64,000 nt of DNA from an uncultured Ectothiorhodospiraceae bacterium (GTDB lineage: Bacteria > Pseudomonadota > Gammaproteobacteria > Nevskiales > Oceanococcaceae): assembly GCA_937141935.1 (NCBI GenBank), contig CAKZQS010000043.1, forward strand, positions 25,152-89,151, written 5' to 3'. Of this stretch, positions 1 to 64,000 are shown piece after piece. The position numbers were made by a program, and so were the translations under genes. The notes under the pieces were generated by a model that worked only from the letters and a program-made list of their open reading frames with translations, had not been told where the DNA came from and ran no database searches. Positions within the stretch are counted from its first letter, which is position 1. The number at the start of each line of letters is the position of its first letter.

Positions 1-266
1 GCTGGGTCGAGCGGCCTGTCGAGCGTTGGCGCGCGCGCCTGCGGCCCGGAAACAACGCCGGTTCCGGGGCGGCTTAAGCCCCACGACGGCGGCCGGCTTG
101 CGGCGGCCGGCGAAACCGGGTGTACTTGCCGGCTGAGGACTCTTGTGAGTGAGGATAGCGCCCGAACGGGCGTGGGGTTTACGGTGGAAATTCGGCGACA
201 GGCCGAGGCGTGCGGTTGGCCGCGGCGCCCGGTCGACGCATGCGGGTCAGGGATCGACCGCGTCTC

Positions 267-1475
267 ATGAGCGCGCAAGCGACCCCGGCCGAGATCGTGT
301 TCATCAATCGGGTCTACCAGCCCGATCTGGCCGCGACGAGTCGGCTCCTGAGTGATCTGGTCACGGCGCTCGCCTGCGAGCGCGGTTTTCGCCTGCGTGT
401 CATTTGCGCCCGGACCGCGGGGGAATCCGCGGCGATCGCGGGCGTCAGCGTGCATCGAGTACCGGTGGCGCGCATCGCACGCCTGGGCGTGCTGGGGCGA
501 TTGCTGGCCGATGCCGCCTTCTTGCTCTATGTCGGTTGCTACTTGCTGCTGTCGCGCCAGCGACCCGGGCTGATCGTGGCGAAGACCGACCCGCCCATGC
601 TGCAGGTGATTGTCGGCACGACTTGCCGGCTGCGTGGGCGGCGCTATATCTGCTGGCACCAGGACCTCTACCCCGAGGTGGCCGAGCGCCTGGGCTTTCT
701 GTCGGCGACCAGCCCGCTGGCGCGGCTGTTGCGACGTTGGCGCGACTGGGCGGTGGCCGGCGCCTGGCAGAACGTCGTCATCGGCGAGGCCATGCGTGAC
801 TACCTGGGCCGGGCCGGGCGGACGCGGCTGATTTCGAACTGGGCGCTGAACGACGAGCGGCCGGAGGCCGCGGCGGAGGAGGTGGCCCACTTCCGCGCGC
901 TGGCCGGTGCCGGGCTGCGCGACACCGGGGCCATGGTGCTGGGGCACTGCGGCAACCTGGGCCGCGCGCACCCCGTGGAGCCCCTGTTGGGTCTGGCCGC
1001 GCATTACGGCGAAAGCGGGCCGCGGGTGCTGATCACCGGCGGCGGCGTGCACTACATGCGGCTGCGGCGTTTTGTCGCCGGCAACCGCCACTGGAGTTTT
1101 CTTCCCTTCCAGCCCGAGGAGCGGCTGCCGGCCCTGCTGGCCGCGGTCGATGTGCATCTGGTGGTGCTGGACCCGACACTGGGCGCGATGATTGTTCCCA
1201 GCAAGTACATCGCGGTGCTGGCCGCCGGCCGGCCGTCGATTTTCATCGGCGACCCGGAGGATCGACTGGCGCGCCGGATCGTTGCGGCCGGCGCCGGCTT
1301 TGCCGTCGCGGCCGATGACGCGCCGGAGCTGATTCGGGTGGTCGAGAGCCTGCGGGACCCCGCGCGCCGGGCCGACGTCGGCGCGGCCGCCCGACGCTTG
1401 TACGAGACGCAGTTCTCCCGCCGCGTGGCCCACGCCGCCTGGAGCGACACGCTGCGCGAGGGCCTGGCGGCATGA
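267..1475 (+). CDS. Glycosyltransferase, GT-B fold / GT4 family (WcaI-like)
   Basis: ORF 210..1475. ATG at 267 is preferred because MSAQATPAEIVFINRVYQPD is a typical GT4 N-terminus. The C-terminal half has a GT4-type donor-binding region (GNLGRAHP ... VPSKYIAVLAAGRP). The stop overlaps the next start (ATGA at 1472). Confidence 0.7.
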   Translation: MSAQATPAEIVFINRVYQPDLAATSRLLSDLVTALACERGFRLRVICARTAGESAAIAGVSVHRVPVARIARLGVLGRLLADAAFLLYVGCYLLLSRQRPGLIVAKTDPPMLQVIVGTTCRLRGRRYICWHQDLYPEVAERLGFLSATSPLARLLRRWRDWAVAGAWQNVVIGEAMRDYLGRAGRTRLISNWALNDERPEAAAEEVAHFRALAGAGLRDTGAMVLGHCGNLGRAHPVEPLLGLAAHYGESGPRVLITGGGVHYMRLRRFVAGNRHWSFLPFQPEERLPALLAAVDVHLVVLDPTLGAMIVPSKYIAVLAAGRPSIFIGDPEDRLARRIVAAGAGFAVAADDAPELIRVVESLRDPARRADVGAAARRLYETQFSRRVAHAAWSDTLREGLAA

Positions 1476-2551
1476 TCCCGAACAGCGCGTGGCTGTCGCT
1501 GGGCGGCAGTGTTTTCGTTTCCGCCGCCCTCGCGGCGCTGTTGATCTGGGGGCTGCGCCTGCGCGACCCGGTGCGCACAGACGACCCGCAGCACGTGCAT
1601 GCCGAGCCCGTGCCCCGAACCGGGGGCATCGCGATTTTCTTCGGCTGCCTGCTCGGCGTGTGGTTCACCCGCGGATTGCCGGTCGACAATCTCGTGCTGG
1701 TCACCGCGATGCTCGCGGGCTCCGTACCGATCTTCGCGGCCGGCATCAGCGAAGATCTGTCCGGGCGCGTGCCGCCGCGCTGGCGCTACTACGCCTCACT
1801 GCTGGCCGCGCTGATCGTCATCCTGGTCGCCGACACGCGCCTGGAACGCTTCGATCTGCCCTACCTGGACGACTGGCTGCAATGGGGCCCGGCCTCGGTC
1901 GTGGTCACGCTGTTCTGCGTGGCCGGCGTGACCCAGGCCTACAACATCATCGATGGCAAGAATGGGCTGGCGGCCGGCAGTGCCATCATCGCGCTGCTCG
2001 CGATCGCCTTTGTGGCCCATGGTCTGGACGACAGCGTGCTGCGCAGCATCGCCCTGGCCAGCGCCGGCAGCCTGATCGGCTTCATGCTCTTCAACTTCCC
2101 GCGCGGCCTGATTTTTCTGGGCGACGGTGGCGCCTACCTGGTGGGCTTCTACACCGCGGTGCTGTCGGTCATGCTGGTGTCCGGGCACCCGGAGATTTCG
2201 GCCTGGTTTCCCTGCCTGCTATCGGCCTACGCCATTATCGAAACGCTGACCTCGGTTTTGCGGCGCCTGCTGATTGATCGCAACCGCTTCGACGAGCCGG
2301 ACAACCTGCACATGCATTCCCTGATCTACCGGTTGCTCAGCGTGCACCCGCTGCTGCGCGCCCGCCCGCCTTGGGTGGCCAATGCGTTGACCGCGGTGCC
2401 CTTTTTGCTGATGGCCGTGCTGATCGCGCTCGGCGCGAGCCAGGATCCGGGGGATACCCAGACCCTGCGCGGGCTGGGCTTCGCGCTGGTCTTCGCCTAC
2501 TTCCTGGTGTACATCCTGCTGCGGCTGCGCTTGCGCGCCACGGCGCACTGA
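1472..2551 (+). CDS. Polyprenyl-phosphate sugar-1-phosphate transferase (WecA/WbpL/MraY superfamily), probable initiating enzyme
   Basis: 359 aa with many hydrophobic segments. Hallmark motifs AYNIIDGKNGLAAG and FLGDGGAYLVG. Confidence 0.85.
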   Translation: MIPNSAWLSLGGSVFVSAALAALLIWGLRLRDPVRTDDPQHVHAEPVPRTGGIAIFFGCLLGVWFTRGLPVDNLVLVTAMLAGSVPIFAAGISEDLSGRVPPRWRYYASLLAALIVILVADTRLERFDLPYLDDWLQWGPASVVVTLFCVAGVTQAYNIIDGKNGLAAGSAIIALLAIAFVAHGLDDSVLRSIALASAGSLIGFMLFNFPRGLIFLGDGGAYLVGFYTAVLSVMLVSGHPEISAWFPCLLSAYAIIETLTSVLRRLLIDRNRFDEPDNLHMHSLIYRLLSVHPLLRARPPWVANALTAVPFLLMAVLIALGASQDPGDTQTLRGLGFALVFAYFLVYILLRLRLRATAH

Positions 2552-2558
2552 GGCGGCG

Positions 2559-3320
2559 ATGGCTGCCGCGCCCATGCCGCCCCTGCTGCGTCGTTCGCGG
2601 TCGCTGCTGCGCAGCGCGGCCACCGTTGTGCGCCGGCGGCCCAAGGTCTTTTGCATTGGCTACAACAAGAGCGGAACGACCTCGCTGCATGAGCTGTTCC
2701 AGACTCTGGGTTGCCACTCCCTGCACAGCACGATTTGGGGCGACACCGCGCGGCGCCTGATTCACCACCGCTACGAGTGCTTCAGCGATGCTGTGCCGGA
2801 CGATTTTCGCGTGCTGGACCGGCGTTTCCCCAACAGCCGCTTCATCCTGCAGGTCCGCGAGCTGGACCGCTGGGTGGTCAGCCGGCTGGCCCACATACAG
2901 CGCGGCGTGGCCAAGGGCCGGGACTACGACCTGCCGGGCTGGGTGGATGCGGACGAGTCCATCGGCTACTGGCTCGGCCAGCGTCAGGCGCACCACCGCG
3001 CCGTGCTCGACCACTTCGCCACGCAGCCCGAGCGACTGCTGGTCGTGAACGTCTGCTCCGACTCGGACTGGGAGCCGCGGGTTGCCGCCTTTGTCGGCGC
3101 GAGCGCGCCCCCTCCGCGCAGCCGTGTGGCCAACCGCCGGCCGGCAAGCCAGTCGGTCGACGCGCTGCGCGCGCGGGTCGCGCGCGTGCTTGAGCAGCTG
3201 GGCGTACCGCCGGAGGAGCAGGGCAATGACCTGCTGTGCCCGGCGCTGCTCGAAGTCGGCGCCCGCTACCCCGCCCGCAGTGCCGACTTGCCACCAAGCC
3301 TGCGCGGGGCCAGCGTGTGA
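2559..3320 (+). CDS. Sulfotransferase
   Basis: PAPS 5'-phosphosulfate-binding loop GYNKSGTTSL and 3'-phosphate-binding-like motif VRELDRWVVS. Soluble, 253 aa. Confidence 0.7.
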   Translation: MAAAPMPPLLRRSRSLLRSAATVVRRRPKVFCIGYNKSGTTSLHELFQTLGCHSLHSTIWGDTARRLIHHRYECFSDAVPDDFRVLDRRFPNSRFILQVRELDRWVVSRLAHIQRGVAKGRDYDLPGWVDADESIGYWLGQRQAHHRAVLDHFATQPERLLVVNVCSDSDWEPRVAAFVGASAPPPRSRVANRRPASQSVDALRARVARVLEQLGVPPEEQGNDLLCPALLEVGARYPARSADLPPSLRGASV

Positions 3321-4330
3321 GCGCGGCGCTCGAACTGGCCTGCGCCGCCGATGCCGCCTATGTGCCGCATTGCGCCGTGATGCTGCGCTCGGTGATGGAG
3401 CAGCATGCCGGCGAGCCGGTACGCCTGCATTTCCTGCACGCCCCGGACCTGGCGCAAGACAGCCTGCAGGCCCTGGCCGCCGAGGTGCAGGCGGCCGGCG
3501 CGCGTTTCGAGGCCCATGTCATCGCGCCGGAGCGCATCGCGGGCCTGGGCGTGTTGCCGCGCATTCCGGCGGTGATGTGGTACCGGGTTCTGACCCCGGA
3601 ACTGTTGCCCGAGGTGGACCGGCTGCTGTATCTGGACTGCGACACGCTGGTCTGCGAGCGGCTGGACGAGCTCTGGCAGCGGGAGCTGGGCGACGACCTC
3701 GCGGCCGCCTGCGAGAACGCCTTTGATCAGGGGCGCCCGGCGCACCTGTCGCGCCTGGGATTGGCGGACACGCAGCCCTATTTCAACAGCGGCGTGCTGC
3801 TGCTGAACCTGGACCAGTGGCGTGCCGAGGGCACCAGCGCCCGCATCGTCGAGCTGGCACGGGCACGCGCGGCGCAGCTGTGCTGGCCGGATCAGGATGC
3901 GCTGAACCTGGCGCTGGTCGGGCGCTGGCAGGCGCTGCACCCGCGCTGGAACACGCAGAACGCGCTGTATGTATCCGGGGCCGCGCGACGTCAGATCGGC
4001 GCGGCCCGCGCGCGCGCGGCCACCCGCCGGCCGGGCATCGTGCACTTTGAGGGTCCGGGCTTTTGCAAGCCCTGGCACCCGCTGTGCAAACACCCGCGCC
4101 GCGCACACTACCTGCGGCTGCGCGCGCAGACCCGTTGGGGGCCCTTCGACCCGCTGGCCGGAGCCGGCCCGGGGGTGCGCCTGCTGCGCCTGCTGTCCAT
4201 GGGTGGTATCACCCGCGTGCTGCTGTGGCAGGCGTGGCTGCGCGACCCGCGCTGGCGGCGGCGGCTGCGCCGCGTGCTCGCCGGCCTGTGGCGGCGGCGG
4301 CCGCTGCGCAACCGCGGTGGGTCGGCATGA
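3317..4330 (+). CDS. Glycosyltransferase family 8 (RfaJ/LgtC-like retaining hexosyltransferase)
   Basis: GTG at 3317 overlaps the upstream stop (GTGA). Motifs: RLLYLDCDTLV (DxD), YFNSGVLLLNL, PDQDALN, HFEGPGFCKPW. Arg-rich C-terminal tail. Confidence 0.8.
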   Translation: MSAALELACAADAAYVPHCAVMLRSVMEQHAGEPVRLHFLHAPDLAQDSLQALAAEVQAAGARFEAHVIAPERIAGLGVLPRIPAVMWYRVLTPELLPEVDRLLYLDCDTLVCERLDELWQRELGDDLAAACENAFDQGRPAHLSRLGLADTQPYFNSGVLLLNLDQWRAEGTSARIVELARARAAQLCWPDQDALNLALVGRWQALHPRWNTQNALYVSGAARRQIGAARARAATRRPGIVHFEGPGFCKPWHPLCKHPRRAHYLRLRAQTRWGPFDPLAGAGPGVRLLRLLSMGGITRVLLWQAWLRDPRWRRRLRRVLAGLWRRRPLRNRGGSA

Positions 4331-5253
4331 GCGCCGCGCCGCTGCTCTCGGTCATCGTGCCCAGCTACAACCAGGGCCAGTATCTGGGCGCCACGCTGGA
4401 CTCGATCTTCGCGCAGGACTACCGGCCGCTGGAGGTGCTGGTGGTCGACGGGGCCTCCAGCGACAACAGCGTGGACCTGCTTCGCGACTACGCTGGCCGG
4501 CATCCGGAGCTGCGCTGGTGGTCGGAGCCGGACTCCGGCGTGGTCGAGGCGGTGAATAAGGGCCTGGACCGGGCTCGCGGCGAGTTTGCCGCGATCCAGA
4601 GCAGCGACGACATCTACCACCCGGGCGCGCTGCGCGAGGCGGTCGAGCTGTTGCGCGCCGACCCGACGCTGGGCGTCGTGTGCGCGGACGTCGACATCAT
4701 GGACGGCGAAGGGCGCATCCTGCACGCCGCGCCCGTGGGCGCGCCCTACACGCAGGAAAACTTCCTGCTGCGCGCGACCGTCGTGCACCAGAGCAGCACC
4801 GTGTTCCGGCTGGCGGTGGTGCGCGAGGCCGGTGGCTGGCGCGAGCGTTATTTTTGCGCCGACTCCGAGCTGTGGCTGCGGCTGAGCTTTCGCACCCGCT
4901 TCCTGAAGGTCGACCGCCGCTGGTCGGCCTGGCGCAAGCACGAGGCGCAGCGCGACCGCGAGGCCCTGCGCATGTGGCAGGACTGGGGCGCGATGATGCA
5001 CGAGTCGCCGGAGCTGCAGGCGGCGCCGGCGCGGCTGCGCCGGGCGGCGCGGGCCGGTCACCACACGATGGCGGTGGACTACAACCCCAGCGGTCGGGAG
5101 AGTTTTCGCCTGCTGCATCTGTGGTGGGCCCTGCTAATCGCGCCGCGCAGCCTGCGCGCGATTCGCGATTCGGACTTTCTCTTCCCGCGCCGGCTGTGGC
5201 CGATCTGGCGCCGGATCAAGCGGCGTTGGCCCTGGGGGCAGGCGACATGCTGA
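4327..5253 (+). CDS. Glycosyltransferase family 2
   Basis: ATG 4327 (ATGA overlap). Motifs LSVIVPSYNQGQYLGATLDSIFAQDY, VVDGASSD, QSSDD. Confidence 0.8.
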   Translation: MSAAPLLSVIVPSYNQGQYLGATLDSIFAQDYRPLEVLVVDGASSDNSVDLLRDYAGRHPELRWWSEPDSGVVEAVNKGLDRARGEFAAIQSSDDIYHPGALREAVELLRADPTLGVVCADVDIMDGEGRILHAAPVGAPYTQENFLLRATVVHQSSTVFRLAVVREAGGWRERYFCADSELWLRLSFRTRFLKVDRRWSAWRKHEAQRDREALRMWQDWGAMMHESPELQAAPARLRRAARAGHHTMAVDYNPSGRESFRLLHLWWALLIAPRSLRAIRDSDFLFPRRLWPIWRRIKRRWPWGQATC

Positions 5254-6260
5254 AAACCTGGCTGCGCAAGGCCCTGCGGGCCGCGGGCTATGACCTGGTG
5301 CGCCGCCGCCGCGCGGATGCCCGCTACCGGCAGGCCAGCCACAGCGCCGCGATGCCGCTGCCGGAGGGCGCCGAGCAGGACCTGCGCGCCGACCATCCGC
5401 GCCTGCTGGAGCTTAGGCGGATCTATGCGCAGAGCCCGCTGCCGATGGCGGCGCGGGGTATGTGGGGCGAGGATTACCTGGCCCGCGAACTCGACCTGCG
5501 CTACTTCCGCGGCGACAACGCCTATGTCTGGCAGTTTCGCAACGTGGGTGCGCAAGCGCGCCTGAAGTACTACCTGCTGCTGCGCGACATCGCCGCGCGC
5601 GACCCTCACGGCTGGCTGCAGCTGGCCGAGGAAGACGGCGCCTTCGGCTGCTGGAGCTTTGACTACCCGGGCTGGCCGCGGGTCAGCCGCGACCTGCTCG
5701 ATTCGATCAACGAATTGCTGTACCTGGATGCGCGCATGGGCCTGGCCGGCATCGAGGCGCTGCGCATCGTGGACATCGGCGCCGGCTATGGGCGCCTGGC
5801 GCATCGCGCGCACGCGCTGCTGCCGGGGCTGGTCGAATACGTCTGCGTCGACGGCGTGCCGGAATCGACCTTCCTGGCCGAGTATTACCTGCGCCACCGT
5901 GGCTGCGAGCAGGCGCGCGTGCTCGACATTGGCCAGCTGCCGGACTACGCCCCGGCCGCGGCCCCGCAGCTGGCGGTCAACATCCACAGCTTTTCCGAGA
6001 TGCGCCTTGAGAGCATCCGCGGCTGGCTGGCCTGGCTGGCGGCGCTGGGCACACAGCACCTGCTGGTCGTGCCCAACGACGCGCAGCAGATGCTGAGCAT
6101 GGAGCCCGATGGCACGCGCCAGGACTTCGCGCCGCTGTTCGCGGAGGCGGGCTTCACCCTGGCGGATACGCGCCCCGTGCACGAGGACCCCACGCTGCGC
6201 GAGCTGGTCAATGTCAGCGACCACTATTTCTTCTACCGGCGCGGCGCCGCGGCGGCATGA
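5247..6260 (+). CDS. Class I SAM-dependent methyltransferase-like protein (putative sugar O-methyltransferase)
   Basis: In-frame ATG at 5247 overlaps the upstream stop by 7 nt. SAM motif I-like VDIGAGYGRLA. Embedded between GT genes. Confidence 0.55.
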   Translation: MLKTWLRKALRAAGYDLVRRRRADARYRQASHSAAMPLPEGAEQDLRADHPRLLELRRIYAQSPLPMAARGMWGEDYLARELDLRYFRGDNAYVWQFRNVGAQARLKYYLLLRDIAARDPHGWLQLAEEDGAFGCWSFDYPGWPRVSRDLLDSINELLYLDARMGLAGIEALRIVDIGAGYGRLAHRAHALLPGLVEYVCVDGVPESTFLAEYYLRHRGCEQARVLDIGQLPDYAPAAAPQLAVNIHSFSEMRLESIRGWLAWLAALGTQHLLVVPNDAQQMLSMEPDGTRQDFAPLFAEAGFTLADTRPVHEDPTLRELVNVSDHYFFYRRGAAAA

Positions 6261-7216
6261 CGCTGCACCTGGCCTGCATCGCCGAGGGGGATTTCCTGCG
6301 CCACACCGGCGCGATGCTGCATTCGGCACTGCAGCACACGACCCAGCGCCCGCTCACAGTGCACCTGTTGCATGGTCAGCCCTATCCAGCCGCCGACAGC
6401 GCACACATCCGCAGCGTGGTGGAAGAGGCCGGCGCCGAGCTGCACCTGCTGCCGGTCACGGCCGAGCGCGCCGCGACCTTCCGCGACAGCCATTTCCCGC
6501 GGGCCATCTGGTATCGCATCCTGCTGCCGGAGTTGCTGCCCGCCGTCGAGCGGGTGCTGTACCTGGACTCGGACATCATCGTCGGCGACGACCTGGCGCC
6601 GCTGTGGCACACGCCGCTCGAGGGGAACTGGCTGGGCGCCGTGTGCAACCCCTTCTATCCCTTCATGCCCGATTACCCGGTCGAAGCGCTGGGCTTCGGC
6701 TCGGGTCGCGAATACTTCAACTCCGGCGTGCTGCTGCTCGATCTTGCGGCCTTGCGCGCGGCCGGGGCGGTAGCGCCCCTCGTGGACTACGCGCGCCAGC
6801 ACCCGCAGTGCGCCTACCCCGACCAGGACGCGCTGAATGTGGTCTGCCGGGGGCGCTGGAAACCCCTGCACCCGCGCTGGAATGCGCAGTCCACGATCTT
6901 TGAACTGCCGGCACAAACGCTGCCCTTCACGGCGGAGCAGGTTGCGCAGGCCCGCAGCGCGCCAGCCGTCGTGCACTACATCGGGCCCTTCAAGCCCTGG
7001 TCGCATCTGTGCCGGCACCCGCTGCGGGCGCGCTACTTCGCGCACGCGGCGCAAACGCCCTGGGGCGTTCCGGCCATCGCCGATGCCACGCTGCGCAACC
7101 GCATCCTGCGCCTGTTGCCGCTGCGCTGGATCGATCGCTGGATGCGCCTGGAGCGGCTGCTGCGCCGCCCCCCGCGGCTGCGCGCGCGTCTGCGGCGCAT
7201 CGGGGCGCGGCGATGA
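6257..7216 (+). CDS. Glycosyltransferase family 8 (paralog of 3317..4330)
   Basis: Motifs RVLYLDSDIIV (DxD), YFNSGVLLLDL, PDQDALN, HYIGPFKPW. ATGA overlaps at both ends. Arg-rich C-terminal tail. Confidence 0.8.
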   Translation: MTLHLACIAEGDFLRHTGAMLHSALQHTTQRPLTVHLLHGQPYPAADSAHIRSVVEEAGAELHLLPVTAERAATFRDSHFPRAIWYRILLPELLPAVERVLYLDSDIIVGDDLAPLWHTPLEGNWLGAVCNPFYPFMPDYPVEALGFGSGREYFNSGVLLLDLAALRAAGAVAPLVDYARQHPQCAYPDQDALNVVCRGRWKPLHPRWNAQSTIFELPAQTLPFTAEQVAQARSAPAVVHYIGPFKPWSHLCRHPLRARYFAHAAQTPWGVPAIADATLRNRILRLLPLRWIDRWMRLERLLRRPPRLRARLRRIGARR

Positions 7217-8136
7217 GCCCGCCCATGGTCAGCGTGATCCTGCCGGTGCACAACCGTGCCGAGACCATCCTGCGTGCGGTCGACAGCGTGCTTGCGCAGA
7301 GCCATGCGCAGCTGGAACTGCTGGTCGTCGACGATGCCTCGACCGACGGCACGCGCGCCGCGCTGGCCACCGTCGCCGACCCCCGTCTGCGGGTGCTGAC
7401 GCTGGCGCAGAACGGTGGCCCGGCGGTTGCGCGTAACCAGGGCATCAAGCAGGCGCGCGGCGAATGGCTGGCCTTCCAGGACAGCGATGACGAGTGGCTG
7501 CCGCACAAGCTGCAGGCCCAACTCGCTGTGGCGGGCGACGCCAGCCTGGTGCTGTGCCCCTACGCGCTGCCCGGGCCGGCTGGCCCGCGGCGTATCGAGG
7601 CCCGCATGGCGCGCGCCGGCGGCGATATCCGCCACGACCTGTTGGATGGCTGGCCGATCATCACCCCCACCTGGCTGCTGCGGCGGGACCTGCCCGAGGG
7701 CTTGCCGCAATTCGATGAGTCGCTGCGCTGCCTGGAGGACTGGGACCTGATCCTGCGCCTGGGCCGCCAGCGGCGGATCGTCGCCGGCCCGGCGGAGGTC
7801 TGCCTGCACAAGCACGCCAGCGCCGACTCGGTCTGCGGCGACCCCGCGCGGATGCGCCACGCCCTGGCCGAGATTCTTCGTCGGCATGGCGCGTTGTGGG
7901 CCGACAGCCCCACCCGTCGGGCGCGGCGCCTGGGCCACCTGGTCGTGCTGGACCTGGCCTGCGGGGATCGGCGCGCCGCGCGGCGGCATGCGCTACGGGC
8001 CCTGCGCGCCGCGCCCTGGCACCCGGCGCCCTGGGCCCTGCTCGCCGCCACCTGGGGGCGGGCCCGCTGGCTGCGCGCCTGCCAGCAGCGCTGGCCCCTG
8101 TTTACCGGCATGGCGCTGCCCGCGCCGGCCCCCTAG
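7213..8136 (+). CDS. Glycosyltransferase family 2
   Basis: ATG 7213 (ATGA overlap). Motifs VSVILPVHNRAETILRAVDSVLAQSH, LLVVDDASTDGT, FQDSDDEW. Confidence 0.8.
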   Translation: MSPPMVSVILPVHNRAETILRAVDSVLAQSHAQLELLVVDDASTDGTRAALATVADPRLRVLTLAQNGGPAVARNQGIKQARGEWLAFQDSDDEWLPHKLQAQLAVAGDASLVLCPYALPGPAGPRRIEARMARAGGDIRHDLLDGWPIITPTWLLRRDLPEGLPQFDESLRCLEDWDLILRLGRQRRIVAGPAEVCLHKHASADSVCGDPARMRHALAEILRRHGALWADSPTRRARRLGHLVVLDLACGDRRAARRHALRALRAAPWHPAPWALLAATWGRARWLRACQQRWPLFTGMALPAPAP

Positions 8137-8152
8137 TGCAAGGAAGACTGCC

Positions 8153-9088
8153 ATGACGACGACGCGCCCCCTGGTGAGCGTGATCATCCCCACCCACAAT
8201 CGTGAGGACCTGCTGGGTCGGGCGATCCGCAGCGTCCTGGCGCAGTCCTACCGGGAGCTGGAGCTGATCGTCGTCGACGACGCCTCCACCGACGGTACCC
8301 GCGAGGTTGTGGCCGCCTTCGACGACCCGCGGCTGCATTACCTGCGCCGCGAGCAGGGCGGCAGTGCCGCGGCCGCACGCAATGCGGGCCTTGCCATCGC
8401 GAAGGGCGAGCTGATCGCCTTCCAGGACGACGACGACATCTGGTTGCTGGAAAAACTGGAGAAGCAGGTGCCGCATCTGCTCGCGCAGGGCGAGGAGGTC
8501 GGGCTGAGCGTGTGCAGCATGATCTGGCTGACCGGCAAGCGCGAGGCGCAGTTCGTCGGGGGCGAGGCCGCCTTCCGCACGCTGGACTACCGCAAGGGCA
8601 AGACCGGCGACGAAGGCCTGATCGCCACGCCGGGTTGGCTGGTGCGGCGCGCGGCGCTGGAGGCCGCCGGGAATTTTGACCCGGAGATGCGCTCTTGGGA
8701 CGATTGGGAGCTGGGCTTGCGCCTGTGGCAGGTGTGCAAGTTCACCCACCTCGACGAGCCTCTGGTGGTACAGGACCGCACGCGCGGCAGCCTGATGATC
8801 CGCAACGTGCAGGCCTTTGCCGGCGACATGCAGACCATCATGCGCAAGCACGGCCAGATGTGGGCCGGGCAGCCCGTGGTGCTGTCGCGGCATTACTACT
8901 TCATCGGCAACTGCTACTGCCGCTTTGGTGATCGGGCCGATGGCATCCCCTGGCTGCGCAAGGCCGTGCAGGCCCGGCCGGGCAATTGGCAGGCGCGTCT
9001 GGGCCTGTGGGCCGCGCGGCTGAATTGCTACCCGCTGGCCGTGTCGCTGCTGACCGCTCTGCGTCGCCTGGCCCGGAAGCTGCGCTGA
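8153..9088 (+). CDS. Glycosyltransferase family 2
   Basis: ATG 8153. Motifs VSVIIPTHNREDLLGRAIRSVLAQSY, IVVDDASTDGT, FQDDDDIW. Confidence 0.8.
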   Translation: MTTTRPLVSVIIPTHNREDLLGRAIRSVLAQSYRELELIVVDDASTDGTREVVAAFDDPRLHYLRREQGGSAAAARNAGLAIAKGELIAFQDDDDIWLLEKLEKQVPHLLAQGEEVGLSVCSMIWLTGKREAQFVGGEAAFRTLDYRKGKTGDEGLIATPGWLVRRAALEAAGNFDPEMRSWDDWELGLRLWQVCKFTHLDEPLVVQDRTRGSLMIRNVQAFAGDMQTIMRKHGQMWAGQPVVLSRHYYFIGNCYCRFGDRADGIPWLRKAVQARPGNWQARLGLWAARLNCYPLAVSLLTALRRLARKLR

Positions 9089-9090
9089 AC

Positions 9091-9894
9091 ATGCGGCGCG
9101 GCACGCTGGTGGCGCTGGCGGGCCGGGTTCCCGGCCTGGTCGCGCTGCTGCGGCGCCTGCGCGACCGCAGGGCGGAGGCCGCGCTGGCCGGCATCGATTA
9201 CCGCCCGGGCCTGTGCATCAACAGCATGCCCAAAGCCGGTACGCACTTGCTGGCGGGCGCGCTCGCGGCGCTCGAGGTGCCGCACTACCGGCGCCACCTC
9301 AACGGTGTGGATGCGGCGACGCTGGCGCGGCTCGATGGCGCCGTGTTCTTTACCCATCTGGCCTACAGCCCCGAGGCGGCGCAGCGGTTGCAGCAGGCCG
9401 GTTACCACCAGTGGCTGCTGCTCCGGGCGCCCACCGCGGTCGCGTTGTCGACGCTGGTCTATGTGCTGACCCGGCGGGATCACCCACAGCACGCGGCCTA
9501 TGCGCAGGCCTGGCAACAGGGCGGCGCGCAGGCTCTGGTGGCGCTGCGCGTGCACGGTGACGCCGCGCGGGGCCTGGGCTCGATCGCGGCGCTGTACCGG
9601 CGCTATTTCGACTGGGCCGGCCAGCCGGGGGTTGCGCCCCTGTACTACGAGGACCTGACTGGCCCGCAGGGGCTGAGCATGCTGCTGTCGCGGCTCGCCG
9701 AGGAAGGCGCGCCGCTGCGCAGGCCGGCCGTCAGCGACCTCGGCGCATTGGCTCCGCCACAGGCCAGCGCGACGGTCCTGCCGGACTGGGTGGACCGCCG
9801 GGCGCTGCAGGACTTGCTGACCGGCGAACATGCGGCGATTCTGCAACCGCTGGAACGGGCCTATCAGCGCCTGCGGGAGTCGGGGAGCGCATGA
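9091..9894 (+). CDS. Sulfotransferase-like protein
   Basis: ATG 9091. 5'-PSB-like loop SMPKAGTHLL and 3'-PB-like LLLRAPTAVALS. Confidence 0.55.
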   Translation: MRRGTLVALAGRVPGLVALLRRLRDRRAEAALAGIDYRPGLCINSMPKAGTHLLAGALAALEVPHYRRHLNGVDAATLARLDGAVFFTHLAYSPEAAQRLQQAGYHQWLLLRAPTAVALSTLVYVLTRRDHPQHAAYAQAWQQGGAQALVALRVHGDAARGLGSIAALYRRYFDWAGQPGVAPLYYEDLTGPQGLSMLLSRLAEEGAPLRRPAVSDLGALAPPQASATVLPDWVDRRALQDLLTGEHAAILQPLERAYQRLRESGSA

Positions 9895-10799
9895 CATTCA
9901 GCGTCATCATCAGTTGCTACAACTACGCGGACTACGTGGAAGCCGCCATCGAATCGGTGCTGGCGCAGACCCGGCCGCCGCTCGAGGTGCTGGTCGTCGA
10001 CGATGGCTCGCGCGACGACAGCGCGGCGCGTATCGCCGCCTGTGCCCGGCGCGCGCCGACGGTGCGCCTGCTGCGGCAGGCCAACCGCGGCCAGCTGGCG
10101 GCCTTCGTCCACGCGCTCGGCCAGGCTCGCGGCGACTACTGTGCGTTCCTGGATGCCGACGACTGGTGGGAGCCGGGTTACCTCGCTGGCCTGGCCGCCA
10201 TTCTGGAGCACGATGCCGCTATTGATTCCGTCAGCGCCAACCTGCGCTATGCCGGCGCGCGGGAGGGCCTGTACTGGCCCGCGGCCGCCGATCGCCGCGC
10301 GGGTCTGTCGGTGTTGCGCGCGCATGCCCGGCATGCCGTGCTGGGGGCGCCGACCTCCGGCGTCACGCTGCGCACCCGCCTGGCCCGGCGCATCGCTGCG
10401 ATACCCCGCGCGCTGCATGCCGATTGGGTCACCGAGGCCGACAGCCTGCTGCACCTGTGCGCCAGCCTGTTCGGGGCCTTGCGCTACGAATGGGGCGGCT
10501 GCCGTGCCGTGCATTACCGGGTCCATGCGGCCAATCGCTTTGCCGGAGCGACCCGCGATGCGGCCTTCGTGCCGCGGCGCCAGTTGCGCCTGGCCCGAGC
10601 CGCCGCCTGGGTCGCGGCCGAGCAGGGGCTGGGCGCCGCGCTGTGCCGCCACGCGCATGCCGAGTTCGCCACGATCGAGACGCCGAGCGCGCGTGAGCTC
10701 GGCGCCTACCTGGGCCTGCAGTGGATGGCGCCGGAGCCGGCGCCGCTGCGGCTGGCCAAGATGGGGCGCATCCTGCGCCAGGCGCTGCGCGCGCGCTAA
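9891..10799 (+). CDS. Glycosyltransferase family 2
   Basis: ATGA overlap at 9891. Motifs FSVIISCYNYADYVEAAIESVLAQT, VVDDGSRDDS, FLDADDWW. Confidence 0.8.
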   Translation: MTFSVIISCYNYADYVEAAIESVLAQTRPPLEVLVVDDGSRDDSAARIAACARRAPTVRLLRQANRGQLAAFVHALGQARGDYCAFLDADDWWEPGYLAGLAAILEHDAAIDSVSANLRYAGAREGLYWPAAADRRAGLSVLRAHARHAVLGAPTSGVTLRTRLARRIAAIPRALHADWVTEADSLLHLCASLFGALRYEWGGCRAVHYRVHAANRFAGATRDAAFVPRRQLRLARAAAWVAAEQGLGAALCRHAHAEFATIETPSARELGAYLGLQWMAPEPAPLRLAKMGRILRQALRAR

Positions 10800-10830
10800 G
10801 CCACCGCCGCGCCGCGACTGAGTTCCCCGG

Positions 10831-12255
10831 GTGCTGTTCAACAGCTACGTCTTCTGGCTCTTCCTGGGCCTGGTGCTGCTGGTCTATTGGCGACTGTCGC
10901 ACCGCCAGCAGAATGGGTTCCTGCTGCTCGCCAGCTATGTTTTCTACAGCGCCTGGGACTGGCGCTTTCTGTCGCTGATCCTGCTGTCGACCGCGGTCGA
11001 CTACCTGGCCTCGCATCGCATCCACCGCAGCACCGGCCCGCGCCAGCGCCGCGCCTGGCTGGCGCTGTCGCTGGGCACAAACCTCGGGCTGCTGGGCCTG
11101 TTCAAGTACTTCGACTTCTTCGTCGCCGAACTGGCGGCGCTGGCCGCCACGGCCGGGCTGCAATGGAACCTGCAGACGCTGGGCATCGTGCTGCCGGTCG
11201 GCATCTCCTTCTACACCTTCCAGACACTGGGCTACACGGTCGATGTCTACCGCCGGCAGGTGGCCCCCGCCCGCTCGCCGCTGGACTTCGCGCTCTACGT
11301 CGCCTTCTTCCCGCAGCTGGTTGCCGGGCCGATCGAACGCTCGGCGCGCCTGCTGCCGCAGATGCAGGCGCCGCGGCGCTGGCGGCGCGGCGACTTTGCC
11401 GCCGGCCTCGACGACGTGCTGATGGGCTTGTTCAAGAAGGTCGCGGTGGCCGACAACCTCGCGCCAATCGTCAACCACATCTTCGCGGCGCCGCCGGGCT
11501 CGCTCAGTGCCGCCGAAGTCATGCTGGGCGTGTACGCCTTCGCCATCCAGATCTATTGCGATTTCTCCGGCTATTCCTCCATCGCCCGCGGCGTTGCGCG
11601 ATGGATGGGCTTTGACCTGATGCGCAATTTCGCCTGCCCCTACCGCGCCCGCTCGCCACAGGAGTTCTGGCGCCGCTGGCACATCAGCCTGTCGACCTGG
11701 TTGCGCGACTACCTTTACGTGCCGCTGGGCGGCAACCGCGGTGGCCGCCTGGCGACCTACCGCAACCTGCTGCTGACCATGTTGCTCGGCGGGCTCTGGC
11801 ATGGCGCCGCCTGGACCTTCATCGTCTGGGGGGCCCTGCACGGAGGCTGGCTCGGGGTGCACCGGGCGCTGTCCGCGCGGCCGGCCTGGGTGGGGTTGCG
11901 CCAGGCCGCGCGTCGGCTGTGGCCGCTGCTTTCCGTACTGGCCACCTTCCACCTCGTCTGCCTGGGCTGGCTGTACTTTCGCGCCGAGTCCACGGCACAG
12001 GCGGCCACGATGCTCGGCCGGCTCGGCAGCCTGGCGGCGGGCGAGGGCAGCTTCGCCATGTCGGCGGGCGTGATGCTGGCCTTCTTTGCGCTTCCTCTGC
12101 TCGTGTACGAGGCCTGGCAGTTCCACGGCGGCCGCATGGTGCCGCGCTTGCCACGCCACGGCCTGGCTTACGGCAGCGTCCTGGCCTATGCGCTGGGCAT
12201 GCTGCTGCTGTTCCCCGCACCACGTCAGAATGAATTCATCTACTTCCAGTTCTGA
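10831..12255 (+). CDS. MBOAT-family membrane O-acyltransferase (AlgI/DltB/PatA-like)
   Basis: 474 aa polytopic protein. Motifs FFPQLVAGPIER and EFWRRWHISLSTWLRDYLYVPLGGNR (conserved MBOAT His region). GTG start. Confidence 0.85.
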   Translation: MLFNSYVFWLFLGLVLLVYWRLSHRQQNGFLLLASYVFYSAWDWRFLSLILLSTAVDYLASHRIHRSTGPRQRRAWLALSLGTNLGLLGLFKYFDFFVAELAALAATAGLQWNLQTLGIVLPVGISFYTFQTLGYTVDVYRRQVAPARSPLDFALYVAFFPQLVAGPIERSARLLPQMQAPRRWRRGDFAAGLDDVLMGLFKKVAVADNLAPIVNHIFAAPPGSLSAAEVMLGVYAFAIQIYCDFSGYSSIARGVARWMGFDLMRNFACPYRARSPQEFWRRWHISLSTWLRDYLYVPLGGNRGGRLATYRNLLLTMLLGGLWHGAAWTFIVWGALHGGWLGVHRALSARPAWVGLRQAARRLWPLLSVLATFHLVCLGWLYFRAESTAQAATMLGRLGSLAAGEGSFAMSAGVMLAFFALPLLVYEAWQFHGGRMVPRLPRHGLAYGSVLAYALGMLLLFPAPRQNEFIYFQF

Positions 12256-13237
12256 TCCGGTCGCGCCTGCGGTGTCCGGCGCGGCGGGCGGGTCAGGCGA
12301 CCCTGGCCTGCCCACGGCGCGGCTGCTGCGCGTGCTGTTGCTGGCGCTGCTGTGCCTGTTGCTGCTGGCCGAGCTCGGACTGCGCCACTACGAGGCGCGC
12401 TTGTCGGCCGACGTGGCCCAGCGCGCCGAGTTGCGCGCGCGCCTGGCCGCGCTGCCGGAACAGGGGCCGCCGCTGCTGCTGTTTCTGGGCAATTCGCTGA
12501 CCCGCGCGGGGGTGGACGCCGCCCAGGTGGCCGCAGGCCTGGCGGCCCAGGGGCGGGTGGTCGATGTGGAAGTCGCCCACCGCAATGACACGACGCTGGC
12601 CGAGTGGCGGGCCATGTATGCCGCGTTGGCGCAAGAGGCGGGACGCACGCCGCGCTGGGTCGTCGTCGGCTATGCCGACCGGCATTTGGTGGACGTGTCG
12701 CCCGCCGACCCGACGCTGCTCGGCGCGGACTACGCGAGCCTGGCGGACCTGCGCTGGCTGGTCGGTGCCGAGCTGCGCTCGGTCTCGGCCGTGGTCGAAT
12801 TCGCGCTGGCCGACCGGCTGCGGCTGTTCGCCCATCGCTACCGGCTGCGGCGGCGCCTGCTGCATGCGCTGATTCCCGCCTTCCCGGCGCTGGCCGAGCG
12901 CCTGTATGTGCGGGCACCCGGTCCGACAGCGCCCGCGGACGCGGCGGGGGATGGCCGGCTCGCCCCCCTGGCGCGGGAACGGCTGCAAGCGCTGGCGGCA
13001 CGTACTCGCGCCGACGGTGCGCAGCCTCTGGTCGTCGCCATGCCGACCCGCGCCGGCTACGTGCTGCCGCGTGCCTTGGTCACGGAGCTCGATGCGCTGG
13101 GCGTCACGCTGCTCGACGCCCGCGCCCTGCCGCTGGGCGCCGCCGACTTCAATGATGCGCATCACCTGAGCGCCTCTGGCAGGGCAAGCTACGGCGCGTG
13201 GCTGGCCGCACGCCTGCCGACCGTCCTGCAAGACTAA
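12230..13237 (+). CDS. Membrane-anchored periplasmic protein, probable partner of the MBOAT acyltransferase (AlgJ/PatB-like role)
   Basis: ATG 12230 overlaps the MBOAT gene end by 26 nt. Single N-terminal hydrophobic anchor (LLRVLLLALLCLLLLAELG). LLLFLGNSLT resembles SGNH block I. Function is inferred mostly from position. Confidence 0.45.
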   Translation: MNSSTSSSDPVAPAVSGAAGGSGDPGLPTARLLRVLLLALLCLLLLAELGLRHYEARLSADVAQRAELRARLAALPEQGPPLLLFLGNSLTRAGVDAAQVAAGLAAQGRVVDVEVAHRNDTTLAEWRAMYAALAQEAGRTPRWVVVGYADRHLVDVSPADPTLLGADYASLADLRWLVGAELRSVSAVVEFALADRLRLFAHRYRLRRRLLHALIPAFPALAERLYVRAPGPTAPADAAGDGRLAPLARERLQALAARTRADGAQPLVVAMPTRAGYVLPRALVTELDALGVTLLDARALPLGAADFNDAHHLSASGRASYGAWLAARLPTVLQD

Positions 13238-13243
13238 AAAAAA

Positions 13244-13263
13244 CGGCCACCCGAAGGTGGCCG
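13244..13263. terminator. Bidirectional intrinsic terminator hairpin between convergent genes
   Basis: CGGCCACC-CGAA-GGTGGCCG forms a perfect 8-bp stem. An A8 tract lies immediately upstream (13236..13243), which is the U-tract for the minus-strand transcript. A T-rich stretch (cttgtttt) lies downstream. Confidence 0.7.
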
Positions 13264-13287
13264 TGGAACTCTTGTTTTGGCCGTGGC

Positions 13288-14580
13288 CTAGGGCAGGTGG
13301 TGGCTGTATTCCAGCGTCCAGTCCTGCAGGCGCTCGCCGAGCATGACACCGTTGATATTCTGGTTATCCAGCCAGAAATCGGCATCGTCGAACTCGTTCA
13401 TGCGCACGACGAAGATCGTGTAGTCCGCGAAGCCCGGCGTAGCCAGCAAAGCCTGATGCACATCGTCCAGCGATGCGGAACCGGCAATACCCAGCGCGGC
13501 GGAGGACCAGGTGGTTTTGCCGGCCATGTAGTCGCGCTTGACCCACTGGTCCTTCTTGCAGCTCGGCGTGTCCAGGGTGCCGGACACGTAGATGTAGTCG
13601 CCAGCGGTCTCACCCTCCGCCAGGATCGTTAGCAGCGGCGCACCCGACAGGCCCAGTCGGGCGCAGGACTTGCCGGAATAGTTCACGTCAACCGACAGCT
13701 CTTCGATATCGCTGAACTGCATGTCCGGCGTCGGGAAGAAGCTGGTGGACATGTACTCGGCTTCGGGCATCCAGCGGGTGTCCGGCGAGTAGTGCAGCGC
13801 CTCGCCGTGCTGCAGCATGCGGCCAAAGCCGCCAGGGCCCGCGCCCCAGGCGAGGTTCAGCGTCTCGTAGAAGCCGCCCTGCGGCAGCAGCGACTCGACG
13901 GCAAATGCCGGAACAACCGGTTGTTGCGATGCCGGGTTGTAATCCTGCACCCGCTCGCGCATCACGCTGTCGTTGACGTAGAAGTCATCAAACCAGGCGC
14001 CGGCGCCGGTGTAGCCATCAAAATTGATGCGCACGCGGCTGATGCGATAGTTGCGGCCCAGGGCGCTGCGCACGGCGGCATGCGCCTGGACTTTCGTCAG
14101 GTTGTTACCCCCGCCGACGGCGCTGGCTTGCCAGTAGGTGGCATTGCCCTTCAGGAAGTCCATCGTCTCCCAGCCCTGGCTCGGGCATTGGGTGGGCGAG
14201 TTCAGGTGCACGCGAATCTGCGTCTCTTCCGCCGGTGAGGCGGCCGGCTCACCCGGGCGCTCGACGACGACGGTCATACGCAGGCCGCCACCGGTGCAGG
14301 TGCCGCCCTCGGCCATCAGCATGTCGAACTGCATGCGATTCAGGTCGCGGATCTGCATGTTGCCGCTCGGGAAGAACACCGCCGACATGGCGCTGTTGCC
14401 CGCGCCGGCGGCGAACTGCATGGCTTCGCCACGCGCGAGCCGGGTTTCCAGAATCGTCGGCGGAAGCGTCCATGCGGTGCCGTAACTCTGGAAGTAGCCG
14501 TTCACGGGCGTGTCGCCAAGCTGCGCCGTGGCCGGCACGCTTGCTGCAATTAGGGCCGCAGCGGCCCAGAACTGTTTCAT
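13288..14580 (-). CDS. Secreted protein of unknown function with two tandem beta-sandwich (CBM/lectin-like) modules
   Basis: ORF 13288..14592; ATG at 14580 gives the signal peptide MKQFWAAAALIAASVPATAQ. The two halves are visibly related (FFPSGNMQIRDLNRMQFDM vs FFPTPDMQFSDIEELSVDV; WFDDFYVND vs FWLDNQNING). No family recognised. Confidence 0.6.
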   Translation of the reverse strand: MKQFWAAAALIAASVPATAQLGDTPVNGYFQSYGTAWTLPPTILETRLARGEAMQFAAGAGNSAMSAVFFPSGNMQIRDLNRMQFDMLMAEGGTCTGGGLRMTVVVERPGEPAASPAEETQIRVHLNSPTQCPSQGWETMDFLKGNATYWQASAVGGGNNLTKVQAHAAVRSALGRNYRISRVRINFDGYTGAGAWFDDFYVNDSVMRERVQDYNPASQQPVVPAFAVESLLPQGGFYETLNLAWGAGPGGFGRMLQHGEALHYSPDTRWMPEAEYMSTSFFPTPDMQFSDIEELSVDVNYSGKSCARLGLSGAPLLTILAEGETAGDYIYVSGTLDTPSCKKDQWVKRDYMAGKTTWSSAALGIAGSASLDDVHQALLATPGFADYTIFVVRMNEFDDADFWLDNQNINGVMLGERLQDWTLEYSHHLP

Positions 14581-14608
14581 GTGGTCCCTCAAGTTTTCTT
14601 ATCCCCAC

Positions 14609-14682
14609 GTAGGAAAACTCCTACACAGCCGTAGCCTAGGCACGTATTTCTACGGGTCAACCCGTAGAGCAATATTTGCTCT
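14609..14682. promoter_or_regulatory. Cluster of three short perfect inverted repeats upstream of 13288..14580
   Basis: GTAGGA-aaac-TCCTAC (14609..14624), CTACGGG-tcaa-CCCGTAG (14650..14667) and AGAGCAA-tat-TTGCTCT (14666..14682). A CGTAG/CTACG core recurs. Located in a relatively AT-rich intergenic region. Confidence 0.35.
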
Positions 14683-14732
14683 GTTTGCCAGACTTCGGCT
14701 GTGATGGGCGTCACATGCCATGCTAAGAGCCT

Positions 14733-14771
14733 GAAAAGGCTGGCGAAACCGCTCCGGATCTCGCCAGCCTT
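14733..14771 (-). terminator. Putative intrinsic terminator of the dual-subtilase gene
   Basis: On the minus strand, 13 nt after the stop: AAGGCTGGCGA-(14 nt loop)-TCGCCAGCCTT followed by a short U run (TTTCAG). The loop is long and the U-tract short, so confidence is moderate. Confidence 0.5.
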
Positions 14772-14783
14772 CCTTCGCTCAGG

Positions 14784-17700
14784 CTAGGGGATCACGCTGC
14801 CGCAATAGAGGAAGGGATCGTCGGCCGGCGTGTCGTAGCTGTTGAAGAACCAGCCCGGGCCCGGGGCATCCCAGTAGGTCTTGCGACGGCGGATATTGGC
14901 CGTCTGGAAATCGCAAAACTCGGCAGCCTTGGTGCGGCTGCCGCTACCGAAGCCGAGCTGGGCCAGCGTTTCCGCGACCACGGCCTTGTCCGGCAGTGCC
15001 GACAGGTTGCCCCAGCCCAGGGTCGCCCAGGGCGCAGCGTCAATCGGCGGCTGCGCGCCCAGGTCGAAGACCGCGGTGACGGGGTTGTAGTCCTCGAGGC
15101 GGTCGACATAGGCGCCAACTTCCAGCGCACGGCGCAACTGCCAGGTGGTGATGCTTTGGCCCAGCCCGGCGGCCAGCACCGGTTGCCCACCCACGTTGCG
15201 GATGCCGCCGACGTGGCCGAGCGAGCGCCGGGCCTCGAGCAGGACCTTCGAGGCCACGCCGGCCGAACGCGGCGTGGCGAAGCTGGTGCCGCTCACGCGA
15301 TCGTCCAGGCCGGACTCACACTCGAAGCAATAGGGCAGCTGCTGCGTGAAATCGGACACGAAGTCGATGAAGTAGCCGGACACCGTGGTGCGGCCCTCCG
15401 AGCTGCCTTCCTCGATGCCCGCGATGGCTACGGTCCACCAGGGTCCCGCGCCGCCCGCTTCGGGCGTGAAGGGGTCGGCGGAGTTGGCGGCCGAGGAGAA
15501 GTGCACCTTGCCCTGGTCGATCACCGCCTCGGCGGCCGGGCCGGTGAACGGAAGCGGCAGGCCGGTGCCCAGGACGGGGTCCTGGAAGCCGTAGCTGGTC
15601 GACACGATATCCACGGACGGGTGCAAAAAGCCCAGGCTTTCGGCTTGCGCATCGCCGATCGACGCGCCGAACTCGACGAAGAGCACGATGGCTTCCGGGT
15701 TGGCCTGCAATACCGCGGCGGCCGTGCCCACGCCGTGCTCGCCGGAGGTGTCGCCCGGATCCGGGAGGATCGGGCGACGGCCCGGTGCGCTGTCGTAGGA
15801 CACGGCGATCAGGTTGGTGCCCTTGAACCAGTACAACTCGCCAGGCTGGATATTCGCCCAGATCGCCGCGTCGGCGGCGTAGTCGGCGGCGAAGTTGCCG
15901 GTGCGGGTCAGCTCGATCTGGTGCGAGGGCCCGATGCCCAGTTCGGCCAGCACGGCCGGTGTGACCGCCGACGGCGCGGCATTGGCATAGATCGGGCTGC
16001 CGGCATGGAAGTAGTCGTGGTAGGGCAGGGTGCCGGTGTCGAGCACCGACACGATGACCCGCGCGGCATTGTTCGGCGGCGTGCCGCCCGCGGCGATCGT
16101 GACGCGGACCTCACCTTCGAAAGGCGTGTCGGCGCTGACGAAGCCCTGGGTGCGGATCACGTAGTCGCCGTTGATCTCGGGCGCGGCGAAGCTGACGCGT
16201 TCGGCGGCTTCGCCGGCGGCAAGCTGCGTACGCGCCGCGGTCTCGGTGCGGCCATGGGCGTCGACTTCCAAGTCCAGATCCTCGGCCACCAGGTCCCAGC
16301 GAATCTCGACGGTGACCGCGGTCGCGGTGCAGCCGGCCGGCAGGGCCACCTGCACGTTCTCGGTCACCGTGTTGCCACCCAGCGGTGCCGCGTACAGTGC
16401 GGCCGTGCCCACCATGCCGCTGAAGCTGTGCAGCACCTGCTCGCCCGCGGGCAGCGTGCAGCTCGGCGGCGGGGCACCACCCTCGGAGGTGTCGCGCCCG
16501 TCGGCACAGCCGCTGTCGGCCGCATCGATGGCACCATCGCCGTCGTCGTCGAGGCCGTTCGAGCACTGCGTGGTGCCGGCGTCGGTCTCGTCGTTGTCGG
16601 CGCTGGCGGAGCAGCCCGCGTCCTGCATGTCGGTCCAGCCGTCGCCATCGTCGTCCAGGCCGTTACTGCAGGCCGAGGGCGGCGGCGGGTCGGTTTCGTC
16701 ATCGTCGATCGACGACGAGCAGCCCGGGTCCGCCAGGTCGGTCAGGCCGTCACCGTCGTTGTCGACGCCGTCGGCGCATTGCGCCGGTTGCTGCGAAGCT
16801 CGCTGAAACTCCGTAGAGCGCAGCGTGCGCGTCGGCGCCGCGTCGGCGCGGACAACGTCGACCTCCACGGTGAAGGCGGCGCCAAGGTTGAGCAGCGTCT
16901 CGGAGACCTCAATCCGGTAGCGGCCGGTGGCCACAGCATTGGCCGGCGCCTGCGGGGTCAGCACCACTTCCTGCATGCCGCTGGCCAGCGTGTAGGAGGA
17001 GCCGCGCAGCGCGCTGTCGTTGTCCGGGCCATAAACGTCCAGACCCAGCTGATCCACTGCCGATTGCCAGCGCACGACGAAGCGCAACTGCTCGACGTCA
17101 TTGAGGCTGGCCGGCAGCACGAAGTCGAAGGCGTGCGGCACGATGGTGCCGCCTTCGGCGGGGCAGCCGGTGCAGAGCACACCGAGGTAGGTCCCGGCCG
17201 TGGCGCTGCGCTCATAGACCCGCGTCGCGCCGCCGCCGACGTCGACGTCATAGCCATCCTGCGGCTTGTTGCGCTGCAGGGCCGCGGCCACGGCGCCCAG
17301 GGCATCGACATAGCCGGCGCCCACCTCGTGCGGCTGGTAGCCGGGCATCGCCCGCGCCGTGCTCTGCAGGATGTCGTAGACGCCCTCGAAGTCCAGCGCC
17401 GGGTTGGCTTCCAGCATCAGCGCGATGACGCCGACCACGTGCGGGGCGGCCATCGATGTGCCGGAAATCGTGGCGTAGCGCGGGTTCGAGGTGTTGGCCA
17501 GCGGCGTCGAGGTCGCGCCGTTCAACGCGCGCGAGGCGGTGATGCGCGTGCCCGGCGCGGTGATGTCCGGGCCCGGCGCCGTGGTGTTATCCGGCGTACC
17601 GCGCGAGGAGCTGTCGGCCAACTCGTAGTTGCGGTCGCCATTGGCCACGGAGATCACGCAGGGGTGCTGCGCATCGGGGCCGATGGTGTCGTTGGCCGGG

Positions 17701-19691
17701 CCCAGGTTGCCCGCCGCGAACACCGGGATCACGCCGGCGTCGTAGAGCTGCTTGATGGCAAGCGAGCTGGCGCTGGTCGGGTCGAAGCGGAAGCCCGAAC
17801 CCAGGCCGGGGCCGTAGGAGTGGTTGCTGACGCGGATGTTGAAGCGCTCGCGCTGGGTCAGCACATAGTCGATGCCCTCCAGCGAGAACAGATAGGGCGC
17901 GCCCACGTCGACCGCGATGCCGACCACATCGGAGGCCGGTGCCACGCCACGGTACTGGCCGCCGGAGGCGCTGCCGTCGCCGACGATGGTGCCGGCGATA
18001 TGCGTGCCGTGGCCTTCGTTGGTTTCGGTGTTGATCGCCTCGACGGCCTGCGTCTGCAGCATGCGCACGTTGTGCACCACGCCGGCCAGGTCGCCCTGCG
18101 TCTTGTCGACGCCGGTATCGATGATCGCGACACCCACGCCGGCGCCTTGCAGCCCCAGCTCGGGGGTGGCGAAGTGGGCGCGGGCGTCGTCAACGCCGAT
18201 CAGCGGCACCGAGCTGTTCAGCAGCGGCACGTCGGCTGGCGGCGCCCAGAAGGAAATCAGCGGCAGCCCGTCGAGCGTGCTGCGCAGCGACTCGATCCAG
18301 GCCGGCGTCAGCACTTCGGCGTGCACGCGCAGCGCATGCAGCTCGCGGTAGGCGAAGGCACGCTGCCGTTCGGCGGCGCTCAGCGGGCCCAGCGGCTGCA
18401 GCAGGCGCTCCAGCGCCGCATCGCGGCCGGTGGCCGAGGCGAAGCTGAGCACAACATCGCCGGGCAGGTCCCAATCCAGCGTCGGGTCGACGCTGGCGAC
18501 GCCGGCGCCGACCGGCAGGTCATGGAAGCTCACCTCGCAGGCGCTCGGCGGGCCGATGTCCACGGTCACGGTGCCGCGGAAGGTCGTGTTACGGCTGACG
18601 TAACCATAGGCCTCGACGGCGTAGTCGCCGCTGGCCGGGTCGAGCAGGCGGATGCGTTCGACGCCGCGGCCACCGGTGTTGCCGCTCTCGGCCACGCTGC
18701 TGGCGCCGCCGGGCTGGTCCAGGCGCATGTCCAGGTCGTCGCTGACGCCGTCCCACTGGATGGCCACTTCCATCTCGGCAATGTCGCAGCCGCTGGGCAG
18801 CTGCAAGGTATGCGTGGCCGGGGCCGGCGTGCCGGCACCCAGCGCCGTCGTGCCGACCTGGTCCGTCCATTGCTCAATGACGTGCCGGCCCGGGGCCAGC
18901 GCGCAGTTGCCGGCGCCCAGGTCGAGCGAGTAATCGGCATCGTCGTCGAGGATCACCGCGTTATGGCTGCGGCGGCTGCCGAGCCCGGCATTGACGGGGT
19001 TGAACAGGCCCAGACGGATGTTCTCGCGGCCTTCGGTCTCGTAGTCATCGGTGACGGCCAGCTCGATGATTTTGACCCCGGTCTCGCCGTTGGCCCAGTT
19101 CAGCAGGCCACCCTGCTGCGGGAAGTCCACACGGGCGGTCGCACTGCCCCCGGTCGGGGCCCAGCGCACGCTGGCCTCGCCCGTCGAACCGCTGACGCGC
19201 TCCACGGCGATGCGGGTGCCGCGGGTGCCTTCCGCGAAGCGGGTGGAGCGCTCGACGAACTGCAGCACGCCTGCGCCGCTGTCGTTGTCGTCGAGCAGAA
19301 TCTTCAGGTCGCGGTACTTGCCAAAGCCAGCGCCGACGGGGTTGTAGAGCCGCAGGAAGATGGTCTCGCGCCCTTCGCTGCTGTCATCGTCGGTCAGCGC
19401 GAAGGCCACCTGCTTGATGCCGGCCTCGCCGTCATCCCAGCTCAGGACCTCGGCCTGCGCCGGGTAGTCCTGGCCCTGCGTGGCCGTGCCGCCACTGACG
19501 CCAAGCCGGATCGCGGCGACGCCGCTGGCGCCGCCCACCCGCTCGACTTGCAGGGTGACCGAAGCATCCCCTTCGCTGGCCCGGAGCGTGCCGGGAACGA
19601 ACTGAATGGAACCGGCATCGCTCTGAGCGTGCAGGGGCAAACAAAAAACGGCCAGCATGGCCAGCAGGCAAACGCGAAGCGGCGTTAACAT
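14784..19691 (-). CDS. Large secreted multidomain protease with two subtilase (S8) catalytic domains, Calx-beta and beta-sandwich modules
   Basis: 1635 aa with signal peptide MLTPLRVCLLAMLAVFCLPLHAQ. Two Calx-beta-like modules (about aa 27-250). S8 domain 1 has the triad motifs AIIDTGVD (D525), NEGHGTHIAG (H561) and SGTSMAAPHVVG (S746). Three acidic Cys-bounded repeats follow. S8 domain 2 has VSVLDTGT (D1218), GEHGVGTAAA (H1319) and SGTSFATPRSAG (S1470). Codon positions were checked against the DNA. Confidence 0.85.
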   Translation of the reverse strand: MLTPLRVCLLAMLAVFCLPLHAQSDAGSIQFVPGTLRASEGDASVTLQVERVGGASGVAAIRLGVSGGTATQGQDYPAQAEVLSWDDGEAGIKQVAFALTDDDSSEGRETIFLRLYNPVGAGFGKYRDLKILLDDNDSGAGVLQFVERSTRFAEGTRGTRIAVERVSGSTGEASVRWAPTGGSATARVDFPQQGGLLNWANGETGVKIIELAVTDDYETEGRENIRLGLFNPVNAGLGSRRSHNAVILDDDADYSLDLGAGNCALAPGRHVIEQWTDQVGTTALGAGTPAPATHTLQLPSGCDIAEMEVAIQWDGVSDDLDMRLDQPGGASSVAESGNTGGRGVERIRLLDPASGDYAVEAYGYVSRNTTFRGTVTVDIGPPSACEVSFHDLPVGAGVASVDPTLDWDLPGDVVLSFASATGRDAALERLLQPLGPLSAAERQRAFAYRELHALRVHAEVLTPAWIESLRSTLDGLPLISFWAPPADVPLLNSSVPLIGVDDARAHFATPELGLQGAGVGVAIIDTGVDKTQGDLAGVVHNVRMLQTQAVEAINTETNEGHGTHIAGTIVGDGSASGGQYRGVAPASDVVGIAVDVGAPYLFSLEGIDYVLTQRERFNIRVSNHSYGPGLGSGFRFDPTSASSLAIKQLYDAGVIPVFAAGNLGPANDTIGPDAQHPCVISVANGDRNYELADSSSRGTPDNTTAPGPDITAPGTRITASRALNGATSTPLANTSNPRYATISGTSMAAPHVVGVIALMLEANPALDFEGVYDILQSTARAMPGYQPHEVGAGYVDALGAVAAALQRNKPQDGYDVDVGGGATRVYERSATAGTYLGVLCTGCPAEGGTIVPHAFDFVLPASLNDVEQLRFVVRWQSAVDQLGLDVYGPDNDSALRGSSYTLASGMQEVVLTPQAPANAVATGRYRIEVSETLLNLGAAFTVEVDVVRADAAPTRTLRSTEFQRASQQPAQCADGVDNDGDGLTDLADPGCSSSIDDDETDPPPPSACSNGLDDDGDGWTDMQDAGCSASADNDETDAGTTQCSNGLDDDGDGAIDAADSGCADGRDTSEGGAPPPSCTLPAGEQVLHSFSGMVGTAALYAAPLGGNTVTENVQVALPAGCTATAVTVEIRWDLVAEDLDLEVDAHGRTETAARTQLAAGEAAERVSFAAPEINGDYVIRTQGFVSADTPFEGEVRVTIAAGGTPPNNAARVIVSVLDTGTLPYHDYFHAGSPIYANAAPSAVTPAVLAELGIGPSHQIELTRTGNFAADYAADAAIWANIQPGELYWFKGTNLIAVSYDSAPGRRPILPDPGDTSGEHGVGTAAAVLQANPEAIVLFVEFGASIGDAQAESLGFLHPSVDIVSTSYGFQDPVLGTGLPLPFTGPAAEAVIDQGKVHFSSAANSADPFTPEAGGAGPWWTVAIAGIEEGSSEGRTTVSGYFIDFVSDFTQQLPYCFECESGLDDRVSGTSFATPRSAGVASKVLLEARRSLGHVGGIRNVGGQPVLAAGLGQSITTWQLRRALEVGAYVDRLEDYNPVTAVFDLGAQPPIDAAPWATLGWGNLSALPDKAVVAETLAQLGFGSGSRTKAAEFCDFQTANIRRRKTYWDAPGPGWFFNSYDTPADDPFLYCGSVIP
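16482..16778 (-). repeat. Three tandem coding repeats: Cys-bounded acidic DxDxDG-type motif
   Basis: CADGVDNDGDGLTDLADPGC / CSNGLDDDGDGWTDMQDAGC / CSNGLDDDGDGAIDAADSGC, each followed by an acidic linker. They resemble thrombospondin-type-3 / MopE-like Ca2+/metal-binding repeats. Confidence 0.7.
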
Positions 19692-20009
19692 TGGTCAGGA
19701 ACTCCCAGGCAGCACACGGCGCATGCGCGCCGAATTAGTCGGTCGTCAAACCAGACAGCTGCACGTAGGGAAGCCCGCGCGGCGGCAAGGCCACAGCGCG
19801 TACGCGGCATCCATGCCACGCCAATCCCAGATTCTCCAGTACCCGCAGGCCGAGTTCGACAGGGTCGTAATCTCGCCTTGACGGCAATCTATAGTTGTGT
19901 TTCGAGTCTAAGCGAGGCGTCGGAGGCACGCAAATCGCCCCCGTGGACAGGGGTTTGCAGCTGTGTGCGGGGCGTGATTCGCGCCGAGTGTTGCGCCCGG
20001 CGCACCCCC

Positions 20010-21200
20010 TCAGGCCTGCGGGCGACGCAGCCTGGCGAAATAGTCCTGCAGCTGGGGGATTACGGCGCCGGCGCTGTGCTTCTCCACCACCAGGGTGCGG
20101 GCCGCCGCGCCGATGGCGCGGGTCTGCTCCGGGTTGTCCAGTGCCGTGATGATCGCCTGGGCGAGGACCTCGGCATCGGCATCCTCGGGCGCAAGCAGCG
20201 CCGTCTGTCCGTCGCGCACCAGCTCGCCGCTGATCCAGCTGGCCGCTGTCAGCAGCACGGGCAATGCGCAGGCCATCGCCTCCAGCAGCGCGGAGGGCAC
20301 CCCTTCCTGGCGCGAGGGCAGCACCATCAGGTCCGCGGCGCGGTAGTAGCGTTCGACATCACGCACTTCGCCCACAAACTCGCAAGCCGAACCCAGAGCC
20401 AGCTCCTGCGCCAGGGCGCGCAGCCGCTGCGGGTAGTCCCGATTGTGATCGCCGGTGGCGCCATCCCACTTGGCGCCGGGGCCCACCAGCAGCAGTCGGA
20501 CATTGGGGTGGGCACGGCGCACGGCCGGCAGGGCGCGGATCAGCAGGTCCGGCCGCTTGCGCGCGTTGAGCACGCCGGTGAACAACAGTACCGGCTGGTG
20601 ATTGTCCAGCCCCAATTCGGCGCGGAGCTGGCGCCGCTCTGTTTCGGGCAGTGGCGAGTAGTGTTCGCAGTCCATCAGCTTGGGCAGGACGCGCATCTGT
20701 GTCGTGGGCCGCACATAGGGCCGGGACAGGCGCGCGAATTCCTCGCTGATCAGCAGGTAGCCGCGCACCGTGGCGAAGCTGCGCAGTCGTGCGGGGCCCA
20801 GCTTCGCCTGCAGGGAGGCCAGGTCATCCAGCCCCACGGCCGTCATGCGCAGGCTGACGGGGATGCGATACAGGGCGGCGATCCAGCGCAGCGGCCGCCA
20901 GCGCAGCGGCATGTTGGCGAACTGGATCACGCTCACACCCCGGCCGTGCCACAGCAACCACCAGGCGCATTGCAGGTGAAAGAGCGGCGCCGGGTGGCGG
21001 CGCCAGCGGACGGTGTAGCGGCGGATGCGGACACCGTCGATGTCCTCGCGCGCGGGAACCGCATCGCCCCGGCGCCGAGTCGACAACAACGTGCACGGCA
21101 CCCCTGCGCTGCTGAGTGCGCGCGCGGTCAGCAGCAGCGACTGGCCGGCGCCGCTGTAATAGGGCGGCGCCAGGCGCGCGATGATCAGAACCTGCTTCAT
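20010..21200 (-). CDS. Glycosyltransferase, GT4 family
   Basis: ORF 20010..21242; ATG at 21200 (MKQVLIIARLAPPYYSGAGQ). C-terminal motifs LMVLPSRQEGVPSALLEAMACALPVL (EX7E region). Confidence 0.8.
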   Translation of the reverse strand: MKQVLIIARLAPPYYSGAGQSLLLTARALSSAGVPCTLLSTRRRGDAVPAREDIDGVRIRRYTVRWRRHPAPLFHLQCAWWLLWHGRGVSVIQFANMPLRWRPLRWIAALYRIPVSLRMTAVGLDDLASLQAKLGPARLRSFATVRGYLLISEEFARLSRPYVRPTTQMRVLPKLMDCEHYSPLPETERRQLRAELGLDNHQPVLLFTGVLNARKRPDLLIRALPAVRRAHPNVRLLLVGPGAKWDGATGDHNRDYPQRLRALAQELALGSACEFVGEVRDVERYYRAADLMVLPSRQEGVPSALLEAMACALPVLLTAASWISGELVRDGQTALLAPEDADAEVLAQAIITALDNPEQTRAIGAAARTLVVEKHSAGAVIPQLQDYFARLRRPQA

Positions 21201-21282
21201 CCGCGCGGGGTCGCCGCCATTAGGAAGCGCGTGCGCCGGCAACGCCGGTGGCTGGCCACGATGAGAATCGCGCGCACGCCGC

Positions 21283-22143
21283 TCATTCCCACTCCGAGTA
21301 GCGCCGGCCCAGTGCCGCGAACAGCAGGCTCACCTCGGGCGCGAAATGCTCGCGCACCTCGGCAGGGATGCGCGGCGCGCTGGCTGCGCGCGGCGCGCGG
21401 TTGAAGCGCTTGGCCAACCCGCGACCCCAGCGCTGCAGGCCGAGCGCCGCCCGCAGCCCGCGTAGCCGCAGCAGCGTGCGATGCAGGGCCACGGAGCGCA
21501 GCCGCTGGCCGGCGTTGTGAGTCGGGAAGTCGCTGCGGCCGTCGTCGTCCAGGCCCAGGAAGTGCTGCAGCTGCTGCCATTGGCCGCGCGGGTCGCGACG
21601 CACATCGTCGAGCACGACCAGGTGCAGCTGCGAGGCCGGCACCTGCTGCTGCAGGCGGGCGAGCTGGCTGCCGATGCGGCAGGAGTCGGGGTAGCGCAGG
21701 TAGGCCGGCTCGCTGACCCAGGGGCCGAGCTGCCGGCCCTGGGCGCGGGCCGGCGCGGCCTGCCAGGCCTGCAGGAAGTCGGCGATGTGTTCCCGGCCGC
21801 TGAGCAGAAAGTGCGCATGCAGCGAGGCCGCCATCTCGGCCGGGTCGCGCAGGCAGACAATGAATCGCGCCCGCGGCCAGCGGCGCAGTATCGTCGGCAC
21901 GGCCTGCTCGGAATGCAGATACCAGGTCGAGGCCTCGGCAATCACGCGCGCGCTGCCGGCCTGCGCGAACAGGGCCTGGTAGTCCGCTTCGCTGTGCACG
22001 TTGCGGAAGGCGTGGTCGGTGTTGAAGTAGTGCGGCTCCTTGAGGGGCGACACGTAGGCCTGCGGGTGCTCGGCCAGCCAGCGCGCCAGGCTGGTGGTGC
22101 CGCATTTCGGGGCCCCGACGATGAAGGTGTTGGGTTCAGGCAT
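21283..22143 (-). CDS. Sulfotransferase
   Basis: ATG at 22143 (MPEPNTFIVGAPKCGTTSLARWL). 5'-PSB loop PKCGTTSL and 3'-PB motif LRDPAEMAAS. Confidence 0.8.
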   Translation of the reverse strand: MPEPNTFIVGAPKCGTTSLARWLAEHPQAYVSPLKEPHYFNTDHAFRNVHSEADYQALFAQAGSARVIAEASTWYLHSEQAVPTILRRWPRARFIVCLRDPAEMAASLHAHFLLSGREHIADFLQAWQAAPARAQGRQLGPWVSEPAYLRYPDSCRIGSQLARLQQQVPASQLHLVVLDDVRRDPRGQWQQLQHFLGLDDDGRSDFPTHNAGQRLRSVALHRTLLRLRGLRAALGLQRWGRGLAKRFNRAPRAASAPRIPAEVREHFAPEVSLLFAALGRRYSEWE

Positions 22144-23452
22144 GGTGGCGCGAATGCAACGCTCGCACGCCGGCGGGCTCCGCGGAATCGGCGGGCCCTG
22201 CGGGCTCTGGCGCGCTGCCATCCTCTGCCGCGGCGGGGTACGCGCTGGCGGCCGCGGCACGCGGGACCCAGCCCAGGCCGAACATCAGAGCCAGCAGGCA
22301 ATAGGTCAGCTGCGAATGTCCGTGGCCGGTGCCCAGCGCGCTGATGCACAGCGTGAAGAAGGCGATGCGCGCGCCCGGGTTGCCCAGATGCGCGAGCAGC
22401 GTGACCCGGCGGTACAGGGCGGCGAAGGCCAGCAGGAACAGCGTCAGCCCTATCAGCCCCGTCTCGGTCGCGATGTCCAGATAGGTGTTGTGGGCCGCCT
22501 TGGCCTCGCCAAACAGCGGCGCCAGCGCGAGGTTGAAATTGGATAAGCCCACGCCGAGCAGCGGGTTGTCCAGAAGGACCTGCAGGCCACCTTCCCAGAT
22601 CGGTTTGCGGCTGCTCCAGGTGCCCTCGGTCAGCTCCTGGCCCAGCGTGCCAAGCCGCTCCAGGGCGGCGGTCGAAATCGGCAGCAGCCCCGAGGCCGCG
22701 AGCAGGCCCACCGCGACCACGCCCGCCAGCACGAAGCCCCGCAGCCGGTTATCGCGTTCCAGCAGGAACATCGCGCCCAGCGCGAAGACCATGCAGACCA
22801 GGCCGCCCCGGGAACCCGAGCCCAGGACCGCGACGATGCCCAGCGCCAGGAACAGCCCGTGGCAAAGTCGCACTCGCGGGTCCGTGCTGCTGCGCAGGCG
22901 CACAATCGACAGCGGCAGCGTGATCGCGATCATCTGCGCGTAGACGTTGGGGTTCGCCAGGCTGCCCGAAAAGCGCATCGCGCCCGGCGTGGCTCGGTTA
23001 AAGATCTCGGCGACCGGGCCCGGGAGGGTCAGCAGCAGCGACACGATGAAGCCGGCGACGAACAGGTCCAGGTAGCGGTCGTAGTCGCGGGGCTGGTGCG
23101 AGATTTGCCAGACGGCCAGCAGCAGCAACAGGCCCTTGAGCATGATCCAGAAGCCGAAGGCGGCCAGCCCGGGGTTGATGGCCCAGGCCGTGGTCCAGAA
23201 GGCCCAGGCATAAAACAGCAGCAGCCGCCGGTGAAACTGCGCCAAAACGACCGTGCGTCGCAGCAGCAGGGCGAGGCCGGCCATCAGCAGCACCAGCATG
23301 CCCAGCAGGCGTGAGGAGCGCATTCCGCCGACCACGAACAGCTCGCTCCACGGGGCGACGAAGAAATACAGGCCGGCCGCCGCGACCAGCAGGCGGCCAA
23401 GGCTGTTATCCCTACGGGGTGGGTTATCGGTGGGCGGCGTGGCGAAGAGCAT
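22136..23452 (-). CDS. O-antigen ligase/polymerase-family membrane protein (Wzy_C domain)
   Basis: Polytopic. Motifs GSGSRGGL, a periplasmic loop RKPIWEGGLQVLLDNPLLGVGLSNF, and AAHNTYLDIATETGLIGL. Start at ATG 23452 is inferred and overlaps the upstream gene end by 29 nt. Confidence 0.7.
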   Translation of the reverse strand: MLFATPPTDNPPRRDNSLGRLLVAAAGLYFFVAPWSELFVVGGMRSSRLLGMLVLLMAGLALLLRRTVVLAQFHRRLLLFYAWAFWTTAWAINPGLAAFGFWIMLKGLLLLLAVWQISHQPRDYDRYLDLFVAGFIVSLLLTLPGPVAEIFNRATPGAMRFSGSLANPNVYAQMIAITLPLSIVRLRSSTDPRVRLCHGLFLALGIVAVLGSGSRGGLVCMVFALGAMFLLERDNRLRGFVLAGVVAVGLLAASGLLPISTAALERLGTLGQELTEGTWSSRKPIWEGGLQVLLDNPLLGVGLSNFNLALAPLFGEAKAAHNTYLDIATETGLIGLTLFLLAFAALYRRVTLLAHLGNPGARIAFFTLCISALGTGHGHSQLTYCLLALMFGLGWVPRAAAASAYPAAAEDGSAPEPAGPADSAEPAGVRALHSRHHA

Positions 23453-24572
23453 CCAGCTGCGCCTCGTAGCGTTGAACCATGGCGGCTTCGGTGTAGCGTT
23501 GCTGCAACAGGGTGGCAGCGTACGCCACAGCGGGCGCCTCGGCCGCAAGCGTCGCCGCATCCACGCCCTGCAGAGCCTGCTGCATCTGCATGACGGACGT
23601 AAACAGCCGCCCCGCGTCGCCCTCCTCCAGCAGGTAGGGCACGCCGCCCACGGCCATGGACCACACGGGTATGCGCAGCGCGAAGGCCTCCAGCACCACA
23701 TGCGGGCAGGCCTCGGTGCGGGAGGGCAGCAGCAGCAGGTCGCACCCCGCCAGCAGGCCCATGGGTTCGTCCAGCCAACCGTGAAAGACGACCCGGCCCG
23801 CGGCGATTTCCTCGGCCAATTCGGCGCGCAGACCGGCCGCCAGGTCGCCGTCGCCGGCCAGGTGGAACTGCAGCTGGGGCGCGGCCCGGACCAGATCCGG
23901 CAGGCGGTCGGCCCCCTTCTCGATCGTCAGACGGCCGATTACCGCGACCCGCAGCGGCGCCTTGCCCGAGCCTGCCGTGCGCTCCGGCAGGCTGGCTGGC
24001 AAGTCGATGCCGTTGGGGATCAGCTCGATGGGATAGCGGCCGAAGGGCGAGTCTCGCAGGTAGTCCCGCGCGTTCGGCGCTACCGCCGCGAGTCGGTCGC
24101 GGTCGTCCAGGGCGGCCGCCGCCAGCCGCATCGCCAGGCGCATCCGCCACTGCGACACATGCGGGAATTCGGACAGCACGCCCCTCTGCACCATCAACAG
24201 CGGGACGTGCGGGTGCAAACGCAGCCGCCGGATCAGCAGGAAGGGCAGCAGCGTCGTGAAGCCGCTGGCCAGGATCACCTCCGGGCGGTGCTGGCGCAGC
24301 ATGCGCAACACCGGCAGCACGCCGAAGGCCTGGCGTGCCGAGATCAGCGGCGCCAGGGCCGGCAGGCGCCCCGCCACCAGTGGCGGCGGCTCGTCGCCCA
24401 GCGGCGCCCGCAGCAGCAGCGCAGTATCATGGCTGGCGCATAAATGTGGGTAGATCGTGCGCACCCAGCGCAGCGTGCCGCCGGGGCCGCTGTCCGCCGT
24501 TATCAACAGCAGCCGCGGTTTGCCCTCGCGGCCGGATTGCAGTTCTTGAGCCACCTCGCTGCCCCTCTCCAC
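23424..24572 (-). CDS. Glycosyltransferase, GT4 family
   Basis: C-terminal LLLLPSRTEACPHVVLEAFALRIPV (EX7E region). The start is ambiguous: GTG 24572 or 24554 would avoid overlapping the divergent gene, whereas ATG 24653 and GTG 24692 would overlap it. Confidence 0.7.
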   Translation of the reverse strand: MERGSEVAQELQSGREGKPRLLLITADSGPGGTLRWVRTIYPHLCASHDTALLLRAPLGDEPPPLVAGRLPALAPLISARQAFGVLPVLRMLRQHRPEVILASGFTTLLPFLLIRRLRLHPHVPLLMVQRGVLSEFPHVSQWRMRLAMRLAAAALDDRDRLAAVAPNARDYLRDSPFGRYPIELIPNGIDLPASLPERTAGSGKAPLRVAVIGRLTIEKGADRLPDLVRAAPQLQFHLAGDGDLAAGLRAELAEEIAAGRVVFHGWLDEPMGLLAGCDLLLLPSRTEACPHVVLEAFALRIPVWSMAVGGVPYLLEEGDAGRLFTSVMQMQQALQGVDAATLAAEAPAVAYAATLLQQRYTEAAMVQRYEAQLDALRHAAHR

Positions 24573-24605
24573 GCTCAGCCCCCGCCGCGACCCGAGGATC
24601 GGGCC

Positions 24606-25670
24606 GTGCCGGCCGTCGTCATTGACGGCATCGTGTTTTCCTTGCAAAGCCATGGGGGCATTTCGGAAAGTGTCGTCCGGCAGCTGTTCCACCTGGCCGA
24701 GGCGCCGCTGCGCCTGCGTCTCCTATTGTATCCCCAGCATCAGGCGAACCGGCCGCTGCAGACCATCCTGGAGCACCTGCGAGCCGCGCCGACGGTCGAG
24801 ATTCAGGAGCTCGGTGGCCGGCCGCAGTGGGAGCGTTGGCGCCCTTGCGGCGCCGACCTGGACGGCGCCGATGTGTTCCACTCGACCTACTACCGGCTGC
24901 CGCGGGACCCCGGGCCCGCGGTGCTGACCACCGTGCATGATCTGCTGCACCTGCGCTACCGCCGTGGGTTGCGGCGCGCGGCGCTGACGACACTGATCGA
25001 GCGCGCGATCCATCGGGCCAGCCGCCTGGTGTGCGTTTCCGAGCAGACCTGCCGGCGAGTTGCGGCGCGCTACCCGGCGGCACCGCCGGCTGTCGTGTTG
25101 CCGCATGCGGCGGCCGCCGAGTTTCGCCCCCAGCCTGGTCGGCCGGCGGCGCCGCGCCAGTGCCTGTTTGTTGGCGAGCGCGGCGGATACAAGAACTTCG
25201 CCCTGGCCGTCGAGGCCGTGGCTCGCGTGCCGCAGGCGCACCTGGGCATCGTCGGCGGCGGTGCGCTCAGTCCGGCCGAGCAGCGCCGGCTGCAGCAGCG
25301 CTTGCCCGGCCGCTATCAGGTGCATGGCTGGGTCGACGCCGCGCGGCTGAATACTCTGTACAACGAGGCTCTGGCGCTGCTCTACCTGTCCCGCGAGGAG
25401 GGTTTTGGCATGCCGGTGCTGGAGGCCGCGAACGCGGGCTGCCCCGCCATCACCCTGCATGGCGCGGTGGCGGCGGAAGCGGGCGCGCGTGAGCAATGGA
25501 TGTGCGCGGAGGACCCCGCGGCCGTCGCCGACTGCCTGCGGGATCTGCTGGCGGCGCCTGCGGCACCGCGGCCACTGCACGGCACGCGAGCGTGGGCCGA
25601 CGTGGCCCGGGAACTGGCGGCGATCTACGCCGACCTGGCGGCCGGCCCCGAGCAGGAGGCGGCGCGGTGA
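24606..25670 (+). CDS. Glycosyltransferase, GT4 family
   Basis: GTG 24606 gives VPAVVIDGIVFSLQSHGGISESV, a typical GT4 N-terminus. C-terminal LLYLSREEGFGMPVLEAANAGCP. Confidence 0.75.
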   Translation: MPAVVIDGIVFSLQSHGGISESVVRQLFHLAEAPLRLRLLLYPQHQANRPLQTILEHLRAAPTVEIQELGGRPQWERWRPCGADLDGADVFHSTYYRLPRDPGPAVLTTVHDLLHLRYRRGLRRAALTTLIERAIHRASRLVCVSEQTCRRVAARYPAAPPAVVLPHAAAAEFRPQPGRPAAPRQCLFVGERGGYKNFALAVEAVARVPQAHLGIVGGGALSPAEQRRLQQRLPGRYQVHGWVDAARLNTLYNEALALLYLSREEGFGMPVLEAANAGCPAITLHGAVAAEAGAREQWMCAEDPAAVADCLRDLLAAPAAPRPLHGTRAWADVARELAAIYADLAAGPEQEAAR

Positions 25671-26842
25671 GCGCCGGGACGCTGCTGGGCTTCGCCCATG
25701 CCGACCCCTTCGACGCCGCGACCTGGTCGGGGTCCAGCGCCTATCTGTTTCGCGCGCTGCAGGCCGAGGGGCGGCTGGAAGACGCCGTCTCGGCCGCCTT
25801 GCCGCCCTGGGCCGAAAGCCTGCGCAAGGCCTGGAGTTTCCACCCGAGTCTGGACCGCTGGAAGGCGCGCTACGCCTCGGATTGGTACGCGGCGCCATGG
25901 ATGCGCAGCCTCGGGCGGCGGCGCGCCGGCCCCGCCATCGGCCGTGCGGGTGTCAGCCTGCAGGTCGGCGCCTGGTATGACTTCAGCGGGCTGGCCCCGC
26001 TGGCCACCTCTTACCACGACGGCAATTTCGCGGCCCGGCTGCACAGCCCCTGGGGGCGGACGGCGCTCAGCGCCTCGGCGGTGCGTCGCAAGCTGGAATT
26101 CGAACGTCGCATCTACGCCCGGCTGGACCTCATTTTCACGATGAGCGAGTGGCTGGCCGAGCGCTTCGTCGAGCACTACGCCGTGCCGCGGGAAAAACTG
26201 CGCCCCGTCTATGCCGGCATCAACATGCCGGACACCGCGCAGTGTCTGTCGCGCGATGAGGCCCGTCAGCGCCTGCTGTTCGTGGGCATCGATTTCCCGC
26301 GCAAGGGGGGCGAGGTGCTGCTGGAGGCCTTCCGGATGCTGCGCCAGCGGCTGCCCCGGGCGGAGCTGACCATCATCGGCCCGGCGCGGCCGCTGGCCGA
26401 CGTGCCCGGCGTGCGCTGGCGCGGGCACATATCCAAACATGACCCGCAGGGCCTGGCCGCACTGCGCGAGGAATACGACCGCGCCGACGTCTTCGTGCTG
26501 CCCACGCTCTACGAACCCTTTGGCATCGCCTATTGCGAAGCGATGGCGCGCGGGCTGCCCTGCGTCGGCACGCGGGTCTGTGCGGTTCCGGAGATCATCG
26601 CCGAAGGGGTCAGCGGAGAGCTGGTTCCGCCGGGGCAGGCCGAGCCGCTGGCCGCCGCCCTCCACGCGCTGCTCAGCCAGCCGCGGCAGGCGCGGGCGCT
26701 GGGCGCGGCCGGCTTCGCCCGCTATCGGCAGAACTTTCGCTGGCAGGCGGTGGCGCAACGGATGCTGGCGGCCTGCGACGAACTTGCAGCGTCCCGCCAG
26801 ACAGCCGCGGCAGCATCGCCAGCAGCCCCAGCAGCACGCTGA
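25667..26842 (+). CDS. Glycosyltransferase, GT4 family
   Basis: GTG 25667 overlaps the upstream stop (GTGA). Motifs FVGIDFPRKGG and VFVLPTLYEPFGIAYCEAMARGLPCVGT. Confidence 0.8.
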   Translation: MSAGTLLGFAHADPFDAATWSGSSAYLFRALQAEGRLEDAVSAALPPWAESLRKAWSFHPSLDRWKARYASDWYAAPWMRSLGRRRAGPAIGRAGVSLQVGAWYDFSGLAPLATSYHDGNFAARLHSPWGRTALSASAVRRKLEFERRIYARLDLIFTMSEWLAERFVEHYAVPREKLRPVYAGINMPDTAQCLSRDEARQRLLFVGIDFPRKGGEVLLEAFRMLRQRLPRAELTIIGPARPLADVPGVRWRGHISKHDPQGLAALREEYDRADVFVLPTLYEPFGIAYCEAMARGLPCVGTRVCAVPEIIAEGVSGELVPPGQAEPLAAALHALLSQPRQARALGAAGFARYRQNFRWQAVAQRMLAACDELAASRQTAAAASPAAPAAR

Positions 26843-28127
26843 CGTAACCCAGAATCTGCAGGTTAAACTCGGTCAGCGCGTGCACCGCCGCGGCGCTGAC
26901 GCCGGCCAGGGCCGCGGCCGCGCAGGCGCGGTGCAGCGGGTCGCGGCCGCCCAGGCTGCGCAGCGCCAGCAGCAGGTGGTAGCCGACCATCAGGCCGAGC
27001 AGGGCGAGGCCAATGCCGCCGACCTCGATGCCGAACTCGACATAGTCGTTGTGGGCATGGTCGTAGTAGGGGAAGTCGCTGTCGGGCTTATGCCGCTCTT
27101 GCAACGCGGCGTAGCTGCCCAGACCCGCTCCGGTCCAGCGGTACTGGTGAAAGATGTCCACGCCCAGGCGCAGCGCCTCGGGGCGGGTCTCACGATTCAG
27201 GTCGGTTTCTTCGATGCGTTCGAGCACCTGCTCCAGGCCGTAGCGCTCGCTGATCAGGGCGACGTCGACGGCCGCGATCAGAGCGAAGAACAGCCCGGCG
27301 CGCAGCAGGCTGGTGATGCGCCGCGTGCTCAGGGCCCAGGCCGTGGCGTAGACGCTCAGCGCGATCGCCAGCGTGATGTTGCCCATGCGCGAGCGGCTCA
27401 GCACGACGCCGACGACAATGGCCAGCAGCAGCACCCGCAGCAAGAGGTAGGGGCTGACCAGGAAGTCACCCAGGCGTCGTGAGCGCGAGGCCCAGGCGGG
27501 CGTCGATTGCGACTGACCCAGCATGGCGGCGATGGCCAGGCAGGCCCCCAGCACCAGATAGGCGGCGAAGTGGTTGCGGTTGATGAAGCCGCCGCTCGCG
27601 ATGCCTTGCTCGCTGACGTTCCAGCCCGGCACCGGCAGGGCCAGGCCGCCAAGGCTGTTTGCCGCCGCGACCACTGCGTGGCCGCCGATCGTGGCTGTGG
27701 CCAGCAGCAGCAGCGCCCGCAGCCGGGCACGGCTGTCCAGGGCCAGGGCCAGCCCCAGGTAAAGGCCAAAGTAGAACAGGCTGCGCACCAGGCCCTCGAT
27801 GCTGGCGCCCGGCATCACCGACAGCGAATACCAGGCCGGCGCGCCCAGCGAGTCGGCGGCGGCATGGTCCGCCAGCGCCGCCGGCGACCAGCGTGCCAGC
27901 AGGGCGGGGGACAGCGGCAGGCATTGCAGCAGCAGCCAGGCCAACCAGGCCAGCCACAGGGCCACGGCCACGCGCAGGGCCGCCGGCATCCGCCGGCGCA
28001 GGCCCAGCGCCAGCGCGGTGAAGCCCAGCGCGGTGATCAGTTGAAACAGCGCCAGTGCCAGCGGGCTGTTGCCGCCGCGAAACCAGGCCGGCCCCAGCAT
28101 GGCCAGCAGCAGCAGCGCGAAGCCCAC
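26673..28127 (-). CDS. O-antigen ligase/polymerase-family membrane protein (Wzy_C domain), second paralog
   Basis: Polytopic. Motifs LSRSRMG, RWTGAGLGSY, HAHNDYVEFGIEVGGIGL. Start is probably GTG 28127 or ATG 28100; the TTG at 28235 would overlap the upstream gene. The 3' end overlaps the convergent GT4 gene by 170 nt. Confidence 0.7.
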   Translation of the reverse strand: MGFALLLLAMLGPAWFRGGNSPLALALFQLITALGFTALALGLRRRMPAALRVAVALWLAWLAWLLLQCLPLSPALLARWSPAALADHAAADSLGAPAWYSLSVMPGASIEGLVRSLFYFGLYLGLALALDSRARLRALLLLATATIGGHAVVAAANSLGGLALPVPGWNVSEQGIASGGFINRNHFAAYLVLGACLAIAAMLGQSQSTPAWASRSRRLGDFLVSPYLLLRVLLLAIVVGVVLSRSRMGNITLAIALSVYATAWALSTRRITSLLRAGLFFALIAAVDVALISERYGLEQVLERIEETDLNRETRPEALRLGVDIFHQYRWTGAGLGSYAALQERHKPDSDFPYYDHAHNDYVEFGIEVGGIGLALLGLMVGYHLLLALRSLGGRDPLHRACAAAALAGVSAAAVHALTEFNLQILGYVSVLLGLLAMLPRLSGGTLQVRRRPPASVAPPPASESSADSGRSRPRPAPAPAAAG

Positions 28128-28140
28128 GCGGTTCGCGAGC

Positions 28141-28812
28141 CTAGCCAAGAAAGCCCGCGGCAAAGCAGCGGTAGACCAGTTCCGGGCCCAGCCGCTCCTG
28201 TGGCTGCGAACAGCGCGCGCGGAAGTCCGGCGCAACCTCGCACCAACGCCGCAGCGTGTGTTCGCCGGACAGCGCCTGACACAAGCCGGATTCGACGCGG
28301 GCCTGGGCCGCGGCCAGGGCCAGGGCGTCGCGATCGCGCAGGGCGAGTTCCAGCCAAGGGCGCCACGCCGCGCGCAGGGAGGCGCCCGCGGCGGGCCAGT
28401 GATAGGCGGCCAGCAGCGCCTGCTGGTGGGCGATTTCCCGCGAGTGGGGGGCCAGCTCCCAGGCCCGACGCACGGCCAGCTCCAGGCCAGCGCCGCGGTC
28501 TTGCGCGTAGCTGCGGCGCATGGCGTACCAGCCCCAGCTATAGGGGTCGGCCGGCGCCAGGGCCAGGGCCCGCGCGCCCTCGCTCAGGCCCTCTTCAGGC
28601 GGCAGGGCGGTGGCCAGCAGCTGGGCCTGGCCGCTGGACCAGGGGCGCAATTGCTGCGCCTGCGATGCGGCCACACGCGCCAGGTCGGCGTCATGCGCTT
28701 GCCAGCGCAGCGCGCTGTCGGCAAACGACATGGCCAGCAGTCCCTGGGCCGCGAGCCACAGCAGCACTCCCCCCAGGAGCAGCAGCGGAATGTGCGCGCG
28801 GGCCTGCGGCAT
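28141..28812 (-). CDS. Membrane-anchored periplasmic protein of unknown function (Ala/Leu/Trp-rich helical, 4 C-terminal Cys)
   Basis: ATG 28812. N-terminal anchor IPLLLLGGVLLWLAAQGLLA. Lies between the Wzc-type gene and the ligase-like gene. No family recognised. Confidence 0.5.
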   Translation of the reverse strand: MPQARAHIPLLLLGGVLLWLAAQGLLAMSFADSALRWQAHDADLARVAASQAQQLRPWSSGQAQLLATALPPEEGLSEGARALALAPADPYSWGWYAMRRSYAQDRGAGLELAVRRAWELAPHSREIAHQQALLAAYHWPAAGASLRAAWRPWLELALRDRDALALAAAQARVESGLCQALSGEHTLRRWCEVAPDFRARCSQPQERLGPELVYRCFAAGFLG

Positions 28813-28821
28813 CGCGCGCGA

Positions 28822-30990
28822 TCAGTAGCGGTAGGCGTAGTAGCCGTAGTTGCCCTTGCGCTCCGCCACGGCACCGTTGAGCACCATGCCCAATAGCGGG
28901 GCCTGGATCTGCCGCAGGCGCTTGAGCGCCGCCAGCAGCGCATGCTTGCTGGTGCTTTCGGCGCGGGCCACGACCAGAATGCCGTCGATGTGCGGAACCA
29001 GATGCAGCGCATCGCTGGTCGGGCCAATCGGCGGGGTGTCGAACAGGATGCGTTCGTAGCGCGTGCGCAGCTCCTCAAGGAACTCGCCAAAGTGCGGCGA
29101 ATCCAGCAGTACGGCCGGGTTCGCCGGCGTCCCGCCCGCGGGGATGTAATGCACGCCGCTGATCTCGTCCTTCTGAATCACGTCGTCGAGCGCGGCTTGC
29201 CCGGCGAGGTGTTCACTGAGGCCTGGGTCGCCGCTGCGGCGGCGGCCCAGCATGCGCGCCAGCTGCGGGCGGCGCATGTCGGTATCGACCAGCACCACGG
29301 TCTCCCGCGTCGCGAAGGTCGCGGCGAGACCGGTGGAGAGCGTGGTCTTGCCTTCACCGGACTCGGGTGAGCAAATCGCCAGCGCGCGGATCTTCTTGTC
29401 CCGGTCGCTGAGCAGCACGGCGGTGCGCACGGCGCGCAGGCAATCGGCGAAGGCGGACTTGGGGTCCTGGGCGACCAGCGCGGCCGGCCGCGAAATCTTG
29501 CGGCGCATGCGCGGCACGAAGCCGATGACCGCTGCACCGCTGAGTTGCTCCAGGTCCTGCGCCGTTTCGATGCGGGTGCGCAGGGCTTCGCGCAGGATCA
29601 TCAGCGCCCCGGCCAGAAACAGCCCGAAGAGCACCGCCAGGGTGACACGCCGCCGGGTGTCCGGCAGGTACTTGGAGGCCGGCGGGATGGCCGGGTCGGC
29701 GATCCGCGCGTTGACGTCGACGTTGGCCGTGCTGGTTTCGGTTTCCTTGAAGCGGGCCAGGAACAGGTCGTACAGGTTGCGGTTGCTGACCACATCCCGC
29801 TCCAGCACGTTCAGCTCGAACTGCTTGCGGTCGACGGCCTTCAGGCGGCTCTCGGCCTGGCGCAGCTGGGCTTCGAGTTCCCGCTGGTTGCTGGCAGCGA
29901 TCTGGTATTCCGAATCGACTGCCGAGGCCTTGATTTCAAGTTGGCCCAAGTAGGCCTCGCGGGTGCTCTGCAATCGCTGCCGGGCCGTGGCCATCTGCGG
30001 GTGACGCGAGCCATAGCGTTTTTCCAGCGTGGCCACCTGCTCGAGGGCCTGCAGGTAGTCATTGGCCGCCTTGTTGACGACCGGATCGACGAGCAGCGCG
30101 CGTACGGTCGCCAGCGAGTCGGGGTTGTTGCCGGCGCGACGGATTTCGGCGCTGCTGTTTTGCAGCTCATTGGTACGGCGGCGGGCGTCTCGCAGCTTGG
30201 CCGACAGCGAGCGGACCTCTTCCTCCAGCAGCCCGCGGCTGCCGCCGACATTGACGATGTTTTCGGACTCGCGAAACTGCTGCAGGCGATCCTGGGAGGC
30301 GTCCAACGTGGAGGTCACCTCGCTGAGCTTGTCGGTCAGCCAGGACGTTGCCTTCTGGTAAACATCCAGGCGCGCCTGCAGCAGCTCCTCGATATAGAGG
30401 TCGGCCAGGGCATTGGCGGCATCGGCCGCAAGTTGCTTGTCACGCGACATGAAGCTGACGCGGAACAGGCTGGTGTTCATGACCAGCCGTGCCTCAATGG
30501 CCGCCTGCGTGCGCCGGATCGCGCGCTCGCGAACCTGCTCGGCGCTCTCCTCCCGTGGCGGCGGTTCCGCCGGCGTGAAGGGCAGGTCGTAGTACAGCCC
30601 CTTCAGTGCGCCCAGCCGTGATTCCCCGGGGGCGGCGAACTCGTCCACCTGGGTCAGCTGCAGCCTTTCCACCAGGCGCTCGGCCAGCTTGCGCGATTCC
30701 AGCAGCAACTGCTGCGTGTTGTAGTACTGGCTGGTGCCGTAGCCCGGGTCGTAGACGTCGTCGATCTCCTGCACCGGTTTGATCGGGGCTGGATCCAACT
30801 GCAGCAGGGCCGTCGCCCGATAGATCGGCTCCTCGGCCAGCGAAAGGTAATAGGCCGCAATCGCGCAGGCGATGGGCAGGCAGATCAGCGCCAGCACGTA
30901 GCGCCGCAGCAGGTCCACCAGATCGGCTACGCCGAAGGTCGTGTTGGTGTCGTGACCTTGGTACATGCCGGTGGGCGGTGAAGTGCTCAA
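28822..30990 (-). CDS. Polysaccharide co-polymerase / tyrosine autokinase (Wzc/GumC/ExoP type, PCP-2a)
   Basis: 722 aa. N-terminal Wzz-like region with a TM segment, a long coiled-coil periplasmic part and a second TM segment. Walker A SPESGEGKTT, Walker A'-like VLVDTDMRRP. C-terminal Tyr cluster GNYGYYAYRY. Confidence 0.9.
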   Translation of the reverse strand: MSTSPPTGMYQGHDTNTTFGVADLVDLLRRYVLALICLPIACAIAAYYLSLAEEPIYRATALLQLDPAPIKPVQEIDDVYDPGYGTSQYYNTQQLLLESRKLAERLVERLQLTQVDEFAAPGESRLGALKGLYYDLPFTPAEPPPREESAEQVRERAIRRTQAAIEARLVMNTSLFRVSFMSRDKQLAADAANALADLYIEELLQARLDVYQKATSWLTDKLSEVTSTLDASQDRLQQFRESENIVNVGGSRGLLEEEVRSLSAKLRDARRRTNELQNSSAEIRRAGNNPDSLATVRALLVDPVVNKAANDYLQALEQVATLEKRYGSRHPQMATARQRLQSTREAYLGQLEIKASAVDSEYQIAASNQRELEAQLRQAESRLKAVDRKQFELNVLERDVVSNRNLYDLFLARFKETETSTANVDVNARIADPAIPPASKYLPDTRRRVTLAVLFGLFLAGALMILREALRTRIETAQDLEQLSGAAVIGFVPRMRRKISRPAALVAQDPKSAFADCLRAVRTAVLLSDRDKKIRALAICSPESGEGKTTLSTGLAATFATRETVVLVDTDMRRPQLARMLGRRRSGDPGLSEHLAGQAALDDVIQKDEISGVHYIPAGGTPANPAVLLDSPHFGEFLEELRTRYERILFDTPPIGPTSDALHLVPHIDGILVVARAESTSKHALLAALKRLRQIQAPLLGMVLNGAVAERKGNYGYYAYRY

Positions 30991-31544
30991 AAGATCCGCT
31001 CGTCCACGGTGAGGACGTCACCGGGGTACAGCGGCGTATCAGCCGTGGCACGAAAGCGCTGCTCCGGTGACTCGCCGAAGCGCTGAATGTAGTACTTCTC
31101 GGCCGCGAAGCGGTTCAACCCGCCCGCCAGTGTCACGGCCTGCTGCACGGTCAGGCCGAGCTTGTAGGGGTACTCGCCGGTTTTCGACACCGCGCCGCCG
31201 ACATAGACCGGTTTGAACTCGGCCACGGAGAGCTGCACGTCGGGATCGACCAGGTAACCCTGCGAGAGCCGCTTTTCCAGCATGCGCTCGGTCCAGTCGG
31301 CACTCTGGCCGGCAACAGCCAGCCGGCCGAGCAGCGGGAAGTTCAGCGTGCCGTCGGGGTCGATGCGATAGCGACCGGAGAGGTCCTCCTCACGGTAGAC
31401 CTTGATGGCCAGCACGTCGCCCGGCGCGAGCCGATAGAGATCCAGCGTCATGACCGGCGCCTGCGCGGGCGGCGGGGGAGGCGCTTGCGGGCTGCCGGCG
31501 CAGCCTGCGACTGCCACTAGCAGCAGGAGGAGACATCGTTGCAT
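30987..31544 (-). CDS. Short outer-membrane polysaccharide export (OPX, Wza-family) lipoprotein lacking the C-terminal OM-spanning region
   Basis: 185 aa. Lipobox LLVAVAGC. Poly_export-type motif YRLAPGDVLAIKVY ... DGTLNFPLLGRLAVAG and one SLBB-like module (VYVGGAV ... LTVQQAVTLAGG). Confidence 0.8.
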   Translation of the reverse strand: MQRCLLLLLVAVAGCAGSPQAPPPPPAQAPVMTLDLYRLAPGDVLAIKVYREEDLSGRYRIDPDGTLNFPLLGRLAVAGQSADWTERMLEKRLSQGYLVDPDVQLSVAEFKPVYVGGAVSKTGEYPYKLGLTVQQAVTLAGGLNRFAAEKYYIQRFGESPEQRFRATADTPLYPGDVLTVDERIF

Positions 31545-31596
31545 TGTCGAAATTCTTGGGTCAGCGCGGCGGCCGCAGGGCCCGGCCGCGCGGCAC

Positions 31597-32799
31597 TCAG
31601 TTCAGCTTGGCGGACAAGCCCACGGTGACCGCATAGCGCTCGAAGTCATCGGCATCGAGCACGGCCTCGCGCTCGACATAACGGTTGCTCAGGTACACCG
31701 ACAGACCCCGGTCCAGCAGCCACGTTCCACGCAGCGCCAGTGCGAAGACATCCTGCTGATTGCCGGAGCCCACGAAGTCCCTGTCCGTGAATTGTAGGGA
31801 AAGGCTGGAATTGAAGCGGGCGGTCCAGGATTGGCGCCAGCGCAGCGTGGTCGAGCGCTCGTCGATGAACTGAGAATTGAAGCGATAGGTCGGGCGGTAG
31901 TTGCGCCCGGACTCCAGGCGAAGACGGGTCCGCAGCGAGGGGTTCCAGTTCAGCCCGGCCTCCCAGTAGAAGCTGTCTCGCTCGGGTTGCGCATCGTCCT
32001 CAGGCGTCCACTCGGTGGTGCCTGCGCGCAAATCACCGCTGGTTTTCGCGGTGGCCTCCCAGGCCACGCCCGCTGCATAGACCTGCGCGGTACCGGAACG
32101 ATCCGGCGTGCCCGCGGCCGTTTCGTCGTAGTCGGTGTCGCTTTGGCTGACGTAGAGCAGCAGCGCCGTTTTTGGCGACAGCGTCAGGCTCGCGGTCAGC
32201 GACGGCGTATGCGTCTGCCGGTCCAGGAAGCGGGTGACGTCCTCGTTGGTGGTATAGCGCCGGTCGAGGTAGTCATAGGCCAGCCGCAAGGCCATGCGCG
32301 TGGCAAAGCGCTCGCCGATGACATAGCTGGCGCCAAGCTGGGTTTGCTGCCACTCGTCCAGGGATCGGTCCGGCTCGACGCCGGAGCCTTCCGTGCGCAC
32401 CGTGCCGAAGGGGTCGTGGTCGGTGCGAAAGCGCCCGTCGACCTGCAGCACCTGCTCGCCGGGCATCAGCAGGGCCAGCCGGGCCGAGGTGTCGCTATCG
32501 ACGTAGTTGTCTTCGTTGCTGAAGCTGAAGGCACCAGCCTCGATGGCGGCCCGCGTATTGAAGACGAAGCGGCGCGCGTCGCGGCGCAAGGCCACGCTCG
32601 GCGCGAGCACGGCGCCGACAACGGGCTGGGTCTCGTTGCGCTCGAAATAGAAGTTGTCGAAGTAGCGCAGCGAGGAGTCCAGCTCCACGTCGACGACATT
32701 GGCGCCTTGGCCCTGCGCGCCCAAGGGCGCCAGCGCAGCCAGCACGGCGGTGGCCAGACCCCGGGCGCGAAGGCCCGGTTGGGAGAGGCTCATCGGCAT
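31597..32799 (-). CDS. Outer-membrane beta-barrel protein associated with EPS export (EpsL / composite-translocon type)
   Basis: Signal peptide (LATAVLAALAPLGAQG). 400 aa with alternating-hydrophobicity strands rich in Y/R/D/T/S throughout. Sits immediately upstream of the short OPX gene. Confidence 0.55.
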   Translation of the reverse strand: MPMSLSQPGLRARGLATAVLAALAPLGAQGQGANVVDVELDSSLRYFDNFYFERNETQPVVGAVLAPSVALRRDARRFVFNTRAAIEAGAFSFSNEDNYVDSDTSARLALLMPGEQVLQVDGRFRTDHDPFGTVRTEGSGVEPDRSLDEWQQTQLGASYVIGERFATRMALRLAYDYLDRRYTTNEDVTRFLDRQTHTPSLTASLTLSPKTALLLYVSQSDTDYDETAAGTPDRSGTAQVYAAGVAWEATAKTSGDLRAGTTEWTPEDDAQPERDSFYWEAGLNWNPSLRTRLRLESGRNYRPTYRFNSQFIDERSTTLRWRQSWTARFNSSLSLQFTDRDFVGSGNQQDVFALALRGTWLLDRGLSVYLSNRYVEREAVLDADDFERYAVTVGLSAKLN

Positions 32800-32824
32800 A
32801 TACGTACTCTCGGCAGCTGCGGGC

Positions 32825-33110
32825 TCAGGAGGGGCTGGGCACCGACGTCGGCGTCGGCGTCGGCGTCGGCGGGGGCAAGGACGGCGTGGGCGTCGGCGTC
32901 ACCGTCGCGGTCGGCGTCGGGCTCGGTGTTGCCGACGCCGTCGGCGTAGGCGTCGCGCTCGGGGCCAGCGTCGGCGTGGGCGTCAGGCTCGGCGGCGGTG
33001 GCGTCGGTGTGGGCGACGCACTGGGCCCGGGTGTCGGGCTGGTCGTCGGCGACGGGCTGGGCAGCGGCGTCGGCGTGACCCGTGGCGAGGGGCTGGGCTG
33101 TTCGATGCGA
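32825..33110 (-). repeat. Low-complexity coding repeat (GGCGTC/GGCGTG periodicity) encoding the Pro/Thr/Ser tail
   Basis: Runs of ggcgtcggcgtcggcgtc on the plus strand, translating to TPTPTP/SPSP on the minus strand. Confidence 0.8.
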
Positions 33111-33781
33111 ACCTCGCCGTCGACCGTCGGGTCACCCTGGGGGTCAATCCCCAGTGACGCCTCGACCCGCAGCACGCTGGGGGGCGGGTCGATCAGCACG
33201 ATCACCGGGCCGTTGGGCTGGCTGACCTGCACGGTCTGGCGCTCGCGCAGTTCGCGGGTGTCGCCCCCCGAACCCACGATGACGACGCCGCCTGCGCCGA
33301 GGTCATGGACGAGCATCCCCGCCCCATTGACGGCCGGTTCGACGATCACGATAAAGGCGGACTGGCTGCCGGTCACGAAGCCGTAGGGCGTGTTGACCAT
33401 GAACAGGTTGGGCGCCGAGTCGGCGATCGCCCCGAGCTGCACCTCCATGGCCCCGGAAACGAGCCGCAGCGCGGCGTGGCCGGCGCCGGTGGCCGGATTC
33501 CATTCGAAACTCTCAAGCACCAGGGTGCTGGCACCGACGAGGCGCAGCCGGGTTCCGTCCACCAGCGCGAGCTCAAGCATCGAGCCGCTCGTGCTGCGGA
33601 TGACGTCACCGAGCCGCAAGTCGGAAGGGGGGGCGAGTGCAAACGCGCTCGCGCCACGCGTGAGCGTGCCGGCACCGTCCACGGCCGTCACCCGTCCCAA
33701 CACGCCATCATCCTGTGCACTCGCCTGCCAGCTCAGCAGGCCCAGTAGCAGCGCGCTGAGGAAGTGTTTCACCCCTTGCAT
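32825..33781 (-). CDS. Secreted FecR-domain protein with long Pro/Thr/Ser-rich C-terminal tail
   Basis: ATG 33781 gives the signal peptide [23 protein letters not shown]. FecR-like core [16 protein letters not shown] ... [33 protein letters not shown]. About 95 C-terminal residues of (P/T/S) repeats. Confidence 0.65.
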
Positions 33782-33870
33782 CGCGGCGCCCTCTCCATTA
33801 GCAACCGACGCCATTTTGCGCTGCCACGGGGCGCTGCGCAAACGCCTGCCCCCTTTCGGGGCATGCGGGC

Positions 33871-36393
33871 TTATTCCTCGAGGTTGTAACGCACCTGCAC
33901 GGGGCTGTTGCGCACGTCCTCTTCGCGGTAGCGCAGGCGCACCCATTCCTTGCGCCCATAGGCCTCGGTCAGGTCGCGGTAATAGGGCGAGGCCGGGTCG
34001 GTGGACTGGCTGTAGGTGACGAAGGCCTCGGCGCGCGGCTCGCCGGTGACCGGGTCCCAGGTCACGGCCTGGATGTAGCTGTTGCCGTAGGTCACGTTGT
34101 AGCCCTCGTCGCTCAGGCCCCCCTGCACGCCAGGAAAGCTTTCGGACGGCGTGATGCTGCGCGCGTTGGCGATGGTGAAGCTGCCGGTAAAGCTTTCGCC
34201 ACCGAAGATCGGGATGCGTGGGCCATCGAGATGGATGCCGCTGCGTTGAATCTCCCCCATCGGCGTGTCAAAGCCGAAGGGCGAGTTCGCGACGGTGGTG
34301 ATGGCGTCGGCGAAGGCCTGCTCGATGTTCGGCGCCAGCAGGTTCAGGCCGCTGGGCGTGTTGACCGGGTCATTGGTCGAAAACGGCGTCAGCCATTGGG
34401 TGCTGACGGGCCCGGCGGGCAGCAGGTTGCCGACGTTGCGCCAGAATTCGCGCCAGATGTGGCCGCCCGCCGAATCCAGGTTGTTGCGCCCGTCCCAGTT
34501 CGTGAGCACCGCGCAGGCCTCGGTCGCATCCACCGGCCCGGCGCTGCCCAGCAGGGTCGGCAGCGCGCAATAGCCGCTGAGCACGTCGGCCAGCGCCAGC
34601 TCGGCCGAATAGACCCGCGAGCTGAGCACGATGTCCTTGAGCTGCTCATAGCTGAACTTGTCGCCTTCCAGGCCGTCGCTGCCATCCAGACGCTGCTGCA
34701 CCTGGCGGATGCACAGGCGCGTGCGCAGCGTGCGCTCGGCCTCCTCGTCACCAATGATGCCCGCGAAGCCGGTGATCGGCTCCTCGGGGTTGGTCAGCCA
34801 GTAGCTGTCATTGCAGTTGTGCACCCAGTCGGCGCGCTCCAGCGTGGGCAGGTTGCCGGGGCCGAAGATGCCGGGCGCCGGCGCGTCGGGGTCGGTGTCC
34901 CACTCGCAGGCGGCGCGCGAGCCATCCAGCAGCGGCAGCCCGGGCACCAGCTGGCCAAAGGCGGCCGCCAGCGGCTGCGCCGAGCAGGTGGTGACCTTGC
35001 TGTCCGGCACATTGGGCACCACGGTCACGTCGCCGTAGTACACCGGCTGGCCGGGGCCTGCCGCGACGGTGTTGACCCAGGGCACGCCCAGCACGCTGGC
35101 GTGCAGGTCCTTGAACTCCTGCAGCGACTTGGCCCGGTTCCAGCGGAAGAACTGGTTCATCAGGCGGTTGTTCTCGGCGTTGGCATCGCGCAGCGTGTAG
35201 GCCTTGGCCGGGCTCCATTCCAGCACCGGCACGCCGGAGACCTGCAGCTCCAGCATCGGCCCGAACTGGCTGGTGTACAGCGTGCGGGTTTCGGTGCTGA
35301 CCGAGCCATCATCCTCAAGGATCTCCACACTGATCTCGCGCGCGTCCATGTCGCGGATCTCGCCCTCGTAGATGTACTGCGTGGGGTCGAGCGGGTTCAG
35401 CGTGAGCTCATAAAAGGTGAAGCGGTAGGCGGTGGACACCGTGTGACTCCAGGCGAACTGGTCGGTAAAGCCGATCAGTGCCGCCGGTACGCCGTACAGG
35501 CCCACGCCCATGATGTTGGTGTCCGGCAGGATGCCGTGCGCCAGGTACAGCCGCTCTGTGCCCGTCCACGGGAAGTGCGGGTTGCCGAAGAGCATCGAGG
35601 AGCCGTCGACGGTGGCCTCCGGCCCCAGGCCGTACATGTTCGAGGCGATGGGCAGGCCGTTGGCCAGCGGGAATTCCTCGGCCGGCAGCGCGGCGATGTC
35701 CGCCGGGTTGACCGGCAAGGGCAGGTTGTCGGGGCCGGGCGGCTGGGCCCCCGCGATCTCGTTGACGAAGACGCTGGAGGAGGCCAGCACCACCAGCCGG
35801 AAATAGCGGCGGTAGATGTCCATCGGTTCGATGGGGCCGATGTACTCGGCGGCCGCGCAGTCGGCATGCCGGCCCGGGTGCTCGCCGGCGCGCAACTCGC
35901 GCACATAGCGGTTGTAGCCCGCCACGAAGCCCTCGGTGGCGGCGATGGCCTCGGGGTCCGAGCCTGCGACGATCGGGGCGATGGCCTCGGGCGTCGCCAC
36001 ATGCTTCCAGAAGAAGTCCGACTCGACGTTGCTGGCCGTCGCGCCGTTGGCCACGATCGTGTAGCTGCCGTCGCGGCCCAGGAACTTGCTGCGCTCGCCG
36101 CGGATGGTGATCAGGTCCTCGGCCAGCACGCAGAGGTTATCTTCGGCGTGCACGTAGCCATAGCCGTAGCCAAAGCCGCGAAAGTCATCGGCAAAGATGT
36201 GCGGGATGCCGAACTCGGTGCGGATGACCTCGGCCTTCAGCGGGGCGTCGGCGCCATCGCCGATGCCGCCATCGGGCTCGACGGGCAGCGGCGGCTGGCC
36301 GCCGCCTTCTGTGGCCGGGCGGCCCCCCTCGCCGCAGGCGGCAAACAGCAGGGCGGGGGCAAGCAGCAACAGCGTGCGCGGCAGTCGGGCCAT
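33871..36393 (-). CDS. Penicillin-acylase-family Ntn hydrolase lipoprotein (AHL-acylase PvdQ/QuiP-like)
   Basis: 840 aa. Lipobox LLFAAC. N-terminal [14 protein letters not shown]. Predicted autoprocessing/nucleophile site [10 protein letters not shown] (Ser251). NPHFPW motif just downstream. Confidence 0.8.
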
Positions 36394-36488
36394 GACGGCG
36401 TCCTTGTGTCTCCTGGTACGGATGACACTTTAATGAAGGCGGGCCCGCTTGCGCAGCCCCGTGCGCCGCGAAGCCCGGGCGCTGGCGC

Positions 36489-37448
36489 CTAACGCTGCCA
36501 GCGGGCGGGCGCGGGGCCGCCACGGCCGCGCAGCCCCGCCCAGCTTCCCGCCAGCATCGCCGCCAGCTTGCGCAGCCGGCCGGGTTCGAAGGCCAGTACC
36601 TTCGCCGCCAGCTTCAGCCCGCCCAGCGTTTCATAAGCCGCCCAAAAGGGGTGGCGCCAGGCGTGCCGGCGGTACAGGCGGATGCGATTGCGTGCCAGCG
36701 TGTAATGGCGGGCCGCGCCGTGGTGGGTGGGGTACATCGGCAGCCCGCGCGGGCCGCGCCGGGCGGGCCGGCCGATGGCATGGGGCATCCAGGCGCCGGG
36801 CACGGCATAGAGCTGCCAGCCCCGCGTCCGCGCGCGCAGGCAGAGGTCGGTATCGACGAGGTCGATGTACAGGCTGTCGTCGAAATCGCCCAGGGCCTGC
36901 ATCCGGTCCAGCCGAAGCAGCATCCCCGAACTGATGGCCACGTGCACCGGCGTCAGCTCGCGCAGGTCCTGCGCATGCACGAAGCGAAAGCGCCAGGCCC
37001 GGGGCCCACCGCCCACGGCCTGCGGCCAGCGGCAGCGCATCTCGGGCAGCGGGTGGCGCAGCCCCGGCACCACGCCCAGCGCATCGGCCGGCGCCTGCGC
37101 CGCCGCCGCGCGCAGCTGGGCGATGCAGTCGGCATCGATGTCGCTGTCCTGATCCAGCAGCAGGGCGTGGCTGCAGCCGGCCGCGCGCAGCGCCTGCAGG
37201 CCCTGATTGCTGGCGGTGGCAATGCCGGCATTGCGCGCGTTGCGCAGCAGGGTGGCCGGGCCGGCCGGGGGCGGCTGCGCCGAGGCGTTGTCGACCACCA
37301 CCAGGCGCGCCAGCCCGGCCTGCGCCAAGCCTTGCAGCCGCGCCGGCAGGTCCGCGGGGGGGTTGTAGCTGATCAGCACGGCGCCAATGCGCGGCGGCCG
37401 CGGCGCGTCCGCCCCGTCCGGGGACGCAGCCGGTGCACTAAAATGCAC
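36489..37448 (-). CDS. Glycosyltransferase family 2 (rhamnosyltransferase-like, WbbL/RfbQ type)
   Basis: Motifs [25 protein letters not shown], and [18 protein letters not shown], which is typical of this GT2 subgroup. The only plausible start is GTG 37448, 2 nt from the divergent rmlB ATG. Confidence 0.75.
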
Positions 37449-37450
37449 GG

Positions 37451-38548
37451 ATGAAAATTCTGGTGACCGGGGGCGCGGGGTTCATCGGCTCCGCCGTGGT
37501 GCGGGAGGTGTTGGCCAACAGCGCGCATGATATTTGCAATGTCGATGCGCTGACATATGCGGCCTGCCCGGAGGCCTGCGCGGCCGCGGCACAGGCTGCG
37601 GGCCCGCGTTATCGCTTTGTCGAGGCCGACATCTGCGATGCCGCCGCCATGGCGCGCGTCTTTGCCGAGTTCGCGCCGGATGCGGTGATGCACCTGGCCG
37701 CCGAATCCCATGTGGATCGCTCGATCGACGGCCCGGCCGACTTCGTGCGCACCAATGTGCTGGGCACCTTTACGCTGCTGCAGGCGGCGCTGACACATTA
37801 CGAGGGCCTGTCCGGTGCGGCGCGCGAGCGCTTTCGCTTCCACCACGTCAGCACCGACGAGGTCTACGGCAGCCTCGGTCCCACCGGGCTGTTCCGCGAA
37901 GACACCCCTTACGCGCCCAACTCGCCCTATTCGGCCTCGAAGGCGGGTTCGGACCACCTGGTGCGCGCCTGGCACCACACCTACGGGCTGCCGGTGCTGC
38001 TGAGCAACTGCTCCAACAACTACGGGCCCTGGCAGTTCCCGGAGAAGCTGATTCCGGTGGTGATCCTGAAGGCGCTGGCCGGCGAGCCGATCCCGGTCTA
38101 TGGCCAGGGGCTCAACGTGCGCGACTGGCTCTATGTCGAGGACCACGCGCGGGCGCTGCTGCGCGTGCTGGAGGCCGGTGCGCCCGGCGCCGCCTACAAC
38201 ATCGGCGGGCATAACGAATGGACCAACATCGATGTCGTGCGCACGATCTGCGCCCTGCTCGATGAGCTCGCGCCCGGCGCCGCGCCCTACGCGGAGCAGA
38301 TCCAATTTGTGACCGACCGGCCCGGGCATGACGCCCGCTATGCCATCGACGCCGGCAAGATCGCCCGCGAACTGGATTGGACGCCGGCCGAGTCCTTCAC
38401 CAGCGGCCTGCGCAAGACCGTGCAGTGGTACCTGGAGCAGCGGGCGTGGTGCGCGCGCGTGCAGCAGCGTGGCCAGGCCACCGGCCGCCTCGGGCTGCGT
38501 GCGGCCCCGGCCTCGCCCGGCGCGCCGGCGCAGGAGGGCGCCGCATGA
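37451..38548 (+). CDS. rmlB: dTDP-glucose 4,6-dehydratase
   Basis: [17 protein letters not shown] (Rossmann fold), catalytic [13 protein letters not shown], 365 aa. Confidence 0.95.
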
Positions 38549-39420
38549 AGGGCATCATCCTCGCCGGCGGCTCCGGCACGCGGCTGTACCCGGCCACGCA
38601 GGCGGTCTCCAAGCAGCTGCTGCCGGTCTACGACAAGCCGATGATCTATTACCCGCTGACCACGCTGATGCTGGCGGGGATCCGCGAAATCCTGATCATC
38701 TCGACGCCGCAGGACACGCCGCGCTTCGAAGCCCTGCTGGGCGACGGCGCGCAGTGGGGGCTGCAACTCTCCTACTGCGTGCAGCCCTCGCCGGACGGGC
38801 TGGCCCAGGCCTTTTTGCTGGGCGAGCGCTTCATCGACGGCGAGCCCTGTGCGCTGATTCTGGGCGACAACATCTTCTTCGGCCACGACATGGTGCCCGG
38901 CCTGCGCCGCGCCGCCCGCCAGGAAGAGGGGGCCACGGTCTTCGCCTATGCGGTGACCGACCCCGAGCGCTATGGCGTGGTGCATTTCGACCGCGACGGC
39001 CGCGCGCTGGACATCGAGGAAAAGCCGGCCGAGCCCAAGTCCCGCTATGCGGTCACGGGGCTGTATTTCTATGACGCCGCCGTCGTCGAGCACGCCCGGG
39101 CGATTCGCCCCAGCCGCCGCGGCGAGCTGGAGATCACCGACCTGAACCGGCGCTATCTCGAGTCCGGCCGGCTGCGGGTGGAGCGCCTGGGCCGCGGCAC
39201 CGCCTGGCTGGACACCGGTACGCATGACTCCCTGCTCGACGCCGGCCTGTTCATCCACACGCTGGAAAAACGCCAGGGCCTGAAGATCGCCAGCCCCGAG
39301 GAGGTGGCCTTCCGCAGCGGCTTCATCTCGGCTACGCAGCTGCGCGACCTGGCCGCGCCGCTGGTCAAGAGCGGCTATGGCGACTACCTGCTGCGCATTG
39401 CCCAGGAGGAGGGCGCATGA
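38545..39420 (+). CDS. rmlA: Glucose-1-phosphate thymidylyltransferase
   Basis: ATG 38545 (ATGA overlap). [38 protein letters not shown]. Confidence 0.95.
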
Positions 39421-39974
39421 AGGTCGAAGCGACCAAACTGGAGGGCGTGCTGAAACTGCAGCCCACCGTGCATGGCGATGCGCGGGGCTGGTTCATGGAA
39501 GCCTTCAACGCCCGCCGCTTCGCCGAGGCCACCGGGCACGGTGCCCCGCTGGTGCAGGACAACCAGTCGCTGTCCGCGCGGGGCGTGCTGCGCGGCCTGC
39601 ATTATCAGGTCGGGCCCAATGCCCAGGCCAAGCTGGTCCGGGTTCTGGCCGGAGAAATCTTTGACGTGGCCGTCGACCTGCGTCGCGGTTCGCCGACCTT
39701 CGGCCGCTGGACCGGCGCCTGGCTGTCGGCGCAGAACCGCACCCAGCTCTGGGTGCCGGTGGGCTTCGCGCACGGCTTCATGGTGACCTCGGAGCAGGCC
39801 GAAGTCCTGTACAAGGTGTCCGCCCCCTACGACCGGGCCGCCGAGCGCGCCGTGCGCTGGGACGACCCGGGCATCGGCATTGAATGGCCCCTCAATGGCG
39901 CGCCCACGCTGTCGGACAAAGACGCGGTGGCGCCGCGGCTGGAACAGGCCGAGGTCTTCGAGGCCGCGGCATGA
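39417..39974 (+). CDS. rmlC: dTDP-4-dehydrorhamnose 3,5-epimerase
   Basis: 185 aa cupin. Motifs [28 protein letters not shown] overlaps at both ends. Confidence 0.95.
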
Positions 39975-40840
39975 AGCTGCTTCTAACCGGCGCCGGCGGG
40001 CAACTGGGCCAGGCGCTGCTGGCGGCCGTTCCCGCCGGCTGGGCCGTACAGGCGCTGCCGCGCGCGGAATGCGACATCGGCGACGCCGCGGCGGTGCAGG
40101 CGGCCATGGCCCGCCACGCGCCGCAGGCGGTGGTGAACGCCGCCGCCTACACCGCCGTCGACCGGGCCGAGTCCGAGCCCGAGGCGGCTTACCGCTGCAA
40201 CGCCGCGGGGCCGGCCCATCTCGCCCGCGCTTGCCGCGACGCCGGCGTGCGGCTGGTGCATATCAGTACGGATTTCGTCTTCGATGGCCGCCAGTCCACG
40301 CCCTATGCGCCGCAAGACCCGGTTGCACCGCTGGGCGTGTACGGGCAAAGCAAATGGGAGGGCGAGCAGGCGGTGCGGGCGCAGGCCGGTGACGCGGCCA
40401 CCATCCTGCGCACGGCCTGGGTCTATGGGCCCAGCGGCCACAATTTTGTGCGCACGATGCTGCGCCTGCTGGGCGAGCGCGAGGAGTTGGGCGTCGTCAG
40501 CGACCAGATCGGCAGCCCGACCAGCACCGCCAGCCTGGCGCAGGCGATCTACGCGCTGCTGGCCGGCGACGCCGGGCGCGGCGAAACCATGCACTGGACG
40601 GATGCCGGGGTGGCCAGCTGGTACGACTTCGCGCACGCCATCCGCGAGTACGCGCGCGAGGCCCGGCCCGCGCAGCGCTGGGCCGCGCTGCGGCCGATCC
40701 GCACGGCCGAGTACCCCACGCCGGCCCGGCGTCCGGCCTACAGCGTGCTCGACTGCACGCTGCCGGTGGCCGTGCCGCGAGCGCATTGGCGCGAAGCGCT
40801 GCACCCCGTCGTGGCGGCGCTGCTGCGCACCGGGCCATGA
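39971..40840 (+). CDS. rmlD: dTDP-4-dehydrorhamnose reductase
   Basis: ATG 39971. Motifs [36 protein letters not shown]. Confidence 0.9.
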   Translation: MKLLLTGAGGQLGQALLAAVPAGWAVQALPRAECDIGDAAAVQAAMARHAPQAVVNAAAYTAVDRAESEPEAAYRCNAAGPAHLARACRDAGVRLVHISTDFVFDGRQSTPYAPQDPVAPLGVYGQSKWEGEQAVRAQAGDAATILRTAWVYGPSGHNFVRTMLRLLGEREELGVVSDQIGSPTSTASLAQAIYALLAGDAGRGETMHWTDAGVASWYDFAHAIREYAREARPAQRWAALRPIRTAEYPTPARRPAYSVLDCTLPVAVPRAHWREALHPVVAALLRTGP

Positions 40841-42006
40841 GCCGCGCGGCGCTGCCCCGCCGCATCCTGCAGTTCTGGCATGCGGCCACAATCCCGGCGG
40901 ACGTGGCGGCGCTGATGCGCGGCTGGCGCCATGCCCACCCGGGCCATGCGCACCTGTGCCTGAACGATGCGGCCGCCAGGGCCTTTGTCCGGCGGGTGCA
41001 CGCACCGCGGGTGGCACAGGCGCTGCACGACTGCGCCCACCCGGTCCTGCGTGCGGACCTGATTCGCTACGCCTGGCTGGCCGTACACGGTGGGGTGTAC
41101 ATCGACGCCGATGAGCGTTGCATCGCGCCGCTAGGGCCCTTGCTGCAGCGCGTACGGCAGGCGCCGGGCGTCGAGCTGATGGCCGTGCGCAAGCACAACG
41201 GCTGCGTGTCCAACAGCCTGCTCGCGGCCCCGCCGGGCAGCCCCCTGCTCTGGGCGATCCTCGAGCGCACCGTCGACAACATCCTGCAGCGGCGCTCACC
41301 GAACATCTGGGAGGTCAGCGGCCCCGGTGTGGTGGATGCGCTGGTGCGGGCGGCGCCGCCGGAGCGGGTGCGCGTGGTCCCGCTGTCCCGCTGGCGCCGG
41401 CATGCGCGTGTCGAGCCGCAGCTGGCCTACAAGTCGCGGCCGCACTGGTCGCAGGCGCAGAAGCGGCGCTCGATTTTTCGCGTTGCACCGGCGGCCGCGC
41501 ATGCGGACAGCGTGCGTGGCCGGGTCATGGCGCTTCCGCGCCCCGCGCAGCCCGGCTTCCTGCTCGAGGGCGCGGCGCAATTTGCGGCGGTGAAGGCCGC
41601 ATTGCGGGCGGCGCGGGTGCCCCTGGTGGCCTGCCGGGAGGTGCGCGTTCTGAGTGACCCGCAGGCGCGTCTGGCGCGCTGGTGGCTGCCCCTGGCGCAG
41701 ACCGTGCGCCTGCGGCTCGATCCCGCCCCGCCACCACCGCTGGCCCGGAGCCTGCCCTGGGTGCGCGGCGCGGGCGGCTGCGACGAGGCGAGCCCGGCGC
41801 CGGCGGCCCAGCTGCGGGTCGACGTCGAAGCGGCGCCGGCGGGCGCGAATCTGGCGGTCAATGTGGAAGTGACGCCGCAGCTCTACCGCGGGCCGACGCT
41901 CCGCGGCCGCCTGCATACCCCGGCCGGCGCGGTGGCGTGGACCTGCCGGCCACGGCGCACGCCGGCGGAGTCCGCGGTGGGAGCCGCCCGGCGGCGGCGG
42001 CGCTGA
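40837..42006 (+). CDS. Glycosyltransferase family 32-like (Gly_transf_sug / OCH1-type DXD) with unknown C-terminal extension
   Basis: ATG 40837 (ATGA overlap). Motifs ILQFWH and RADLIRYAWLAVHGGVYIDADE. The C-terminal ~170 aa have no recognisable motif. Confidence 0.65.
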   Translation: MSRAALPRRILQFWHAATIPADVAALMRGWRHAHPGHAHLCLNDAAARAFVRRVHAPRVAQALHDCAHPVLRADLIRYAWLAVHGGVYIDADERCIAPLGPLLQRVRQAPGVELMAVRKHNGCVSNSLLAAPPGSPLLWAILERTVDNILQRRSPNIWEVSGPGVVDALVRAAPPERVRVVPLSRWRRHARVEPQLAYKSRPHWSQAQKRRSIFRVAPAAAHADSVRGRVMALPRPAQPGFLLEGAAQFAAVKAALRAARVPLVACREVRVLSDPQARLARWWLPLAQTVRLRLDPAPPPPLARSLPWVRGAGGCDEASPAPAAQLRVDVEAAPAGANLAVNVEVTPQLYRGPTLRGRLHTPAGAVAWTCRPRRTPAESAVGAARRRRR

Positions 42007-42023
42007 GGGCTGCGACTGCGCGG

Positions 42024-42067
42024 GCTCAGGCCTTGCTCAGGCCTTGCTCAGGCCTCGCTCAGGGCCG
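42024..42067. repeat. Four tandem copies of an 11-bp unit (GCTCAGGCCTT) at a convergent gene junction
   Basis: gctcaggcctt gctcaggcctt gctcaggcctc gctcagggccg. The third unit contains the stop codon (42048..42050) of the 1934-aa gene. Confidence 0.85.
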
Positions 42068-45000
42068 GCTCGTGGATGCGCTGGGCCGAGGGCAGGGCTT
42101 GCAGCCAGTGCCGGGCGCGTTGCGCCTGCCGGGTCAGCAGGAAATACATCTCCGCACAGCCGGTCGCGGGGTCCGTGCCGACCGCATTGAGGATATGCAT
42201 CTCCGGCAGCGCCTCGCGGAGCAGCGCGTAGACATCCCGGCCGTAATGCCGGTAGTGGCCGTGGCGGCTCTCGTCGGCATAGCCCCAATCCACCGTGGTT
42301 TCGCGGCGTAAGGGGTCGGGGAAAGACAGAAAGACCAGGCCCTCGGCGGCGGTGATGCGACCGAGTTCCTGCAAGGCGCTGCGGTCGTCCGGAACGTGCT
42401 CAAGCACGTGGTTGCAGATCACCAGCTGATAGGCGCCGTCGGCGCGGTCGATCTGCATCAGGTCCAGCGAGTTGTCGCCGCCGTACTGTGACACCTCCAG
42501 CCCCGCGAACCACTCTCGCGGCACCGCCGGGTCGGCGGAAAACTGCAGCGCCGGATTGCGGCCCGCCAGTTCGGCCTCACCAATGTCCAAGAAGGCCTGG
42601 CGGAAGGCGCGGTGGCGCTCCAGCGACTGGCAGCGCGTGCAGCGCGGCCAGGCCTCGCCGCCGACCGCGCGGCGCCCGCCCGGCCCGGGACCGAACTCGC
42701 GGTGGCCACAGATGTTGCAGGCCGACGCCGCCGTTGCCGTGTCTGCGGCGGCGTCCGGCTGCGGTGTGCCCGGATTCGATGCGGCGTTCTCGCCCGCTTC
42801 CGCCCCCCGGGGCGCGGACCCGGCGCCGGCGACCGGCTCCGGGGCGGCGGCGGGCCGCAGCAGGTGCGGGGGCAGGCCCAGCACCCGCGAGGGCGCGCCG
42901 CGCAACTGCGCCTCGGCCCGCACATCGGCCGCGGCTCCGTCCGCAACCAGCGCAAACATGCGTTCGCCCAGCACCGCCCGCGCGCGGGCGCCCAGTCCCC
43001 GCGGGTCCAGGCGCAGCCCGCGGTGATGCAGCGCCGAGGTGGCCAGCTGCCGGTACACGGCCCGGTCGAAGGGCCGGCTGCCGCAGTCCGGGCAGTCGAA
43101 GCTGATGCGATCGGCGGCGCGGGCGATCTCGCCCGTCCAGCCGCAGAGGTTGCAGCGGGCTGCGTTGTCACCCTGGCAGTGGGCGAGCAGGGGCAGCGTC
43201 TCCTCGAACACCGGGTGCGCGGCCAGCGTGCCCTCGTCCACAAAGCTGTCGAGGCCCGGCCGGGTCTTGTTGGACAAAGCCGCCAGGCCCGGCAGCTCAC
43301 CCAGGCGCAGGCTCTGGCTCTCCAGGTAGTAGCTGTACTCGACGTCCATCAGCGCCTGCGGGCGCTGCGGGCTGAAGCCGCCGTGCTCCTCGTAAACGCT
43401 GCGGCGCAGCACGAACAGACCGCCCTGCACATGCCGGAACTCGCGCTCCGGGTGGGCGCGGGCGAAGTCCTGCGCGCGAAAATCCGCAAACCAGCTCTGC
43501 TCGCTGTAGGCGCGGCCATCCGGCCAGGCCGGTGAGGCGACCAGTTGCCCGCCGAGCGCGATGTCCGGCTCGCGGCGCATGTGGTGCAGCAGCTTGCGCT
43601 CCCAGCCCGCGTGCAGGATCAGGCCCTCGTTGCTGCACACATAAATGATGAACTCCGAGCGCGCGCGCTCCAGCGCCAGGTTCGAGGCCGGCCCGCAGTA
43701 GCGGTTCTCCGGCAGGGCCAGGAGGCGGATGCGGTCATCAGCGGCGATGTGCGCTTCCAGCCGCTCCAGGAAGTCGGCATCGCTGGCGTTATCGACAATG
43801 GTCAGCCGGAAGGGCGTTTGCGTATGCGCACGGACGCTGTCGATCGCACGCTCGGTGGCCTCCCAGTTCCCATAGCCCTCGCGGTGGAAGGTCACCATGA
43901 AGATGTCGAGCGGCGGCGCCAGCGCGAGGTCGAGCAAGGTGTCGACCGGCCGGGCGCTGCCGAACTCGCGCTGGCACCAGGCCTGTCCCTGGGCGCTGAT
44001 CGCCTGCCGCTGCGCCGCCGGCAACTGGAGCACGTCGCGCAGGCCCGCGGCGAGCGCCGCCGGCTCCGCCGCGCTGACAAAGGCCTGGATGCCGTCGCTC
44101 AGGTAGTCGGGGATGGCGGAGACCGCGGTCGTCAGCACCGGTACGCCGGCCGCCATGGCTTCAAGCAGCACCGTCGGCAGGCCGTCGCGATCCCCGTTTT
44201 CGGCTTCGATACAGGGCAGGCAGAAGACATCGGCCTGCGCCAGCAGCGCCTGCAACTCGGCCGCGCCCTCGTAGCCACCGCTGAAATGCACGCGCTCGGC
44301 CACGCCGAGTTCGTGGCTGCGCGCACGCAGCTTCGCCTCCAGCGGCCCGTAACCGGCGATCTGCAGTTCGGCGGCCTCGGCGGGCAACTGGGCCAAGGCC
44401 TCCAGCAACAGCTGCACGCCCTTCTTCTCCACCAGCCGCGTCGCGCAGAGGATGCGCCGGGGGCCGTCGCCATCCTTGCGCGCCGCCGTGGGGGGCGTGG
44501 GCGCGAGGGACACCGCTTGCGGCGTGTAGATGCAACGCTCCGCCGGCACGCCCTGGGACTGCAGGAAGTCGCGATGGTGCGGGCCGTGGACCAGGATGCC
44601 GGCGCAATAGGGGCTGGCGGCGATCTCGGCGATGCGGTTCCGCTGCCGGTTGGCGTGATGGAAGATGTCGACCGCGTGCGGCATCAGGCTGAAGGGCAGC
44701 CCGCAGGCCTCGGCCGCCGGCCACAGCAGCAACGTGCCGCCGGGGTAGGCGAAGTGCCCGTGCACCCAGGTGCGCTCGTCGGCCCGCAGCCGCGCGGCCA
44801 GGTCCTCGGCGTCGGCAACGCGGGTGGCCACGACGGCCGGCAGGTCCTGCGCGGCCCGGTCCGGGGGCTGGCTGTAATACACCCGCACGTCGATGCCGCG
44901 CCGCAGCAGCTCGCGCAGCTCCTCCATCACGAAGGTTTGCGACAGCGCGGGCCAATCCCAGATGACATAGGCCAGGCGCAGCGCCGCGGGGTCCTCAACG

Positions 45001-47852
45001 CTGATCCGGGCAAACTTGCGGCGCACCGCGGCCTCGTTGCGGCCCAGGTCTTCGGTCAGCGTGATGTTTTCCAGCGCCGGCGCGATGCGGTAATCGGCGA
45101 GCAGCAGCGGCAGGTAGCGCGGCTCGTAGAGGCGCGTGTAGCGCAGGATCAGGTCCCAGTCGACCAGCCGGCGCAGCCCGGTGTCGAAGCCGCCCAGCTG
45201 GGCATGCACGCGACGCCGGTGGCTGAAGATGTTCAGGTCGATGTAGTTCTGCGCGCGCAGGTCCTGCCAGTCGAAGTCGCGGCCGCGCTCGAAGCGCCGC
45301 CCGCGCGCCTGGTCATCGACCCGCAGCGCCGCATAACAGGTCTGCAGCAGCGGGTCTTCGATGTAGGCGGCGGCGACATGCAGCAGGTAGTCGGGGTGCC
45401 AGCGGTTGTCGGAGTCCAGGTAGGCGATGCAATCGCCTGTGGCGGCCTCCAGCCCGCTGTTGCGGGCGGCGCTGACGCCGGCATGTGGCAGCGCCAGCAG
45501 GCGCAGCTGCCCGCTCTGGACTAGCTCGGGGTAGCGCGCGCGGACCCGCGCCAGCGTGTCGTCTTCGCTGCCGTCATCGCAAAGCAGCAGCTCCCAGTGC
45601 GGGTAGCTCTGCGCCTGGACCGAGGCGATGGCCTCCAGCACCGGTTCCGCGCGGTTCCAGGTGGGCATCACCACCGAGAAGCGCGGCGCGGAGGCCCCGC
45701 TCACCGCGGCCAGCGCGGCCTGGCGCTCCGCCGCGCTGGGCACTTGTGGAGGTGCCGAATCAACCCGTGGCCGGCGCGGCGGCCTGCGGCCGGCTGCGCT
45801 GGCCAATGCCGGCGGGCCCGCCTCCGCGCCCAATGGCGGGCGGCGATCCGCCGGCCGGCTAAGCCAATGCCGCAGCGCGGCGGTGGGCTCCGTGGGCAGC
45901 TCCGGCTGCCGCTGCGCGTAGGCGCGGGCGTCGAAGTGCGGGTGCGGCGCCAGCCCGGCCGCGGCGCCCTGCGTCAGCCAATGGGCGAAGGCGTCGGCCT
46001 GGGGGTCCAGCCCCGGGCAGCGCTCCCGATACCAGCCCGCATCGAAGCCCGGGTTGGGCGCGCGACCCTCCGCCGCGCCGTGGCAGAGGTAATGCCACAG
46101 CGGGTCCAGGCCGCCGGCCTCGACGTCCGGGTAGCGCTGCAGGTACCAGGCCGCATCGAACCACGGGCTCGGCGCCTTCGCGGCCAGCGGTGCGACGCGC
46201 CGGTAGTCCGCCAGGGCCTGCGCGGGAGCCAGCTCGTCGCTGCCGGCGAGGTAGAACTCGGGCTCGAAATAGGGATTCGGTCTCCGACCCTCCGCCGCGC
46301 CGTAGGCGCAGTAGTGGGCCCAGGCGCCGAGCCCTGCCGCGGCGACATCGGGGTGCGCGTGGAGGTACCAGGCGGGCTGAAAATAGGGGCTGGGCTGCCG
46401 GCCCTCGGCCTCGCCATGCTCCAGGTAGTGCCACAGCGGCTGCACCCCGGCCTGGGCGACGTCGGGGTAGGCCCGCAGGTACCAGTCCAGCGCGAAGCCC
46501 GGATGCGGCGCCTGGCCTTGGCGCCAGCCCTGCGCCAGCCAGTGCAGGGCCAACGCCAGCGGGCGACCCCGCAGCTTGTATTCGGTCGCGTACCAAGAGG
46601 CATCAAACAGGCGCTCGCGCAGCAGCCTGCGCGCCTGGCGCAGATGCGCCGCATGGCGGCCCAGCCGCACCGGGCGTGCGCCGTTGACATTCGGGATCGT
46701 AGCGGCGCGCAGCTGCCGCGCCGCCTGCGCCCGCGCGAGCCGCAGCTGCGTCTCGCGACGCTGCAGCTGCGCCGCCACCTGCGCGTGCTCCTGGCGGCTC
46801 TGCGCATGCGCGGCCTGCTCCGCGTCGAGCTGCGTCTGCAACTGGCGCTCGCGCGCCTGCAGCGCCTGGACCTGGGCGCGGTCCCGCGCCAGATCCTGTT
46901 CCAGGGCCTGCTGCCGCGCGTGCGCCTGCTGCGCCTCGCTGCGCGCCTGCGTGCGCTCCGCGTCCGCCTGCGCCCGGCGCTCGTCGAGCAGCGGTACCCA
47001 CAGCTCGGCGGCTCGGGCCACCTCGCCGGCGATGCGCTCCAGGGCGGCCTGGGCGTCGGCCGCCGCGGCCGGATCCTCGGCGGCGCACAGCCGCGCCAGC
47101 GCCGTGTCCGTGTCCTGCACCCAGCCGCGGGTCAGCGCCTGCCGGGTGAGGCTCTCCGCTTCCGTCTGGTGATGGCGCTCGTCGGCGCGCAGGAAGGCCT
47201 CGATGTCCGCCGCAGCCACTTCCGCCGTGCGCGGCCACTGCAGCCCTGTTCGGCTGCCGATGCGCGCGACGGCCGACTGCCAGTCGTCCAGCAGGGCGGT
47301 ATAGGGGAGCAAGACGCGCGGCAGCTCGCGGCTGTCGTGTTCGGCGTCCAGCACATAGCGCAACCACAGCAGCAGCGACTGCGCCGCGCTGAAGCCGTCG
47401 CGCGCCTGCAGCGAGGCGGCGACCTCCAGCGGGTTGCGGGTGATCAGCACGCCGCGCAGGTCGATGTCCAGCGTGGCGAAAATCGGCTGCCAGAAGGGCA
47501 GCAGGCGGCTGAGCCGGGGCTCCTTGAGCACGCCCAGCGGCGCCTCGCCGAAATCCGCCTGCAGCTGCTCGCGCGCCCGGGCGCCGAGCTCGCCCTCGGC
47601 CAGCTCCCGGAGGGCCGTCGGATCGAGCGGGCGCCAGTCATCCCAGCGGCTGCCCATCGCCTGCAGAACGGCATCGTTGAGCCGGTACAGGCTCTGCGGC
47701 TCCCAGAAGCCCAGCGCGTTGTTGCCTTCGACCGGGGGCATCAATTGCGCGGGGAGCTGCGCGCCGAGCAGGTTCAGCACCCGGGTCAGGGCCGAGGTGC
47801 CGCTGCGGTGCATGCCGAGGACCAGCAGAAGAGTCTGTCGCGTCTGCGCCAT
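42048..47852 (-). CDS. Giant multidomain glycan-assembly enzyme: sulfotransferase, coiled coil, 7 tandem repeats, GT2, GT4, GT2, Zn-ribbons, SAM methyltransferase
   Basis: 1934 aa. aa 1-230: sulfotransferase (GMHRSGTSAL, TRNPLEVAAS). aa ~285-385: Q/A/R-rich heptad-like coiled coil. aa 417-672: ~37-aa repeats (WYLxxYPDVxxAGxxPLxHYLxHGAAEGRxPNPxF). aa ~724-950: GT2 (FSVVMPTWNRAEPVLEAIASVQAQSY, LLCDDGSEDD, YLDSDN). aa ~958-1305: GT4 (GDRDGLPTVLLEAMAAGVPVL). aa ~1314-1545: GT2-like (IFMVTFHRE, TIVDNASD). CxxC...CxxC at aa 1567-1590 and 1712-1741. C-terminal MTase motif LVICNHVLEHVPDD. Confidence 0.85.
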   Translation of the reverse strand: MAQTRQTLLLVLGMHRSGTSALTRVLNLLGAQLPAQLMPPVEGNNALGFWEPQSLYRLNDAVLQAMGSRWDDWRPLDPTALRELAEGELGARAREQLQADFGEAPLGVLKEPRLSRLLPFWQPIFATLDIDLRGVLITRNPLEVAASLQARDGFSAAQSLLLWLRYVLDAEHDSRELPRVLLPYTALLDDWQSAVARIGSRTGLQWPRTAEVAAADIEAFLRADERHHQTEAESLTRQALTRGWVQDTDTALARLCAAEDPAAAADAQAALERIAGEVARAAELWVPLLDERRAQADAERTQARSEAQQAHARQQALEQDLARDRAQVQALQARERQLQTQLDAEQAAHAQSRQEHAQVAAQLQRRETQLRLARAQAARQLRAATIPNVNGARPVRLGRHAAHLRQARRLLRERLFDASWYATEYKLRGRPLALALHWLAQGWRQGQAPHPGFALDWYLRAYPDVAQAGVQPLWHYLEHGEAEGRQPSPYFQPAWYLHAHPDVAAAGLGAWAHYCAYGAAEGRRPNPYFEPEFYLAGSDELAPAQALADYRRVAPLAAKAPSPWFDAAWYLQRYPDVEAGGLDPLWHYLCHGAAEGRAPNPGFDAGWYRERCPGLDPQADAFAHWLTQGAAAGLAPHPHFDARAYAQRQPELPTEPTAALRHWLSRPADRRPPLGAEAGPPALASAAGRRPPRRPRVDSAPPQVPSAAERQAALAAVSGASAPRFSVVMPTWNRAEPVLEAIASVQAQSYPHWELLLCDDGSEDDTLARVRARYPELVQSGQLRLLALPHAGVSAARNSGLEAATGDCIAYLDSDNRWHPDYLLHVAAAYIEDPLLQTCYAALRVDDQARGRRFERGRDFDWQDLRAQNYIDLNIFSHRRRVHAQLGGFDTGLRRLVDWDLILRYTRLYEPRYLPLLLADYRIAPALENITLTEDLGRNEAAVRRKFARISVEDPAALRLAYVIWDWPALSQTFVMEELRELLRRGIDVRVYYSQPPDRAAQDLPAVVATRVADAEDLAARLRADERTWVHGHFAYPGGTLLLWPAAEACGLPFSLMPHAVDIFHHANRQRNRIAEIAASPYCAGILVHGPHHRDFLQSQGVPAERCIYTPQAVSLAPTPPTAARKDGDGPRRILCATRLVEKKGVQLLLEALAQLPAEAAELQIAGYGPLEAKLRARSHELGVAERVHFSGGYEGAAELQALLAQADVFCLPCIEAENGDRDGLPTVLLEAMAAGVPVLTTAVSAIPDYLSDGIQAFVSAAEPAALAAGLRDVLQLPAAQRQAISAQGQAWCQREFGSARPVDTLLDLALAPPLDIFMVTFHREGYGNWEATERAIDSVRAHTQTPFRLTIVDNASDADFLERLEAHIAADDRIRLLALPENRYCGPASNLALERARSEFIIYVCSNEGLILHAGWERKLLHHMRREPDIALGGQLVASPAWPDGRAYSEQSWFADFRAQDFARAHPEREFRHVQGGLFVLRRSVYEEHGGFSPQRPQALMDVEYSYYLESQSLRLGELPGLAALSNKTRPGLDSFVDEGTLAAHPVFEETLPLLAHCQGDNAARCNLCGWTGEIARAADRISFDCPDCGSRPFDRAVYRQLATSALHHRGLRLDPRGLGARARAVLGERMFALVADGAAADVRAEAQLRGAPSRVLGLPPHLLRPAAAPEPVAGAGSAPRGAEAGENAASNPGTPQPDAAADTATAASACNICGHREFGPGPGGRRAVGGEAWPRCTRCQSLERHRAFRQAFLDIGEAELAGRNPALQFSADPAVPREWFAGLEVSQYGGDNSLDLMQIDRADGAYQLVICNHVLEHVPDDRSALQELGRITAAEGLVFLSFPDPLRRETTVDWGYADESRHGHYRHYGRDVYALLREALPEMHILNAVGTDPATGCAEMYFLLTRQAQRARHWLQALPSAQRIHEPALSEA
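45837..46604 (-). repeat. Seven tandem ~37-aa coding repeats inside the giant enzyme
   Basis: Aligned by eye: DWYLRAYPDVAQAGVQPLWHYLEHGEAEGRQPSPYF / AWYLHAHPDVAAAGLGAWAHYCAYGAAEGRRPNPYF / AWYLQRYPDVEAGGLDPLWHYLCHGAAEGRAPNPGF, plus four more degenerate copies. Confidence 0.75.
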
Positions 47853-47853
47853 C

Positions 47854-48768
47854 TCAGCCTCCCGCGGGCAACGCCATCAGGCGTCGCGCGGCGGCAGGCA
47901 GGCGGCCCAGGTAAACGGGGTCGCGCCACATCACCCGGTGCTCCTCACCGCGCAGTTCCCGGTACTCGTCGCGAAAGTCCTGCATCGGCCGCTCCTCGGC
48001 CGGGACGTTGGTCGAGACCCCGCCATGGAACTGGTGGAAGGTGGCCTCGCCGAGCAGCATCACGGGTGTGAGTTCGGGGTGCATGACCAGGCGGTTGTGG
48101 ATGTCGAGGTTGACGAAGCCGCCGCCGATGGTGCGAAAGCCGGGGTCGAAGCCGCCCAGCGCGTCGAGCAGGCCGCGCGGGGCGGCGAAGCAGTTGCTTT
48201 CGGCCAGGCTGCCCAGGAAACCATCCCGCGAGGAGCCGGCCAGGCTGCTGATGGCAAAGAGTTTGTAACCGTCCTCGCGCCAGCCGCTGCGCTTGAGCAG
48301 CCCGTCCTCGACCTCCTGGCAGTAGCCCTCGAGCATCGACAGGTTCTGGCGCTTGGGGCCGAGGTGCATGCCCAGCGTCATCACGTAGGCGGGCGCGAAG
48401 GCGGACAGCGCCTTCAGCAGGTAATGCAGCATCCCCGGCGAGGGAATGCGCGCGCCGTCGATCACGCAGGCCACGTGCTCGCCACGCGCGGCCGCGATGC
48501 CGGCATTCATGGCCGCGACGGGCGTCGGGTCCGCAGAGGGCACGAACTGGTAGCGAAACCCGGGCTGCAGCGCCTCGATGGCGGCCCCATCGAGCGGCTC
48601 GCGCGAGTTGCTGTCCATCGCCAGAACTTCATAGTCCTGCGCGCTGACGCCTTGCTGGAAGGCGGTGCTGAAGGCCCACAGCGTGCGCCGCGCTTCGCGG
48701 CGCATGTTGTGAAAGACCACGACGACCGACAGCTTCGGTCGCGGCGCGCGTTTAAGACCCCAGGGCAT
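47854..48768 (-). CDS. GT-A fold glycosyltransferase-like protein (GT2-like)
   Basis: ATG 48768 (MPWGLKRAPRPKLSVVVVFHNMRREARRTL). The stop lies 1 nt before the giant gene start. Confidence 0.6.
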   Translation of the reverse strand: MPWGLKRAPRPKLSVVVVFHNMRREARRTLWAFSTAFQQGVSAQDYEVLAMDSNSREPLDGAAIEALQPGFRYQFVPSADPTPVAAMNAGIAAARGEHVACVIDGARIPSPGMLHYLLKALSAFAPAYVMTLGMHLGPKRQNLSMLEGYCQEVEDGLLKRSGWREDGYKLFAISSLAGSSRDGFLGSLAESNCFAAPRGLLDALGGFDPGFRTIGGGFVNLDIHNRLVMHPELTPVMLLGEATFHQFHGGVSTNVPAEERPMQDFRDEYRELRGEEHRVMWRDPVYLGRLPAAARRLMALPAGG

Positions 48769-49492
48769 GCCCGTGCTCCTCCAGTGCCGCGAAAACGCGC
48801 ATGCTGGCTGCGTCGACGGCGATCGGTTCGGCATCGTCGTGGTTGCGCAGCTCCGGTTGAAAGAAGTCCGCGGCCGCGGGTTCCAGGCCCAGGTGTTGCA
48901 GCAAGCCGACCAGATCCGCGCGGTAGGCCTCGGGTGCCTGATCAAAGCGGATCAGCGGCACCGCATATCGCCGCGCGAGCGTGAGCAGGCGCTGGTTGTA
49001 CTCGCGCCACAGCGCCAGTCCGCGCGCGTGACTGAAGCGGTTGCGGTGCGCGAGCGAGCGGGCCACCGCCGCCGGGTGCCGGTAGGTGCCGGCGAATTTC
49101 CAGGCGGGAACGGCCTCCTGCCAGAAGGGCAGGGTGAACACGGTGCGTGGGTCCTTGAAGCCCCAGGGGCCCTGCGCGGGCACCAATTCCTCCAGCACGG
49201 CCGCGCGCTCGGCGCGCAGCGCCGGGCCCCAGTGCAGCGCCAGCGCGGGGTTATCCCAGCGGCCGCCATTGGCCGCCAGCACGGCGTCATTGAGGGCCAT
49301 GACGCGCGGGTGCTCGCGGTTGCCGCGGCGGTTGAAGGGGTTGGCGGTATGCACATCACCCAGGTGCAGGCCCGCCTGTTGCAGGCTGCCGGCAAGACAA
49401 CTGGTGCCGCTGCGATGCATGCCCAAAACGCAGATGCAGCTCACGTTATTAATAAGGCGTCCCTGGACCCGAATTAGCTGGCGCAAATGCAA
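48752..49492 (-). CDS. Sulfotransferase (paralog of the N-terminal domain of the giant enzyme)
   Basis: Motifs GMHRSGTSCL, ALNDAVLAANGGRWDNP (compare LNDAVLQAMGSRWDDW in the giant protein), YRHPAAVARS. The start is uncertain: TTG 49492 or GTG 49444. Confidence 0.75.
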   Translation of the reverse strand: MHLRQLIRVQGRLINNVSCICVLGMHRSGTSCLAGSLQQAGLHLGDVHTANPFNRRGNREHPRVMALNDAVLAANGGRWDNPALALHWGPALRAERAAVLEELVPAQGPWGFKDPRTVFTLPFWQEAVPAWKFAGTYRHPAAVARSLAHRNRFSHARGLALWREYNQRLLTLARRYAVPLIRFDQAPEAYRADLVGLLQHLGLEPAAADFFQPELRNHDDAEPIAVDAASMRVFAALEEHGHALGS

Positions 49493-49665
49493 TTGTCGCT
49501 CAGCCGGAGGCCCGGCGGGGGTTCACAGCTTTGTAAAGCCCGTGCAATATGCTGCCCCGGCGCTGCGCACAGCAGACGGCGTGGGGCTAAAATGCCATGG
49601 CCAGACAATGACGGGAGGACGCGATCTTTTGTGGCAGGAGCAGATTCTGTTGTGTAAAGTTTGCG

Positions 49666-49694
49666 TTGATGCGTGGTAGAGAGGGTGTTAGCAT
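49666..49694 (+). promoter_or_regulatory. Candidate sigma70-type promoter for 49798..51750
   Basis: TTGATG - 17 nt - TAGCAT in an AT-enriched intergenic region. It would give a ~100-nt leader. AGAGG lies 8 nt before the ATG. Identified by eye only. Confidence 0.35.
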
Positions 49695-49797
49695 TCTTTC
49701 GACTTTCCTTTCGCTGCGGCATCTCCCTGGTCCACGGGGTGGGGTCGTCAGGGAAGTGGTTTGGCTTGGGTAAACTTTCTTTCTAGAGGTTGCGTTT

Positions 49798-51750
49798 ATG
49801 AAAATGTTTCGTGGTGCCGCGGTTGCCACAGCCATCGCAGGGTCGATGCTGTCGGTCAACGCTCACGCGGTTAACCTGGCTACGGACGGGGTTGGCGAAG
49901 TCGCCATCGCGCCGTACTACACCGTTCGTGACGGTTGGTCGACGCTGATCAACCTGACCAACACTCAGAATGTTCCGGTCATCGTGCAGGTTCGCTTCCA
50001 CGAAGCGCTCAACAGCCGCGACGTTCTTGACTTCCGCGTGGCCCTGTCGGCCTTCGACGTCTTCACCGGTGTTGTCCGTGAAGCCGAAGATGGTTCCGGC
50101 CCGGTCTTCGTGCCGACCGATGCGCCGAATGATGACGGCGACTACACCTGCACGATCCCCAGCGTGGTTGCCACGCCGGGTCGTGAGCAGCCGCTGAGCA
50201 TCGGTGGCTTCCAGGGTCCGACCAACGGCGACGACGACGAAGGCCCGCTGGGCGTGGATCGTCTGCGTGAGGGCTACATCGAGTTCATCGTCGGCGGTTA
50301 CGCCGAAGATAACGGTGGTGCCGTTCGCGCTGCCGGTACGGACATCGTCAACGTTGGCGCCGCCATCGAAGACCATGACTGTGCCGCTCTGGACATCGCG
50401 TTCAACGACATCAACAACCCGAACACCGGCGACCAGCGCATTCTGGAAACCGCTCGTCAGGTTGGTGAGCCGATCAACGCGCTGAAGTTCAACTTCCGCC
50501 TGCTCAACCCTGAGCGTGGTGTCGAGGCCGGTAACGCCGCCACGACGTGGGCGAACTTCTTCAACCCGGGCGAAGTCATCGCTGCGATCCAGGACGCGGG
50601 TCCGGATGGCGTGGCCGGCACGGCTGACGACAACGTCGTTGAGCCCGCCGACAACGCGACCTGCGACATCACCCGTGGTGTTGAGCGTATCGATTCGGCT
50701 GATGCCGGCCTGACGCCGCGTGGCACGCAGGACTGGGTGCCGGGCGACGCGACGCTGACCAGCTGCCAGAACCTGATCACCGCCCAGCGCGAGTATCAGT
50801 TCCTGGAGCCCAGCCTGAACGACGCCTTCCCGGTTGTTGCCAACTGGTGGGATGACGCCTACAACTCGGCCGTGACCGCGGTTCCGACCTACGTCAACCC
50901 GACCACGGGTGACACGGTTGAGACCCTGGGCGTGCTGGCCTTCGATCCGACCCCGGCTGCCCGTGGTGTGGATGCGATGTCCGCCACGATCCAGCGTTCG
51001 GTGGTGTTCAACGAGTGGTCGAACAACGACGCCTTCGGCGTTTCGACCGACTGGGTTGTCACGCAGCCGACCAAGGGCTTCTACGTCGACATCGACCTGA
51101 CCGGCACCAACATCACGACCAACGGCCTGCAGTCCGCTCTGAACTCCGAGCGCCTGGAAGCCCTGGTGGACTTCGACGGTGACGGCACCTTCGAAGAAGC
51201 TGATGTGCCCTACGCTCCGTACCAGAGCGCCTGGGAAGAGTCGGCCGCTGGTGCCCAGGACGCCCGTTCCTGCAACGAGGTTTCCTTCACCTTCTACGAC
51301 CGCGCCGAGCAGACGGGCCAAGCCCCGACCGGTGGTGTCATCGTGTCGCCGGCGCCGCCGGTCACGGTTGAGACCGACGAGCTGTGCTACGAGGCCAACG
51401 TTGTGACCTTCAACGGCATGACGACCTTCTCGGATGCCGGTGGTATTGCCGCTCTGAACCGTCTGAACATCGTCACCAACGACGCTGGCTCGGGTCTGCC
51501 CGATGCCGTCGCCGGCTGGATGCTGATGTCGCTGGACGACTTCGACGACGACAATGCCGGTACCGCTGGTGTTGAAACGGCCAGCCTGCCGGTTGACCTG
51601 ACGGGTTCGGCTGACGCTCGCGTCCAGGCCTTCACGGGTATCCGTGGCCTGCCGGTGATCGGCTTCACGCTGAAGGTCCGTAACTTCCAGGGCCCGCAGA
51701 CGAGCTTTGCGAGCACGCTGGATCACGGCTACTTCCGCGAGTTCGACTAA
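49798..51750 (+). CDS. Abundant-looking acidic secreted protein of unknown function (candidate surface/S-layer-type protein)
   Basis: 650 aa. Signal peptide MKMFRGAAVATAIAGSMLSVNAHA. Asp/Thr/Asn/Gly-rich with only a few Cys. Codon usage differs visibly from neighbours (CGT, GGT, GTT, TTC, ACC preferred over CGC/CGG, GGC, GTG). Followed by a strong terminator. Confidence 0.8.
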   Translation: MKMFRGAAVATAIAGSMLSVNAHAVNLATDGVGEVAIAPYYTVRDGWSTLINLTNTQNVPVIVQVRFHEALNSRDVLDFRVALSAFDVFTGVVREAEDGSGPVFVPTDAPNDDGDYTCTIPSVVATPGREQPLSIGGFQGPTNGDDDEGPLGVDRLREGYIEFIVGGYAEDNGGAVRAAGTDIVNVGAAIEDHDCAALDIAFNDINNPNTGDQRILETARQVGEPINALKFNFRLLNPERGVEAGNAATTWANFFNPGEVIAAIQDAGPDGVAGTADDNVVEPADNATCDITRGVERIDSADAGLTPRGTQDWVPGDATLTSCQNLITAQREYQFLEPSLNDAFPVVANWWDDAYNSAVTAVPTYVNPTTGDTVETLGVLAFDPTPAARGVDAMSATIQRSVVFNEWSNNDAFGVSTDWVVTQPTKGFYVDIDLTGTNITTNGLQSALNSERLEALVDFDGDGTFEEADVPYAPYQSAWEESAAGAQDARSCNEVSFTFYDRAEQTGQAPTGGVIVSPAPPVTVETDELCYEANVVTFNGMTTFSDAGGIAALNRLNIVTNDAGSGLPDAVAGWMLMSLDDFDDDNAGTAGVETASLPVDLTGSADARVQAFTGIRGLPVIGFTLKVRNFQGPQTSFASTLDHGYFREFD

Positions 51751-51792
51751 GGTCTGACTCCACCCCCTCCTCGCGAGGGCGGTTAAAATACG

Positions 51793-51828
51793 GCGCCGGC
51801 GGTGATACACCGCCGGCGCTTTTTTTTT
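51793..51828 (+). terminator. Strong intrinsic terminator
   Basis: GCGCCGGCGG-tgataca-CCGCCGGCGC forms a 10-bp GC stem, followed by T9. Confidence 0.9.
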
Positions 51829-51850
51829 GGGGTTGAGGAACCACGACCGC

Positions 51851-52909
51851 ATGCGAACGACCACTTTGATCACCACGCTGCTCGCGCTGCTGCTGGCCGC
51901 CTGCGGTAGCGATGAGACCGCCCCGCGCGCGCAGGATGCGCGCACGCAGGACGCCGAGGCCATCTCCCACAGCGACCCGATGAGCGGGCGCCAGCTGAGC
52001 GCCGAGGATTACCGCAGCTATCTGGACGCGCGCGGCGTCGCCGAGCTGGCCTTTCTGGCCAAGCGCCCGGAGAACCAGATGGACCTGGTGCTGGACTACC
52101 ACTCCAATGTGGTGCTGGCCGAGCACGCCCGCGAACTCAAGCTGTATGAGGACCCGCGCGTGCGTGAGCTAATGGCCCAGGCCGAGCGCAAGGTGCTGCT
52201 GGCGGCCCTGGCCGAGCATGTTCGCCAGCAGGTGCAGATGCCGGACGCGGAGCAGATCGACATGCTGGCCCGCGACCAGTACGACCGGGGCTCCGAAAAA
52301 TATGTGCGCCCGGAGCGGCGAATCGTTGCCCACATCCTGCTGAACAAAAACTCCTGCACGCTGGAGGGCCAGACCCCGCAGGAGCTGGCCAAACAACTCA
52401 AGGCCGAGCTGGACGCCGGAGCCGATTTCGAGGCGCTGGTCCGTGAGCACAGCGCTGATGTCCAGACGCGCGAGAAGGGCGGCGTGATCGCCGCCCCCAT
52501 TCAGGAAGACGGCAAGACCGTGCGCGCCTTCGAGGAGGCGGTGTTTTCGATGGAAGTCGGGGACATCAGCGCGCCCGTGGGCACGCCATTTGGCATCCAC
52601 TTGATCAAGCTGGTTGAAGTGATTCCCTCGGAGCCCATTCCCTATACCGAGCTGGAAGAGACCCTGGTGCAACAGGAACGCCAGCGCGTGGTCAACAGCG
52701 CGCTGGAAGAAATGCGTGCCCAGGCCTACCCGGACCCCGAGGCCATTGATCTGGCCGCGCTGACGGCGGTAATCGAAGGGTTGGTGGAGCGCAAGCGTGC
52801 CGACCTCAGTGCCGAATCGGGACAGAGCGCGCAGCCGGAAGGGGCGGAGACGGACACGGGTACGGATATGGCGCCGGCCGAGGACAACTCGCCGGAAACG
52901 GAGCAATAA
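51851..52909 (+). CDS. Parvulin-type peptidyl-prolyl cis-trans isomerase lipoprotein (SurA/PrsA/EpsD-like)
   Basis: ATG 51851. Lipobox LLLAAC. PpiC-type core RIVAHILL ... FEALVREHSAD ... KGGVI ... FEEAVFSMEVGDISAPVGTPFGIHLIKL. Acidic C-terminal tail. Confidence 0.75.
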   Translation: MRTTTLITTLLALLLAACGSDETAPRAQDARTQDAEAISHSDPMSGRQLSAEDYRSYLDARGVAELAFLAKRPENQMDLVLDYHSNVVLAEHARELKLYEDPRVRELMAQAERKVLLAALAEHVRQQVQMPDAEQIDMLARDQYDRGSEKYVRPERRIVAHILLNKNSCTLEGQTPQELAKQLKAELDAGADFEALVREHSADVQTREKGGVIAAPIQEDGKTVRAFEEAVFSMEVGDISAPVGTPFGIHLIKLVEVIPSEPIPYTELEETLVQQERQRVVNSALEEMRAQAYPDPEAIDLAALTAVIEGLVERKRADLSAESGQSAQPEGAETDTGTDMAPAEDNSPETEQ

Positions 52910-52912
52910 GGC

Positions 52913-53395
52913 ATGAAGAAGCTGGCTTTTGTTCTGGGCCTGGTGGCCGTCGCCTTCGGGGCCTGGTATGTCTTTGGGCCCGGGGCCATTGCGCCGCAGC
53001 CGGGCGCCGAAAGCACGGGCGTCGACCTCGCCGCGTTGCGGGCCCCGGAGGGCGCGACCGATGAGGAGGCCCTGGAGTTTCGTGCGCGCAAGCGCTGGGA
53101 TGCGATGATCGAGCTCGATCTCGACACGACCTACGAGTTCGCCACGCCGACCTATCGCGCCAACTACAACCTGGCCCACTACCGTCGCCAGTACGCCGCG
53201 CAGGTGAAGCGGACTGGCTTCGAGGTCTACAGCGTCGATATCGACGAGACCGACCCGCGCAAGGCCAAGGTTGTGATCCTGTTGAACTACGAGACGGCGG
53301 GCTATGAGCCCGAACAGGTGCTGAAGCTGCAAAGCCGGCTCGTCAACACCTGGGTCAAGCGCAACGGAGAGTGGTGGTTCGTCGAGCCGCGCTAG
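52913..53395 (+). CDS. Small membrane-anchored protein of unknown function (NTF2-like C-terminal signature)
   Basis: 160 aa. N-terminal anchor MKKLAFVLGLVAVAFGAWYVF. Ends in NTWVKRNGEWWFVEP. Confidence 0.55.
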   Translation: MKKLAFVLGLVAVAFGAWYVFGPGAIAPQPGAESTGVDLAALRAPEGATDEEALEFRARKRWDAMIELDLDTTYEFATPTYRANYNLAHYRRQYAAQVKRTGFEVYSVDIDETDPRKAKVVILLNYETAGYEPEQVLKLQSRLVNTWVKRNGEWWFVEPR

Positions 53396-53416
53396 GCCGG
53401 TTCGGGTGTTGATCCG

Positions 53417-54154
53417 GTGCTGAGCTTCGTCTGCATCGGCGCCCAGAAGGCCGGCACCTCCTGGGTGCACGCCCAGCTGGCGCGCTCCCCGGAGATCGGC
53501 TTTCCCCGCGGCAAGGAAGTGCACTATTGGGATTGGGTTCAGCGTGGCAAGCGCCCGCTGAACCTGATCCGTTATGTGGAGCCTTTCGCGCGGGATGCGG
53601 ACAGTCCTCGCCTGCTGGGCGACATGACGCCGGCCTATGCCACCGTCCGCCCCGAGTACGTGCACCTGCACGCGCAAATGTATCCCGAGGCGCCGCTGTT
53701 CATGCTGCTCCGGGACCCTGTCGAGCGGGCCTGGTCGGCGGCGCGCATGGATTGGGCCGCCGAACACCCGCAGGCGTCGATGTCTCCCGATCCGGCCTGG
53801 TTGGCGGCCTACCTGCGAGACCCGGAGGTTTTGGCCAAGGGCGACTACGCCCGCAGCCTGCGCACCTGGGGCGCCTACTTTCCCGCCGGCCGGCTGCGCG
53901 CCTTCATGTATGCGGACATCGCCCGCCGCCCGCGGCCGCTGCTGCGGGATATCTGCGCGCATATCGGTGCCGATGATGCCTTTGTCGATGACATCACCGA
54001 TGCGGCGCTGATGGAACGCGTGCGCCCCGGTCCCCGTTCCGCGCCCTGTCCGCCAGCAATGGCAGCCGAACTGCGCGCCTGGTACCTGCCGCGCATGCGT
54101 GCGCTGGAAGACCTGCTCGGCCAGGCCCTGCCGGACTGGCAGGCTGCCACGTGA
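53417..54154 (+). CDS. Sulfotransferase
   Basis: GTG start. 5'-PSB GAQKAGTSWV and 3'-PB LRDPVERAWS. Confidence 0.8.
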   Translation: MLSFVCIGAQKAGTSWVHAQLARSPEIGFPRGKEVHYWDWVQRGKRPLNLIRYVEPFARDADSPRLLGDMTPAYATVRPEYVHLHAQMYPEAPLFMLLRDPVERAWSAARMDWAAEHPQASMSPDPAWLAAYLRDPEVLAKGDYARSLRTWGAYFPAGRLRAFMYADIARRPRPLLRDICAHIGADDAFVDDITDAALMERVRPGPRSAPCPPAMAAELRAWYLPRMRALEDLLGQALPDWQAAT

Positions 54155-55164
54155 GCCGCCCCCGGACATCGGCGCCGCCGCCGGCGCCATGGCTGTTTTG
54201 CCACCTGCCCAAGACCGCGGGGACGTCCTTTCGCGCCGCGTTGGGCGAGGTGCTGCCGGCGCAGGAACTGCTGCTCGATTATGGACGCGACAAGGCCTTC
54301 ACCAGCGCGGACCTGGAGGCGCGCCTGAAGCTGCCTGAAGAAAAGCGGGACTGGCGGGTGTTGGCGGGCCATGTGTCACTGCGGCGCTATGCGAGCCTGT
54401 TCGACCCCCGCCAGGTCATCGCCTTCCTGCGCGACCCGCTGCAGCAGTTGTATTCCCACCACCAGCACCACCAGCGGCGCTTCGATGACCCGCGCAGCCT
54501 CGCCGAGTTTGCACTCTCGCCTGCGGGCGCCGGCCTGCAGCGGCGCATGCTGGGCGAAGTGCCCGTGCAGTTGCTGGGCTTTGTCGGCCTGACCGAGCAA
54601 TACGCGGACAGCCTGAAGCTGCTGGCGCGGTCCCATGGCCTGCTGCTGCCGGCGCGCCACGCCAACAGCAACCCGAACAAGTCGGATCCCCGCTACCCGC
54701 TGCGCACCAGCGACCTGCCGGGGGAATGTCGCAAGGCCATTCACGCCGACCAGCGTTATTACATCCAGGCGACGCGGGTGCTGCGCGAGCGGCTGCGCTT
54801 CGGGAGCGAACAGCCCTGGGTCCATGGGGCCGTCACGGGTCTCAGCGCCGAGCGCGTCGACGGACTGGCCTTGGCCCCCATCGGCGAGACCCGCCCGCTG
54901 GCGCTGGAGGTGCGCGTCGACGGCGAGCACGTGGGGCTGGCCTGCACCGGCTATGCGCGCGACCTGCCTCTGGGCATGCGGCTCGCCGACGACAGCCGGC
55001 CCGGTTTCGTTTTTCACTTCCCGCGCCCACTTCCGCTGGGGGCCCGCGTTGATCTGTATGCCTGGGAAAGCGGGCAATGGCTGGATGCGCAGGAGCTGCG
55101 TGCCAGGGGCCCGGTCACGCCGCCCATGCGGCGGCGGCCGCGCGCGATGCGGGCTTCGGCATGA
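54151..55164 (+). CDS. Sulfotransferase (family-2-like) with C-terminal extension
   Basis: GTG 54151 (GTGA overlap). Motifs HLPKTAGTSF and LRDPLQQLYS. Confidence 0.7.
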   Translation: MSRPRTSAPPPAPWLFCHLPKTAGTSFRAALGEVLPAQELLLDYGRDKAFTSADLEARLKLPEEKRDWRVLAGHVSLRRYASLFDPRQVIAFLRDPLQQLYSHHQHHQRRFDDPRSLAEFALSPAGAGLQRRMLGEVPVQLLGFVGLTEQYADSLKLLARSHGLLLPARHANSNPNKSDPRYPLRTSDLPGECRKAIHADQRYYIQATRVLRERLRFGSEQPWVHGAVTGLSAERVDGLALAPIGETRPLALEVRVDGEHVGLACTGYARDLPLGMRLADDSRPGFVFHFPRPLPLGARVDLYAWESGQWLDAQELRARGPVTPPMRRRPRAMRASA

Positions 55165-56864
55165 CTGCCCGCCTGCAGCTGCTGCGCCTGGCGCGGCGGC
55201 TCTGGCGCCCGCTGCCCTTGCCGCTGCGGCTGGCCCTGTCGAGTCCGGCGGGCTGGCTGCGTGAGCGGCTGTTGCGGCACAGCCACTGGCACTATCGCGA
55301 CTGGATTGCCGCCGTCGAGCCGCGCCCCGAGCATCGGGCCGCGATGCGTACGCATCTCGAATCCCTGGGGGTGGCCGAGCTGCCCTTGCGGGCCGTACTC
55401 GACGCACGGCAGGCCGCCCCTGAGGCTGTTCAAGCGTCGCTGGACAGCCTGGCGGCGCAGTGGTTGCCCTGGGCGGCGCCCATCGTGTGGCGCGAGGGCC
55501 CGCTGAGCGCCTGCCTGTCCGGCCAGCAGGCCGGCGGGCTCATCACGGTGCTGCGTGCCGGCGATCGGCTGGCGCCCAGTGCGGGCTATTTTTTGCGCTT
55601 GGCCGTCCAGCGCCGCCCCGCGACCCGGCTGTGGCTCAGCGACGAGGACCGCATGGTCGATGGGCACCGCGCCGAGCCGCTGTTTCATGGGCAGTTCGAC
55701 CCGCTGCAATACTGGGCGGGCGCGCAGCTGCCGGGCGTCGTCAGCCTGCGCTGGGACGAGTCGACCGCCGGCCCCGTGGCCCAGGCCAGCGAATGGCCGC
55801 CGCTGCTGGCCGCCGTAATCGCGCAATGCGAGCCAGAGCAGATCGGCCACGTCGACAGCGTGCTGCTGCATCGCGCGCAGCCGGCGCCACCGCCGCACCT
55901 GCCGCCCTTGCCGGCCGGCCTGGAGCGCGAGGCGGGGCCCGCGGCTCCGGTGCTGCGGGCCACGTTGCCGGGCGCCGCGCCGCTGGTTTCGATCCTGATC
56001 CCCACACGCAACGGCGAGCACCTGGTGCGCCAATGCCTGGCCAGCATCGCCGAACGCGCGCCGCACAATCGTTGTCGCGTCGAGATTCTGCTGATCGACA
56101 ACGGCAGCGACTGCGAGCGGGCGCGTGCGTATTTTTCCACCTGCGAGGCGGCCGGCGAGCTGCGCTGCATCCGTGTGGATGCGCCCTTCAATTATTCGGC
56201 GCTGAACAACATCGCGGCGGAGCAGGCCCGCGGCGAGTTGCTGTTGCTGCTGAACAACGACATCGAGGTGCGCACGCTGGACTGGCTGGATCGCATGGCC
56301 GGTTTCGCGCTGCGGCCGGAGGTCGGTTGCGTCGGCGCCAAGCTCTATTACCCGGACGGGCGCATCCAGCACGCCGGGGTGATCACCGGCCTGGGGCGCC
56401 TCGCCGGGCACGCCCACCGCTTTGCCGCGGCGGACAGCGCCGGCTACGGCGGGCGGCTGTTGCGGCCGCAGCAGCTGTCGGCGGTCACCGCGGCCTGCCT
56501 GATGGTGCGGCGTGAAACCTACGCCGCCGTTGGCGGGCTGGATGCCGAGCACCTGGCCGTGGCCTTTAACGACGTGGACTTTTGCCTGCGCGTGCGCGAG
56601 CAGGGCCTGCGCAATGTCTGGTTGCCCGACGTGGAGCTGGTGCACCACGAGTCCGTGTCGCGCGGGGCCGACGACAACCCGGAGAAGGCCGAGCGCTTTG
56701 CCCGCGAGGCGGCCTATCTGCAGCGCCGCTGGCGCACGGACGAGCGCACCGACCCCGCCTACAGCGTGCACCTGTGCCACGAGGGTGAGGACTTCGGCCT
56801 GAACCGTTGGCCGCGGCCGCAGCGGCCCTGGCTGGGGCAGCCGGCGCCGCCGCGGGCCCTGTAA
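55161..56864 (+). CDS. Glycosyltransferase family 2 with N-terminal extension
   Basis: ATG 55161 (ATGA overlap). The C-terminal half has VSILIPTRNGEHLVRQCLASI, LLIDNGS, LLLLNNDIE, and VAFNDVDFCLRVREQGLRNVWLP. Confidence 0.8.
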   Translation: MTARLQLLRLARRLWRPLPLPLRLALSSPAGWLRERLLRHSHWHYRDWIAAVEPRPEHRAAMRTHLESLGVAELPLRAVLDARQAAPEAVQASLDSLAAQWLPWAAPIVWREGPLSACLSGQQAGGLITVLRAGDRLAPSAGYFLRLAVQRRPATRLWLSDEDRMVDGHRAEPLFHGQFDPLQYWAGAQLPGVVSLRWDESTAGPVAQASEWPPLLAAVIAQCEPEQIGHVDSVLLHRAQPAPPPHLPPLPAGLEREAGPAAPVLRATLPGAAPLVSILIPTRNGEHLVRQCLASIAERAPHNRCRVEILLIDNGSDCERARAYFSTCEAAGELRCIRVDAPFNYSALNNIAAEQARGELLLLLNNDIEVRTLDWLDRMAGFALRPEVGCVGAKLYYPDGRIQHAGVITGLGRLAGHAHRFAAADSAGYGGRLLRPQQLSAVTAACLMVRRETYAAVGGLDAEHLAVAFNDVDFCLRVREQGLRNVWLPDVELVHHESVSRGADDNPEKAERFAREAAYLQRRWRTDERTDPAYSVHLCHEGEDFGLNRWPRPQRPWLGQPAPPRAL

Positions 56865-56876
56865 TACACTGCGCGC

Positions 56877-57728
56877 TTGCCTGGTCGAGTGGAAACGGTG
56901 CCCGAAGCGGAGTCTGCGGCGCAGCCCCTGATCCCCGCACTGCCGCCGCGGGTCCAGGGTCGGAGCCACCTGCGGGTCTTCCTGACGGCCTTGCATGCCT
57001 TTCTGCTGCGCGAGCTCAAGCAGCAGTTCGGCCGCTCGCGGCTGGGCTATTTCTGGGCGGTGGCCGAGCCGGCCGCCACGGTGGCCGTACTGACGCTGAT
57101 CCACGCCGGCATCCGCGGCGGCGAGGCCCAGATCTACGGGGCACACCCGATCGTCTTCTTCGTATTCGGGGCGGTGCCTTTCTTCACCTATTTCCACTGC
57201 GTGAATCGCTGCCAAAACGTCTGCGGCAGCCACAAGGGGCTGTTCAACTACCGGCAGATCAAGCCGGTGGACATCATGCTGGCGCGGGCGATCATTGAGG
57301 CCCTGTCGATGCTCACCGTGGGCGTGCTGTTCGTGATCGGGTGGTTGTGGCTGGGCCACGATTTCAGCCTGCCCGACCCGCTGGTGCTGCTGGCGGCGAT
57401 GCTGGCGCTCTTTGCGCTGGGTCTGGCCGTGGGTCTGATATTCGAGGTGTTCGGCACGGTCTACCCGGATCTGCGCCGCGTCTTCACGATTGCGATGCGG
57501 CCGATGATTTTCATCTCGGGGCTGTTCTTCACCATCGAGATGATCCCGCCCCAGCACCGCCACCTGTTGACCTGGAACCCGGTGCTGCACGCGGTCGACT
57601 TCGCGCGCGAGGGCGTGCTGGCGGGCTATGACTCGCCGGCCAGCGGCAGCTACCTGCTGCTGTGCATTCTCGGCCTGCTGCTGGTCGCCTTCTCGGCCTA
57701 CCGCCGCTTCATGTACCGGCTGATCTGA
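56877..57728 (+). CDS. kpsM: ABC-2 type polysaccharide export permease (KpsM/Wzm type)
   Basis: Polytopic. N-terminal LRELKQQFGRSRLGYFWAVAEP is typical of ABC-2 capsule permeases. The start is uncertain (TTG 56877 or GTG 56889). Confidence 0.8.
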   Translation: MPGRVETVPEAESAAQPLIPALPPRVQGRSHLRVFLTALHAFLLRELKQQFGRSRLGYFWAVAEPAATVAVLTLIHAGIRGGEAQIYGAHPIVFFVFGAVPFFTYFHCVNRCQNVCGSHKGLFNYRQIKPVDIMLARAIIEALSMLTVGVLFVIGWLWLGHDFSLPDPLVLLAAMLALFALGLAVGLIFEVFGTVYPDLRRVFTIAMRPMIFISGLFFTIEMIPPQHRHLLTWNPVLHAVDFAREGVLAGYDSPASGSYLLLCILGLLLVAFSAYRRFMYRLI

Positions 57729-57733
57729 GCGCG

Positions 57734-58408
57734 ATGATCCGCCTGACCCGCGTCACCAAGACCTATCCGTTGCTCGGCATGGCCCGGCACACGGTGTTCC
57801 GCAACCTGTCGCTGGAGCTGCCCTCGCGGACCCATATCGGCATCCTGGGCCGCAACGGGGCGGGAAAGTCCACGCTGCTGCGCCTGATCGGGGGCGCCGA
57901 GCTGCCGGATCGCGGGCGGGTGGAATCCGATGGCAGCATCTCGCCGCCGCTGGGGCTGGCGAACGGCTTCGCCGTCAAGATCTCCGGGCGCGACAATGCG
58001 CGTTTCGTGGCGCGGATCTGCGGCGACGACGACGACGCGGCGCAGGAGCGAATTCGTTTCGTGCGCGAGTTTTCCGAGCTGGGCGTATTCTTCGACCGGC
58101 CGGTCGAGACCTACTCCTCCGGCATGCGCGCCCGCCTGGCCTTCTCGATCAGCATGTCCTTCGACTACGACTACTACCTGATCGATGAACTGACGGCCGT
58201 TGGCGACAAGCGCTTCCGCGACAAGGCCGAGCGCACCTTCAAGGAAATGAAGGGGCGGGCCAGCATCATCATGGCCAGTCACAATCTCGCGCAGCTGCGC
58301 CGCGACTGCGAGATCGGCGTTTATTTGAAGGGGAATGCGGTGCATTACTACGACGACATCGGGGCGGCTGTGGCCGCCTATGAGCACGACCAGCGGCAGG
58401 CCGCATGA
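57734..58408 (+). CDS. kpsT: Polysaccharide export ABC transporter ATP-binding protein (KpsT type, no C-terminal glycan-binding domain)
   Basis: ATG 57734. Walker A GRNGAGKST, signature YSSGMRARL, Walker B YYLIDE. 224 aa. Confidence 0.9.
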   Translation: MIRLTRVTKTYPLLGMARHTVFRNLSLELPSRTHIGILGRNGAGKSTLLRLIGGAELPDRGRVESDGSISPPLGLANGFAVKISGRDNARFVARICGDDDDAAQERIRFVREFSELGVFFDRPVETYSSGMRARLAFSISMSFDYDYYLIDELTAVGDKRFRDKAERTFKEMKGRASIIMASHNLAQLRRDCEIGVYLKGNAVHYYDDIGAAVAAYEHDQRQAA

Positions 58409-59517
58409 GCGCACGCTGGCAACAGTTGATGGCGCAAAGCCGCCTGCGTCGCTACGCCGTGGCGGTGGCGTTGCCGACGCTGATCGTCTGGGCCTACCTG
58501 GGCCTGGTGGCCACGGAAGGCTACGTCGCCCGCGCCGAGATCCTGATCGAGCACGACGACAGCGCCACCGTCCCCAGCGTGGACCTGGGCCTGCTGTCGA
58601 TCGGCAGCGAGAGCGACAAGCTCGACGCGCTGGTCGTGCAGACCTACATGCGCTCGCGCGCGATGCTGGCCGAGCTGGATGCGGAACTCGACCTGCGCGG
58701 CCATTTCGCGAGCACCGATATCGACCCCTGGCAGCGACTGGGCGCCGGGGAAACGGCCGAAGGCTTCCTGGATTATTACCGCGGTCTGCTCGAGACCGAG
58801 GTGGATCCTGAGTCCTTTGTCATCAGCGTGGCCTACACCGCCTATGACGCCGCCTTCGCCCAGGCTGTCGTTGCCGCGCTGCTGCGCCACGCCGAGCAGT
58901 TCGTCAACGCGATCAGCCGGCAGATGGCGGACGAGAAACTGCGCTTCATTCGCCAGGAGGTCGATGCGGCCCAGGTCCGGTTGAAAGCAGCCACGCGGGA
59001 GCTGATCGCGCTGCAGCGGCAGACCGATGTGCTGAGCCCCGAGCAGGAAACCACCGCCGCCGGTCAGATCCTCGGCGGCCTGCTGGCCGAGCTGGCGCGG
59101 CAGCGCACCGAGCTGCGCGCGCTGCAGAACTTCCTGAACCCGGACGCCCCGGAAGTCGCGTTGACGCGGCAGAAGGTGCGTGCGCTGGAGGAGCAGATCG
59201 AGGATGAGCGCGAGCGCCTGGTGGGCGCTGATGGCGCCGGCGGGCTGAACGACCTGTGGCTGCGCTACCAGGACGCCGAGGTCAATCTGACGCTGACTCA
59301 GGAGGTCTACAAGAACGCGCTGGCGAGCCTGGAGACCACCCGCCTGGATGCCGCGCGCAAGGCCAAGTTCCTGGTGGCGCTGTCGCCGCCGCTGCAGCCG
59401 GAAGAGGCGGAGCGGCCGCGCACCGCCTACTGGACGCTGACCGTCTTTGTTTTTCTGAATCTTGTTTATCTGGTCGCGGGCCTGCTACTGGCCACGATTC
59501 GCGACCACCGGGAGTAA
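58405..59517 (+). CDS. kpsE: Capsule export inner-membrane adaptor (KpsE type, PCP-3)
   Basis: ATGA overlap with kpsT. An N-terminal and a C-terminal TM segment flank a coiled-coil-rich periplasmic region. Position between kpsT and kpsD. Confidence 0.7.
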   Translation: MSARWQQLMAQSRLRRYAVAVALPTLIVWAYLGLVATEGYVARAEILIEHDDSATVPSVDLGLLSIGSESDKLDALVVQTYMRSRAMLAELDAELDLRGHFASTDIDPWQRLGAGETAEGFLDYYRGLLETEVDPESFVISVAYTAYDAAFAQAVVAALLRHAEQFVNAISRQMADEKLRFIRQEVDAAQVRLKAATRELIALQRQTDVLSPEQETTAAGQILGGLLAELARQRTELRALQNFLNPDAPEVALTRQKVRALEEQIEDERERLVGADGAGGLNDLWLRYQDAEVNLTLTQEVYKNALASLETTRLDAARKAKFLVALSPPLQPEEAERPRTAYWTLTVFVFLNLVYLVAGLLLATIRDHRE

Positions 59518-59519
59518 GC

Positions 59520-61229
59520 ATGCACCCGCGCACCGCCCCCATTCTCGGCGCCCTGATGCTGCTCGGCAGTGCCACGGCTGGCGCCCAGCCCCCCTTCTTT
59601 TCCGGCCAGCTCGACCCGCAGCTGTCCACCCCGCAGCCGCAGGCCGCCTATCCGGGCCAGCCGCCCGGCGCGCTGCCGCCGCAGTCCACCACGCAAACCC
59701 CGGCGCCGCCGCCGGTGGAGCGCGAGCTGGATGATTCGGTCTTCGGCGGCACGCTGTTCCAGGGCCACTTCGCCCAGGAGTCCTTCCGCGGCTTCAACCC
59801 GGATTACGTTGTCAGCGTCGGCGACTACATCGACCTGCGCCTGTGGGGCGCGGTCGACATGGCGCTGCGGCTGGAGGTCGACTCGCAGGGCAACATCTTC
59901 ATCCCGCGGGTCGGGCCGGTGCGCGTGGCCAATGTGCGCAATGCCGAGCTGGATGCGGTGGTCGAACGGCGCATCAAGCGCATTTACCGCGAGAACGTAG
60001 GCGTTTACGCCTCGCTGGCCGCGGCCGAGCCGGTCAAGGTCTTCGTGACCGGCGGCGTGCAGGCGCCCGGGCTGTACGGCGCCTACGCCGCCGATTCGCT
60101 GCTGCACTTTCTCGACCGCGCCGGCGGCATCGACCTGGACACCGGCAGCTTCCTCGACGTGCGCGTGCTGCGCAGCGGGCGTACGGCGCAGCGCTTCAAC
60201 ATCTATGACTTCCTGGTCGACGGCCAGCTGCCGTTGTTCCAGTTCCGCGATGGCGACACGATCATCGTCGGGCCGCGGCAGGAGACCGCCGAGGTCGGCG
60301 GCATGGTCTACCGGCCGGCGCAGTACGAGTTCGAGGACAGCATTGCCCTGGGCCGGCTGCTGGAGCTGGCCGGCGTCGACCCGCAGGCCACCCACGTCGA
60401 ACTGGCGCGCAACGCCAGCGCCGCGCGCGAGGTGCGCTACCTGACGCTGGCCGACCCGGCCACGGCGGCGCTGCCGGTGCGCGGCGGCGACGAGGTGCAC
60501 GTCACCGCCGACCGCGAGACCGCCAGCATCGTGGCGCAGGTCGAGGGCGAGATCGCCGGGCTGTCGCGCTACGTGCTGCCCTACACCAGTTCGCTGGCCG
60601 ATCTGCTGGTCATGCTGGAGCCGACGACGCGTTCCGATCTCGACGGCGTGCAGCTCTTCCGCCGCAGCCTGGCCGAGCGGCAAAAGGAAGTGCTGGAGCA
60701 GATGCTGCAGAAGCTGGAGCAGTCCGTGCTGTCGGCGCGCTCCAGCACGCGCGAGGAGGCCCAGCTGCGCGCCCAGGAGGCCGAGTTGGTGCTGCGCTTT
60801 GTCGAACGCGCCCGCGACATCGAGCCCACTGGCCAGCTGGTGCTGCACAGCGGTTACGACCCCGAGCGCATCGCTTTGGAGGATCGCGACCGGCTGCTGG
60901 TGCCGCGACTGTCACAAACGGTGGCGGTGCAGGGCGAGGTCTATTTCCCCAGCGCCTTCATCCACCGCGAGGGCAAGGGCCTGGAGTACTACCTGCAGAT
61001 GGCCGGGGGCCTGAGCCAGAACGGCAGCAAGGATCATGTCTTCATCCGCCGGCCCAACGGCGTGATGATCGAGGCCCGCCGCGGCTGGCTCAGCGCCGAG
61101 GAGATCCGCCCCGGCGACGAGATTCTGGTGCTGCCGAAGGTGGACGCGAAGACCTTCCAGTTCTCCAAGGACCTGGTGCAGATCCTGTATCAGATCGCGC
61201 TGTCGGCCGGTGTTGTGCTGCGCATCTAG
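59520..61229 (+). CDS. kpsD: Outer-membrane polysaccharide export protein (KpsD type OPX)
   Basis: ATG 59520. Signal peptide, a Pro/Gln-rich N-terminal stretch, a Poly_export-like region (GDYIDLRLWG ... DSQGNIFIPRVGPVRVAN) and several SLBB-like modules. Confidence 0.75.
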   Translation: MHPRTAPILGALMLLGSATAGAQPPFFSGQLDPQLSTPQPQAAYPGQPPGALPPQSTTQTPAPPPVERELDDSVFGGTLFQGHFAQESFRGFNPDYVVSVGDYIDLRLWGAVDMALRLEVDSQGNIFIPRVGPVRVANVRNAELDAVVERRIKRIYRENVGVYASLAAAEPVKVFVTGGVQAPGLYGAYAADSLLHFLDRAGGIDLDTGSFLDVRVLRSGRTAQRFNIYDFLVDGQLPLFQFRDGDTIIVGPRQETAEVGGMVYRPAQYEFEDSIALGRLLELAGVDPQATHVELARNASAAREVRYLTLADPATAALPVRGGDEVHVTADRETASIVAQVEGEIAGLSRYVLPYTSSLADLLVMLEPTTRSDLDGVQLFRRSLAERQKEVLEQMLQKLEQSVLSARSSTREEAQLRAQEAELVLRFVERARDIEPTGQLVLHSGYDPERIALEDRDRLLVPRLSQTVAVQGEVYFPSAFIHREGKGLEYYLQMAGGLSQNGSKDHVFIRRPNGVMIEARRGWLSAEEIRPGDEILVLPKVDAKTFQFSKDLVQILYQIALSAGVVLRI

Positions 61230-61253
61230 GCGCTGATGGCGACTCGGTGATGA

Positions 61254-62156
61254 CTACTCGGTGGCGGCGCGCGTGCGGTAGGCCGGCGAGGCCCACAGCC
61301 GCAACAGGCTGCGCAGGTGCCATAGCAGATGGCGCAGGCTGCGGAAGGTGCGCCGCCGGGCCGGGTGCACGATGGTCAGGTCGGTATCCAGCCAGACCTT
61401 GAGGCCGCGCGCGCGGGCACGCAGGCAGAGGTCGACGTCCTCGCAATACATGTAATAGCCGGCGTCGAAGCCACCGAGGTCGTGAAAGACATCGGCGCGC
61501 ATCGCCATGAACAGGCCGGCGACCCAGCTGACGCCCACGGTGCCCTGGCGCGGCCCGTACTGCGCGCGTCCGCGACGCAGGCGCAGGATGTTCCGCCACA
61601 GCAGGCGCGTCGGCGTGGGGGTATCGCGGCCGTTGTCGTCCGGAATGCCCTCGGCGTCCAGGGCCAGTGGTGCCACCACGCCGCATTCGCTCTGCTCCAG
61701 CCAGCGCTCGAGCTGCGCAAACAGCGGCTGCGTCAGCACCAGGTCCGGGTCCGCAACCATGACGTGGCCGTGCCGTTGGCCCGCCAGCGCGGCATTGTGA
61801 TTGGCGGCAAAGCCGACCGGCGTGGTGTTTTGGCGGAGCTCGAACTGTGCACCCGCACCGCAGCGGTCCAGCCGTAGCTGAGGCGGCGCCTCCGGCAGGT
61901 TCAGGGTCAGGATCAGCCGGTGCGGCACGTCGCCAAGCTGGCGCGACAGGGCCGCCAGGGTTTCCGCGGCGGCCTGCCCATGGCGGTGGCTGACGACCGA
62001 AATCGTCCAGCGCGGCGGCGCCATATCCGGGGCCGACGCGGCCGCGGGCGCGACGTTGATGCCGGGCGCGCCAAAGGGCATGCTGGCAGGCGAGGGGGCG
62101 AGCGAGGGTCCGTCATGGGGACGGGGGTTCGCGCCACGGCTCGTGGCTGTCGTCAT
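61254..62156 (-). CDS. Glycosyltransferase family 2 (rhamnosyltransferase-like subgroup)
   Basis: Motifs ISVVSHRHG, VADPD, and GGFDAGYYMYCEDVDLCLRARARGLKV. The start is uncertain (ATG 62156, 62081 or 62024). Confidence 0.7.
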   Translation of the reverse strand: MTTATSRGANPRPHDGPSLAPSPASMPFGAPGINVAPAAASAPDMAPPRWTISVVSHRHGQAAAETLAALSRQLGDVPHRLILTLNLPEAPPQLRLDRCGAGAQFELRQNTTPVGFAANHNAALAGQRHGHVMVADPDLVLTQPLFAQLERWLEQSECGVVAPLALDAEGIPDDNGRDTPTPTRLLWRNILRLRRGRAQYGPRQGTVGVSWVAGLFMAMRADVFHDLGGFDAGYYMYCEDVDLCLRARARGLKVWLDTDLTIVHPARRRTFRSLRHLLWHLRSLLRLWASPAYRTRAATE

Positions 62157-62240
62157 CGGGTTAAAACCGGTAAATTGGCGGAGTGGCCTTGGCCACGGGC
62201 GCAATGCGCCGTATAGACATCGGGGTATTTTAGAGTGCGT

Positions 62241-62549
62241 ATGCGGGAATTGCCTGTCAGTGCATTATTTGTGCTGCTGTCATTCAGTGGCTGGGCATTG
62301 CCGTCGGCGGCGGCGGATGATGCCGCGCGCAATTCCTTGCGCGCCTACGGCATAACAACGCCAGCCGAACAGGACGCGGTGGCGCAGCACCTGGGCTCGC
62401 GCTATGGCGCGCGGATTCCGCGGGGTGAACCCCAAGGGCTGTCCGCGGCGGTGCCGACCTTGCTGCACCTGTTCAACGGCGGGCGCGGCGCGAACGAGGA
62501 TTTGGTTCGCCGGCGCGATGCCGCGCCCCAGGATGGGGCAGAGGATTGA
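62241..62549 (+). CDS. Small putative secreted protein, unknown function
   Basis: ATG 62241 (a GTG lies at 62235). Signal-like MRELPVSALFVLLSFSGWALPSAAA. No motif recognised, so the coding status itself is uncertain. Confidence 0.35.
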   Translation: MRELPVSALFVLLSFSGWALPSAAADDAARNSLRAYGITTPAEQDAVAQHLGSRYGARIPRGEPQGLSAAVPTLLHLFNGGRGANEDLVRRRDAAPQDGAED

Positions 62550-62646
62550 TGCAGCGCGATAGCGTGCACATCGCGATTCGCGTATTCTTTAGGGTAAATT
62601 CGCCTTTTAGACACTTCTCGAATTCGGGTTTAGGGAGATGGACACA

Positions 62647-63159
62647 ATGCTTAAGAAGACTCTGCCCCTGGCCGTAGTTGCCGCGCTGGGCCTGGCCCCC
62701 GCGCTGCAAGTTGCGCATGCGCAGGCCGGTGGCGCCGTCGAATCCTCGGGGTCGCTGTCCCAGCAGGGCGCCAGCAGCGTCGCCGCGGTGCTGGGCATGT
62801 CCCTGTCCGAGGCCATTGCGCAGGGCATGATTGCCCCCGCGGGCCCGGGCACCTACGCCGTGACGCGCAAGGGCGCCAAGGCCGTGCTCGCCGCCAAGGG
62901 CGTTGGCACGGGGGCCACCGGTGGTTCGATGATCGCGGGCCTGGGGCCGGCCGAGCTGACCGCGATGGTCGTCGGCGTGCTGGGCCTGGGTTGGGCGATT
63001 GCCGAAGAGGACGACCTCGAACTGGGTGGTCCTGCGCCGACCACGACGCCGACCGCCCCGCCGACGCCGTCGCCGTCGCCCAGCGACGCGCCGCCGACCA
63101 CCGGCTCCTCGAGCAGCGGTAGCGCCTCGAACACCGGCACCACGGGTTCGGGCACCTAA
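62647..63159 (+). CDS. Small secreted/membrane protein with Gly/Ser/Ala-rich body and Pro/Thr/Ser-rich tail (GfcA/YjbE-like composition)
   Basis: ATG 62647 has better spacing from the AGGGAG Shine-Dalgarno than ATG 62638. Signal peptide MLKKTLPLAVVAALGLAPALQVAHA. Hydrophobic segment LTAMVVGVLGLGWAIA. The tail ends SSSSGSASNTGTTGSGT. Followed by a terminator. Confidence 0.6.
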   Translation: MLKKTLPLAVVAALGLAPALQVAHAQAGGAVESSGSLSQQGASSVAAVLGMSLSEAIAQGMIAPAGPGTYAVTRKGAKAVLAAKGVGTGATGGSMIAGLGPAELTAMVVGVLGLGWAIAEEDDLELGGPAPTTTPTAPPTPSPSPSDAPPTTGSSSSGSASNTGTTGSGT

Positions 63160-63196
63160 GAACGGCCAGCCGGCGCTGCGCGCCGGCCTGTTCTGC

Positions 63197-63224
63197 AAGG
63201 GGCTGGTTTGCCAGCCCCTTTTTT
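63197..63224 (+). terminator. Intrinsic terminator
   Basis: AAGGGGCTGG-tttg-CCAGCCCCTT followed by TTTT. Confidence 0.8.
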
Positions 63225-63276
63225 ATGCCCGCGGTGTTTCGCCGCCCGTTCGATCGTCGCCGATGGCTCTCATTCC

Positions 63277-64000
63277 GTGCCCCTGCTGACCCGCCGCTCG
63301 CTCCGTGCGCTCACGGCGGTGCTCGCGCTGTGCTGGGTCACGGCGGCCCCGGCACGGGTCGCGCTGGAGGGCTTTCCGGGGGCGCTGCTGACGCCCACGG
63401 CGCGTATGGCGCCCAGCGGCCAGTTCGCGCTGAACATGGCCCGGCACCAGCCCTATTCCACGCTGACCCTCAGCGCGCAGGTCTTCCCCTGGTTGCACGG
63501 GGCGATCCGCTATGTGTCGATCGATGATCGGCCCTATGGCCCGGGGATCGACCAGAGCTACAAGGACAAGGGCTTTGATTTCGCCCTGCGCCTGTGGCCG
63601 GAGCTGGGCTACCGGCCGGCCGCGGTCGTCGGCCTGGTCGATGTCGGCGGCACCGGGCTATTCGGCTCCGAATACTTCGCTCTGAGCAAGCGACTGGGCG
63701 CATTCGACGTCGCGCTGGGGCTGGGCTGGGGGCGCCTGGGTGCCGCCGGGGACTTCAGCAACCCCCTGGCGGAGCTGGACGAGCGCTTCGCCGAGCGTGC
63801 CGATTTCGACGAGGTCGAAGGCGGCGAGTTCAACGTCGACGAATGGTTCTCCGGCGATCAGGTGGCCGTGTTCGGCAGCCTGCGCTGGCAGCCGCCCGGC
63901 AGCCGCTGGTCGCTGCTGCTGGAGTGGGACGGCAACGACTACGACGAGCGGGGCCTGGACCCGCAGCGGCCGGATGCCGAGCCCGCCGCGGGCCCGGTCG
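63277..64000 (+). CDS. YjbH/GfcD-family outer-membrane exopolysaccharide protein (5' part; continues beyond the window)
   Basis: Not in the ORF track because there is no stop in the window. My own translation from GTG 63277: VPLLTRRSLRALTAVLALCWVTAAP ... FPGALLTPTARMAPSGQFALN ... QVFPWLHGAIRY ... SYKDKGFDFALRLWPE ... VDVGGTGLFGSEYFALSKRLGAFDVALGLGWGRLG. This matches the conserved YjbH N-terminal pattern as I remember it (TPTARM, FPWLE..RY, YKDKxFD, GGTGLF.EY). Confidence 0.8.
   Translation, partial: MPLLTRRSLRALTAVLALCWVTAAPARVALEGFPGALLTPTARMAPSGQFALNMARHQPYSTLTLSAQVFPWLHGAIRYVSIDDRPYGPGIDQSYKDKGFDFALRLWPELGYRPAAVVGLVDVGGTGLFGSEYFALSKRLGAFDVALGLGWGRLGAAGDFSNPLAELDERFAERADFDEVEGGEFNVDEWFSGDQVAVFGSLRWQPPGSRWSLLLEWDGNDYDERGLDPQRPDAEPAAGPV

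Follow-up and report, generated by a model that had tools for sequence, protein, structure and literature searches.

The window, by which we mean the whole 64,000-nt stretch analysed, encodes seven sulfotransferase (ST) domains among ~20 glycosyltransferase (GT) domains, an MBOAT O-acyltransferase and methyltransferase domains identified by Pfam (Table 1), close to the inventory of a preliminary description that had listed about 19 GT domains. An aquaculture-metagenome contig was 100% identical to window positions 1–11,475 and 52,647–64,000 (the two stretches compared), and an exact copy of the WecA-type protein is present in a public collection. Two further STs, ST8 and ST9 (Pfam, 44.9 and 73.8 bits), are encoded just upstream of the window on the identical contig; the seven STs counted previously are all in the window, but the island has nine, of five sequence types. 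Housekeeping genes form its downstream edge.

Table 1 Features of the window, by position.
Feature	Coordinates	Strand	Evidence
WecA-type initiating phosphoglycosyltransferase (PF00953)	1472..2551	+	Pfam, 107 bits
ST1, Sulfotransfer_4-type (GYNKSGTTSL / VRELDRWVVS)	2559..3320	+	Pfam and PDB match
GT8, GT2, 337-aa weak methyltransferase-like ORF, GT8, GT2, GT2	3317..9088	+	Pfam
ST2, divergent near-orphan, Sulfotransfer_1 type	9091..9894	+	Family alignment and profile
GT2, then MBOAT O-acyltransferase	9891..12255	+	Pfam
GT4	20010..21242	-	Pfam, 126 bits
ST3, Sulfotransfer_3/1 type (GAPKCGTTSL / LRDPAEMAAS), between Wzy-like and GT4 genes	21283..22143	-	Pfam
Two Wzy_C proteins, three GT4, Wzc-like co-polymerase (Wzz + GNVR + AAA_31), Wza-like exporter	22136..31544		Pfam
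rmlB, rmlA, rmlC, rmlD (dTDP-L-rhamnose synthesis)	37451..40840	+	Pfam
1,934-aa protein: GT2 (aa 723-960), GT4 (aa 972-1290), GT2 (aa 1318-1490), Cys-rich Zn-ribbon-like motifs, C-terminal methyltransferase (~aa 1797-1868)	42048..45686	-	Pfam, sequence
1,934-aa protein: five to six tandem ~37-aa repeats (WYLxxYPDVAxAGxxPLxHYLxHGxxEGRxPxPxF)	45903..46610	-	Read from translation
1,934-aa protein: coiled-coil-like segment (aa ~270-390), candidate molecular ruler	46683..47045	-	Composition only
ST4-N, N-terminal ST of the 1,934-aa protein (aa 1 to ~240; GMHRSGTSAL / TRNPLEVAAS), candidate chain terminator	47133..47852	-	AF2/Foldseek, similarity to ST5
GT2 of 304 aa (GT2_304), beside ST5 also in Thiothrix	47854..48768	-	Pfam domain search, gene calls, comparison loci
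ST5, GMHRSGTS-type	48752..49492	-	Pfam, 31.1 bits; similarity to ST4-N
ST6, Sulfotransfer_3/1 type (GAQKAGTSWV / LRDPVERAWS)	53417..54154	+	Pfam, 47.5 bits
ST7, Sulfotransfer_2-like (HLPKTAGTSF / LRDPLQQLYS)	54151..55164	+	Family profile and AF2 model
GT2 of 567 aa (GT2_567), conserved ST7 partner	55161..56864	+	Pfam domain search, gene calls, comparison loci
Wzm (ABC-2 permease), Wzt ATPase, 370-aa unknown in KpsE position, KpsD-like Poly_export	56898..61229	+	Pfam, gene calls

Three putative assembly lines

Line A, apparently of the Wzx/Wzy type, would extend from upstream of the window, where the identical contig encodes a Polysacc_synt flippase, to ~13 kb; between the ST1 and ST2 genes its gene calls are those of that contig. 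The ST1 gene begins 8 bp past the WecA stop codon, and its 3' end runs into the GT8 gene that follows. The WecA-like enzyme would initiate an undecaprenyl-linked repeat unit, which about eight GTs would extend and ST8, ST9, ST1 and perhaps ST2 would sulfate in the cytoplasm with the PAPS present there, with further decoration by TylF-type methyltransferases, Acyl_transf_3 proteins and the MBOAT enzyme. Line B (20–33 kb), with ST3 and four GT4s, would be a second system of the Wzy/Wzc/Wza kind; it is set apart from line A by gene position, and both lines could contribute to a single polymer. Line C (36–62 kb) would be ABC-transporter-dependent, combining rmlBADC, Wzm/Wzt, a KpsD-like exporter, several GT2s, ST5, ST6, ST7 and a 1,934-aa protein. 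Its export proteins match ABC2_membrane, ABC_tran and the island's second Poly_export, and its 224-aa Wzt has no carbohydrate-binding module. ST5–7 would sulfate the glycan of line C at internal sites.

ST genes are packed tightly against or overlap GT genes (ST6/ST7/GT2_567, ST2/GT2 and ST5/GT2_304). Because the STs lie within GT operons, in which the stop and start codons of neighbouring genes often overlap, one or more sulfated surface glycans are the natural reading. As in the preliminary description, Pfam annotation of the window contained no cysDN or cysC, and cysD, cysN and cysC were not found anywhere from -9.7 kb to +74 kb (the window with flanks of ~9.7 kb on its upstream and 10 kb on its downstream side).

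Sulfotransferase assignments

All seven window domains are sulfotransferase-fold proteins. The 14 motif peptides quoted previously were all recovered at their ORFs, and all seven domains retain the Lys/Arg of the 5'-PSB loop and both Arg and Ser of the 3'-PB motif, that of ST1 reading R-E-L rather than the R-x-P attributed to every domain. A strict two-motif pattern matched five times in the window, compared with a mean of 0.93 in composition-matched simulations. ST1, ST3, ST5 and ST6 pass Pfam cut-offs alone, ST1 with 40.4 bits for Sulfotransfer_4 (cut-off 22.8) and ST3 with 56.9 bits for Sulfotransfer_3; the best PDB match of ST1, aligned over nearly its full length, was 9kf1, a 'sulfotransferase family protein'. 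The publicly annotated ST5 gene begins at an ATG at 49420, within the P-loop, and is probably truncated; the profile alignment extends to 49465.

ST2 and ST7 had no Pfam match alone, but their family profiles reach solved STs. PF00685 was matched by 47 of the 51 sequences in the ST2 alignment, and the ST2 profile reached cytosolic STs at E=7e-20. The ST7 profile matched heparan sulfate (HS) 6-O-sulfotransferase (HS6ST; E=1.9e-16) and HS2ST (E=1e-5), with alignments that span both PAPS loops, and a Thiothrix homolog reaches the Sulfotransfer_2 cut-off. ST7 comprises an ST domain (aa 1–220) and a C-terminal beta-sandwich (aa 225–315); the best fold match of its AF2 model (pLDDT 87.7) was a bacterial sulfotransferase. 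ST4-N alone scored 24.8 bits, under the Pfam cut-off of 27, and its family profile reached no sulfotransferase in the PDB at the sequence level. ST4-N shares 37% identity with ST5 (E=2e-16), and a search for its family gave at least 2,459 matches, with PF13469 in about half of the 120 listed. The top 22 Foldseek matches of its AF2 model (pLDDT 94.9) were all PAPS sulfotransferases.

Conserved modules in distant taxa

Gene order and synteny, counted across 80 comparison loci, place five window STs in GT-containing modules conserved across distant taxa. ST7 adjoins GT2_567 in 52 of these loci, and four Thiothrix loci carry GT2_304, ST5, ST6, GT2_567 and ST7. With three ST types, Pfam-confirmed or near-confirmed, inside ~5 kb in Thiothrix genomes, the ST density per kb is not unique, although the preliminary description knew of no described locus as dense. 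The island's total of nine is still far above the two STs of the characterised synechan cluster (PMC8205485). Line C recurs elsewhere as a self-contained module, with lines A and B absent. In Nitrosospira (L072), Wzm, Wzt, the 370-aa protein and KpsD, ordered as in the window, precede an ST–coiled coil–2xGT2 protein and ST7; in Ferrigenium the order is the 370-aa protein, KpsD, RmlC, RmlA, an ST protein with a ~290-aa coiled coil and 2xGT2, and ST7. The ST4-N family includes many rhizobial members among the matches listed; one in Mesorhizobium adjoins wzm/wzt and one in Rhizobium directly follows an APS kinase gene.

A candidate sulfate cap

The ST–coiled coil–GT architecture of the 1,934-aa protein, absent from the preliminary description, is in our judgement the most interesting feature of the island. 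Its domains run ST, coiled coil, repeats, GT2, GT4, GT2, methyltransferase. The coiled-coil-like segment has ~100 residues without Pro or Gly, is 86–90% A/E/L/Q/R/K/M/D and weakly matched ATG14, a coiled-coil family (E=0.39); the orthologous positions in loci L072 and L074 are clear coiled coils. The segment spanning coiled coil and repeats (aa 261–720) had tblastn matches in 15/80 comparison loci, and 45 of 53 ST4-N family members of at least 400 aa have a coiled-coil-like tail.

By analogy, this order reproduces the terminator–ruler–polymerase arrangement seen in WbdD/WbbB-type systems. In the ABC-transporter systems of WbdD, WbbB and Klebsiella pneumoniae O7 ORF6, a coiled-coil ruler carries the terminator at its distal end (PMC11231755), so that by position ST4-N takes the place of the capping, length-setting enzyme. 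The layout is also found in Nitrosospira and Ferrigenium, and sulfate may therefore be a chain-terminating cap: ST4-N would terminate line C chains, and the coiled coil would keep it apart from the polymerising GT modules.

Alternatively, ST4-N could be an ordinary internal modifier, with the C-terminal methyltransferase as the real terminator or with none, as in group-2-capsule-like export. Methyl caps are established and sulfate caps are not (PMC11231755), the KpsD-like exporter suggests capsule-type export, and internal sulfation probably occurs anyway, given the three other STs of line C. The missing carbohydrate-binding module of Wzt also counts against a capping role. Mann et al. in 2019 are said to have regarded this module as a hallmark of prototypical capped-glycan systems. 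Its recognition of O-polysaccharide terminating groups is noted in PMC12595478. However, the coiled coil separates the ST, not the methyltransferase, from the GT modules; ST, coiled coil and GTs are all present in the orthologs from Nitrosospira and Ferrigenium, with no methyltransferase domain seen; and stand-alone family members consist of an ST and a coiled-coil-like tail, like WbdD. We regard this alternative as unlikely, though the most probable of those considered, and retain ST4-N as the candidate chain terminator.

Activity and number of glycans

Catalytic activity and substrates are predicted from family and context, and several domains might instead be pseudoenzymes or act on lipids, peptides or small molecules. 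ST2, a near-orphan, retains K48, H89, R112 and S120 without D113, R115 and the TFRxGxIGxW motif, which are conserved in >80% of its relatives; with part of the family's third conserved motif gone, its activity is uncertain and it may be catalytically impaired. In the fold search, tyrosylprotein and polyketide STs ranked highest for ST4-N. To our knowledge, Sulfotransfer_4, the family of ST1, has not been characterised for glycans. The intact PAPS-site residues, and the location of all seven STs in GT operons, five of them within the conserved modules, argue against this possibility, which we consider improbable.

The preliminary description had proposed a heavily sulfated polysaccharide; sulfation remains the natural prediction, but a single polymer misfits three assembly systems. 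As the STs are split among two Wzx/Wzy-type lines and one ABC-transporter line, several sulfated glycans, perhaps two or three different ones, are more likely than one. That all STs act on one very heavily sulfated capsule or EPS built by the whole island seems the least probable account: the genes are contiguous and synechan ST and GT numbers roughly fit the composition of one repeat unit (PMC8205485), but the export machinery is redundant (two Wzy_C, two Poly_export, one Wzc, one Wzx and a full Wzm/Wzt set) and line C occurs elsewhere alone. We read the window as the central part of an island for cell-surface glycans that spans at least 79 kb in the genome of an uncultured proteobacterium (~70% GC), with nine PAPS-type ST domains, three assembly lines, several sulfated glycans and an ST as candidate chain terminator, and give this reading a probability of roughly two in three.

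Comparison with known systems

The synechan xss cluster of Synechocystis sp. PCC 6803, which makes a Wzx/Wzy-dependent sulfated EPS (PMC8205485), likewise places STs of different subfamilies amid GTs in one cluster with Wzx, Wzy, co-polymerase and outer-membrane exporter. The xss genes lie on a cyanobacterial megaplasmid and include 2 STs and 8 GTs; the proteobacterial island far exceeds this with 9 STs, ~20 GT domains and three assembly lines; the XssS/R/Q regulators of xss have no such counterpart in the window's Pfam annotation. Line C shares a Wzm/Wzt pathway with rml genes with WbdD/WbdA (E. coli O9a / K. pneumoniae O3), WbbB (K. pneumoniae O12) and O7 ORF6 (PMC11231755, PMC3482155), and the 1,934-aa protein has the same order as O7 ORF6 and WbbB: N-terminal modifying domain, coiled coil, C-terminal GT modules. 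Its distal domain is an ST, in contrast to the methyltransferase/kinase or Kdo transferase of those systems, and line C, known here from sequence, further differs in its Wzt and in the extra repeats and C-terminal methyltransferase.

LpsS and KpsS are rhizobial surface-glycan sulfotransferases. Rhizobial cell-surface sulfation, of Nod factor by NodH and, separately, of Sinorhizobium meliloti LPS (the latter as cited in PMC12595478, ref. 16), is also PAPS-dependent sulfation of bacterial surface glycans, but by single sulfotransferases rather than nine. The match of ST7 to animal HS6ST/HS2ST (Sulfotransfer_2 type) indicates distant homology; unlike the animal enzymes, ST7 is bacterial and cytoplasmic and carries a beta-sandwich in addition to its ST domain. 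HNK-1ST offers a eukaryotic precedent for glycan chains whose growth is stopped by sulfation. Its capping of matriglycan was described by Sheikh et al. 2020, as reported in PMC12514197.

Nine sulfotransferase domains in one glycan island

The island spans at least 79 kb and holds nine sulfotransferase (ST) domains of five types, seven in the window (ST1–ST7) and two upstream of it (ST8 and ST9). Genes were called by third-position GC, with GC content at about 70% across the whole window, and checked against public gene calls on contigs 100% identical to it; exact copies of all ten window proteins searched occur in public collections. ENA contig ERZ928368 k127_150347 (106.8 kb; project PRJEB22134, aquaculture systems in Shandong) is 100% identical to positions 1–11,475 and 52,647–64,000 and carries the 9.7 kb upstream. 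Downstream, yjbH- and yjbF-like genes and a GT2-GtrA-DUF2298 set are followed by rpoZ, spoT, ridA and recG, housekeeping genes that place the end of the island ~5.5 kb past the window; the upstream end is open, making the stated size a lower bound. The preliminary description had seen no PAPS-synthesis genes in the window, and no ATP sulfurylase or APS kinase gene was found anywhere across the span of at least 79 kb. The RGP-family gene adjoining ST8 belongs to a family best known for plant UDP-arabinopyranose mutases, a hint that the glycan of line A, one of three assembly systems, contains a furanose sugar, for example arabinofuranose. Many metagenome assemblies contain the lineage, on dozens of contigs of up to 173 kb that include a 98–99% identical variant. 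Among some 15 billion proteins, its rpoZ product is a singleton at the 90% identity level. In the loci compared, the nearest homologs of RmlA and of the KpsD-like protein are betaproteobacterial, which is weak evidence on taxonomy.

Coordinates and composition of island features and of loci compared (window positions, or public locus and position)
Feature	Position	Strand	Composition or assignment
Upstream 9.7 kb	k127_150347		Acyl_transf_3, TylF-type methyltransferase, RGP-family, ST8, ST9, second TylF methyltransferase, Polysacc_synt flippase, two Acyl_transf_3
RGP-family gene	L094:2288-3451		PF03214
ST8 and ST9	L094:3452-5415 (window -6282 to -4319)		Sulfotransfer_1/3, just outside window
ST8			323 aa; GSYRCGTTSL / LRAPAERLLS; 44.9 bits
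ST9			331 aa; GAMKSGTSTL / LREPVARTYS; 73.8 bits
Line A	upstream to about 13.2 kb	plus	flippase, GT4, WecA-type initiator (PF00953), ST1, GT8, GT2, weak methyltransferase-like ORF, GT8, GT2, GT2, ST2, GT2, MBOAT
ST1	2559-3320		Sulfotransfer_4 (PF17784), 40.4 bits (gathering cut-off 22.8)
ST2	9091-9894		family profile
ORFs with no assigned function	12230-13237 and 13288-14592		adjoin the 1,635-aa protein
1,635-aa protein	14784-19691	minus	two Calx-beta domains, PPC, S8 subtilase; between lines A and B
Line B	20-33 kb		GT4, ST3, Wzy_C, three GT4s, second Wzy_C, Wzc-like, Wza-like, BBP2_2 porin
ST3	21283-22143	minus	Sulfotransfer_3, 56.9 bits; Sulfotransfer_1, 35.9 bits (above cut-off)
Genes directly after Wza/Wzc	31597-36393	minus	BBP2_2 beta-barrel porin, FecR-domain protein, 840-aa penicillin-amidase-family protein
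Line C	36.5-62 kb		GT2, rmlBADC, Gly_transf_sug GT, 1,934-aa protein, GT2_304, ST5, 650-aa protein of unassigned family, PPIase, SnoaL-like ORF, ST6, ST7, GT2_567, Wzm, Wzt, 370-aa protein (unk370), KpsD-like exporter, GT2_275
1,934-aa protein	42048-47852	minus	ST4-N at N-terminus
Tandem repeats	45903-46610	minus	five to six of ~37 aa, before first GT2
ST5	48752-49492	minus	Sulfotransfer_3, 31.1 bits (cut-off 27)
ST6	53417-54154		Sulfotransfer_3, 47.5 bits (above cut-off)
ST7	54151-55164		family profile
ST7 beta-sandwich	54823-55095	plus	residues 225-315
Wzm/Wzt	56898-58408		ABC2_membrane, ABC_tran (Pfam)
yjbH/yjbF-like set (fourth polysaccharide-related system) and GT2-GtrA-DUF2298	62241-64000 and L091:10631-16822	plus (window part)	between line C and housekeeping genes
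rpoZ	L091:16937-17197		
Rhizobium hainanense ST4-N protein	L095:9315-11287		after APS kinase gene
Halomonas/Shewanella ORFs	L038:1660-7333, L042:3435-12326, L028:5122-9120		near ST7 homologs

The seven window domains had been proposed from paired PAPS-binding motifs, and all 14 peptides quoted for them lie in the ORFs named. Each has the ST fold: ST1, ST3, ST5 and ST6 by Pfam, ST2 and ST7 by family profile, and ST4-N, the N-terminal domain of the 1,934-aa protein, by identity to ST5, family and fold. The 5'-phosphosulfate-binding loop (a beta strand, then x-K/R-[STA]-G-[TS]-[STH]) stands at the N-terminus of all seven and of ST8 and ST9, and does not vary in the family alignments of ST7, ST2 and ST4-N. 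The 3'-phosphate-binding motif, a beta strand followed by R-x7-S, is likewise present in 7/7, with R94 of ST7, R112 and S120 of ST2, and R139 and S147 of ST4-N invariant in their families; the narrower R-x-P-x5-S form first described fails in ST1, where Leu replaces the Pro of the other domains. The sulfotransferase alpha/beta fold was modelled for ST4-N and ST7, the other domains being placed by profile matches. Loop, 3' motif and fold assign the domains to the PAPS-dependent sulfotransferase superfamily, with predicted PAPS binding and sulfuryl transfer. A strict two-motif pattern matched five times in the window, with ST1 and ST2 slightly below the spacing limit used; simulations matched for composition gave a mean of 0.93. 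No hidden STs were found among unannotated window ORFs at Pfam E ≤ 1 or by motif scan.

The Pfam HMMER search that the preliminary description had called for recovered ST1, ST3, ST5 and ST6, but left ST4-N below the cut-off and ST2 and ST7 with no match at all; ST8 and ST9 reached the PF00685/PF13469 cut-off. Although the best Pfam stretch of ST1 covers profile positions 1–30 only, its best PDB match, 9kf1 ('sulfotransferase family protein'), aligns over nearly the full length (residues 33–197), pairing ILQVRELDRWVVS with LLTVRDSERWYDS, which supports the Sulfotransfer_4 assignment. NCBIfam gave faint, uninformative NoeE matches for ST3 and ST6. In public annotation, the ST5 gene (222 aa, ATG 49420) starts at the Met inside GMHRSGTS and would remove the beta-1 strand; its truncated product has zero precomputed Pfam matches. 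As the family profile alignment extends to 49465, TTG 49492 or another upstream start is likelier.

Family profiles were needed for ST7, ST2 and ST4-N because single-sequence PDB searches with them returned nothing significant. ST7 has zero Pfam matches even at E ≤ 10 and falls short of the Sulfotransfer_2 (PF03567) cut-off. Its family (21 sequences) has H18, P20–S26, G73, R94 and P96 invariant, with H74 and S102 kept by 90% or more of its members. Across the PAPS loops the profile matched two heparan sulfate sulfotransferases, the 6-O enzyme at E = 1.9e-16 and the 2-O enzyme at E = 1e-5. A Thiothrix homolog scores 22.7 bits against the Sulfotransfer_2 cut-off of 22. On profile evidence ST7 is thus a relative of Sulfotransfer_2 and, by Pfam's criterion, a non-member. 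ST7 also carries an extra C-terminal beta-sandwich with high pLDDT and Ig/FN3-like fold matches, which might be a carbohydrate-binding module; the Klebsiella pneumoniae O7 terminator protein has likewise been noted to hold a putative one that is Ig-like (PMC11231755).

ST4-N by itself scored 24.8 bits, just under the Sulfotransfer_3 cut-off of 27, and is 37% identical to ST5 (E = 2e-16). Its family comprises at least 2,459 matches; among the 120 listed, about half contain PF13469 and several bear the name 'sulfotransferase family protein'. Because the family profile reached no PDB sulfotransferase by sequence, folds were compared: the best 22 Foldseek PDB matches to an AlphaFold2 model (45-sequence alignment, pLDDT 94.9) were all PAPS-dependent sulfotransferases at probability 1.00, including TPST2, the CurM and OLS ST domains, Stf9 and cytosolic SULTs. 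For ST7 (model pLDDT 87.7), the top and sole match at E ≤ 0.001 was the bacterial sulfotransferase 3rnl.

ST2, with zero Pfam matches, looked like a near-orphan in a word-indexed search (one match, 98% identical), and exhaustive HMMER searching found 278 distant relatives. In the alignment built from these, 47 of 51 sequences match PF00685, and the resulting profile matched cytosolic sulfotransferases at E = 7e-20. ST2 retains P47, K48, G50, T51, H52, H89, R112 and S120. D113 and R115 are missing, and a deletion of four residues takes out the third conserved motif, TFRxGxIGxW, which 82–96% of its relatives keep. We accept the fold and, given these losses, regard the activity as uncertain.

Three assembly lines and their probable products

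Judged by gene content, the island is a predicted sulfated-polysaccharide biosynthesis cluster in a proteobacterium. Lines A and B are of the Wzx/Wzy type and line C of the ABC-transporter (Wzm/Wzt) type. Two Wzy-like and two Poly_export proteins together with a full ABC-transporter set point to two or three products rather than the one heavily sulfated polysaccharide first envisaged, and several sulfated glycans are probably made. The core observation was confirmed and widened from seven STs to nine, and its interpretation as glycan sulfation was partly supported. The ST genes lie close against GT genes, with 4-bp overlaps at ST6/ST7/GT2_567 and ST2/GT2 and a 17-bp overlap at ST5/GT2_304 (the GT2 proteins are named by length). 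PAPS is cytoplasmic and no ST has an obvious export signal, from which we infer that lipid-linked intermediates would be sulfated before export.

Conserved modules in other genomes

We compared 80 ST7-homolog loci from species-representative genomes, using tblastn with line C proteins; the genome-contig scan for homologs used H[VI]PKTAGTS, which cannot match the window's own HLPKTAGTS. A GT2_567 homolog adjoins ST7 in 52/80 loci, and GT2_304, ST5, ST6, GT2_567 and ST7 occur together in four Thiothrix loci, where the STs have Pfam scores of 23.1, 65.5 and 22.7 bits. The GT2-ST5-ST6 and GT2-ST7 modules are kept in cultured Thiothrix. For loci of Halomonas and Shewanella, a count of five STs in 21 kb came from an iterated ST3/ST6-type profile that had drifted; it was withdrawn because Pfam found no ST in most of the ORFs, one of which is fused to a WcbI domain. 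These ORFs have an N-terminal strand with G-x-x-K-[TS]-G-[ST]-[ST] and, ~110 residues on, a strand with R-x7-S, and may represent ST families beyond current models.

Line C genes also surround two giant ORFs. In Nitrosospira sp. 56-18 the order is Wzm-Wzt-unk370-KpsD, one 1,347-aa ORF and ST7, and in Ca. Ferrigenium straubiae it is unk370-KpsD-RmlC-RmlA, one ~1,530-aa ORF and ST7. Both ORFs open with an ST of the GMHRSGTS or GMHRGGTS type, and they score 232 and 206 bits with the ST4-N profile and are 32–34% identical to ST4-N. A strikingly periodic coiled coil follows, ~110 residues long in Nitrosospira and ~290 in Ferrigenium, and each ORF ends in two GT2 modules.

Sulfate as a candidate chain terminator

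The 1,934-aa protein of line C is built similarly, running from the ST (residues 1 to about 240) through a Pro/Gly-free segment and repeats to GT2, GT4, GT2, Cys-rich motifs and a methyltransferase. Within residues about 270–390, ~100 residues lack Pro and Gly and 86–90% are A/E/L/Q/R/K/M/D; the coiled coil was called from this composition alone, its Nitrosospira and Ferrigenium counterparts being periodic and much clearer. Segment 261–720, covering coiled coil and repeats, has tblastn matches in 15/80 comparison loci. The repeats (WYLxxYPDVAxAGxxPLxHYLxHGxxEGRxPxPxF) match no Pfam family.

Known caps, the chain-end groups that stop polymerisation, are methyl, phospho-methyl and Kdo. The position of the ST relative to the coiled coil and GT modules makes it a candidate terminator, by analogy with K. 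pneumoniae O7 ORF6, in which a methyltransferase-kinase and a coiled coil are joined to two GT2 modules, and whose cluster includes rml and wzm/wzt (PMC11231755). Among the best 120 of at least 2,459 ST4-N family members, 45 of the 53 that are at least 400 aa long have a coiled-coil-like tail after the ST, as WbdD does. In Mesorhizobium cantuariense such a protein is divergently transcribed from wzm/wzt, and in Rhizobium hainanense one directly follows a stand-alone APS kinase gene. This Rhizobium ST gene also has a Caps_synth GT as a neighbour and sits where a P22-like prophage has its edge.

We propose, at a probability of roughly one in three, that sulfate could act as a chain-terminating cap, one not characterised before, in bacterial ABC-transporter glycan synthesis, added by a large family of GMHRSGTS-type STs with a coiled-coil ruler. 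Family members stand alone, like WbdD, in rhizobia and many metagenomic cases, and are fused to polymerase GT modules, like WbbB, in the window, Nitrosospira and Ferrigenium; the line C glycan would be length-controlled, sulfate-capped, internally sulfated and probably rhamnose-containing. Three features count against sulfate capping: the Wzt (224 aa) consists of the ABC_tran domain alone, without a carbohydrate-binding module; the 1,934-aa protein also holds a methyltransferase domain; and its coiled coil is the compositional one. Within the library searched, no paper linked sulfotransferases to coiled-coil terminators; the 2019 terminator census of Mann, Kimber and Whitfield may already predict such a link.

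Significance and comparison with known systems

Genetically defined bacterial sulfated polysaccharides are rare, and synechan has the best-studied cluster. What is specifically new here is that a sulfotransferase occupies the terminator position of a coiled-coil polymerase protein; if true, ST capping would add new chemistry to the polymerase-terminator model and provide enzymes for sulfated polysaccharides of defined length. The Thiothrix modules, the ST-coiled-coil-GT proteins of Nitrosospira and Ferrigenium and the stand-alone rhizobial ST-coiled-coil proteins suggest that proteobacterial glycan sulfation is much commoner than annotation shows; ST2 and ST7 are missed entirely by Pfam. All functional claims made here are inferred from sequence, predicted fold and gene context. 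Environmental biofilms contain sulfated, glycosaminoglycan-like polymers whose producers are unknown, and the island supplies candidate enzymes for these (PMC7356697).

Group 2 (Kps-type) capsules share KpsM/T-like and KpsD-like proteins with the window, in which the 370-aa protein at the KpsE position has no family match and Pfam finds no Capsule_synth domain (the KpsS/KpsC beta-Kdo linker enzymes); the window thus holds part of the group 2 set. As in the WbdD, WbbB and O7 ORF6 systems, Wzm/Wzt lie in the same cluster in the window, and a C-terminal carbohydrate-binding module for recognising the cap is absent from its Wzt. Its 1,934-aa protein orders an ST, a Pro/Gly-free helical segment of ~100 aa (a candidate coiled coil) and GT2-GT4-GT2. 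The synechan xss cluster and the island both combine STs and GTs with Wzx, Wzy, a co-polymerase and an outer-membrane exporter; as for the XssS/XssR/XssQ regulatory set, Pfam matched none of the window's large ORFs to a histidine kinase, a response regulator or a STAND protein. Two STs and eight GTs lie in the xss cluster, whose authors knew of no other bacterial exopolysaccharide cluster with two STs and considered sulfated polysaccharides unreported outside cyanobacteria (PMC8205485). Three putative glycosaminoglycan STs occur in Pontiella, one inside a GT cluster (PMC7356697). The preliminary description had known of no described locus with such ST density; locally it is not unique, as Thiothrix packs three STs into about 5 kb in a non-iterated search, but nine STs in one island far exceeds the number in loci described so far.

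Follow-up and report, generated by a model that had tools for sequence, protein, structure and literature searches.

The reverse-strand gene at 14784..19691 of the window (the whole stretch of DNA that was analysed, 64,000 nucleotides) encodes a protein with two subtilase domains of different kinds, a canonical S8 domain and a divergent C-type domain at the C-terminus. The C-type domain belongs to a distinct, small S8 clade that has neither a propeptide nor a profile model of its own. The pairing of S8 and C-type domains recurs in several bacterial phyla, and the protein adds a member to an unstudied subfamily of proteases. With the fold and chemistry of subtilases, it does not amount to a new kind of system. 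We consider the gene product most likely to be a Sec-exported, Ca-binding multi-protease for extracellular protein degradation, a reading held with moderate confidence.

Gene and domain order

The open reading frame encodes 1635 aa, as a sequence-only reading of the window had described, and its codon-position G+C (0.69/0.52/0.89) is like that of a genuine gene in a genome of 70% G+C. A forward-strand ORF of 1510 aa (15156..19688; first-position G+C 0.89) was rejected as a GC-driven mirror-image shadow of the protease ORF. From the N-terminus, the first half of the chain consists of a Sec signal peptide, two Calx-beta modules, a PPC-like sandwich, a predicted I9-like propeptide and the canonical S8 domain (domain 1). 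The second half begins with another PPC-like sandwich; three acidic double-disulfide repeats lead on to the third such sandwich, and domain 2, a C-terminal domain of 430 aa, closes the chain (Table 1).

Table 1. Coordinates of the protease gene, its encoded domains and its catalytic residues (positions in the window)
Feature	Position (nt)	Strand	Residues and remarks
Sec signal peptide	19626..19691	-	1-22, MLTPLRVCLLAMLAVFCLPLHA, putative cut before QS
Calx-beta x2	18927..19622	-	~24-135 and ~136-255; PF03160
PPC-like beta-sandwich b1	18537..18926	-	~256-385
I9-like N-propeptide of domain 1 (predicted)	18177..18536	-	ordered alpha/beta unit ~411-489, then low-confidence linker
Canonical subtilase domain 1	17247..18176	-	~506-815; D525, H561, N662, S746
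D525	18117-18119	-	GAT; motif IIDTG
H561	18009-18011	-	CAC; motif HGTH
N662, oxyanion Asn, domain 1			motif AAGN
S746	17454-17456	-	TCG; motif GTSMAAP
Beta-sandwich b2 after domain 1	16827..17246	-	~816-955
Three acidic double-disulfide repeats, thrombospondin-type-3-like, DxDxDG	16482..16826	-	968-1065, nt ~16482-16790
PPC-like beta-sandwich b3 before domain 2	16077..16481	-	~1071-1205
Divergent C-type subtilase domain 2	14787..16076	-	~1206-1635; D1218, H1319, N1403, S1470
D1218	16038-16040	-	GAC
H1319	15735-15737	-	CAC
S1470	15282-15284	-	AGC
Stop codon	14784-14786	-	
Terminator-like hairpin + UUUUC	14733..14772	-	begins 12 nt past the stop codon

The predicted signal peptide, read from the translation, starts with a basic n-region followed by a hydrophobic core, and LHA stands ahead of the putative cut; signal-like N-termini are also seen in the translations of the orthologs P0004 and P0014. 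Pfam and NCBIfam scans of the protein found no family for PEP-CTERM, T1SS, autotransporter or T9SS sorting signals; the C-terminus lies within the conserved C-type domain, and the last residues of the chain are the family's conserved ...DPF(I/L)YC motif. The protein had been proposed to be secreted with no recognisable sorting signal, and both parts of that proposal agree with these results.

The accessory modules previously proposed were all recovered. Pfam places PF03160 in two stretches (80.6 bits against a cut-off of 27, E 1.2e-22), and the two Calx-beta copies share 45% identity (E 3e-33). NCBIfam model NF033662 matches the three Cys-bounded DxDxDG repeats in three stretches (71.6 bits against a cut-off of 41), and in relatives the corresponding repeats match the Ca-binding ones of thrombospondin and COMP. 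The spacers described as beta-sandwiches are PPC-like: segment 262-380 of b1 and segment 1077-1200 of b3 are 35% identical (E 1e-23), residues 309-363 of b1 give a weak Pfam PPC match (23.9 bits, cut-off 25.9), and the family profile of the module equivalent to b3 matches the C-terminal beta-jelly-roll of Tk-SP in a comparison of the profile with the PDB (E ~6e-4). Sandwich b2 gave no match in the Pfam scan and is weakly similar to b1 (24% identity, E 9e-6). In the family consensus, a module of the b3 type precedes the C-type domain in most members. Ca2+ binding is the most likely function of the Calx-beta, PPC-like and acidic repeat modules, which would stabilise the enzyme or tether it outside the cell.

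Catalytic domains

Domain 1 matches PF00082 over the whole profile (positions 1-288 of 288) with 148.9 bits against a cut-off of 21.8 (E 2.5e-43). Residues 380-830 were modelled with AF2, with block-mean pLDDT values of 88-97 over the first 100 positions, and the best PDB matches of this model in Foldseek are unprocessed pro-forms. These are ProN-Tk-SP (3afg; TMq 0.71, 28% identity, E 4e-29, 419-435 columns), Pro-subtilisin E, fervidolysin and pro-Tk-subtilisin; mature subtilisins align over only ~320 columns. An I9-like propeptide is thus predicted ahead of domain 1 from the modelled fold, a feature that the sequence-only reading missed, and the Pfam I9 profile does not match this region despite the fold matches to pro-subtilases. 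Domain 1 would then be a classical pro-subtilase whose internal propeptide acts as a folding chaperone and is cut off autocatalytically; the N-terminal Calx-beta/PPC block would be released by the same cut. Large folded domains N-terminal to the propeptide, here two Calx-beta modules and a PPC-like sandwich, are atypical, a point against this reading.

All six triad residues and their codons were found where they had been placed. The second set lies in a domain that scores below the PF00082 threshold (18.3 bits against 21.8, E 0.0016, profile positions 4-254) and shares only 13-17% identity with solved subtilases. Its AF2 model (pLDDT 90.6, pTM 0.93) has 121 Foldseek matches in the PDB at E<=1e-3, and the best 50 of these 121 are all of the subtilase clan, 49 S8 subtilases and one kumamolisin (probability 1.0), with S1P, PagA, Kex2, subtilisin BPN' and Tk-subtilisin among the named S8 proteins and TM values of 0.6-0.7 on the length of small targets. 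Alignment of the family profile with a canonical S8 profile in hhalign (98.9%, E 1.2e-16) pairs D1218 with D525, H1319 with H561, N1403 with N662 and S1470 with S746, so that the two triads align with each other and each module retains the oxyanion Asn. This profile-profile run superseded an hhalign run against the single domain 1 sequence, in which the Ser motif aligned alone (probability 3.8%).

Among 183 family domains, the catalytic Asp, His, Asn and Ser are conserved in 93%, 95%, 96% and 95%, respectively, and all four are invariant in a set of 63 family sequences. Domain 2 also keeps the His of D-S/T-G-x-x-x-x-H, the S-x-G motif and the G-T-S-x-x-x-P motif. A phmmer search of the domain 2 sequence against PDB sequences returned only spurious Fab matches, and in a search of the PDB with the family profile the TSP3, PKD and PPC parts matched and the catalytic part gave nothing significant. 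Because the structural model and its Foldseek matches, the profile-profile alignment and the family conservation agree, domain 2 is placed in the subtilase fold, with D/H/N/S at positions predicted to be homologous to the canonical ones; the earlier assignment of both modules to the subtilase type holds.

Both catalytic sets are invariant in 23 two-domain (S8-C) homologs, including D/H/N/S of domain 1. Against an ortholog with an 81% identical C-domain, dN/dS is ~0.12 for domain 2, 0.20 for domain 1, ~0.13 for the acidic repeats and 0.33-0.54 for the Calx-beta and b1 modules, all rough values since dS is saturated. Purifying selection, as judged from these alignments, acts on both subtilase domains.

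Since the Asp, His, Ser and oxyanion Asn are all kept, domain 2 most likely works as a serine peptidase whose specificity is its own and which would fold without a propeptide. Pseudoproteases typically lose triad residues. We think it very unlikely that domain 2 is instead a non-catalytic, pseudoprotease-like binding or regulatory module resembling CspA, with domain 1 alone cleaving. Its score below the Pfam threshold, its low identity to solved subtilases and the fact that one domain of CspBA, the best-known tandem subtilase, is a pseudoprotease (PMC7200643, PMC3567191) would fit such a module; against it stand the 93-96% conservation of the four residues, their invariance in the 63- and 23-sequence sets, the further subtilase motifs that are kept and the existence of stand-alone C-type forms.

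Domain 2 differs from domain 1 in its Asp-His spacing (101 vs 36 residues), with ~65 extra residues between the two catalytic positions, and in a Cys-stapled C-terminal extension. The insert is well ordered in the AF2 model (pLDDT 93-99), is strongly conserved in the family and in topology occupies the position that capping helices take in cyanobactin macrocyclases. The PagGmac triad is Asp29-His113-Ser274, a comparable spacing, and PatG has capping helices (bioRxiv 10.1101/2020.03.17.996157). With PagA, PatA and PatG also among the fold matches, domain 2 could be conceived as a specialised acyl-transfer enzyme (transpeptidase, ligase or macrocyclase-like) rather than a hydrolase: an extracellular or lipid-anchored enzyme whose large insert would cap the active site and shield the acyl-enzyme, attaching or cyclising surface peptides. 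This is the least probable of the readings considered. The fold matches do not set the cyanobactin enzymes apart from ordinary subtilisins, there is no significant sequence relation to PatA/PatG (E 0.82 for PatA with the family profile against the PDB), neither a RiPP-like nor any other gene context is conserved at 80 loci, and the fusion partners of the family are degradative peptidases and adhesion or secretion modules. If true, the clade would form a functional class of subtilases not known before, which gene transfer would have carried into five phyla or more.

Family distribution

The C-type clade comprises 419 clusters at 50% identity among 1.8 billion representative proteins. A single-domain query of genome contigs found no relative; an alignment-based scan found them. 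Domain 2 is 45-81% identical to other clade members and has the same 48 invariant positions, including D/H/N/S and Cys. At ~50%, identity between phyla is higher than expected of a generic scavenging protease, which could mean a more specific, constrained function. The members carry generic public names (hypothetical, PKD domain-containing, S8 family peptidase); none is known to have been characterised, and no function is known for the family. The closest named relatives belong to the Nevskiales, which are gammaproteobacteria. Members include a 'PKD domain-containing protein' of Solimonas marina and of Fontimonas, a 2194-aa C-S8-C protein of Hydrocarboniphaga daqingensis, and T9SS proteins of Rhodothermales/Bacteroidetes.

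A C-type domain and a canonical S8 domain share one chain in 34 of the 204 fetched proteins, in the architectures S8-C, C-S8-C and C-C-S8-C, and the pairing is also present in records of H. daqingensis, Nevskiaceae (Nevskiales), Rhodothermales, Rubrivirga, Bacteroidetes and Thermoanaerobaculia. The view that two subtilase domains on one chain are unusual was therefore overstated. A literature search for tandem bacterial subtilases yielded only precedents of the CspBA type and an architecture survey of 2008 in which tandem S8 is not mentioned. Ortholog P0004 (81% identical in the C-domain) has the same architecture in 1634 aa. In P0011, P0013, P0049 and P0074 the C-type domain is fused to Peptidase_S15, and the further modules of relatives are PKD, cadherin-like and T9SS sorting modules. 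C-type proteins with nothing else attached also occur.

Three stand-alone lipoprotein C-type paralogs are encoded in the same genome; neither they nor the membership of domain 2 in a propeptide-less clade had been noticed in the sequence-only reading. Two of these paralogs pass PF00082 (35.8 and 24.7 bits), and together with domain 1 and 12 other genes they make up the 15 places above the PF00082 cut-off in this 3.57-Mb genome, which also has three secretin genes. The fusions to other peptidases and to PKD, cadherin-like and T9SS modules, the 15 PF00082 places, the three secretins and the unconserved neighbours (below) suggest a degradative role. The enzyme would cross the outer membrane via T2SS, and its role may be nutritional rather than one of specific processing.

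Gene neighbourhood

The protease gene lies between two glycan operons with GT2, GT4, GT8, sulfotransferase, Wzy, Wzc-like, MBOAT and rml genes, and a GT4 gene on its strand lies 318 nt upstream. The glycan-island setting reported before is thus correct, and the protease gene does sit inside a large sulfated-glycan biosynthesis island. The claim that it has its own terminator also stands: the hairpin 3' of the gene folds with a minimum free energy of -35.2 kcal/mol (z -4.5), a stability that none of 200 shuffles reached, and is followed by UUUUC. A consensus terminator scan did not flag this hairpin; folding revealed it.

A rival reading takes up the earlier suggestion that the protein may process a surface protein or glycan-anchored layer. 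It envisages a matrix-associated processing protease whose Calx-beta and acidic Ca-binding modules would tether it to the island's sulfated or acidic polysaccharide, where it would mature or remodel a surface or matrix protein. The position between the two operons, downstream of the GT4 gene, speaks for such a link, as does an identical arrangement in 4 of 4 places listed with an identical protein (the best 4 of 24 similar places). The orthologs lack it: the P0004 gene follows an AMP-ligase-like gene, the P0014 gene lies between nadK/recN and hrcA, and the P0013 gene is beside hrcA-grpE-dnaK-dnaJ. Because the orthologs adjoin hrcA, nadK or an AMP-ligase-like gene and not glycan genes, a glycan-linked role is unsupported. 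All-against-all clustering of flanking ORFs found no conserved gene partner across ~80 loci, where any neighbour family is common to at most 8. The downstream gene, beyond the terminator, encodes a 434-aa secreted protein that had been called lectin-like; it has no family match and does not travel with the protease across the loci of relatives. A role tied to the glycan island or a glycan-anchored layer is accordingly unlikely, and extracellular protein degradation is the reading that we prefer.

Comparison with known systems

The C-type domain defines a rare, cross-phylum subtilase-fold clade that current profile libraries largely miss or name generically. Its members have a complete catalytic set and no propeptide, and occur as lipoproteins or in giant 'polyprotease' chains with S8 and S15 domains. 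A dedicated family model is warranted for the clade, as are initial biochemical and structural studies; its propeptide-free folding and large Asp-His insert are of interest for subtilase enzymology. In Nevskiales and similar biofilm or interface bacteria, such chains are probably major secreted enzymes.

Together with the segment ahead of it, domain 1 resembles the unprocessed form of the Tk-SP/Tk-subtilisin pro-subtilases of Thermococcus kodakarensis (3afg, 2e1p) and fervidolysin (1r6v), with a predicted propeptide before an S8 domain, and the PPC-like sandwiches are similar to the Ca-binding beta-jelly-roll at the C-terminus of Tk-SP. Unlike in these enzymes, the predicted propeptide is internal, after ~380 residues of Calx-beta and PPC-like domains, and acidic repeats and another, divergent catalytic domain follow further along the chain. 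The germination protease CspBA of Clostridioides difficile likewise has two subtilase-fold domains on one polypeptide (PMC3567191, PMC7200643). There CspA is a pseudoprotease, whereas both triads are intact here; CspBA is a Firmicute spore protein without Calx-beta or acidic repeats, and the second domain here comes from a different, propeptide-less clade. The CspBA model NF040809 does not match (20 bits against a cut-off of 1250).

The cyanobactin enzymes PatA, PagA, PatG and PagG have a subtilisin fold as well, and PagA is the second-best fold match of domain 2. The enlarged Asp-His segment of the macrocyclases is the sole trait in common beyond the fold. The cyanobactin enzymes are cytoplasmic, whereas the protein here is predicted to be secreted, its clade paralogs are lipid-anchored and it has no RiPP context. 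Domain 2 is a full member of the unnamed C-type S8 clade and has the same preceding PPC-like module; the domain is combined here with two Calx-beta modules and a canonical S8 domain, an exact arrangement found only in P0004, in P0014 (without the weak PPC match) and partly in P0013.

Results and Discussion

The sequence-only reading of a 1635-codon gene at window positions 14784-19691 on the minus strand, encoding a secreted protein with two subtilase domains, was borne out: both catalytic sets are present and aligned across the domains, and the codon-position G+C of 0.69/0.52/0.89 marks a true coding sequence in a window of roughly 70% G+C. A 1510-aa antisense frame (15156-19688, plus strand; codon-position G+C 0.89/0.52/0.69) was rejected as a gene: its composition mirrors that of the high-GC protease gene, as in a shadow ORF. 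The identical protein was found on metagenome contigs at 24 places, with the same gene context among the matches listed. A GGGAG motif lies ~10 nt upstream of the ATG, and a 318-nt non-coding gap (19692-20009), in which a consensus scan found no sigma-70-like promoter, separates the start from the upstream GT4 gene. From 12 nt 3' of the stop codon a hairpin (-35.2 kcal/mol, z = -4.5) is followed by UUUUC, and the gene thus has its own terminator-like element, as had been claimed; a consensus terminator scan did not list this hairpin.

The protein is modular (Table), with a canonical Peptidase_S8 domain 1 and a divergent domain 2, here called C-type. A model of residues 380-830 (pLDDT 84.6) places an ordered alpha/beta unit at ~411-489, then a low-confidence linker, and its top PDB fold matches are the unprocessed pro-forms ProN-Tk-SP (3afg; TMq 0.71, 28% identity, E 4e-29), Pro-subtilisin E, fervidolysin and pro-Tk-subtilisin, which align over 420-460 columns versus ~320 for mature subtilisins. 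The same segment before domain 1 is contained in the consensus of 23 homologs. Because the Pfam I9 profile gave no match in the 1635-aa protein, it is the fold, and not a profile, that argues for a predicted propeptide here.

Table. Modules of the 1635-aa protein, genes inside the glycan island, and C-type paralogs in the same genome (G000).
Feature	Position	Details
Putative Sec-type signal peptide	residues 1-22	…LPLHA/QS
Two Calx-beta domains	after signal peptide	Pfam E 1.2e-22; copies 45% identical
PPC-like beta-sandwich b1	residues 262-380	PPC 23.9 bits, slightly below threshold
Alpha/beta segment, roughly 120 residues	directly N-terminal of domain 1	
Canonical Peptidase_S8 domain 1		148.9 bits, E 2.5e-43; D525, H561, N662, S746
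Beta-sandwich b2	C-terminal of domain 1	
Three acidic double-disulfide repeats	residues 968-1065	NF033662, 71.6 bits vs 41
Beta-sandwich b3	residues 1077-1200	35% identity to b1, E 1e-23
Domain 2	C-terminal 430 residues	motifs VLDTG, EHGVGT, SAANS, SGTSFATP
BBP2_2 putative beta-barrel porin gene	window 31597-32799 (-)	inside glycan island
FecR-domain protein gene	window 32825-33946 (-)	inside glycan island
Penicillin-amidase-family gene, 840 aa	window 33871-36393 (-)	inside glycan island
Stand-alone C-type paralogs (L080-L082)	G000:C39:10846-12129 (-); G000:C45:107558-108796 (+); G000:C46:122857-124104 (+)	

Isolated domain 2 scores 18.3 bits with PF00082, below the 21.8 cut-off; no NCBIfam model covers it, and PDB sequence searches returned no sequence relative. 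Three independent lines nevertheless assign it to the subtilase fold. An AlphaFold2 model built from a 63-sequence alignment (pLDDT 90.6, pTM 0.93) has its best 50 PDB fold matches all in the subtilase clan, including S1P, PagA, Kex2, subtilisin BPN', Tk-subtilisin and a kumamolisin (probability 1.0; TM 0.6-0.7 on small targets; identity 13-17%). Profile-profile alignment of 183 family domains with 33 canonical S8 domains (98.9% probability, E 1.2e-16) pairs D1218/D525, H1319/H561, N1403/N662 and S1470/S746. These four C-type residues are kept in 93-96% of the 183 domains and invariant in the 63-sequence alignment, and domain 2 also has further standard subtilase motifs, namely a His four residues past D-S/T-G, an S-x-G strand and G-T-S-x-x-x-P. 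Conservation of this catalytic set contradicts a pseudoprotease, which we consider very unlikely. Relative to ordinary subtilases, domain 2 has an additional insert that follows the Ser helix, an extended C-terminus that carries conserved Cys residues, and an Asp-His spacing of 101 residues, versus 36 in domain 1. That enlarged Asp-His segment would suit an acyl-transfer (macrocyclase-like) enzyme, as in the PagGmac triad Asp29-His113-Ser274 and the capping helices of PatG (bioRxiv 10.1101/2020.03.17.996157), but domain 2 lacks both a sequence relationship and a RiPP context, and we consider this reading very unlikely as well.

When 1.84 billion representatives were searched exhaustively with HMMER, just 419 clusters scored E ≤ 1e-3, 98 of them with E ≤ 1e-30, and by sequence the C-type domains form a small clade set apart from the very large remainder of S8. 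Across phyla, identity between members is about 45-55%. Titled records come from Nevskiales (Solimonas, Sinimarinibacterium, Fontimonas, Hydrocarboniphaga, Stagnimonas, Oceanococcus), Pyrinomonadaceae, Thermoanaerobaculia, Actinomycetota, Rhodothermales, Bacteroidetes, Anaerolineae and Verrucomicrobiia, with one partial Thermoplasmatota protein, under generic names (hypothetical, PKD domain-containing, S8 family peptidase, T9SS sorting domain-containing). Among 40 searched relatives of the source genome, the domain occurs in 13 of 14 same-family genomes and in two other families of the order, and was not found in the remaining five families searched. The source genome (3.57 Mb, 98% complete) has three additional copies. 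Each is a stand-alone protein of ~450 aa in which a lipoprotein signal peptide ending in a lipobox (…LLSAC, …LTLSAC, …LLAGC) leads straight into the catalytic domain, without a propeptide; the matched stretch of the C45 copy contains one TAA. PF00082 passes its cut-off at 15 places in this genome, of which one is the protease gene, two are C-type paralogs and 12 are other genes. Together with three secretin genes, this indicates an organism that is strongly proteolytic and equipped for secretion.

Two subtilase domains on one chain had been thought unusual, a view weakened by the recurrence of the pairing. Among 204 fetched proteins, 149 carry the C-type domain only, 25 are S8-C and seven C-S8-C, with one each of C-C-S8-C, C-C and C-S8. 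Named S8-C records come from Thermoanaerobaculia, Rhodothermales, Rubrivirga, Bacteroidetes and Pseudomonadota MAGs, and C-S8-C records from a Nevskiaceae MAG and cultured Hydrocarboniphaga daqingensis CGMCC 1.7049. Across 23 S8-C proteins, neither catalytic set varies. Polyprotease chains of relatives that are larger still join two or three C-type domains to a canonical S8 (P0002, 2824 aa; P0084, 3412 aa; the loci L016 and L027, the latter a 2194-aa ORF of H. daqingensis), and other proteins join the C-type domain to Peptidase_S15 (P0011, P0013, P0049, P0074) or a BNR/sialidase-like domain (P0076). In a FastTree phylogeny of the C-type domains the window copy falls in a small clade (support 0.976) with P0004, P0014, P0013, P0011, P0085 and stand-alone P0086. 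Most S8-coupled copies group elsewhere in the tree, and the pairing therefore probably arose or was reshuffled more than once. No close ortholog of the 1635-aa chain was found in four same-genus genomes (best match 56%).

In the comparison with P0004, the nearest ortholog, which has the same architecture in 1634 aa, dS is saturated at ~1 and the ratios are rough: dN/dS is about 0.12 for domain 2 (82% identity), 0.13 for the acidic repeats (72%), 0.20 for domain 1 (74%) and 0.29-0.54 for the Calx-beta and sandwich modules (43-59%). These rough ratios indicate purifying selection on both catalytic domains, strongest on the divergent domain 2.

A large glycan island makes up the window, with an initiating PF00953 transferase, GT2, GT4, GT8, sulfotransferases, two Wzy_C genes, a Wzc-like kinase, MBOAT, rml genes and a 1934-aa multi-GT protein; its FecR-domain and penicillin-amidase-family genes overlap by 76 nt as called. 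The downstream 434-aa protein (13288-14592, minus strand; clear terminator 3' of its gene at 13243-13264) is secreted, with signal peptide MKQFWAAAALIAASVPATAQ, and has no Pfam match. Its relatives are remote (27-34% identical) and confined to five same-family genomes; in G007, the single genome with both on one contig, this relative and a C-type protease gene lie ~600 kb apart. The local setting would fit a matrix- or EPS-linked processing role, but the P0004 gene lies downstream of an AMP-ligase-like gene, that of P0014 between nadK/recN and hrcA, and that of P0013 beside hrcA-grpE-dnaK-dnaJ, and no flanking family is common to more than 8 of ~80 C-type loci. The glycan setting is real in the window but is not conserved around these orthologs; the glycan-linked interpretation is weakened, and we consider it unlikely.

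We infer, with moderate confidence, that the protein is a modular multi-protease that is exported through Sec, binds Ca2+ and degrades proteins outside the cell. Domain 1 would go through the maturation of a classical pro-subtilase. Domain 2 would add another serine peptidase, one that needs no propeptide and has a specificity of its own, and the Calx-beta, PPC-like and TSP3-like modules may bind Ca2+ and serve to stabilise the enzyme or tether it. The chief interest lies in an uncharacterised, poorly modelled subtilase clade that appears to have been repeatedly assembled into polyprotease chains. The 1635-aa protein has no specific similarity to the CspBA model (20 bits vs 1250). CspBA of Clostridioides is the closest known two-subtilase chain and differs in that one of its halves is a pseudoprotease and its context is the spore (PMC3567191, PMC7200643).

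Follow-up and report, generated by a model that had tools for sequence, protein, structure and literature searches.

The question raised by this locus is whether the polysaccharide export genes gathered in a 64-kb stretch of DNA (64,000 nucleotides, hereafter the window) from a marine Oceanococcus-like bacterium represent three incomplete systems, or fewer and more complete ones. A sequence-only reading had described three export paradigms side by side, each without canonical partners: a Wzx/Wzy-type set, a KpsMTED-type ABC set and a YjbH/GfcD set. All the components it listed (two Wzy_C proteins, Wzc, a short OPX, KpsM/T/E/D and YjbH) exist at or near where it placed them, and the window indeed gave no match to Wzx (PF01943), KpsC/KpsS (PF05159, Capsule_synth), KpsF or KpsU. 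The window is the middle of a glycan island of ~83 kb (contig positions about 11.5-94.7 kb) rich in sulfotransferases. Three broken export systems are not what the island holds; one complete Wzx/Wzy pathway lies beside one ABC pathway instead. Based on gene content, folds and the conservation and separability of modules, the island probably comprises two separate envelope-spanning export routes and one accessory outer-membrane cassette, which makes the locus worth annotating, yet largely ordinary.

The first route is encoded in the window by the following genes.

1472..2551, plus strand: WecA-family polyprenyl-phosphate HexNAc-1-P transferase, the initiating PGT (PF00953, 107 bits; TIGR02380 ECA_wecA, 63 bits, under the model cut-off)
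22136..23701, minus strand: Wzy_C-family membrane protein no. 1, polymerase or ligase (PF04932, 71.4 bits)
26673..28235, minus strand: Wzy_C-family membrane protein no. 2, final gene of the conserved Wzc operon (PF04932, 66.8 bits)
28141..28812, minus strand: conserved 223-aa protein between Wzc and Wzy, with no Pfam or NCBIfam match (35% identity at the same position in G048:C8, that is, relative G048, contig C8)
28822..30990, minus strand: PCP-2a Wzc-type tyrosine autokinase/co-polymerase (Wzz, GNVR and AAA_31 domains; TIGR01007, 135.6 bits, above cut-off)
30987..31544, minus strand: 185-aa OPX lipoprotein of class 3 (D1D2), lacking a helix that spans the outer membrane (Poly_export and one SLBB domain)
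31597..32799, minus strand: predicted 18-stranded outer-membrane beta-barrel, porin half of a composite translocon (PF10082 BBP2_2, 72.6 bits; EpsL-like)
33871..36393, minus strand: penicillin-amidase-family protein at the operon head (PF01804, 375 bits)

The missing flippase was found 2 kb upstream of the window (MOP/Wzx family, contig 21616-23130; PF13440, 228.7 bits; NF007773, 185.8 bits), in one plus-strand gene string with the WecA-type gene on the same contig; the latter is the genome's only such PGT besides MraY. With Wzx, the WecA-type PGT, two Wzy_C proteins, Wzc, the short OPX and the barrel all present, the Wzx/Wzy route is complete. Wzy_C no. 2 is likely the Wzy polymerase, and homologues of it come after Wzc in G048:C8 (44% identity) and G013:C22 (32%). 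Wzy_C no. 1, inside the window yet upstream of the coordinate (26673) from which the sequence-only reading started, weakly matches an O-glycosylation-ligase-like model (TIGR03097) and has no counterpart in the relatives' islands examined.

Wzc has the Walker A, A' and B motifs and a C-terminal tail rich in Tyr (YGYYAYRY), and its gene overlaps that of the short OPX by 4 bp. The OPX has a VAGC lipobox and ends directly after its SLBB domain, and the neighbouring barrel was modelled by AF2 with 18 strands (pLDDT 80, pTM 0.75); one barrel homologue carries the JGI name VpsM. Barrel and Wzc are about 0.6 kb apart in 10 genomes of the family, and in G048 and G013 this gap was confirmed to contain the short OPX. 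The penicillin-amidase-family gene holds the same position in G048:C8 and G013:C22 (69-75% identity).

Translocons built of a class-3 (D1D2) OPX and an 18-stranded barrel have been described as EpsY/EpsX and WzaX/S/B with their barrels in M. xanthus and as VpsN/VpsM in V. cholerae (PMC9601211, PMC9603273, PMC12819527), and such OPX/barrel pairs are widespread according to published work. The short OPX and its neighbouring barrel are of this type: the 185-aa lipoprotein lacks a C-terminal helix, the barrel is adjacent, a PCP-2a Wzc is encoded in the same operon and Wzx, Wzy and PGT in the same locus, and among solved structures the OPX best matches the class-3 WzaB of M. xanthus (9n9a, E 1.8e-20). 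Unlike the characterised translocons, to which sequence identity is low, the operon adds the penicillin-amidase-family gene and a FecR-domain gene, the contig holds no LMW-PTP (Wzb), and the initiating PGT is WecA-type, not WbaP-type. In this route the WecA-type PGT and glycosyl-/sulfotransferases would assemble a repeat unit on undecaprenyl phosphate, to be flipped by Wzx and polymerised by a Wzy_C protein; Wzc would pass the polymer to the short periplasmic OPX, with the adjacent barrel as the outer-membrane pore.

Since all parts sit in one sulfotransferase-rich island, they could also form one hybrid machine for a single sulfated polymer, with two OPX proteins and two barrels in one export apparatus, and a congener, G013, has the modules equally co-localised on one contig. 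However, in G048 the acylase-barrel-OPX-Wzc-u223-Wzy genes are on contig C8 with Wzx 24 kb off and KpsMTED is on contig C1, while in G023 and G006 Wzc and barrel are on a different contig from KpsE, which argues that the Wzx/Wzy module is independent. Each module moreover has its own inner-membrane engine, PCP and OPX, and two further Wzx/OPX loci (contigs C45 and C42) make multiple independent routes the norm in this genome, so that we give a single hybrid machine scarcely any credence.

The second route centres on an ABC exporter, with these genes in and around it.

36489..37448, minus strand: rhamnosyltransferase-like GT2 (TIGR01556, 111.6 bits, under cut-off)
37451..40840, plus strand: rmlBACD, dTDP-L-rhamnose supply (Pfam matches)
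55077..56864, plus strand: GT2 glycosyltransferase directly 5' of kpsM (PF00535; 39-45% identical genes adjoin KpsM in most relatives)
56877..57728, plus strand: KpsM-like ABC-2 permease (PF01061, ABC2_membrane; NF050053 KpsM, 118 bits, under the 300-bit cut-off)
57662..58408, plus strand: KpsT-like ATPase, start codon uncertain (PF00005, ABC_tran)
58405..59517, plus strand: KpsE-like PCP-3 adaptor (TIGR01010 BexC_CtrB_KpsE, E 6e-84, 282 bits over the full length, under the 437.5-bit cut-off)
59520..61229, plus strand: class-2 (KpsD-type) OPX, 569 aa (Poly_export and SLBB domains; signal peptide)
61254..62204, minus strand: GT21/rhamnosyltransferase-like GT, divergent from kpsD (PF13506; 44-53% identical genes adjoin KpsD in all relatives examined)

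The KpsM and KpsE scores, like that of the YjbF-like protein described below, are all under curated equivalog or gathering cut-offs, and the best NCBIfam matches of KpsT are TagH and Wzt-type polysaccharide exporters. The KpsD reading frame spans 59256-61229, and the ATG at 59520, preceded by GGGAG, is its most likely true start. The AF2 model of KpsD (pLDDT 85) ends in a C-terminal helix (550-568) and in Foldseek matches Wza (2j58, E 3e-15) and GfcC (3p42, E 1.4e-7, TM 0.53); a GfcC-like fold is thus predicted, but the match might reflect a generic pair of SLBB domains. As in E. coli group 2/3 capsules, an ABC-2 permease and ATPase, a PCP-3 KpsE homologue and a class-2 OPX with Wza-like N-terminal part, GfcC-like part and C-terminal helix are encoded in the order M-T-E-D by overlapping or abutting genes. 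Unlike those capsules, with their KpsC, KpsS, KpsF and KpsU, the locus lacks KpsC/KpsS as well as any dedicated KpsF or KpsU, it includes a YjbH cassette and several sulfotransferases, and in relatives the exporter is adjoined by a WecA-type PGT and rhamnosyltransferase-like GTs.

The absence of KpsC/KpsS extends beyond the window. The genome's only PF05159 gene, hence its sole KpsS-like gene, is unlinked, on contig C38 beside a GT9 (LPS) heptosyltransferase, among LPS-core genes, and glnE; five genomes of genus g13 that carry the Kps module, one of them single-contig, lack PF05159 altogether. The genes for CMP-Kdo supply, kdsB and kdsD, occur once each elsewhere in the genome. As far as gene content tells, the ABC route is real and truly without KpsC/KpsS. 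Such systems are known: the Vi antigen exporter VexABCDE of Salmonella Typhi uses a diacyl-HexNAc anchor (PMC12220298), and KpsMTED-like sets of cyanobacteria are likewise KpsC/KpsS-independent (PMC4594306). The present set resembles both in having a KpsMT/KpsE/KpsD-like exporter without beta-Kdo linker enzymes, but VexB, VexC and VexD match only weakly (57, 64 and 117 bits; cut-offs about 300-900), and the likely primer here is the product of a WecA-type PGT.

This last point comes from relatives, where genes for a WecA-type transferase and two rhamnosyltransferase-like GTs sit at the flanks of KpsMTED, suggesting an undecaprenyl-linked primer. The arrangement GT2-KpsM-T-E-D / GT21-GT2-WecA recurs in genera g13, g2 and g23 at 45-73% identity, and congeners have the same Kps-module genes at lower identity (36-50% for KpsM/T/E/D). 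In this genome the WecA-type gene is 55 kb from kpsM, whereas its best match in relatives adjoins KpsMTED. The GT2 at 36489..37448 likewise finds its best match in the relatives' KpsMTED module, with 42-46% identical genes between GT21 and WecA near KpsD (g13, g2), and rmlBACD is linked to the Kps/YjbH island in G085, G059 and G013. From these neighbourhoods we infer that the WecA-type PGT most likely supplies the primer of the second route. Cytoplasmic GTs (the rhamnosyltransferase-like GTs and a 1934-aa multidomain enzyme) would then finish the polymer, on which sulfotransferases may also act; KpsMT would take it across the inner membrane, KpsE and the class-2 KpsD would provide outward passage, and the beta-Kdo-lysophosphatidylglycerol anchor of KpsC/KpsS would not be used.

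A WecA-type primer and rhamnosyltransferases would also suit O-polysaccharide-style assembly, as in a group-4-like "O-antigen capsule" in which parts of all three sets cooperate: KpsMT would export a WecA-primed, undecaprenyl-linked polymer, a Wzy_C protein would act as WaaL-type ligase onto lipid A-core, and YjbH would insert the lipid-anchored product in the outer membrane. The Wzy_C family, with two copies here, does include O-antigen ligases, the ligase-like matches of no. 1 (weak) agree, and a simulation proposes a lateral gate in GfcD for lipid A-anchored chains (PMC11494523). But the compact Kps-YjbH islands of g13 and g2 yielded no Wzy_C homologue, Wzy no. 2 is fixed within the conserved Wzc operon, and a lipid A-ligated polymer would travel by Lpt without need of KpsE/KpsD. 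We regard this scheme as very unlikely, and return to the ABC route with its accessory cassette, which consists of three genes.

62638..63159, plus strand: secreted 173-aa protein in the YjbE/GfcA position (signal peptide; P/T/S/G-rich tail)
63208..64000, on to contig position 90521, plus strand: YjbH/GfcD-family outer-membrane protein, 720 aa (PF06082, 586.5 bits for the full protein, 217 bits for the in-window part)
contig 90518-91246, outside the window: divergent YjbF-like lipoprotein (PF11102, 22.5-23.7 bits), whose gene overlaps the YjbH stop codon

YjbH is the sole copy in the genome. Each Kps-linked YjbH is followed by a YjbF-like gene; of the homologues of the YjbF-like gene, 7/11 match the PF11102 family, and the same-position genes in G079 and G095 exceed the family cut-off. 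Of the "small Ser/Thr-rich proteins" reported before YjbH, the 173-aa protein is sound, with 36-44% identical ORFs 5' of YjbH in G020, G095, G099, G006 and G013. Support is lacking for the 104-aa ORF at 62235-62549, which does not pass the codon-position GC test and has no relatives.

The cassette resembles E. coli gfcABCDE-etp-etk/yjbEFGH in its YjbH/GfcD protein (586 bits), YjbF/GfcB-like lipoprotein, small secreted Thr/Ser/Gly-rich protein upstream and an OPX close by. It differs from yjbEFGH in its order (E-like, H, F vs E-F-G-H), in a small protein that does not match the YjbE model (PF11106), and in the lack of YjbG/GfcC, for which neither a separate gene nor a GfcC domain protein was found anywhere in the genome; the neighbouring OPX is the KpsD-type one of an ABC transporter, not the Wza/GfcE with Etk and Etp of group 4 capsule. 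A lack of canonical partners in each set is not supported: Wzx and the barrel (first set) and the YjbF-like gene (third set) turned out to lie in or just outside the window, whereas the lack of KpsC/KpsS stood. By analogy with GfcABCD in group 4 capsule, the cassette probably organises or anchors the Kps-exported polymer at the outer membrane, and the GfcC/YjbG role may come from the GfcC-like part of KpsD.

Could the cassette instead be a self-standing yjbEFGH-type unit, serving its own or another locus's product and merely lying beside kpsMTED, so that three independent systems are present? In E. coli, yjbEFGH forms an operon by itself, as cited in PMC9603273. In family f4, YjbH occurs in 23/31 genomes and KpsE in 0/31, and several genomes carry a second, unlinked YjbH, so YjbH can work without the Kps module. 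Conversely, the sister genus g2 keeps KpsMTED-GT21-GT2-WecA (KpsE in 8/9 genomes) with no YjbE-like, YjbH or YjbF gene beside it and one weak YjbH match among 9 genomes; YjbH is therefore not needed for KpsD export. Against three systems, the cassette has neither YjbG nor a glycosyltransferase set of its own, it stays near KpsMTED across three genera (at distances of 3.9-10 kb for this genome and g13, and of 20-27 kb for g23), and in g13 the Kps-linked YjbH copies form their own clade, apart from the unlinked second copies. Three independent systems thus seem unlikely, and the cassette appears to be an accessory of the ABC route, though not an obligatory one.

Across the order, 27 genomes have KpsE and a strong YjbH, on the same contig 3.9-44 kb apart in 12/27, far apart in 2/27 and on different contigs in 13/27. 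In relatives, module synteny favours two units over the three of the sequence-only reading, one made up of Wzx/Wzy and the class-3 OPX, the other of KpsMTED and the YjbH cassette. Its suggestions of more than one polymer route in one super-locus and of a non-canonical combination are both borne out, the latter since a KpsC/KpsS-free KpsMTED set combined with YjbH and YjbF does not follow the E. coli paradigms. YjbH/GfcD homologues near class-2 OPX proteins have already been counted, with 4-5 close to class 2A and 18-19 close to class 2B (Saidi et al. 2022).

The sequence-only reading had placed three export sets side by side in the window (Wzy-type, KpsMTED and YjbH), each without its canonical partners. 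That picture of three incomplete systems was not upheld; instead, two export routes are encoded in the window along with an accessory cassette, and what seemed a puzzle of partial systems becomes plain annotation. Every item named by that reading was found again by gene calling and Pfam/NCBIfam scans, and inside the window there is indeed no Wzx, no KpsC/KpsS and neither KpsF nor KpsU. As for the partners thought to be missing, Wzx and a YjbF-like gene were found just outside it, whereas KpsC/KpsS are still missing. The window covers 25152-89151 of contig C43 (145 kb), from a genome of 3.57 Mb that is 98% complete. Because the G+C content of the window is about 70%, raw ORF lists are rich in false frames, and genes were therefore called by third-position G+C and then scanned against Pfam and NCBIfam. 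The whole window lies within one glycan island, which starts behind a fumarase gene at about 11.5 kb of the contig (fcl, gmd) and extends to about 94.7 kb, where spoT and recG follow.

The first route is of the Wzx/Wzy type, and its parts are as follows.

Contig 21616-23130, plus strand: MOP-family Wzx flippase, ending 2,021 bases short of the window (PF13440, 228.7 bits)
22136-23701 and 26673-28235: two Wzy_C proteins, both above the Pfam cut-off, candidate Wzy polymerases
28822-30990: Wzc-type autokinase (PCP-2a, BY-kinase) with Wzz, GNVR and P-loop domains
30987-31544: short OPX lipoprotein of 185 aa with Poly_export and one SLBB domain
31597-32799: beta-barrel gene, the next gene upstream of the short OPX (PF10082 match)

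The flippase also matches PF01943 (128-131 bits) and, below the 273-bit cut-off, NF007773 (185.8 bits); it heads a gene string on the plus strand that extends into the window and takes in a WecA-family phosphoglycosyl transferase (PGT) at 1472-2551. Both Wzy_C proteins that had been reported are in the window, although the copy at 22136-23701 sits upstream of the point from which the sequence-only reading had started its region. The autokinase scores 135.6 bits with TIGR01007, above the 108-bit cut-off, and carries Walker A, A' and B motifs together with a tyrosine-rich tail, YGYYAYRY. The short OPX stops right behind its single SLBB domain, which fits a protein of at most 280 aa made of D1D2 only and without a C-terminal outer-membrane helix, and its best relative of solved structure is WzaB of Myxococcus xanthus, a class-3 OPX (9n9a, E 1.8e-20). 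The neighboring barrel was modelled with AF2 as 18 strands (pLDDT 80, pTM 0.75), and one of its homologues carries the label VpsM. By gene content, the route is a complete putative Wzx/Wzy pathway, in which the short OPX and the barrel would form a translocon of the known composite type, built from OPX and beta-barrel, both the complex and export through it being predicted from sequence and model. Such translocons were described in 2022 (PMC9601211, PMC9603273), and genes for the published class-3 type occur, in conserved form, across this family of marine gammaproteobacteria.

No low-molecular-weight protein tyrosine phosphatase (LMW-PTP) gene was found on contig C43, and three are present elsewhere in the genome. 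Two more polysaccharide loci, one at 24-39 kb of contig C45 and one at 21-28 kb of contig C42, are equipped with OPX genes (ORFs of 350 and 384 aa), WbaP-type PGTs and Wzx proteins of their own. An LMW-PTP is part of the C45 locus, and a Wzc-like PCP is part of the C42 locus. Counting these, the genome encodes four or more OPX-based export routes.

In 10 genomes of the family, about 0.6 kb separates the homologue of the barrel from that of Wzc, and in the two relatives checked, G048 and the congener G013, a short OPX occupies this gap. In G048, contig C8 carries an operon in the order acylase, barrel, OPX, Wzc, 223-aa protein and Wzy, at a distance of 24 kb from a Wzx of the same type, while its KpsMTED genes are on contig C1. 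Wzc and the barrel are likewise on another contig than KpsE in G023 and in the congener G006, whereas a second congener, G013, has the Wzx/Wzy and Kps modules on one contig like the studied genome, so that the co-localization of the two is variable and not obligatory. Judged from this gene order, the Wzx/Wzy pathway is an independent unit. Its segment might also have been a strain-specific insert, which was ruled out by the conservation of the operon across the family.

The second route is an ABC pathway encoded by four consecutive genes.

56877-61229: KpsM-, KpsT- and KpsE-like proteins and a KpsD-like OPX (Pfam and NCBIfam matches)

KpsM and KpsT match the expected Pfam families; the best NCBIfam match of the permease is the KpsM model at 118 bits (below the 300-bit cut-off), and the closest models for the ATPase are those of TagH/Wzt. 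KpsE, a predicted PCP-3 protein, matches TIGR01010 over its full length with an E-value of 6e-84 and 282 bits, below the cut-off of 437.5 bits. The kpsD ORF is present as reported, but the listed start at 59256 gives too long a protein, and we favor the ATG at 59520, which lies two bases past the kpsE stop codon behind a GGGAG and yields a signal peptide. An AF2 model of the KpsD-like protein built from 44 homologues (pLDDT 85) is similar in fold to Wza (E 3e-15) and also to GfcC of the group 4 system (3P42, E 1.4e-7, TM 0.53), in regions that may overlap, and ends in a 19-residue helix at residues 550-568. The modelled protein thus has the class-2 OPX architecture defined by Saidi et al., with a Wza-like part, a GfcC-like part and a C-terminal helix. 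A sequence search of solved structures returned the Wza-like N-terminal part alone, the likeness to GfcC appearing only through fold comparison. Named KpsD-like homologues are from Fontimonas, Sinimarinibacterium, Algiphilus, Panacagrimonas, Hydrocarboniphaga and Oceanococcus, names that suggest a Nevskiales-type gammaproteobacterium related to Oceanococcus as the source; a related-locus search queried with the KpsD protein alone returned one locus.

The predicted ABC set lacks KpsC/KpsS, with no PF05159 match on contig C43. The sole Capsule_synth (KpsS-like, PF05159) gene of the genome encodes a single-domain protein of 395 aa on another contig (C38, 18366-19553), where it lies between a GT9 heptosyltransferase gene, whose end it overlaps, and glnE. 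Because of this context we infer that it belongs to LPS-core synthesis; the product may be a Kdo transferase whose substrate is the LPS core and not a capsule. Five genomes of another genus of the order (g13) with the same Kps module, one of them a closed 3.2-Mb genome, have no Capsule_synth gene at all. No dedicated KpsF or KpsU gene was found in the locus, and single kdsB-like and kdsD-like genes for CMP-Kdo supply are on contigs C42 and C52. KpsS and KpsC have been reviewed as conserved across ABC-dependent capsule systems with the exception of the Vi antigen (PMC12220298), and cyanobacterial Kps-like sets are also without them (PMC4594306), so that KpsMTED without KpsC/KpsS is unusual but has precedent.

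All island proteins were compared by tblastn with the matching regions of twelve relatives, which revealed a recurrent block comprising a GT2 followed by KpsM, KpsT, KpsE and KpsD and, on the opposite strand, a GT21-like glycosyltransferase, a rhamnosyltransferase-like GT2 and a WecA-type PGT. Frequent companions of this block are pieces of a 1934-aa multidomain enzyme, sulfotransferases, a secreted 650-aa protein, a PPIase and a 160-aa protein, and in several genomes rmlBACD also accompanies it. From this composition we infer that in this route the WecA-type enzyme makes a primer linked to undecaprenyl phosphate and that rhamnose serves for its extension, which would bring the route closer to ABC-dependent O-polysaccharides than to group 2 capsules. 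In the studied genome the block is, as far as gene positions tell, rearranged: the sole WecA-type gene lies 55 kb away from it in the Wzx gene string, and the rhamnosyltransferase-like GT2 (36489-37448) heads the Wzc operon beside rmlBACD. A single WecA-type PGT probably serves both routes. The ABC route is the more useful lead; KpsMTED without KpsC/KpsS occurs in several genera beside a WecA-type transferase and rhamnosyltransferase-like glycosyltransferases.

Several other island genes gave observations of their own. The 1934-aa enzyme (42048-47852) is matched in most relatives by several shorter, separate stretches, and by one long match (1599 aligned residues, 47% identity) in the congener G013, so the fusion seems genus-specific. 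The secreted acidic 650-aa protein, the PPIase and the 160-aa SnoaL-like protein (49798-53395) are kept beside the Kps module in the genera g13 and g23 and in the congeners, sometimes in multiple copies, and appear to be part of the ABC-route island and not passengers. A 337-aa protein (54151-55164) without a Pfam or NCBIfam match has an N-terminal LPKTAGTSF motif similar to the PAPS-binding loop known from sulfotransferases; its neighbors are a sulfotransferase and the GT2 that precedes kpsM, and it is likely to be another sulfotransferase. KpsM/T/E/D are closer to their counterparts in other genera and families, with 47-73% identity to those of g13 and a further genus, g2 (G048 contig C1, G020 contig C47), versus 36-50% within their own genus (G006 contig C2, G013 contig C22), where SpoT identity is 78-80%; this excess of cross-genus over within-genus identity suggests that the Kps module was replaced or horizontally transferred.

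Downstream of kpsD lies the third set, a cassette of three genes.

62638-63159: 173-aa secreted protein, YjbE-like in its signal peptide and composition, in a conserved position upstream of YjbH
63208 to beyond the end of the window: YjbH/GfcD, 720 aa in full (PF06082, 586.5 bits, positions 6-657 of 658)
Overlapping the YjbH stop codon by 4 bases: YjbF-like gene, 242 aa (PF11102, 22.5-23.7 bits, below the 25.9-bit cut-off)

Small proteins had been reported ahead of YjbH, of which the 173-aa one is credible and the other is not: the ORF at 62235-62549 (104 aa) has no codon-position GC signal, family match or relatives. The 173-aa protein itself was rejected as a member of the YjbE family, since it has no match to PF11106. 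The genome has no second YjbH. The YjbF-like product has an LLAGC lipobox, and in a full HMMER scan 7 of 11 distant homologues match PF11102 and nothing else (best E 2.2e-9), while genes in the same position behind Kps-linked YjbH score 33.6 bits (G079) and 38.2 bits (G095) with this family. Comparison with solved structures by sequence gave nothing useful for it, and a word-indexed protein search returned the self-match only. On the family matches and position, we accept the 242-aa gene as a putative divergent YjbF/GfcB. No separate YjbG/GfcC (PF06251) was matched anywhere in the 98% complete genome, and the GfcC-like fold modelled inside KpsD is the only candidate substitute. In E. coli's gfc operon for group 4 capsule, Wza (GfcE), Etp and Etk are encoded together, whereas here the nearest OPX is of the KpsD type, Wzc is about 30 kb away in another operon, and the contig has no LMW-PTP.

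The linkage of the cassette to the ABC route was followed in an order-wide sample of 151 genomes, with YjbH in 87, KpsE in 51, and KpsE plus a strong YjbH match in 27. In 12 of these 27, a single contig carries both genes at a spacing of 3.9-44 kb. The distance is 3.9 kb in the studied genome, 6.7-9.4 kb in five genomes of g13, 20-27 kb in another five genomes, and 44 kb in G006, a congener. In two of the 27 they are far apart on one contig, and in 13 on different contigs. For the congener G013, the contig with YjbH and the contig with KpsE are probably adjacent. When 31 YjbH proteins were placed in a tree, the Kps-linked copies of g13 fell into one fully supported clade, separate from second, unlinked copies of the same genomes, and the three copies from the studied genus grouped together. 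In the sister genus g2, KpsE is present in 8 of 9 genomes and YjbH in one (a weak match), the islands reading KpsMTED-GT21-GT2-WecA-GT2 without the cassette; conversely, a family of the same order (f4) has YjbH and no KpsE. These two cases indicate that the cassette is an accessory, by gene content attached to the ABC route in some lineages and not obligatory.

One could suppose that YjbH is the obligatory pore for a KpsD without a helix. This was rejected, since the modelled KpsD has a C-terminal helix and the g2 KpsD, equally built and 60-62% identical through to the end, occurs without YjbH. For class-2 OPX genes, Saidi et al. recorded 4-5 YjbH/GfcD homologues in the vicinity of class 2A and 18-19 in that of class 2B, and a simulation study proposes that GfcD lets lipid-anchored chains out sideways into the outer membrane (PMC11494523). 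By analogy with the latter, this suggests that the accessory YjbH would anchor the polymer rather than form a pore. We further put forward, as a tentative and rather doubtful proposal, that KpsMTED, the WecA-type primer and YjbE-like/YjbH/YjbF make up a distinct KpsC/KpsS-independent ABC capsule pathway, conserved in several Nevskiales genera, for a sulfated, rhamnose-containing polymer; the two-barrel YjbH would act directly with the class-2 KpsD, whose GfcC-like domain would replace YjbG, and together they would deliver or anchor the lipid-linked polymer in the outer membrane. To our knowledge, the function of the YjbH/GfcD protein is not known even in E. coli. The YjbH/YjbF cassette, present in some genera and absent from a sister genus, thus offers a clean comparative system for it, and the same presence and absence could be used for the lipid anchor of KpsC/KpsS-independent capsules.

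Two further observations concern the neighborhood of the cassette and its family. In the glycan islands of the congeners there are proteins of about 700 aa whose similarity to the YjbH model is confined to its first ~130 positions (G006 contig C2, 149262-149681; G013 contig C22, 7163-7624; also G033 contig C78, G051 contig C7 and others). No counterpart was found in the studied genome, and they may represent an outer-membrane family sharing the N-terminal domain of YjbH, perhaps not yet described. Just downstream of the window (contig C43, 91226-94688), a gene for a PgfS/ArnC-like polyprenyl-phosphate glycosyltransferase (NF047588, 285 bits) adjoins one for a 691-aa DUF2298/Chlor_Arch_YYY membrane protein, a pairing usually seen where periplasmic glycosylation draws on a lipid-linked sugar. 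The congeners G006 and G013 have both genes at the equivalent position, flanked by spoT and the YjbH cassette, with 57-65% identity.
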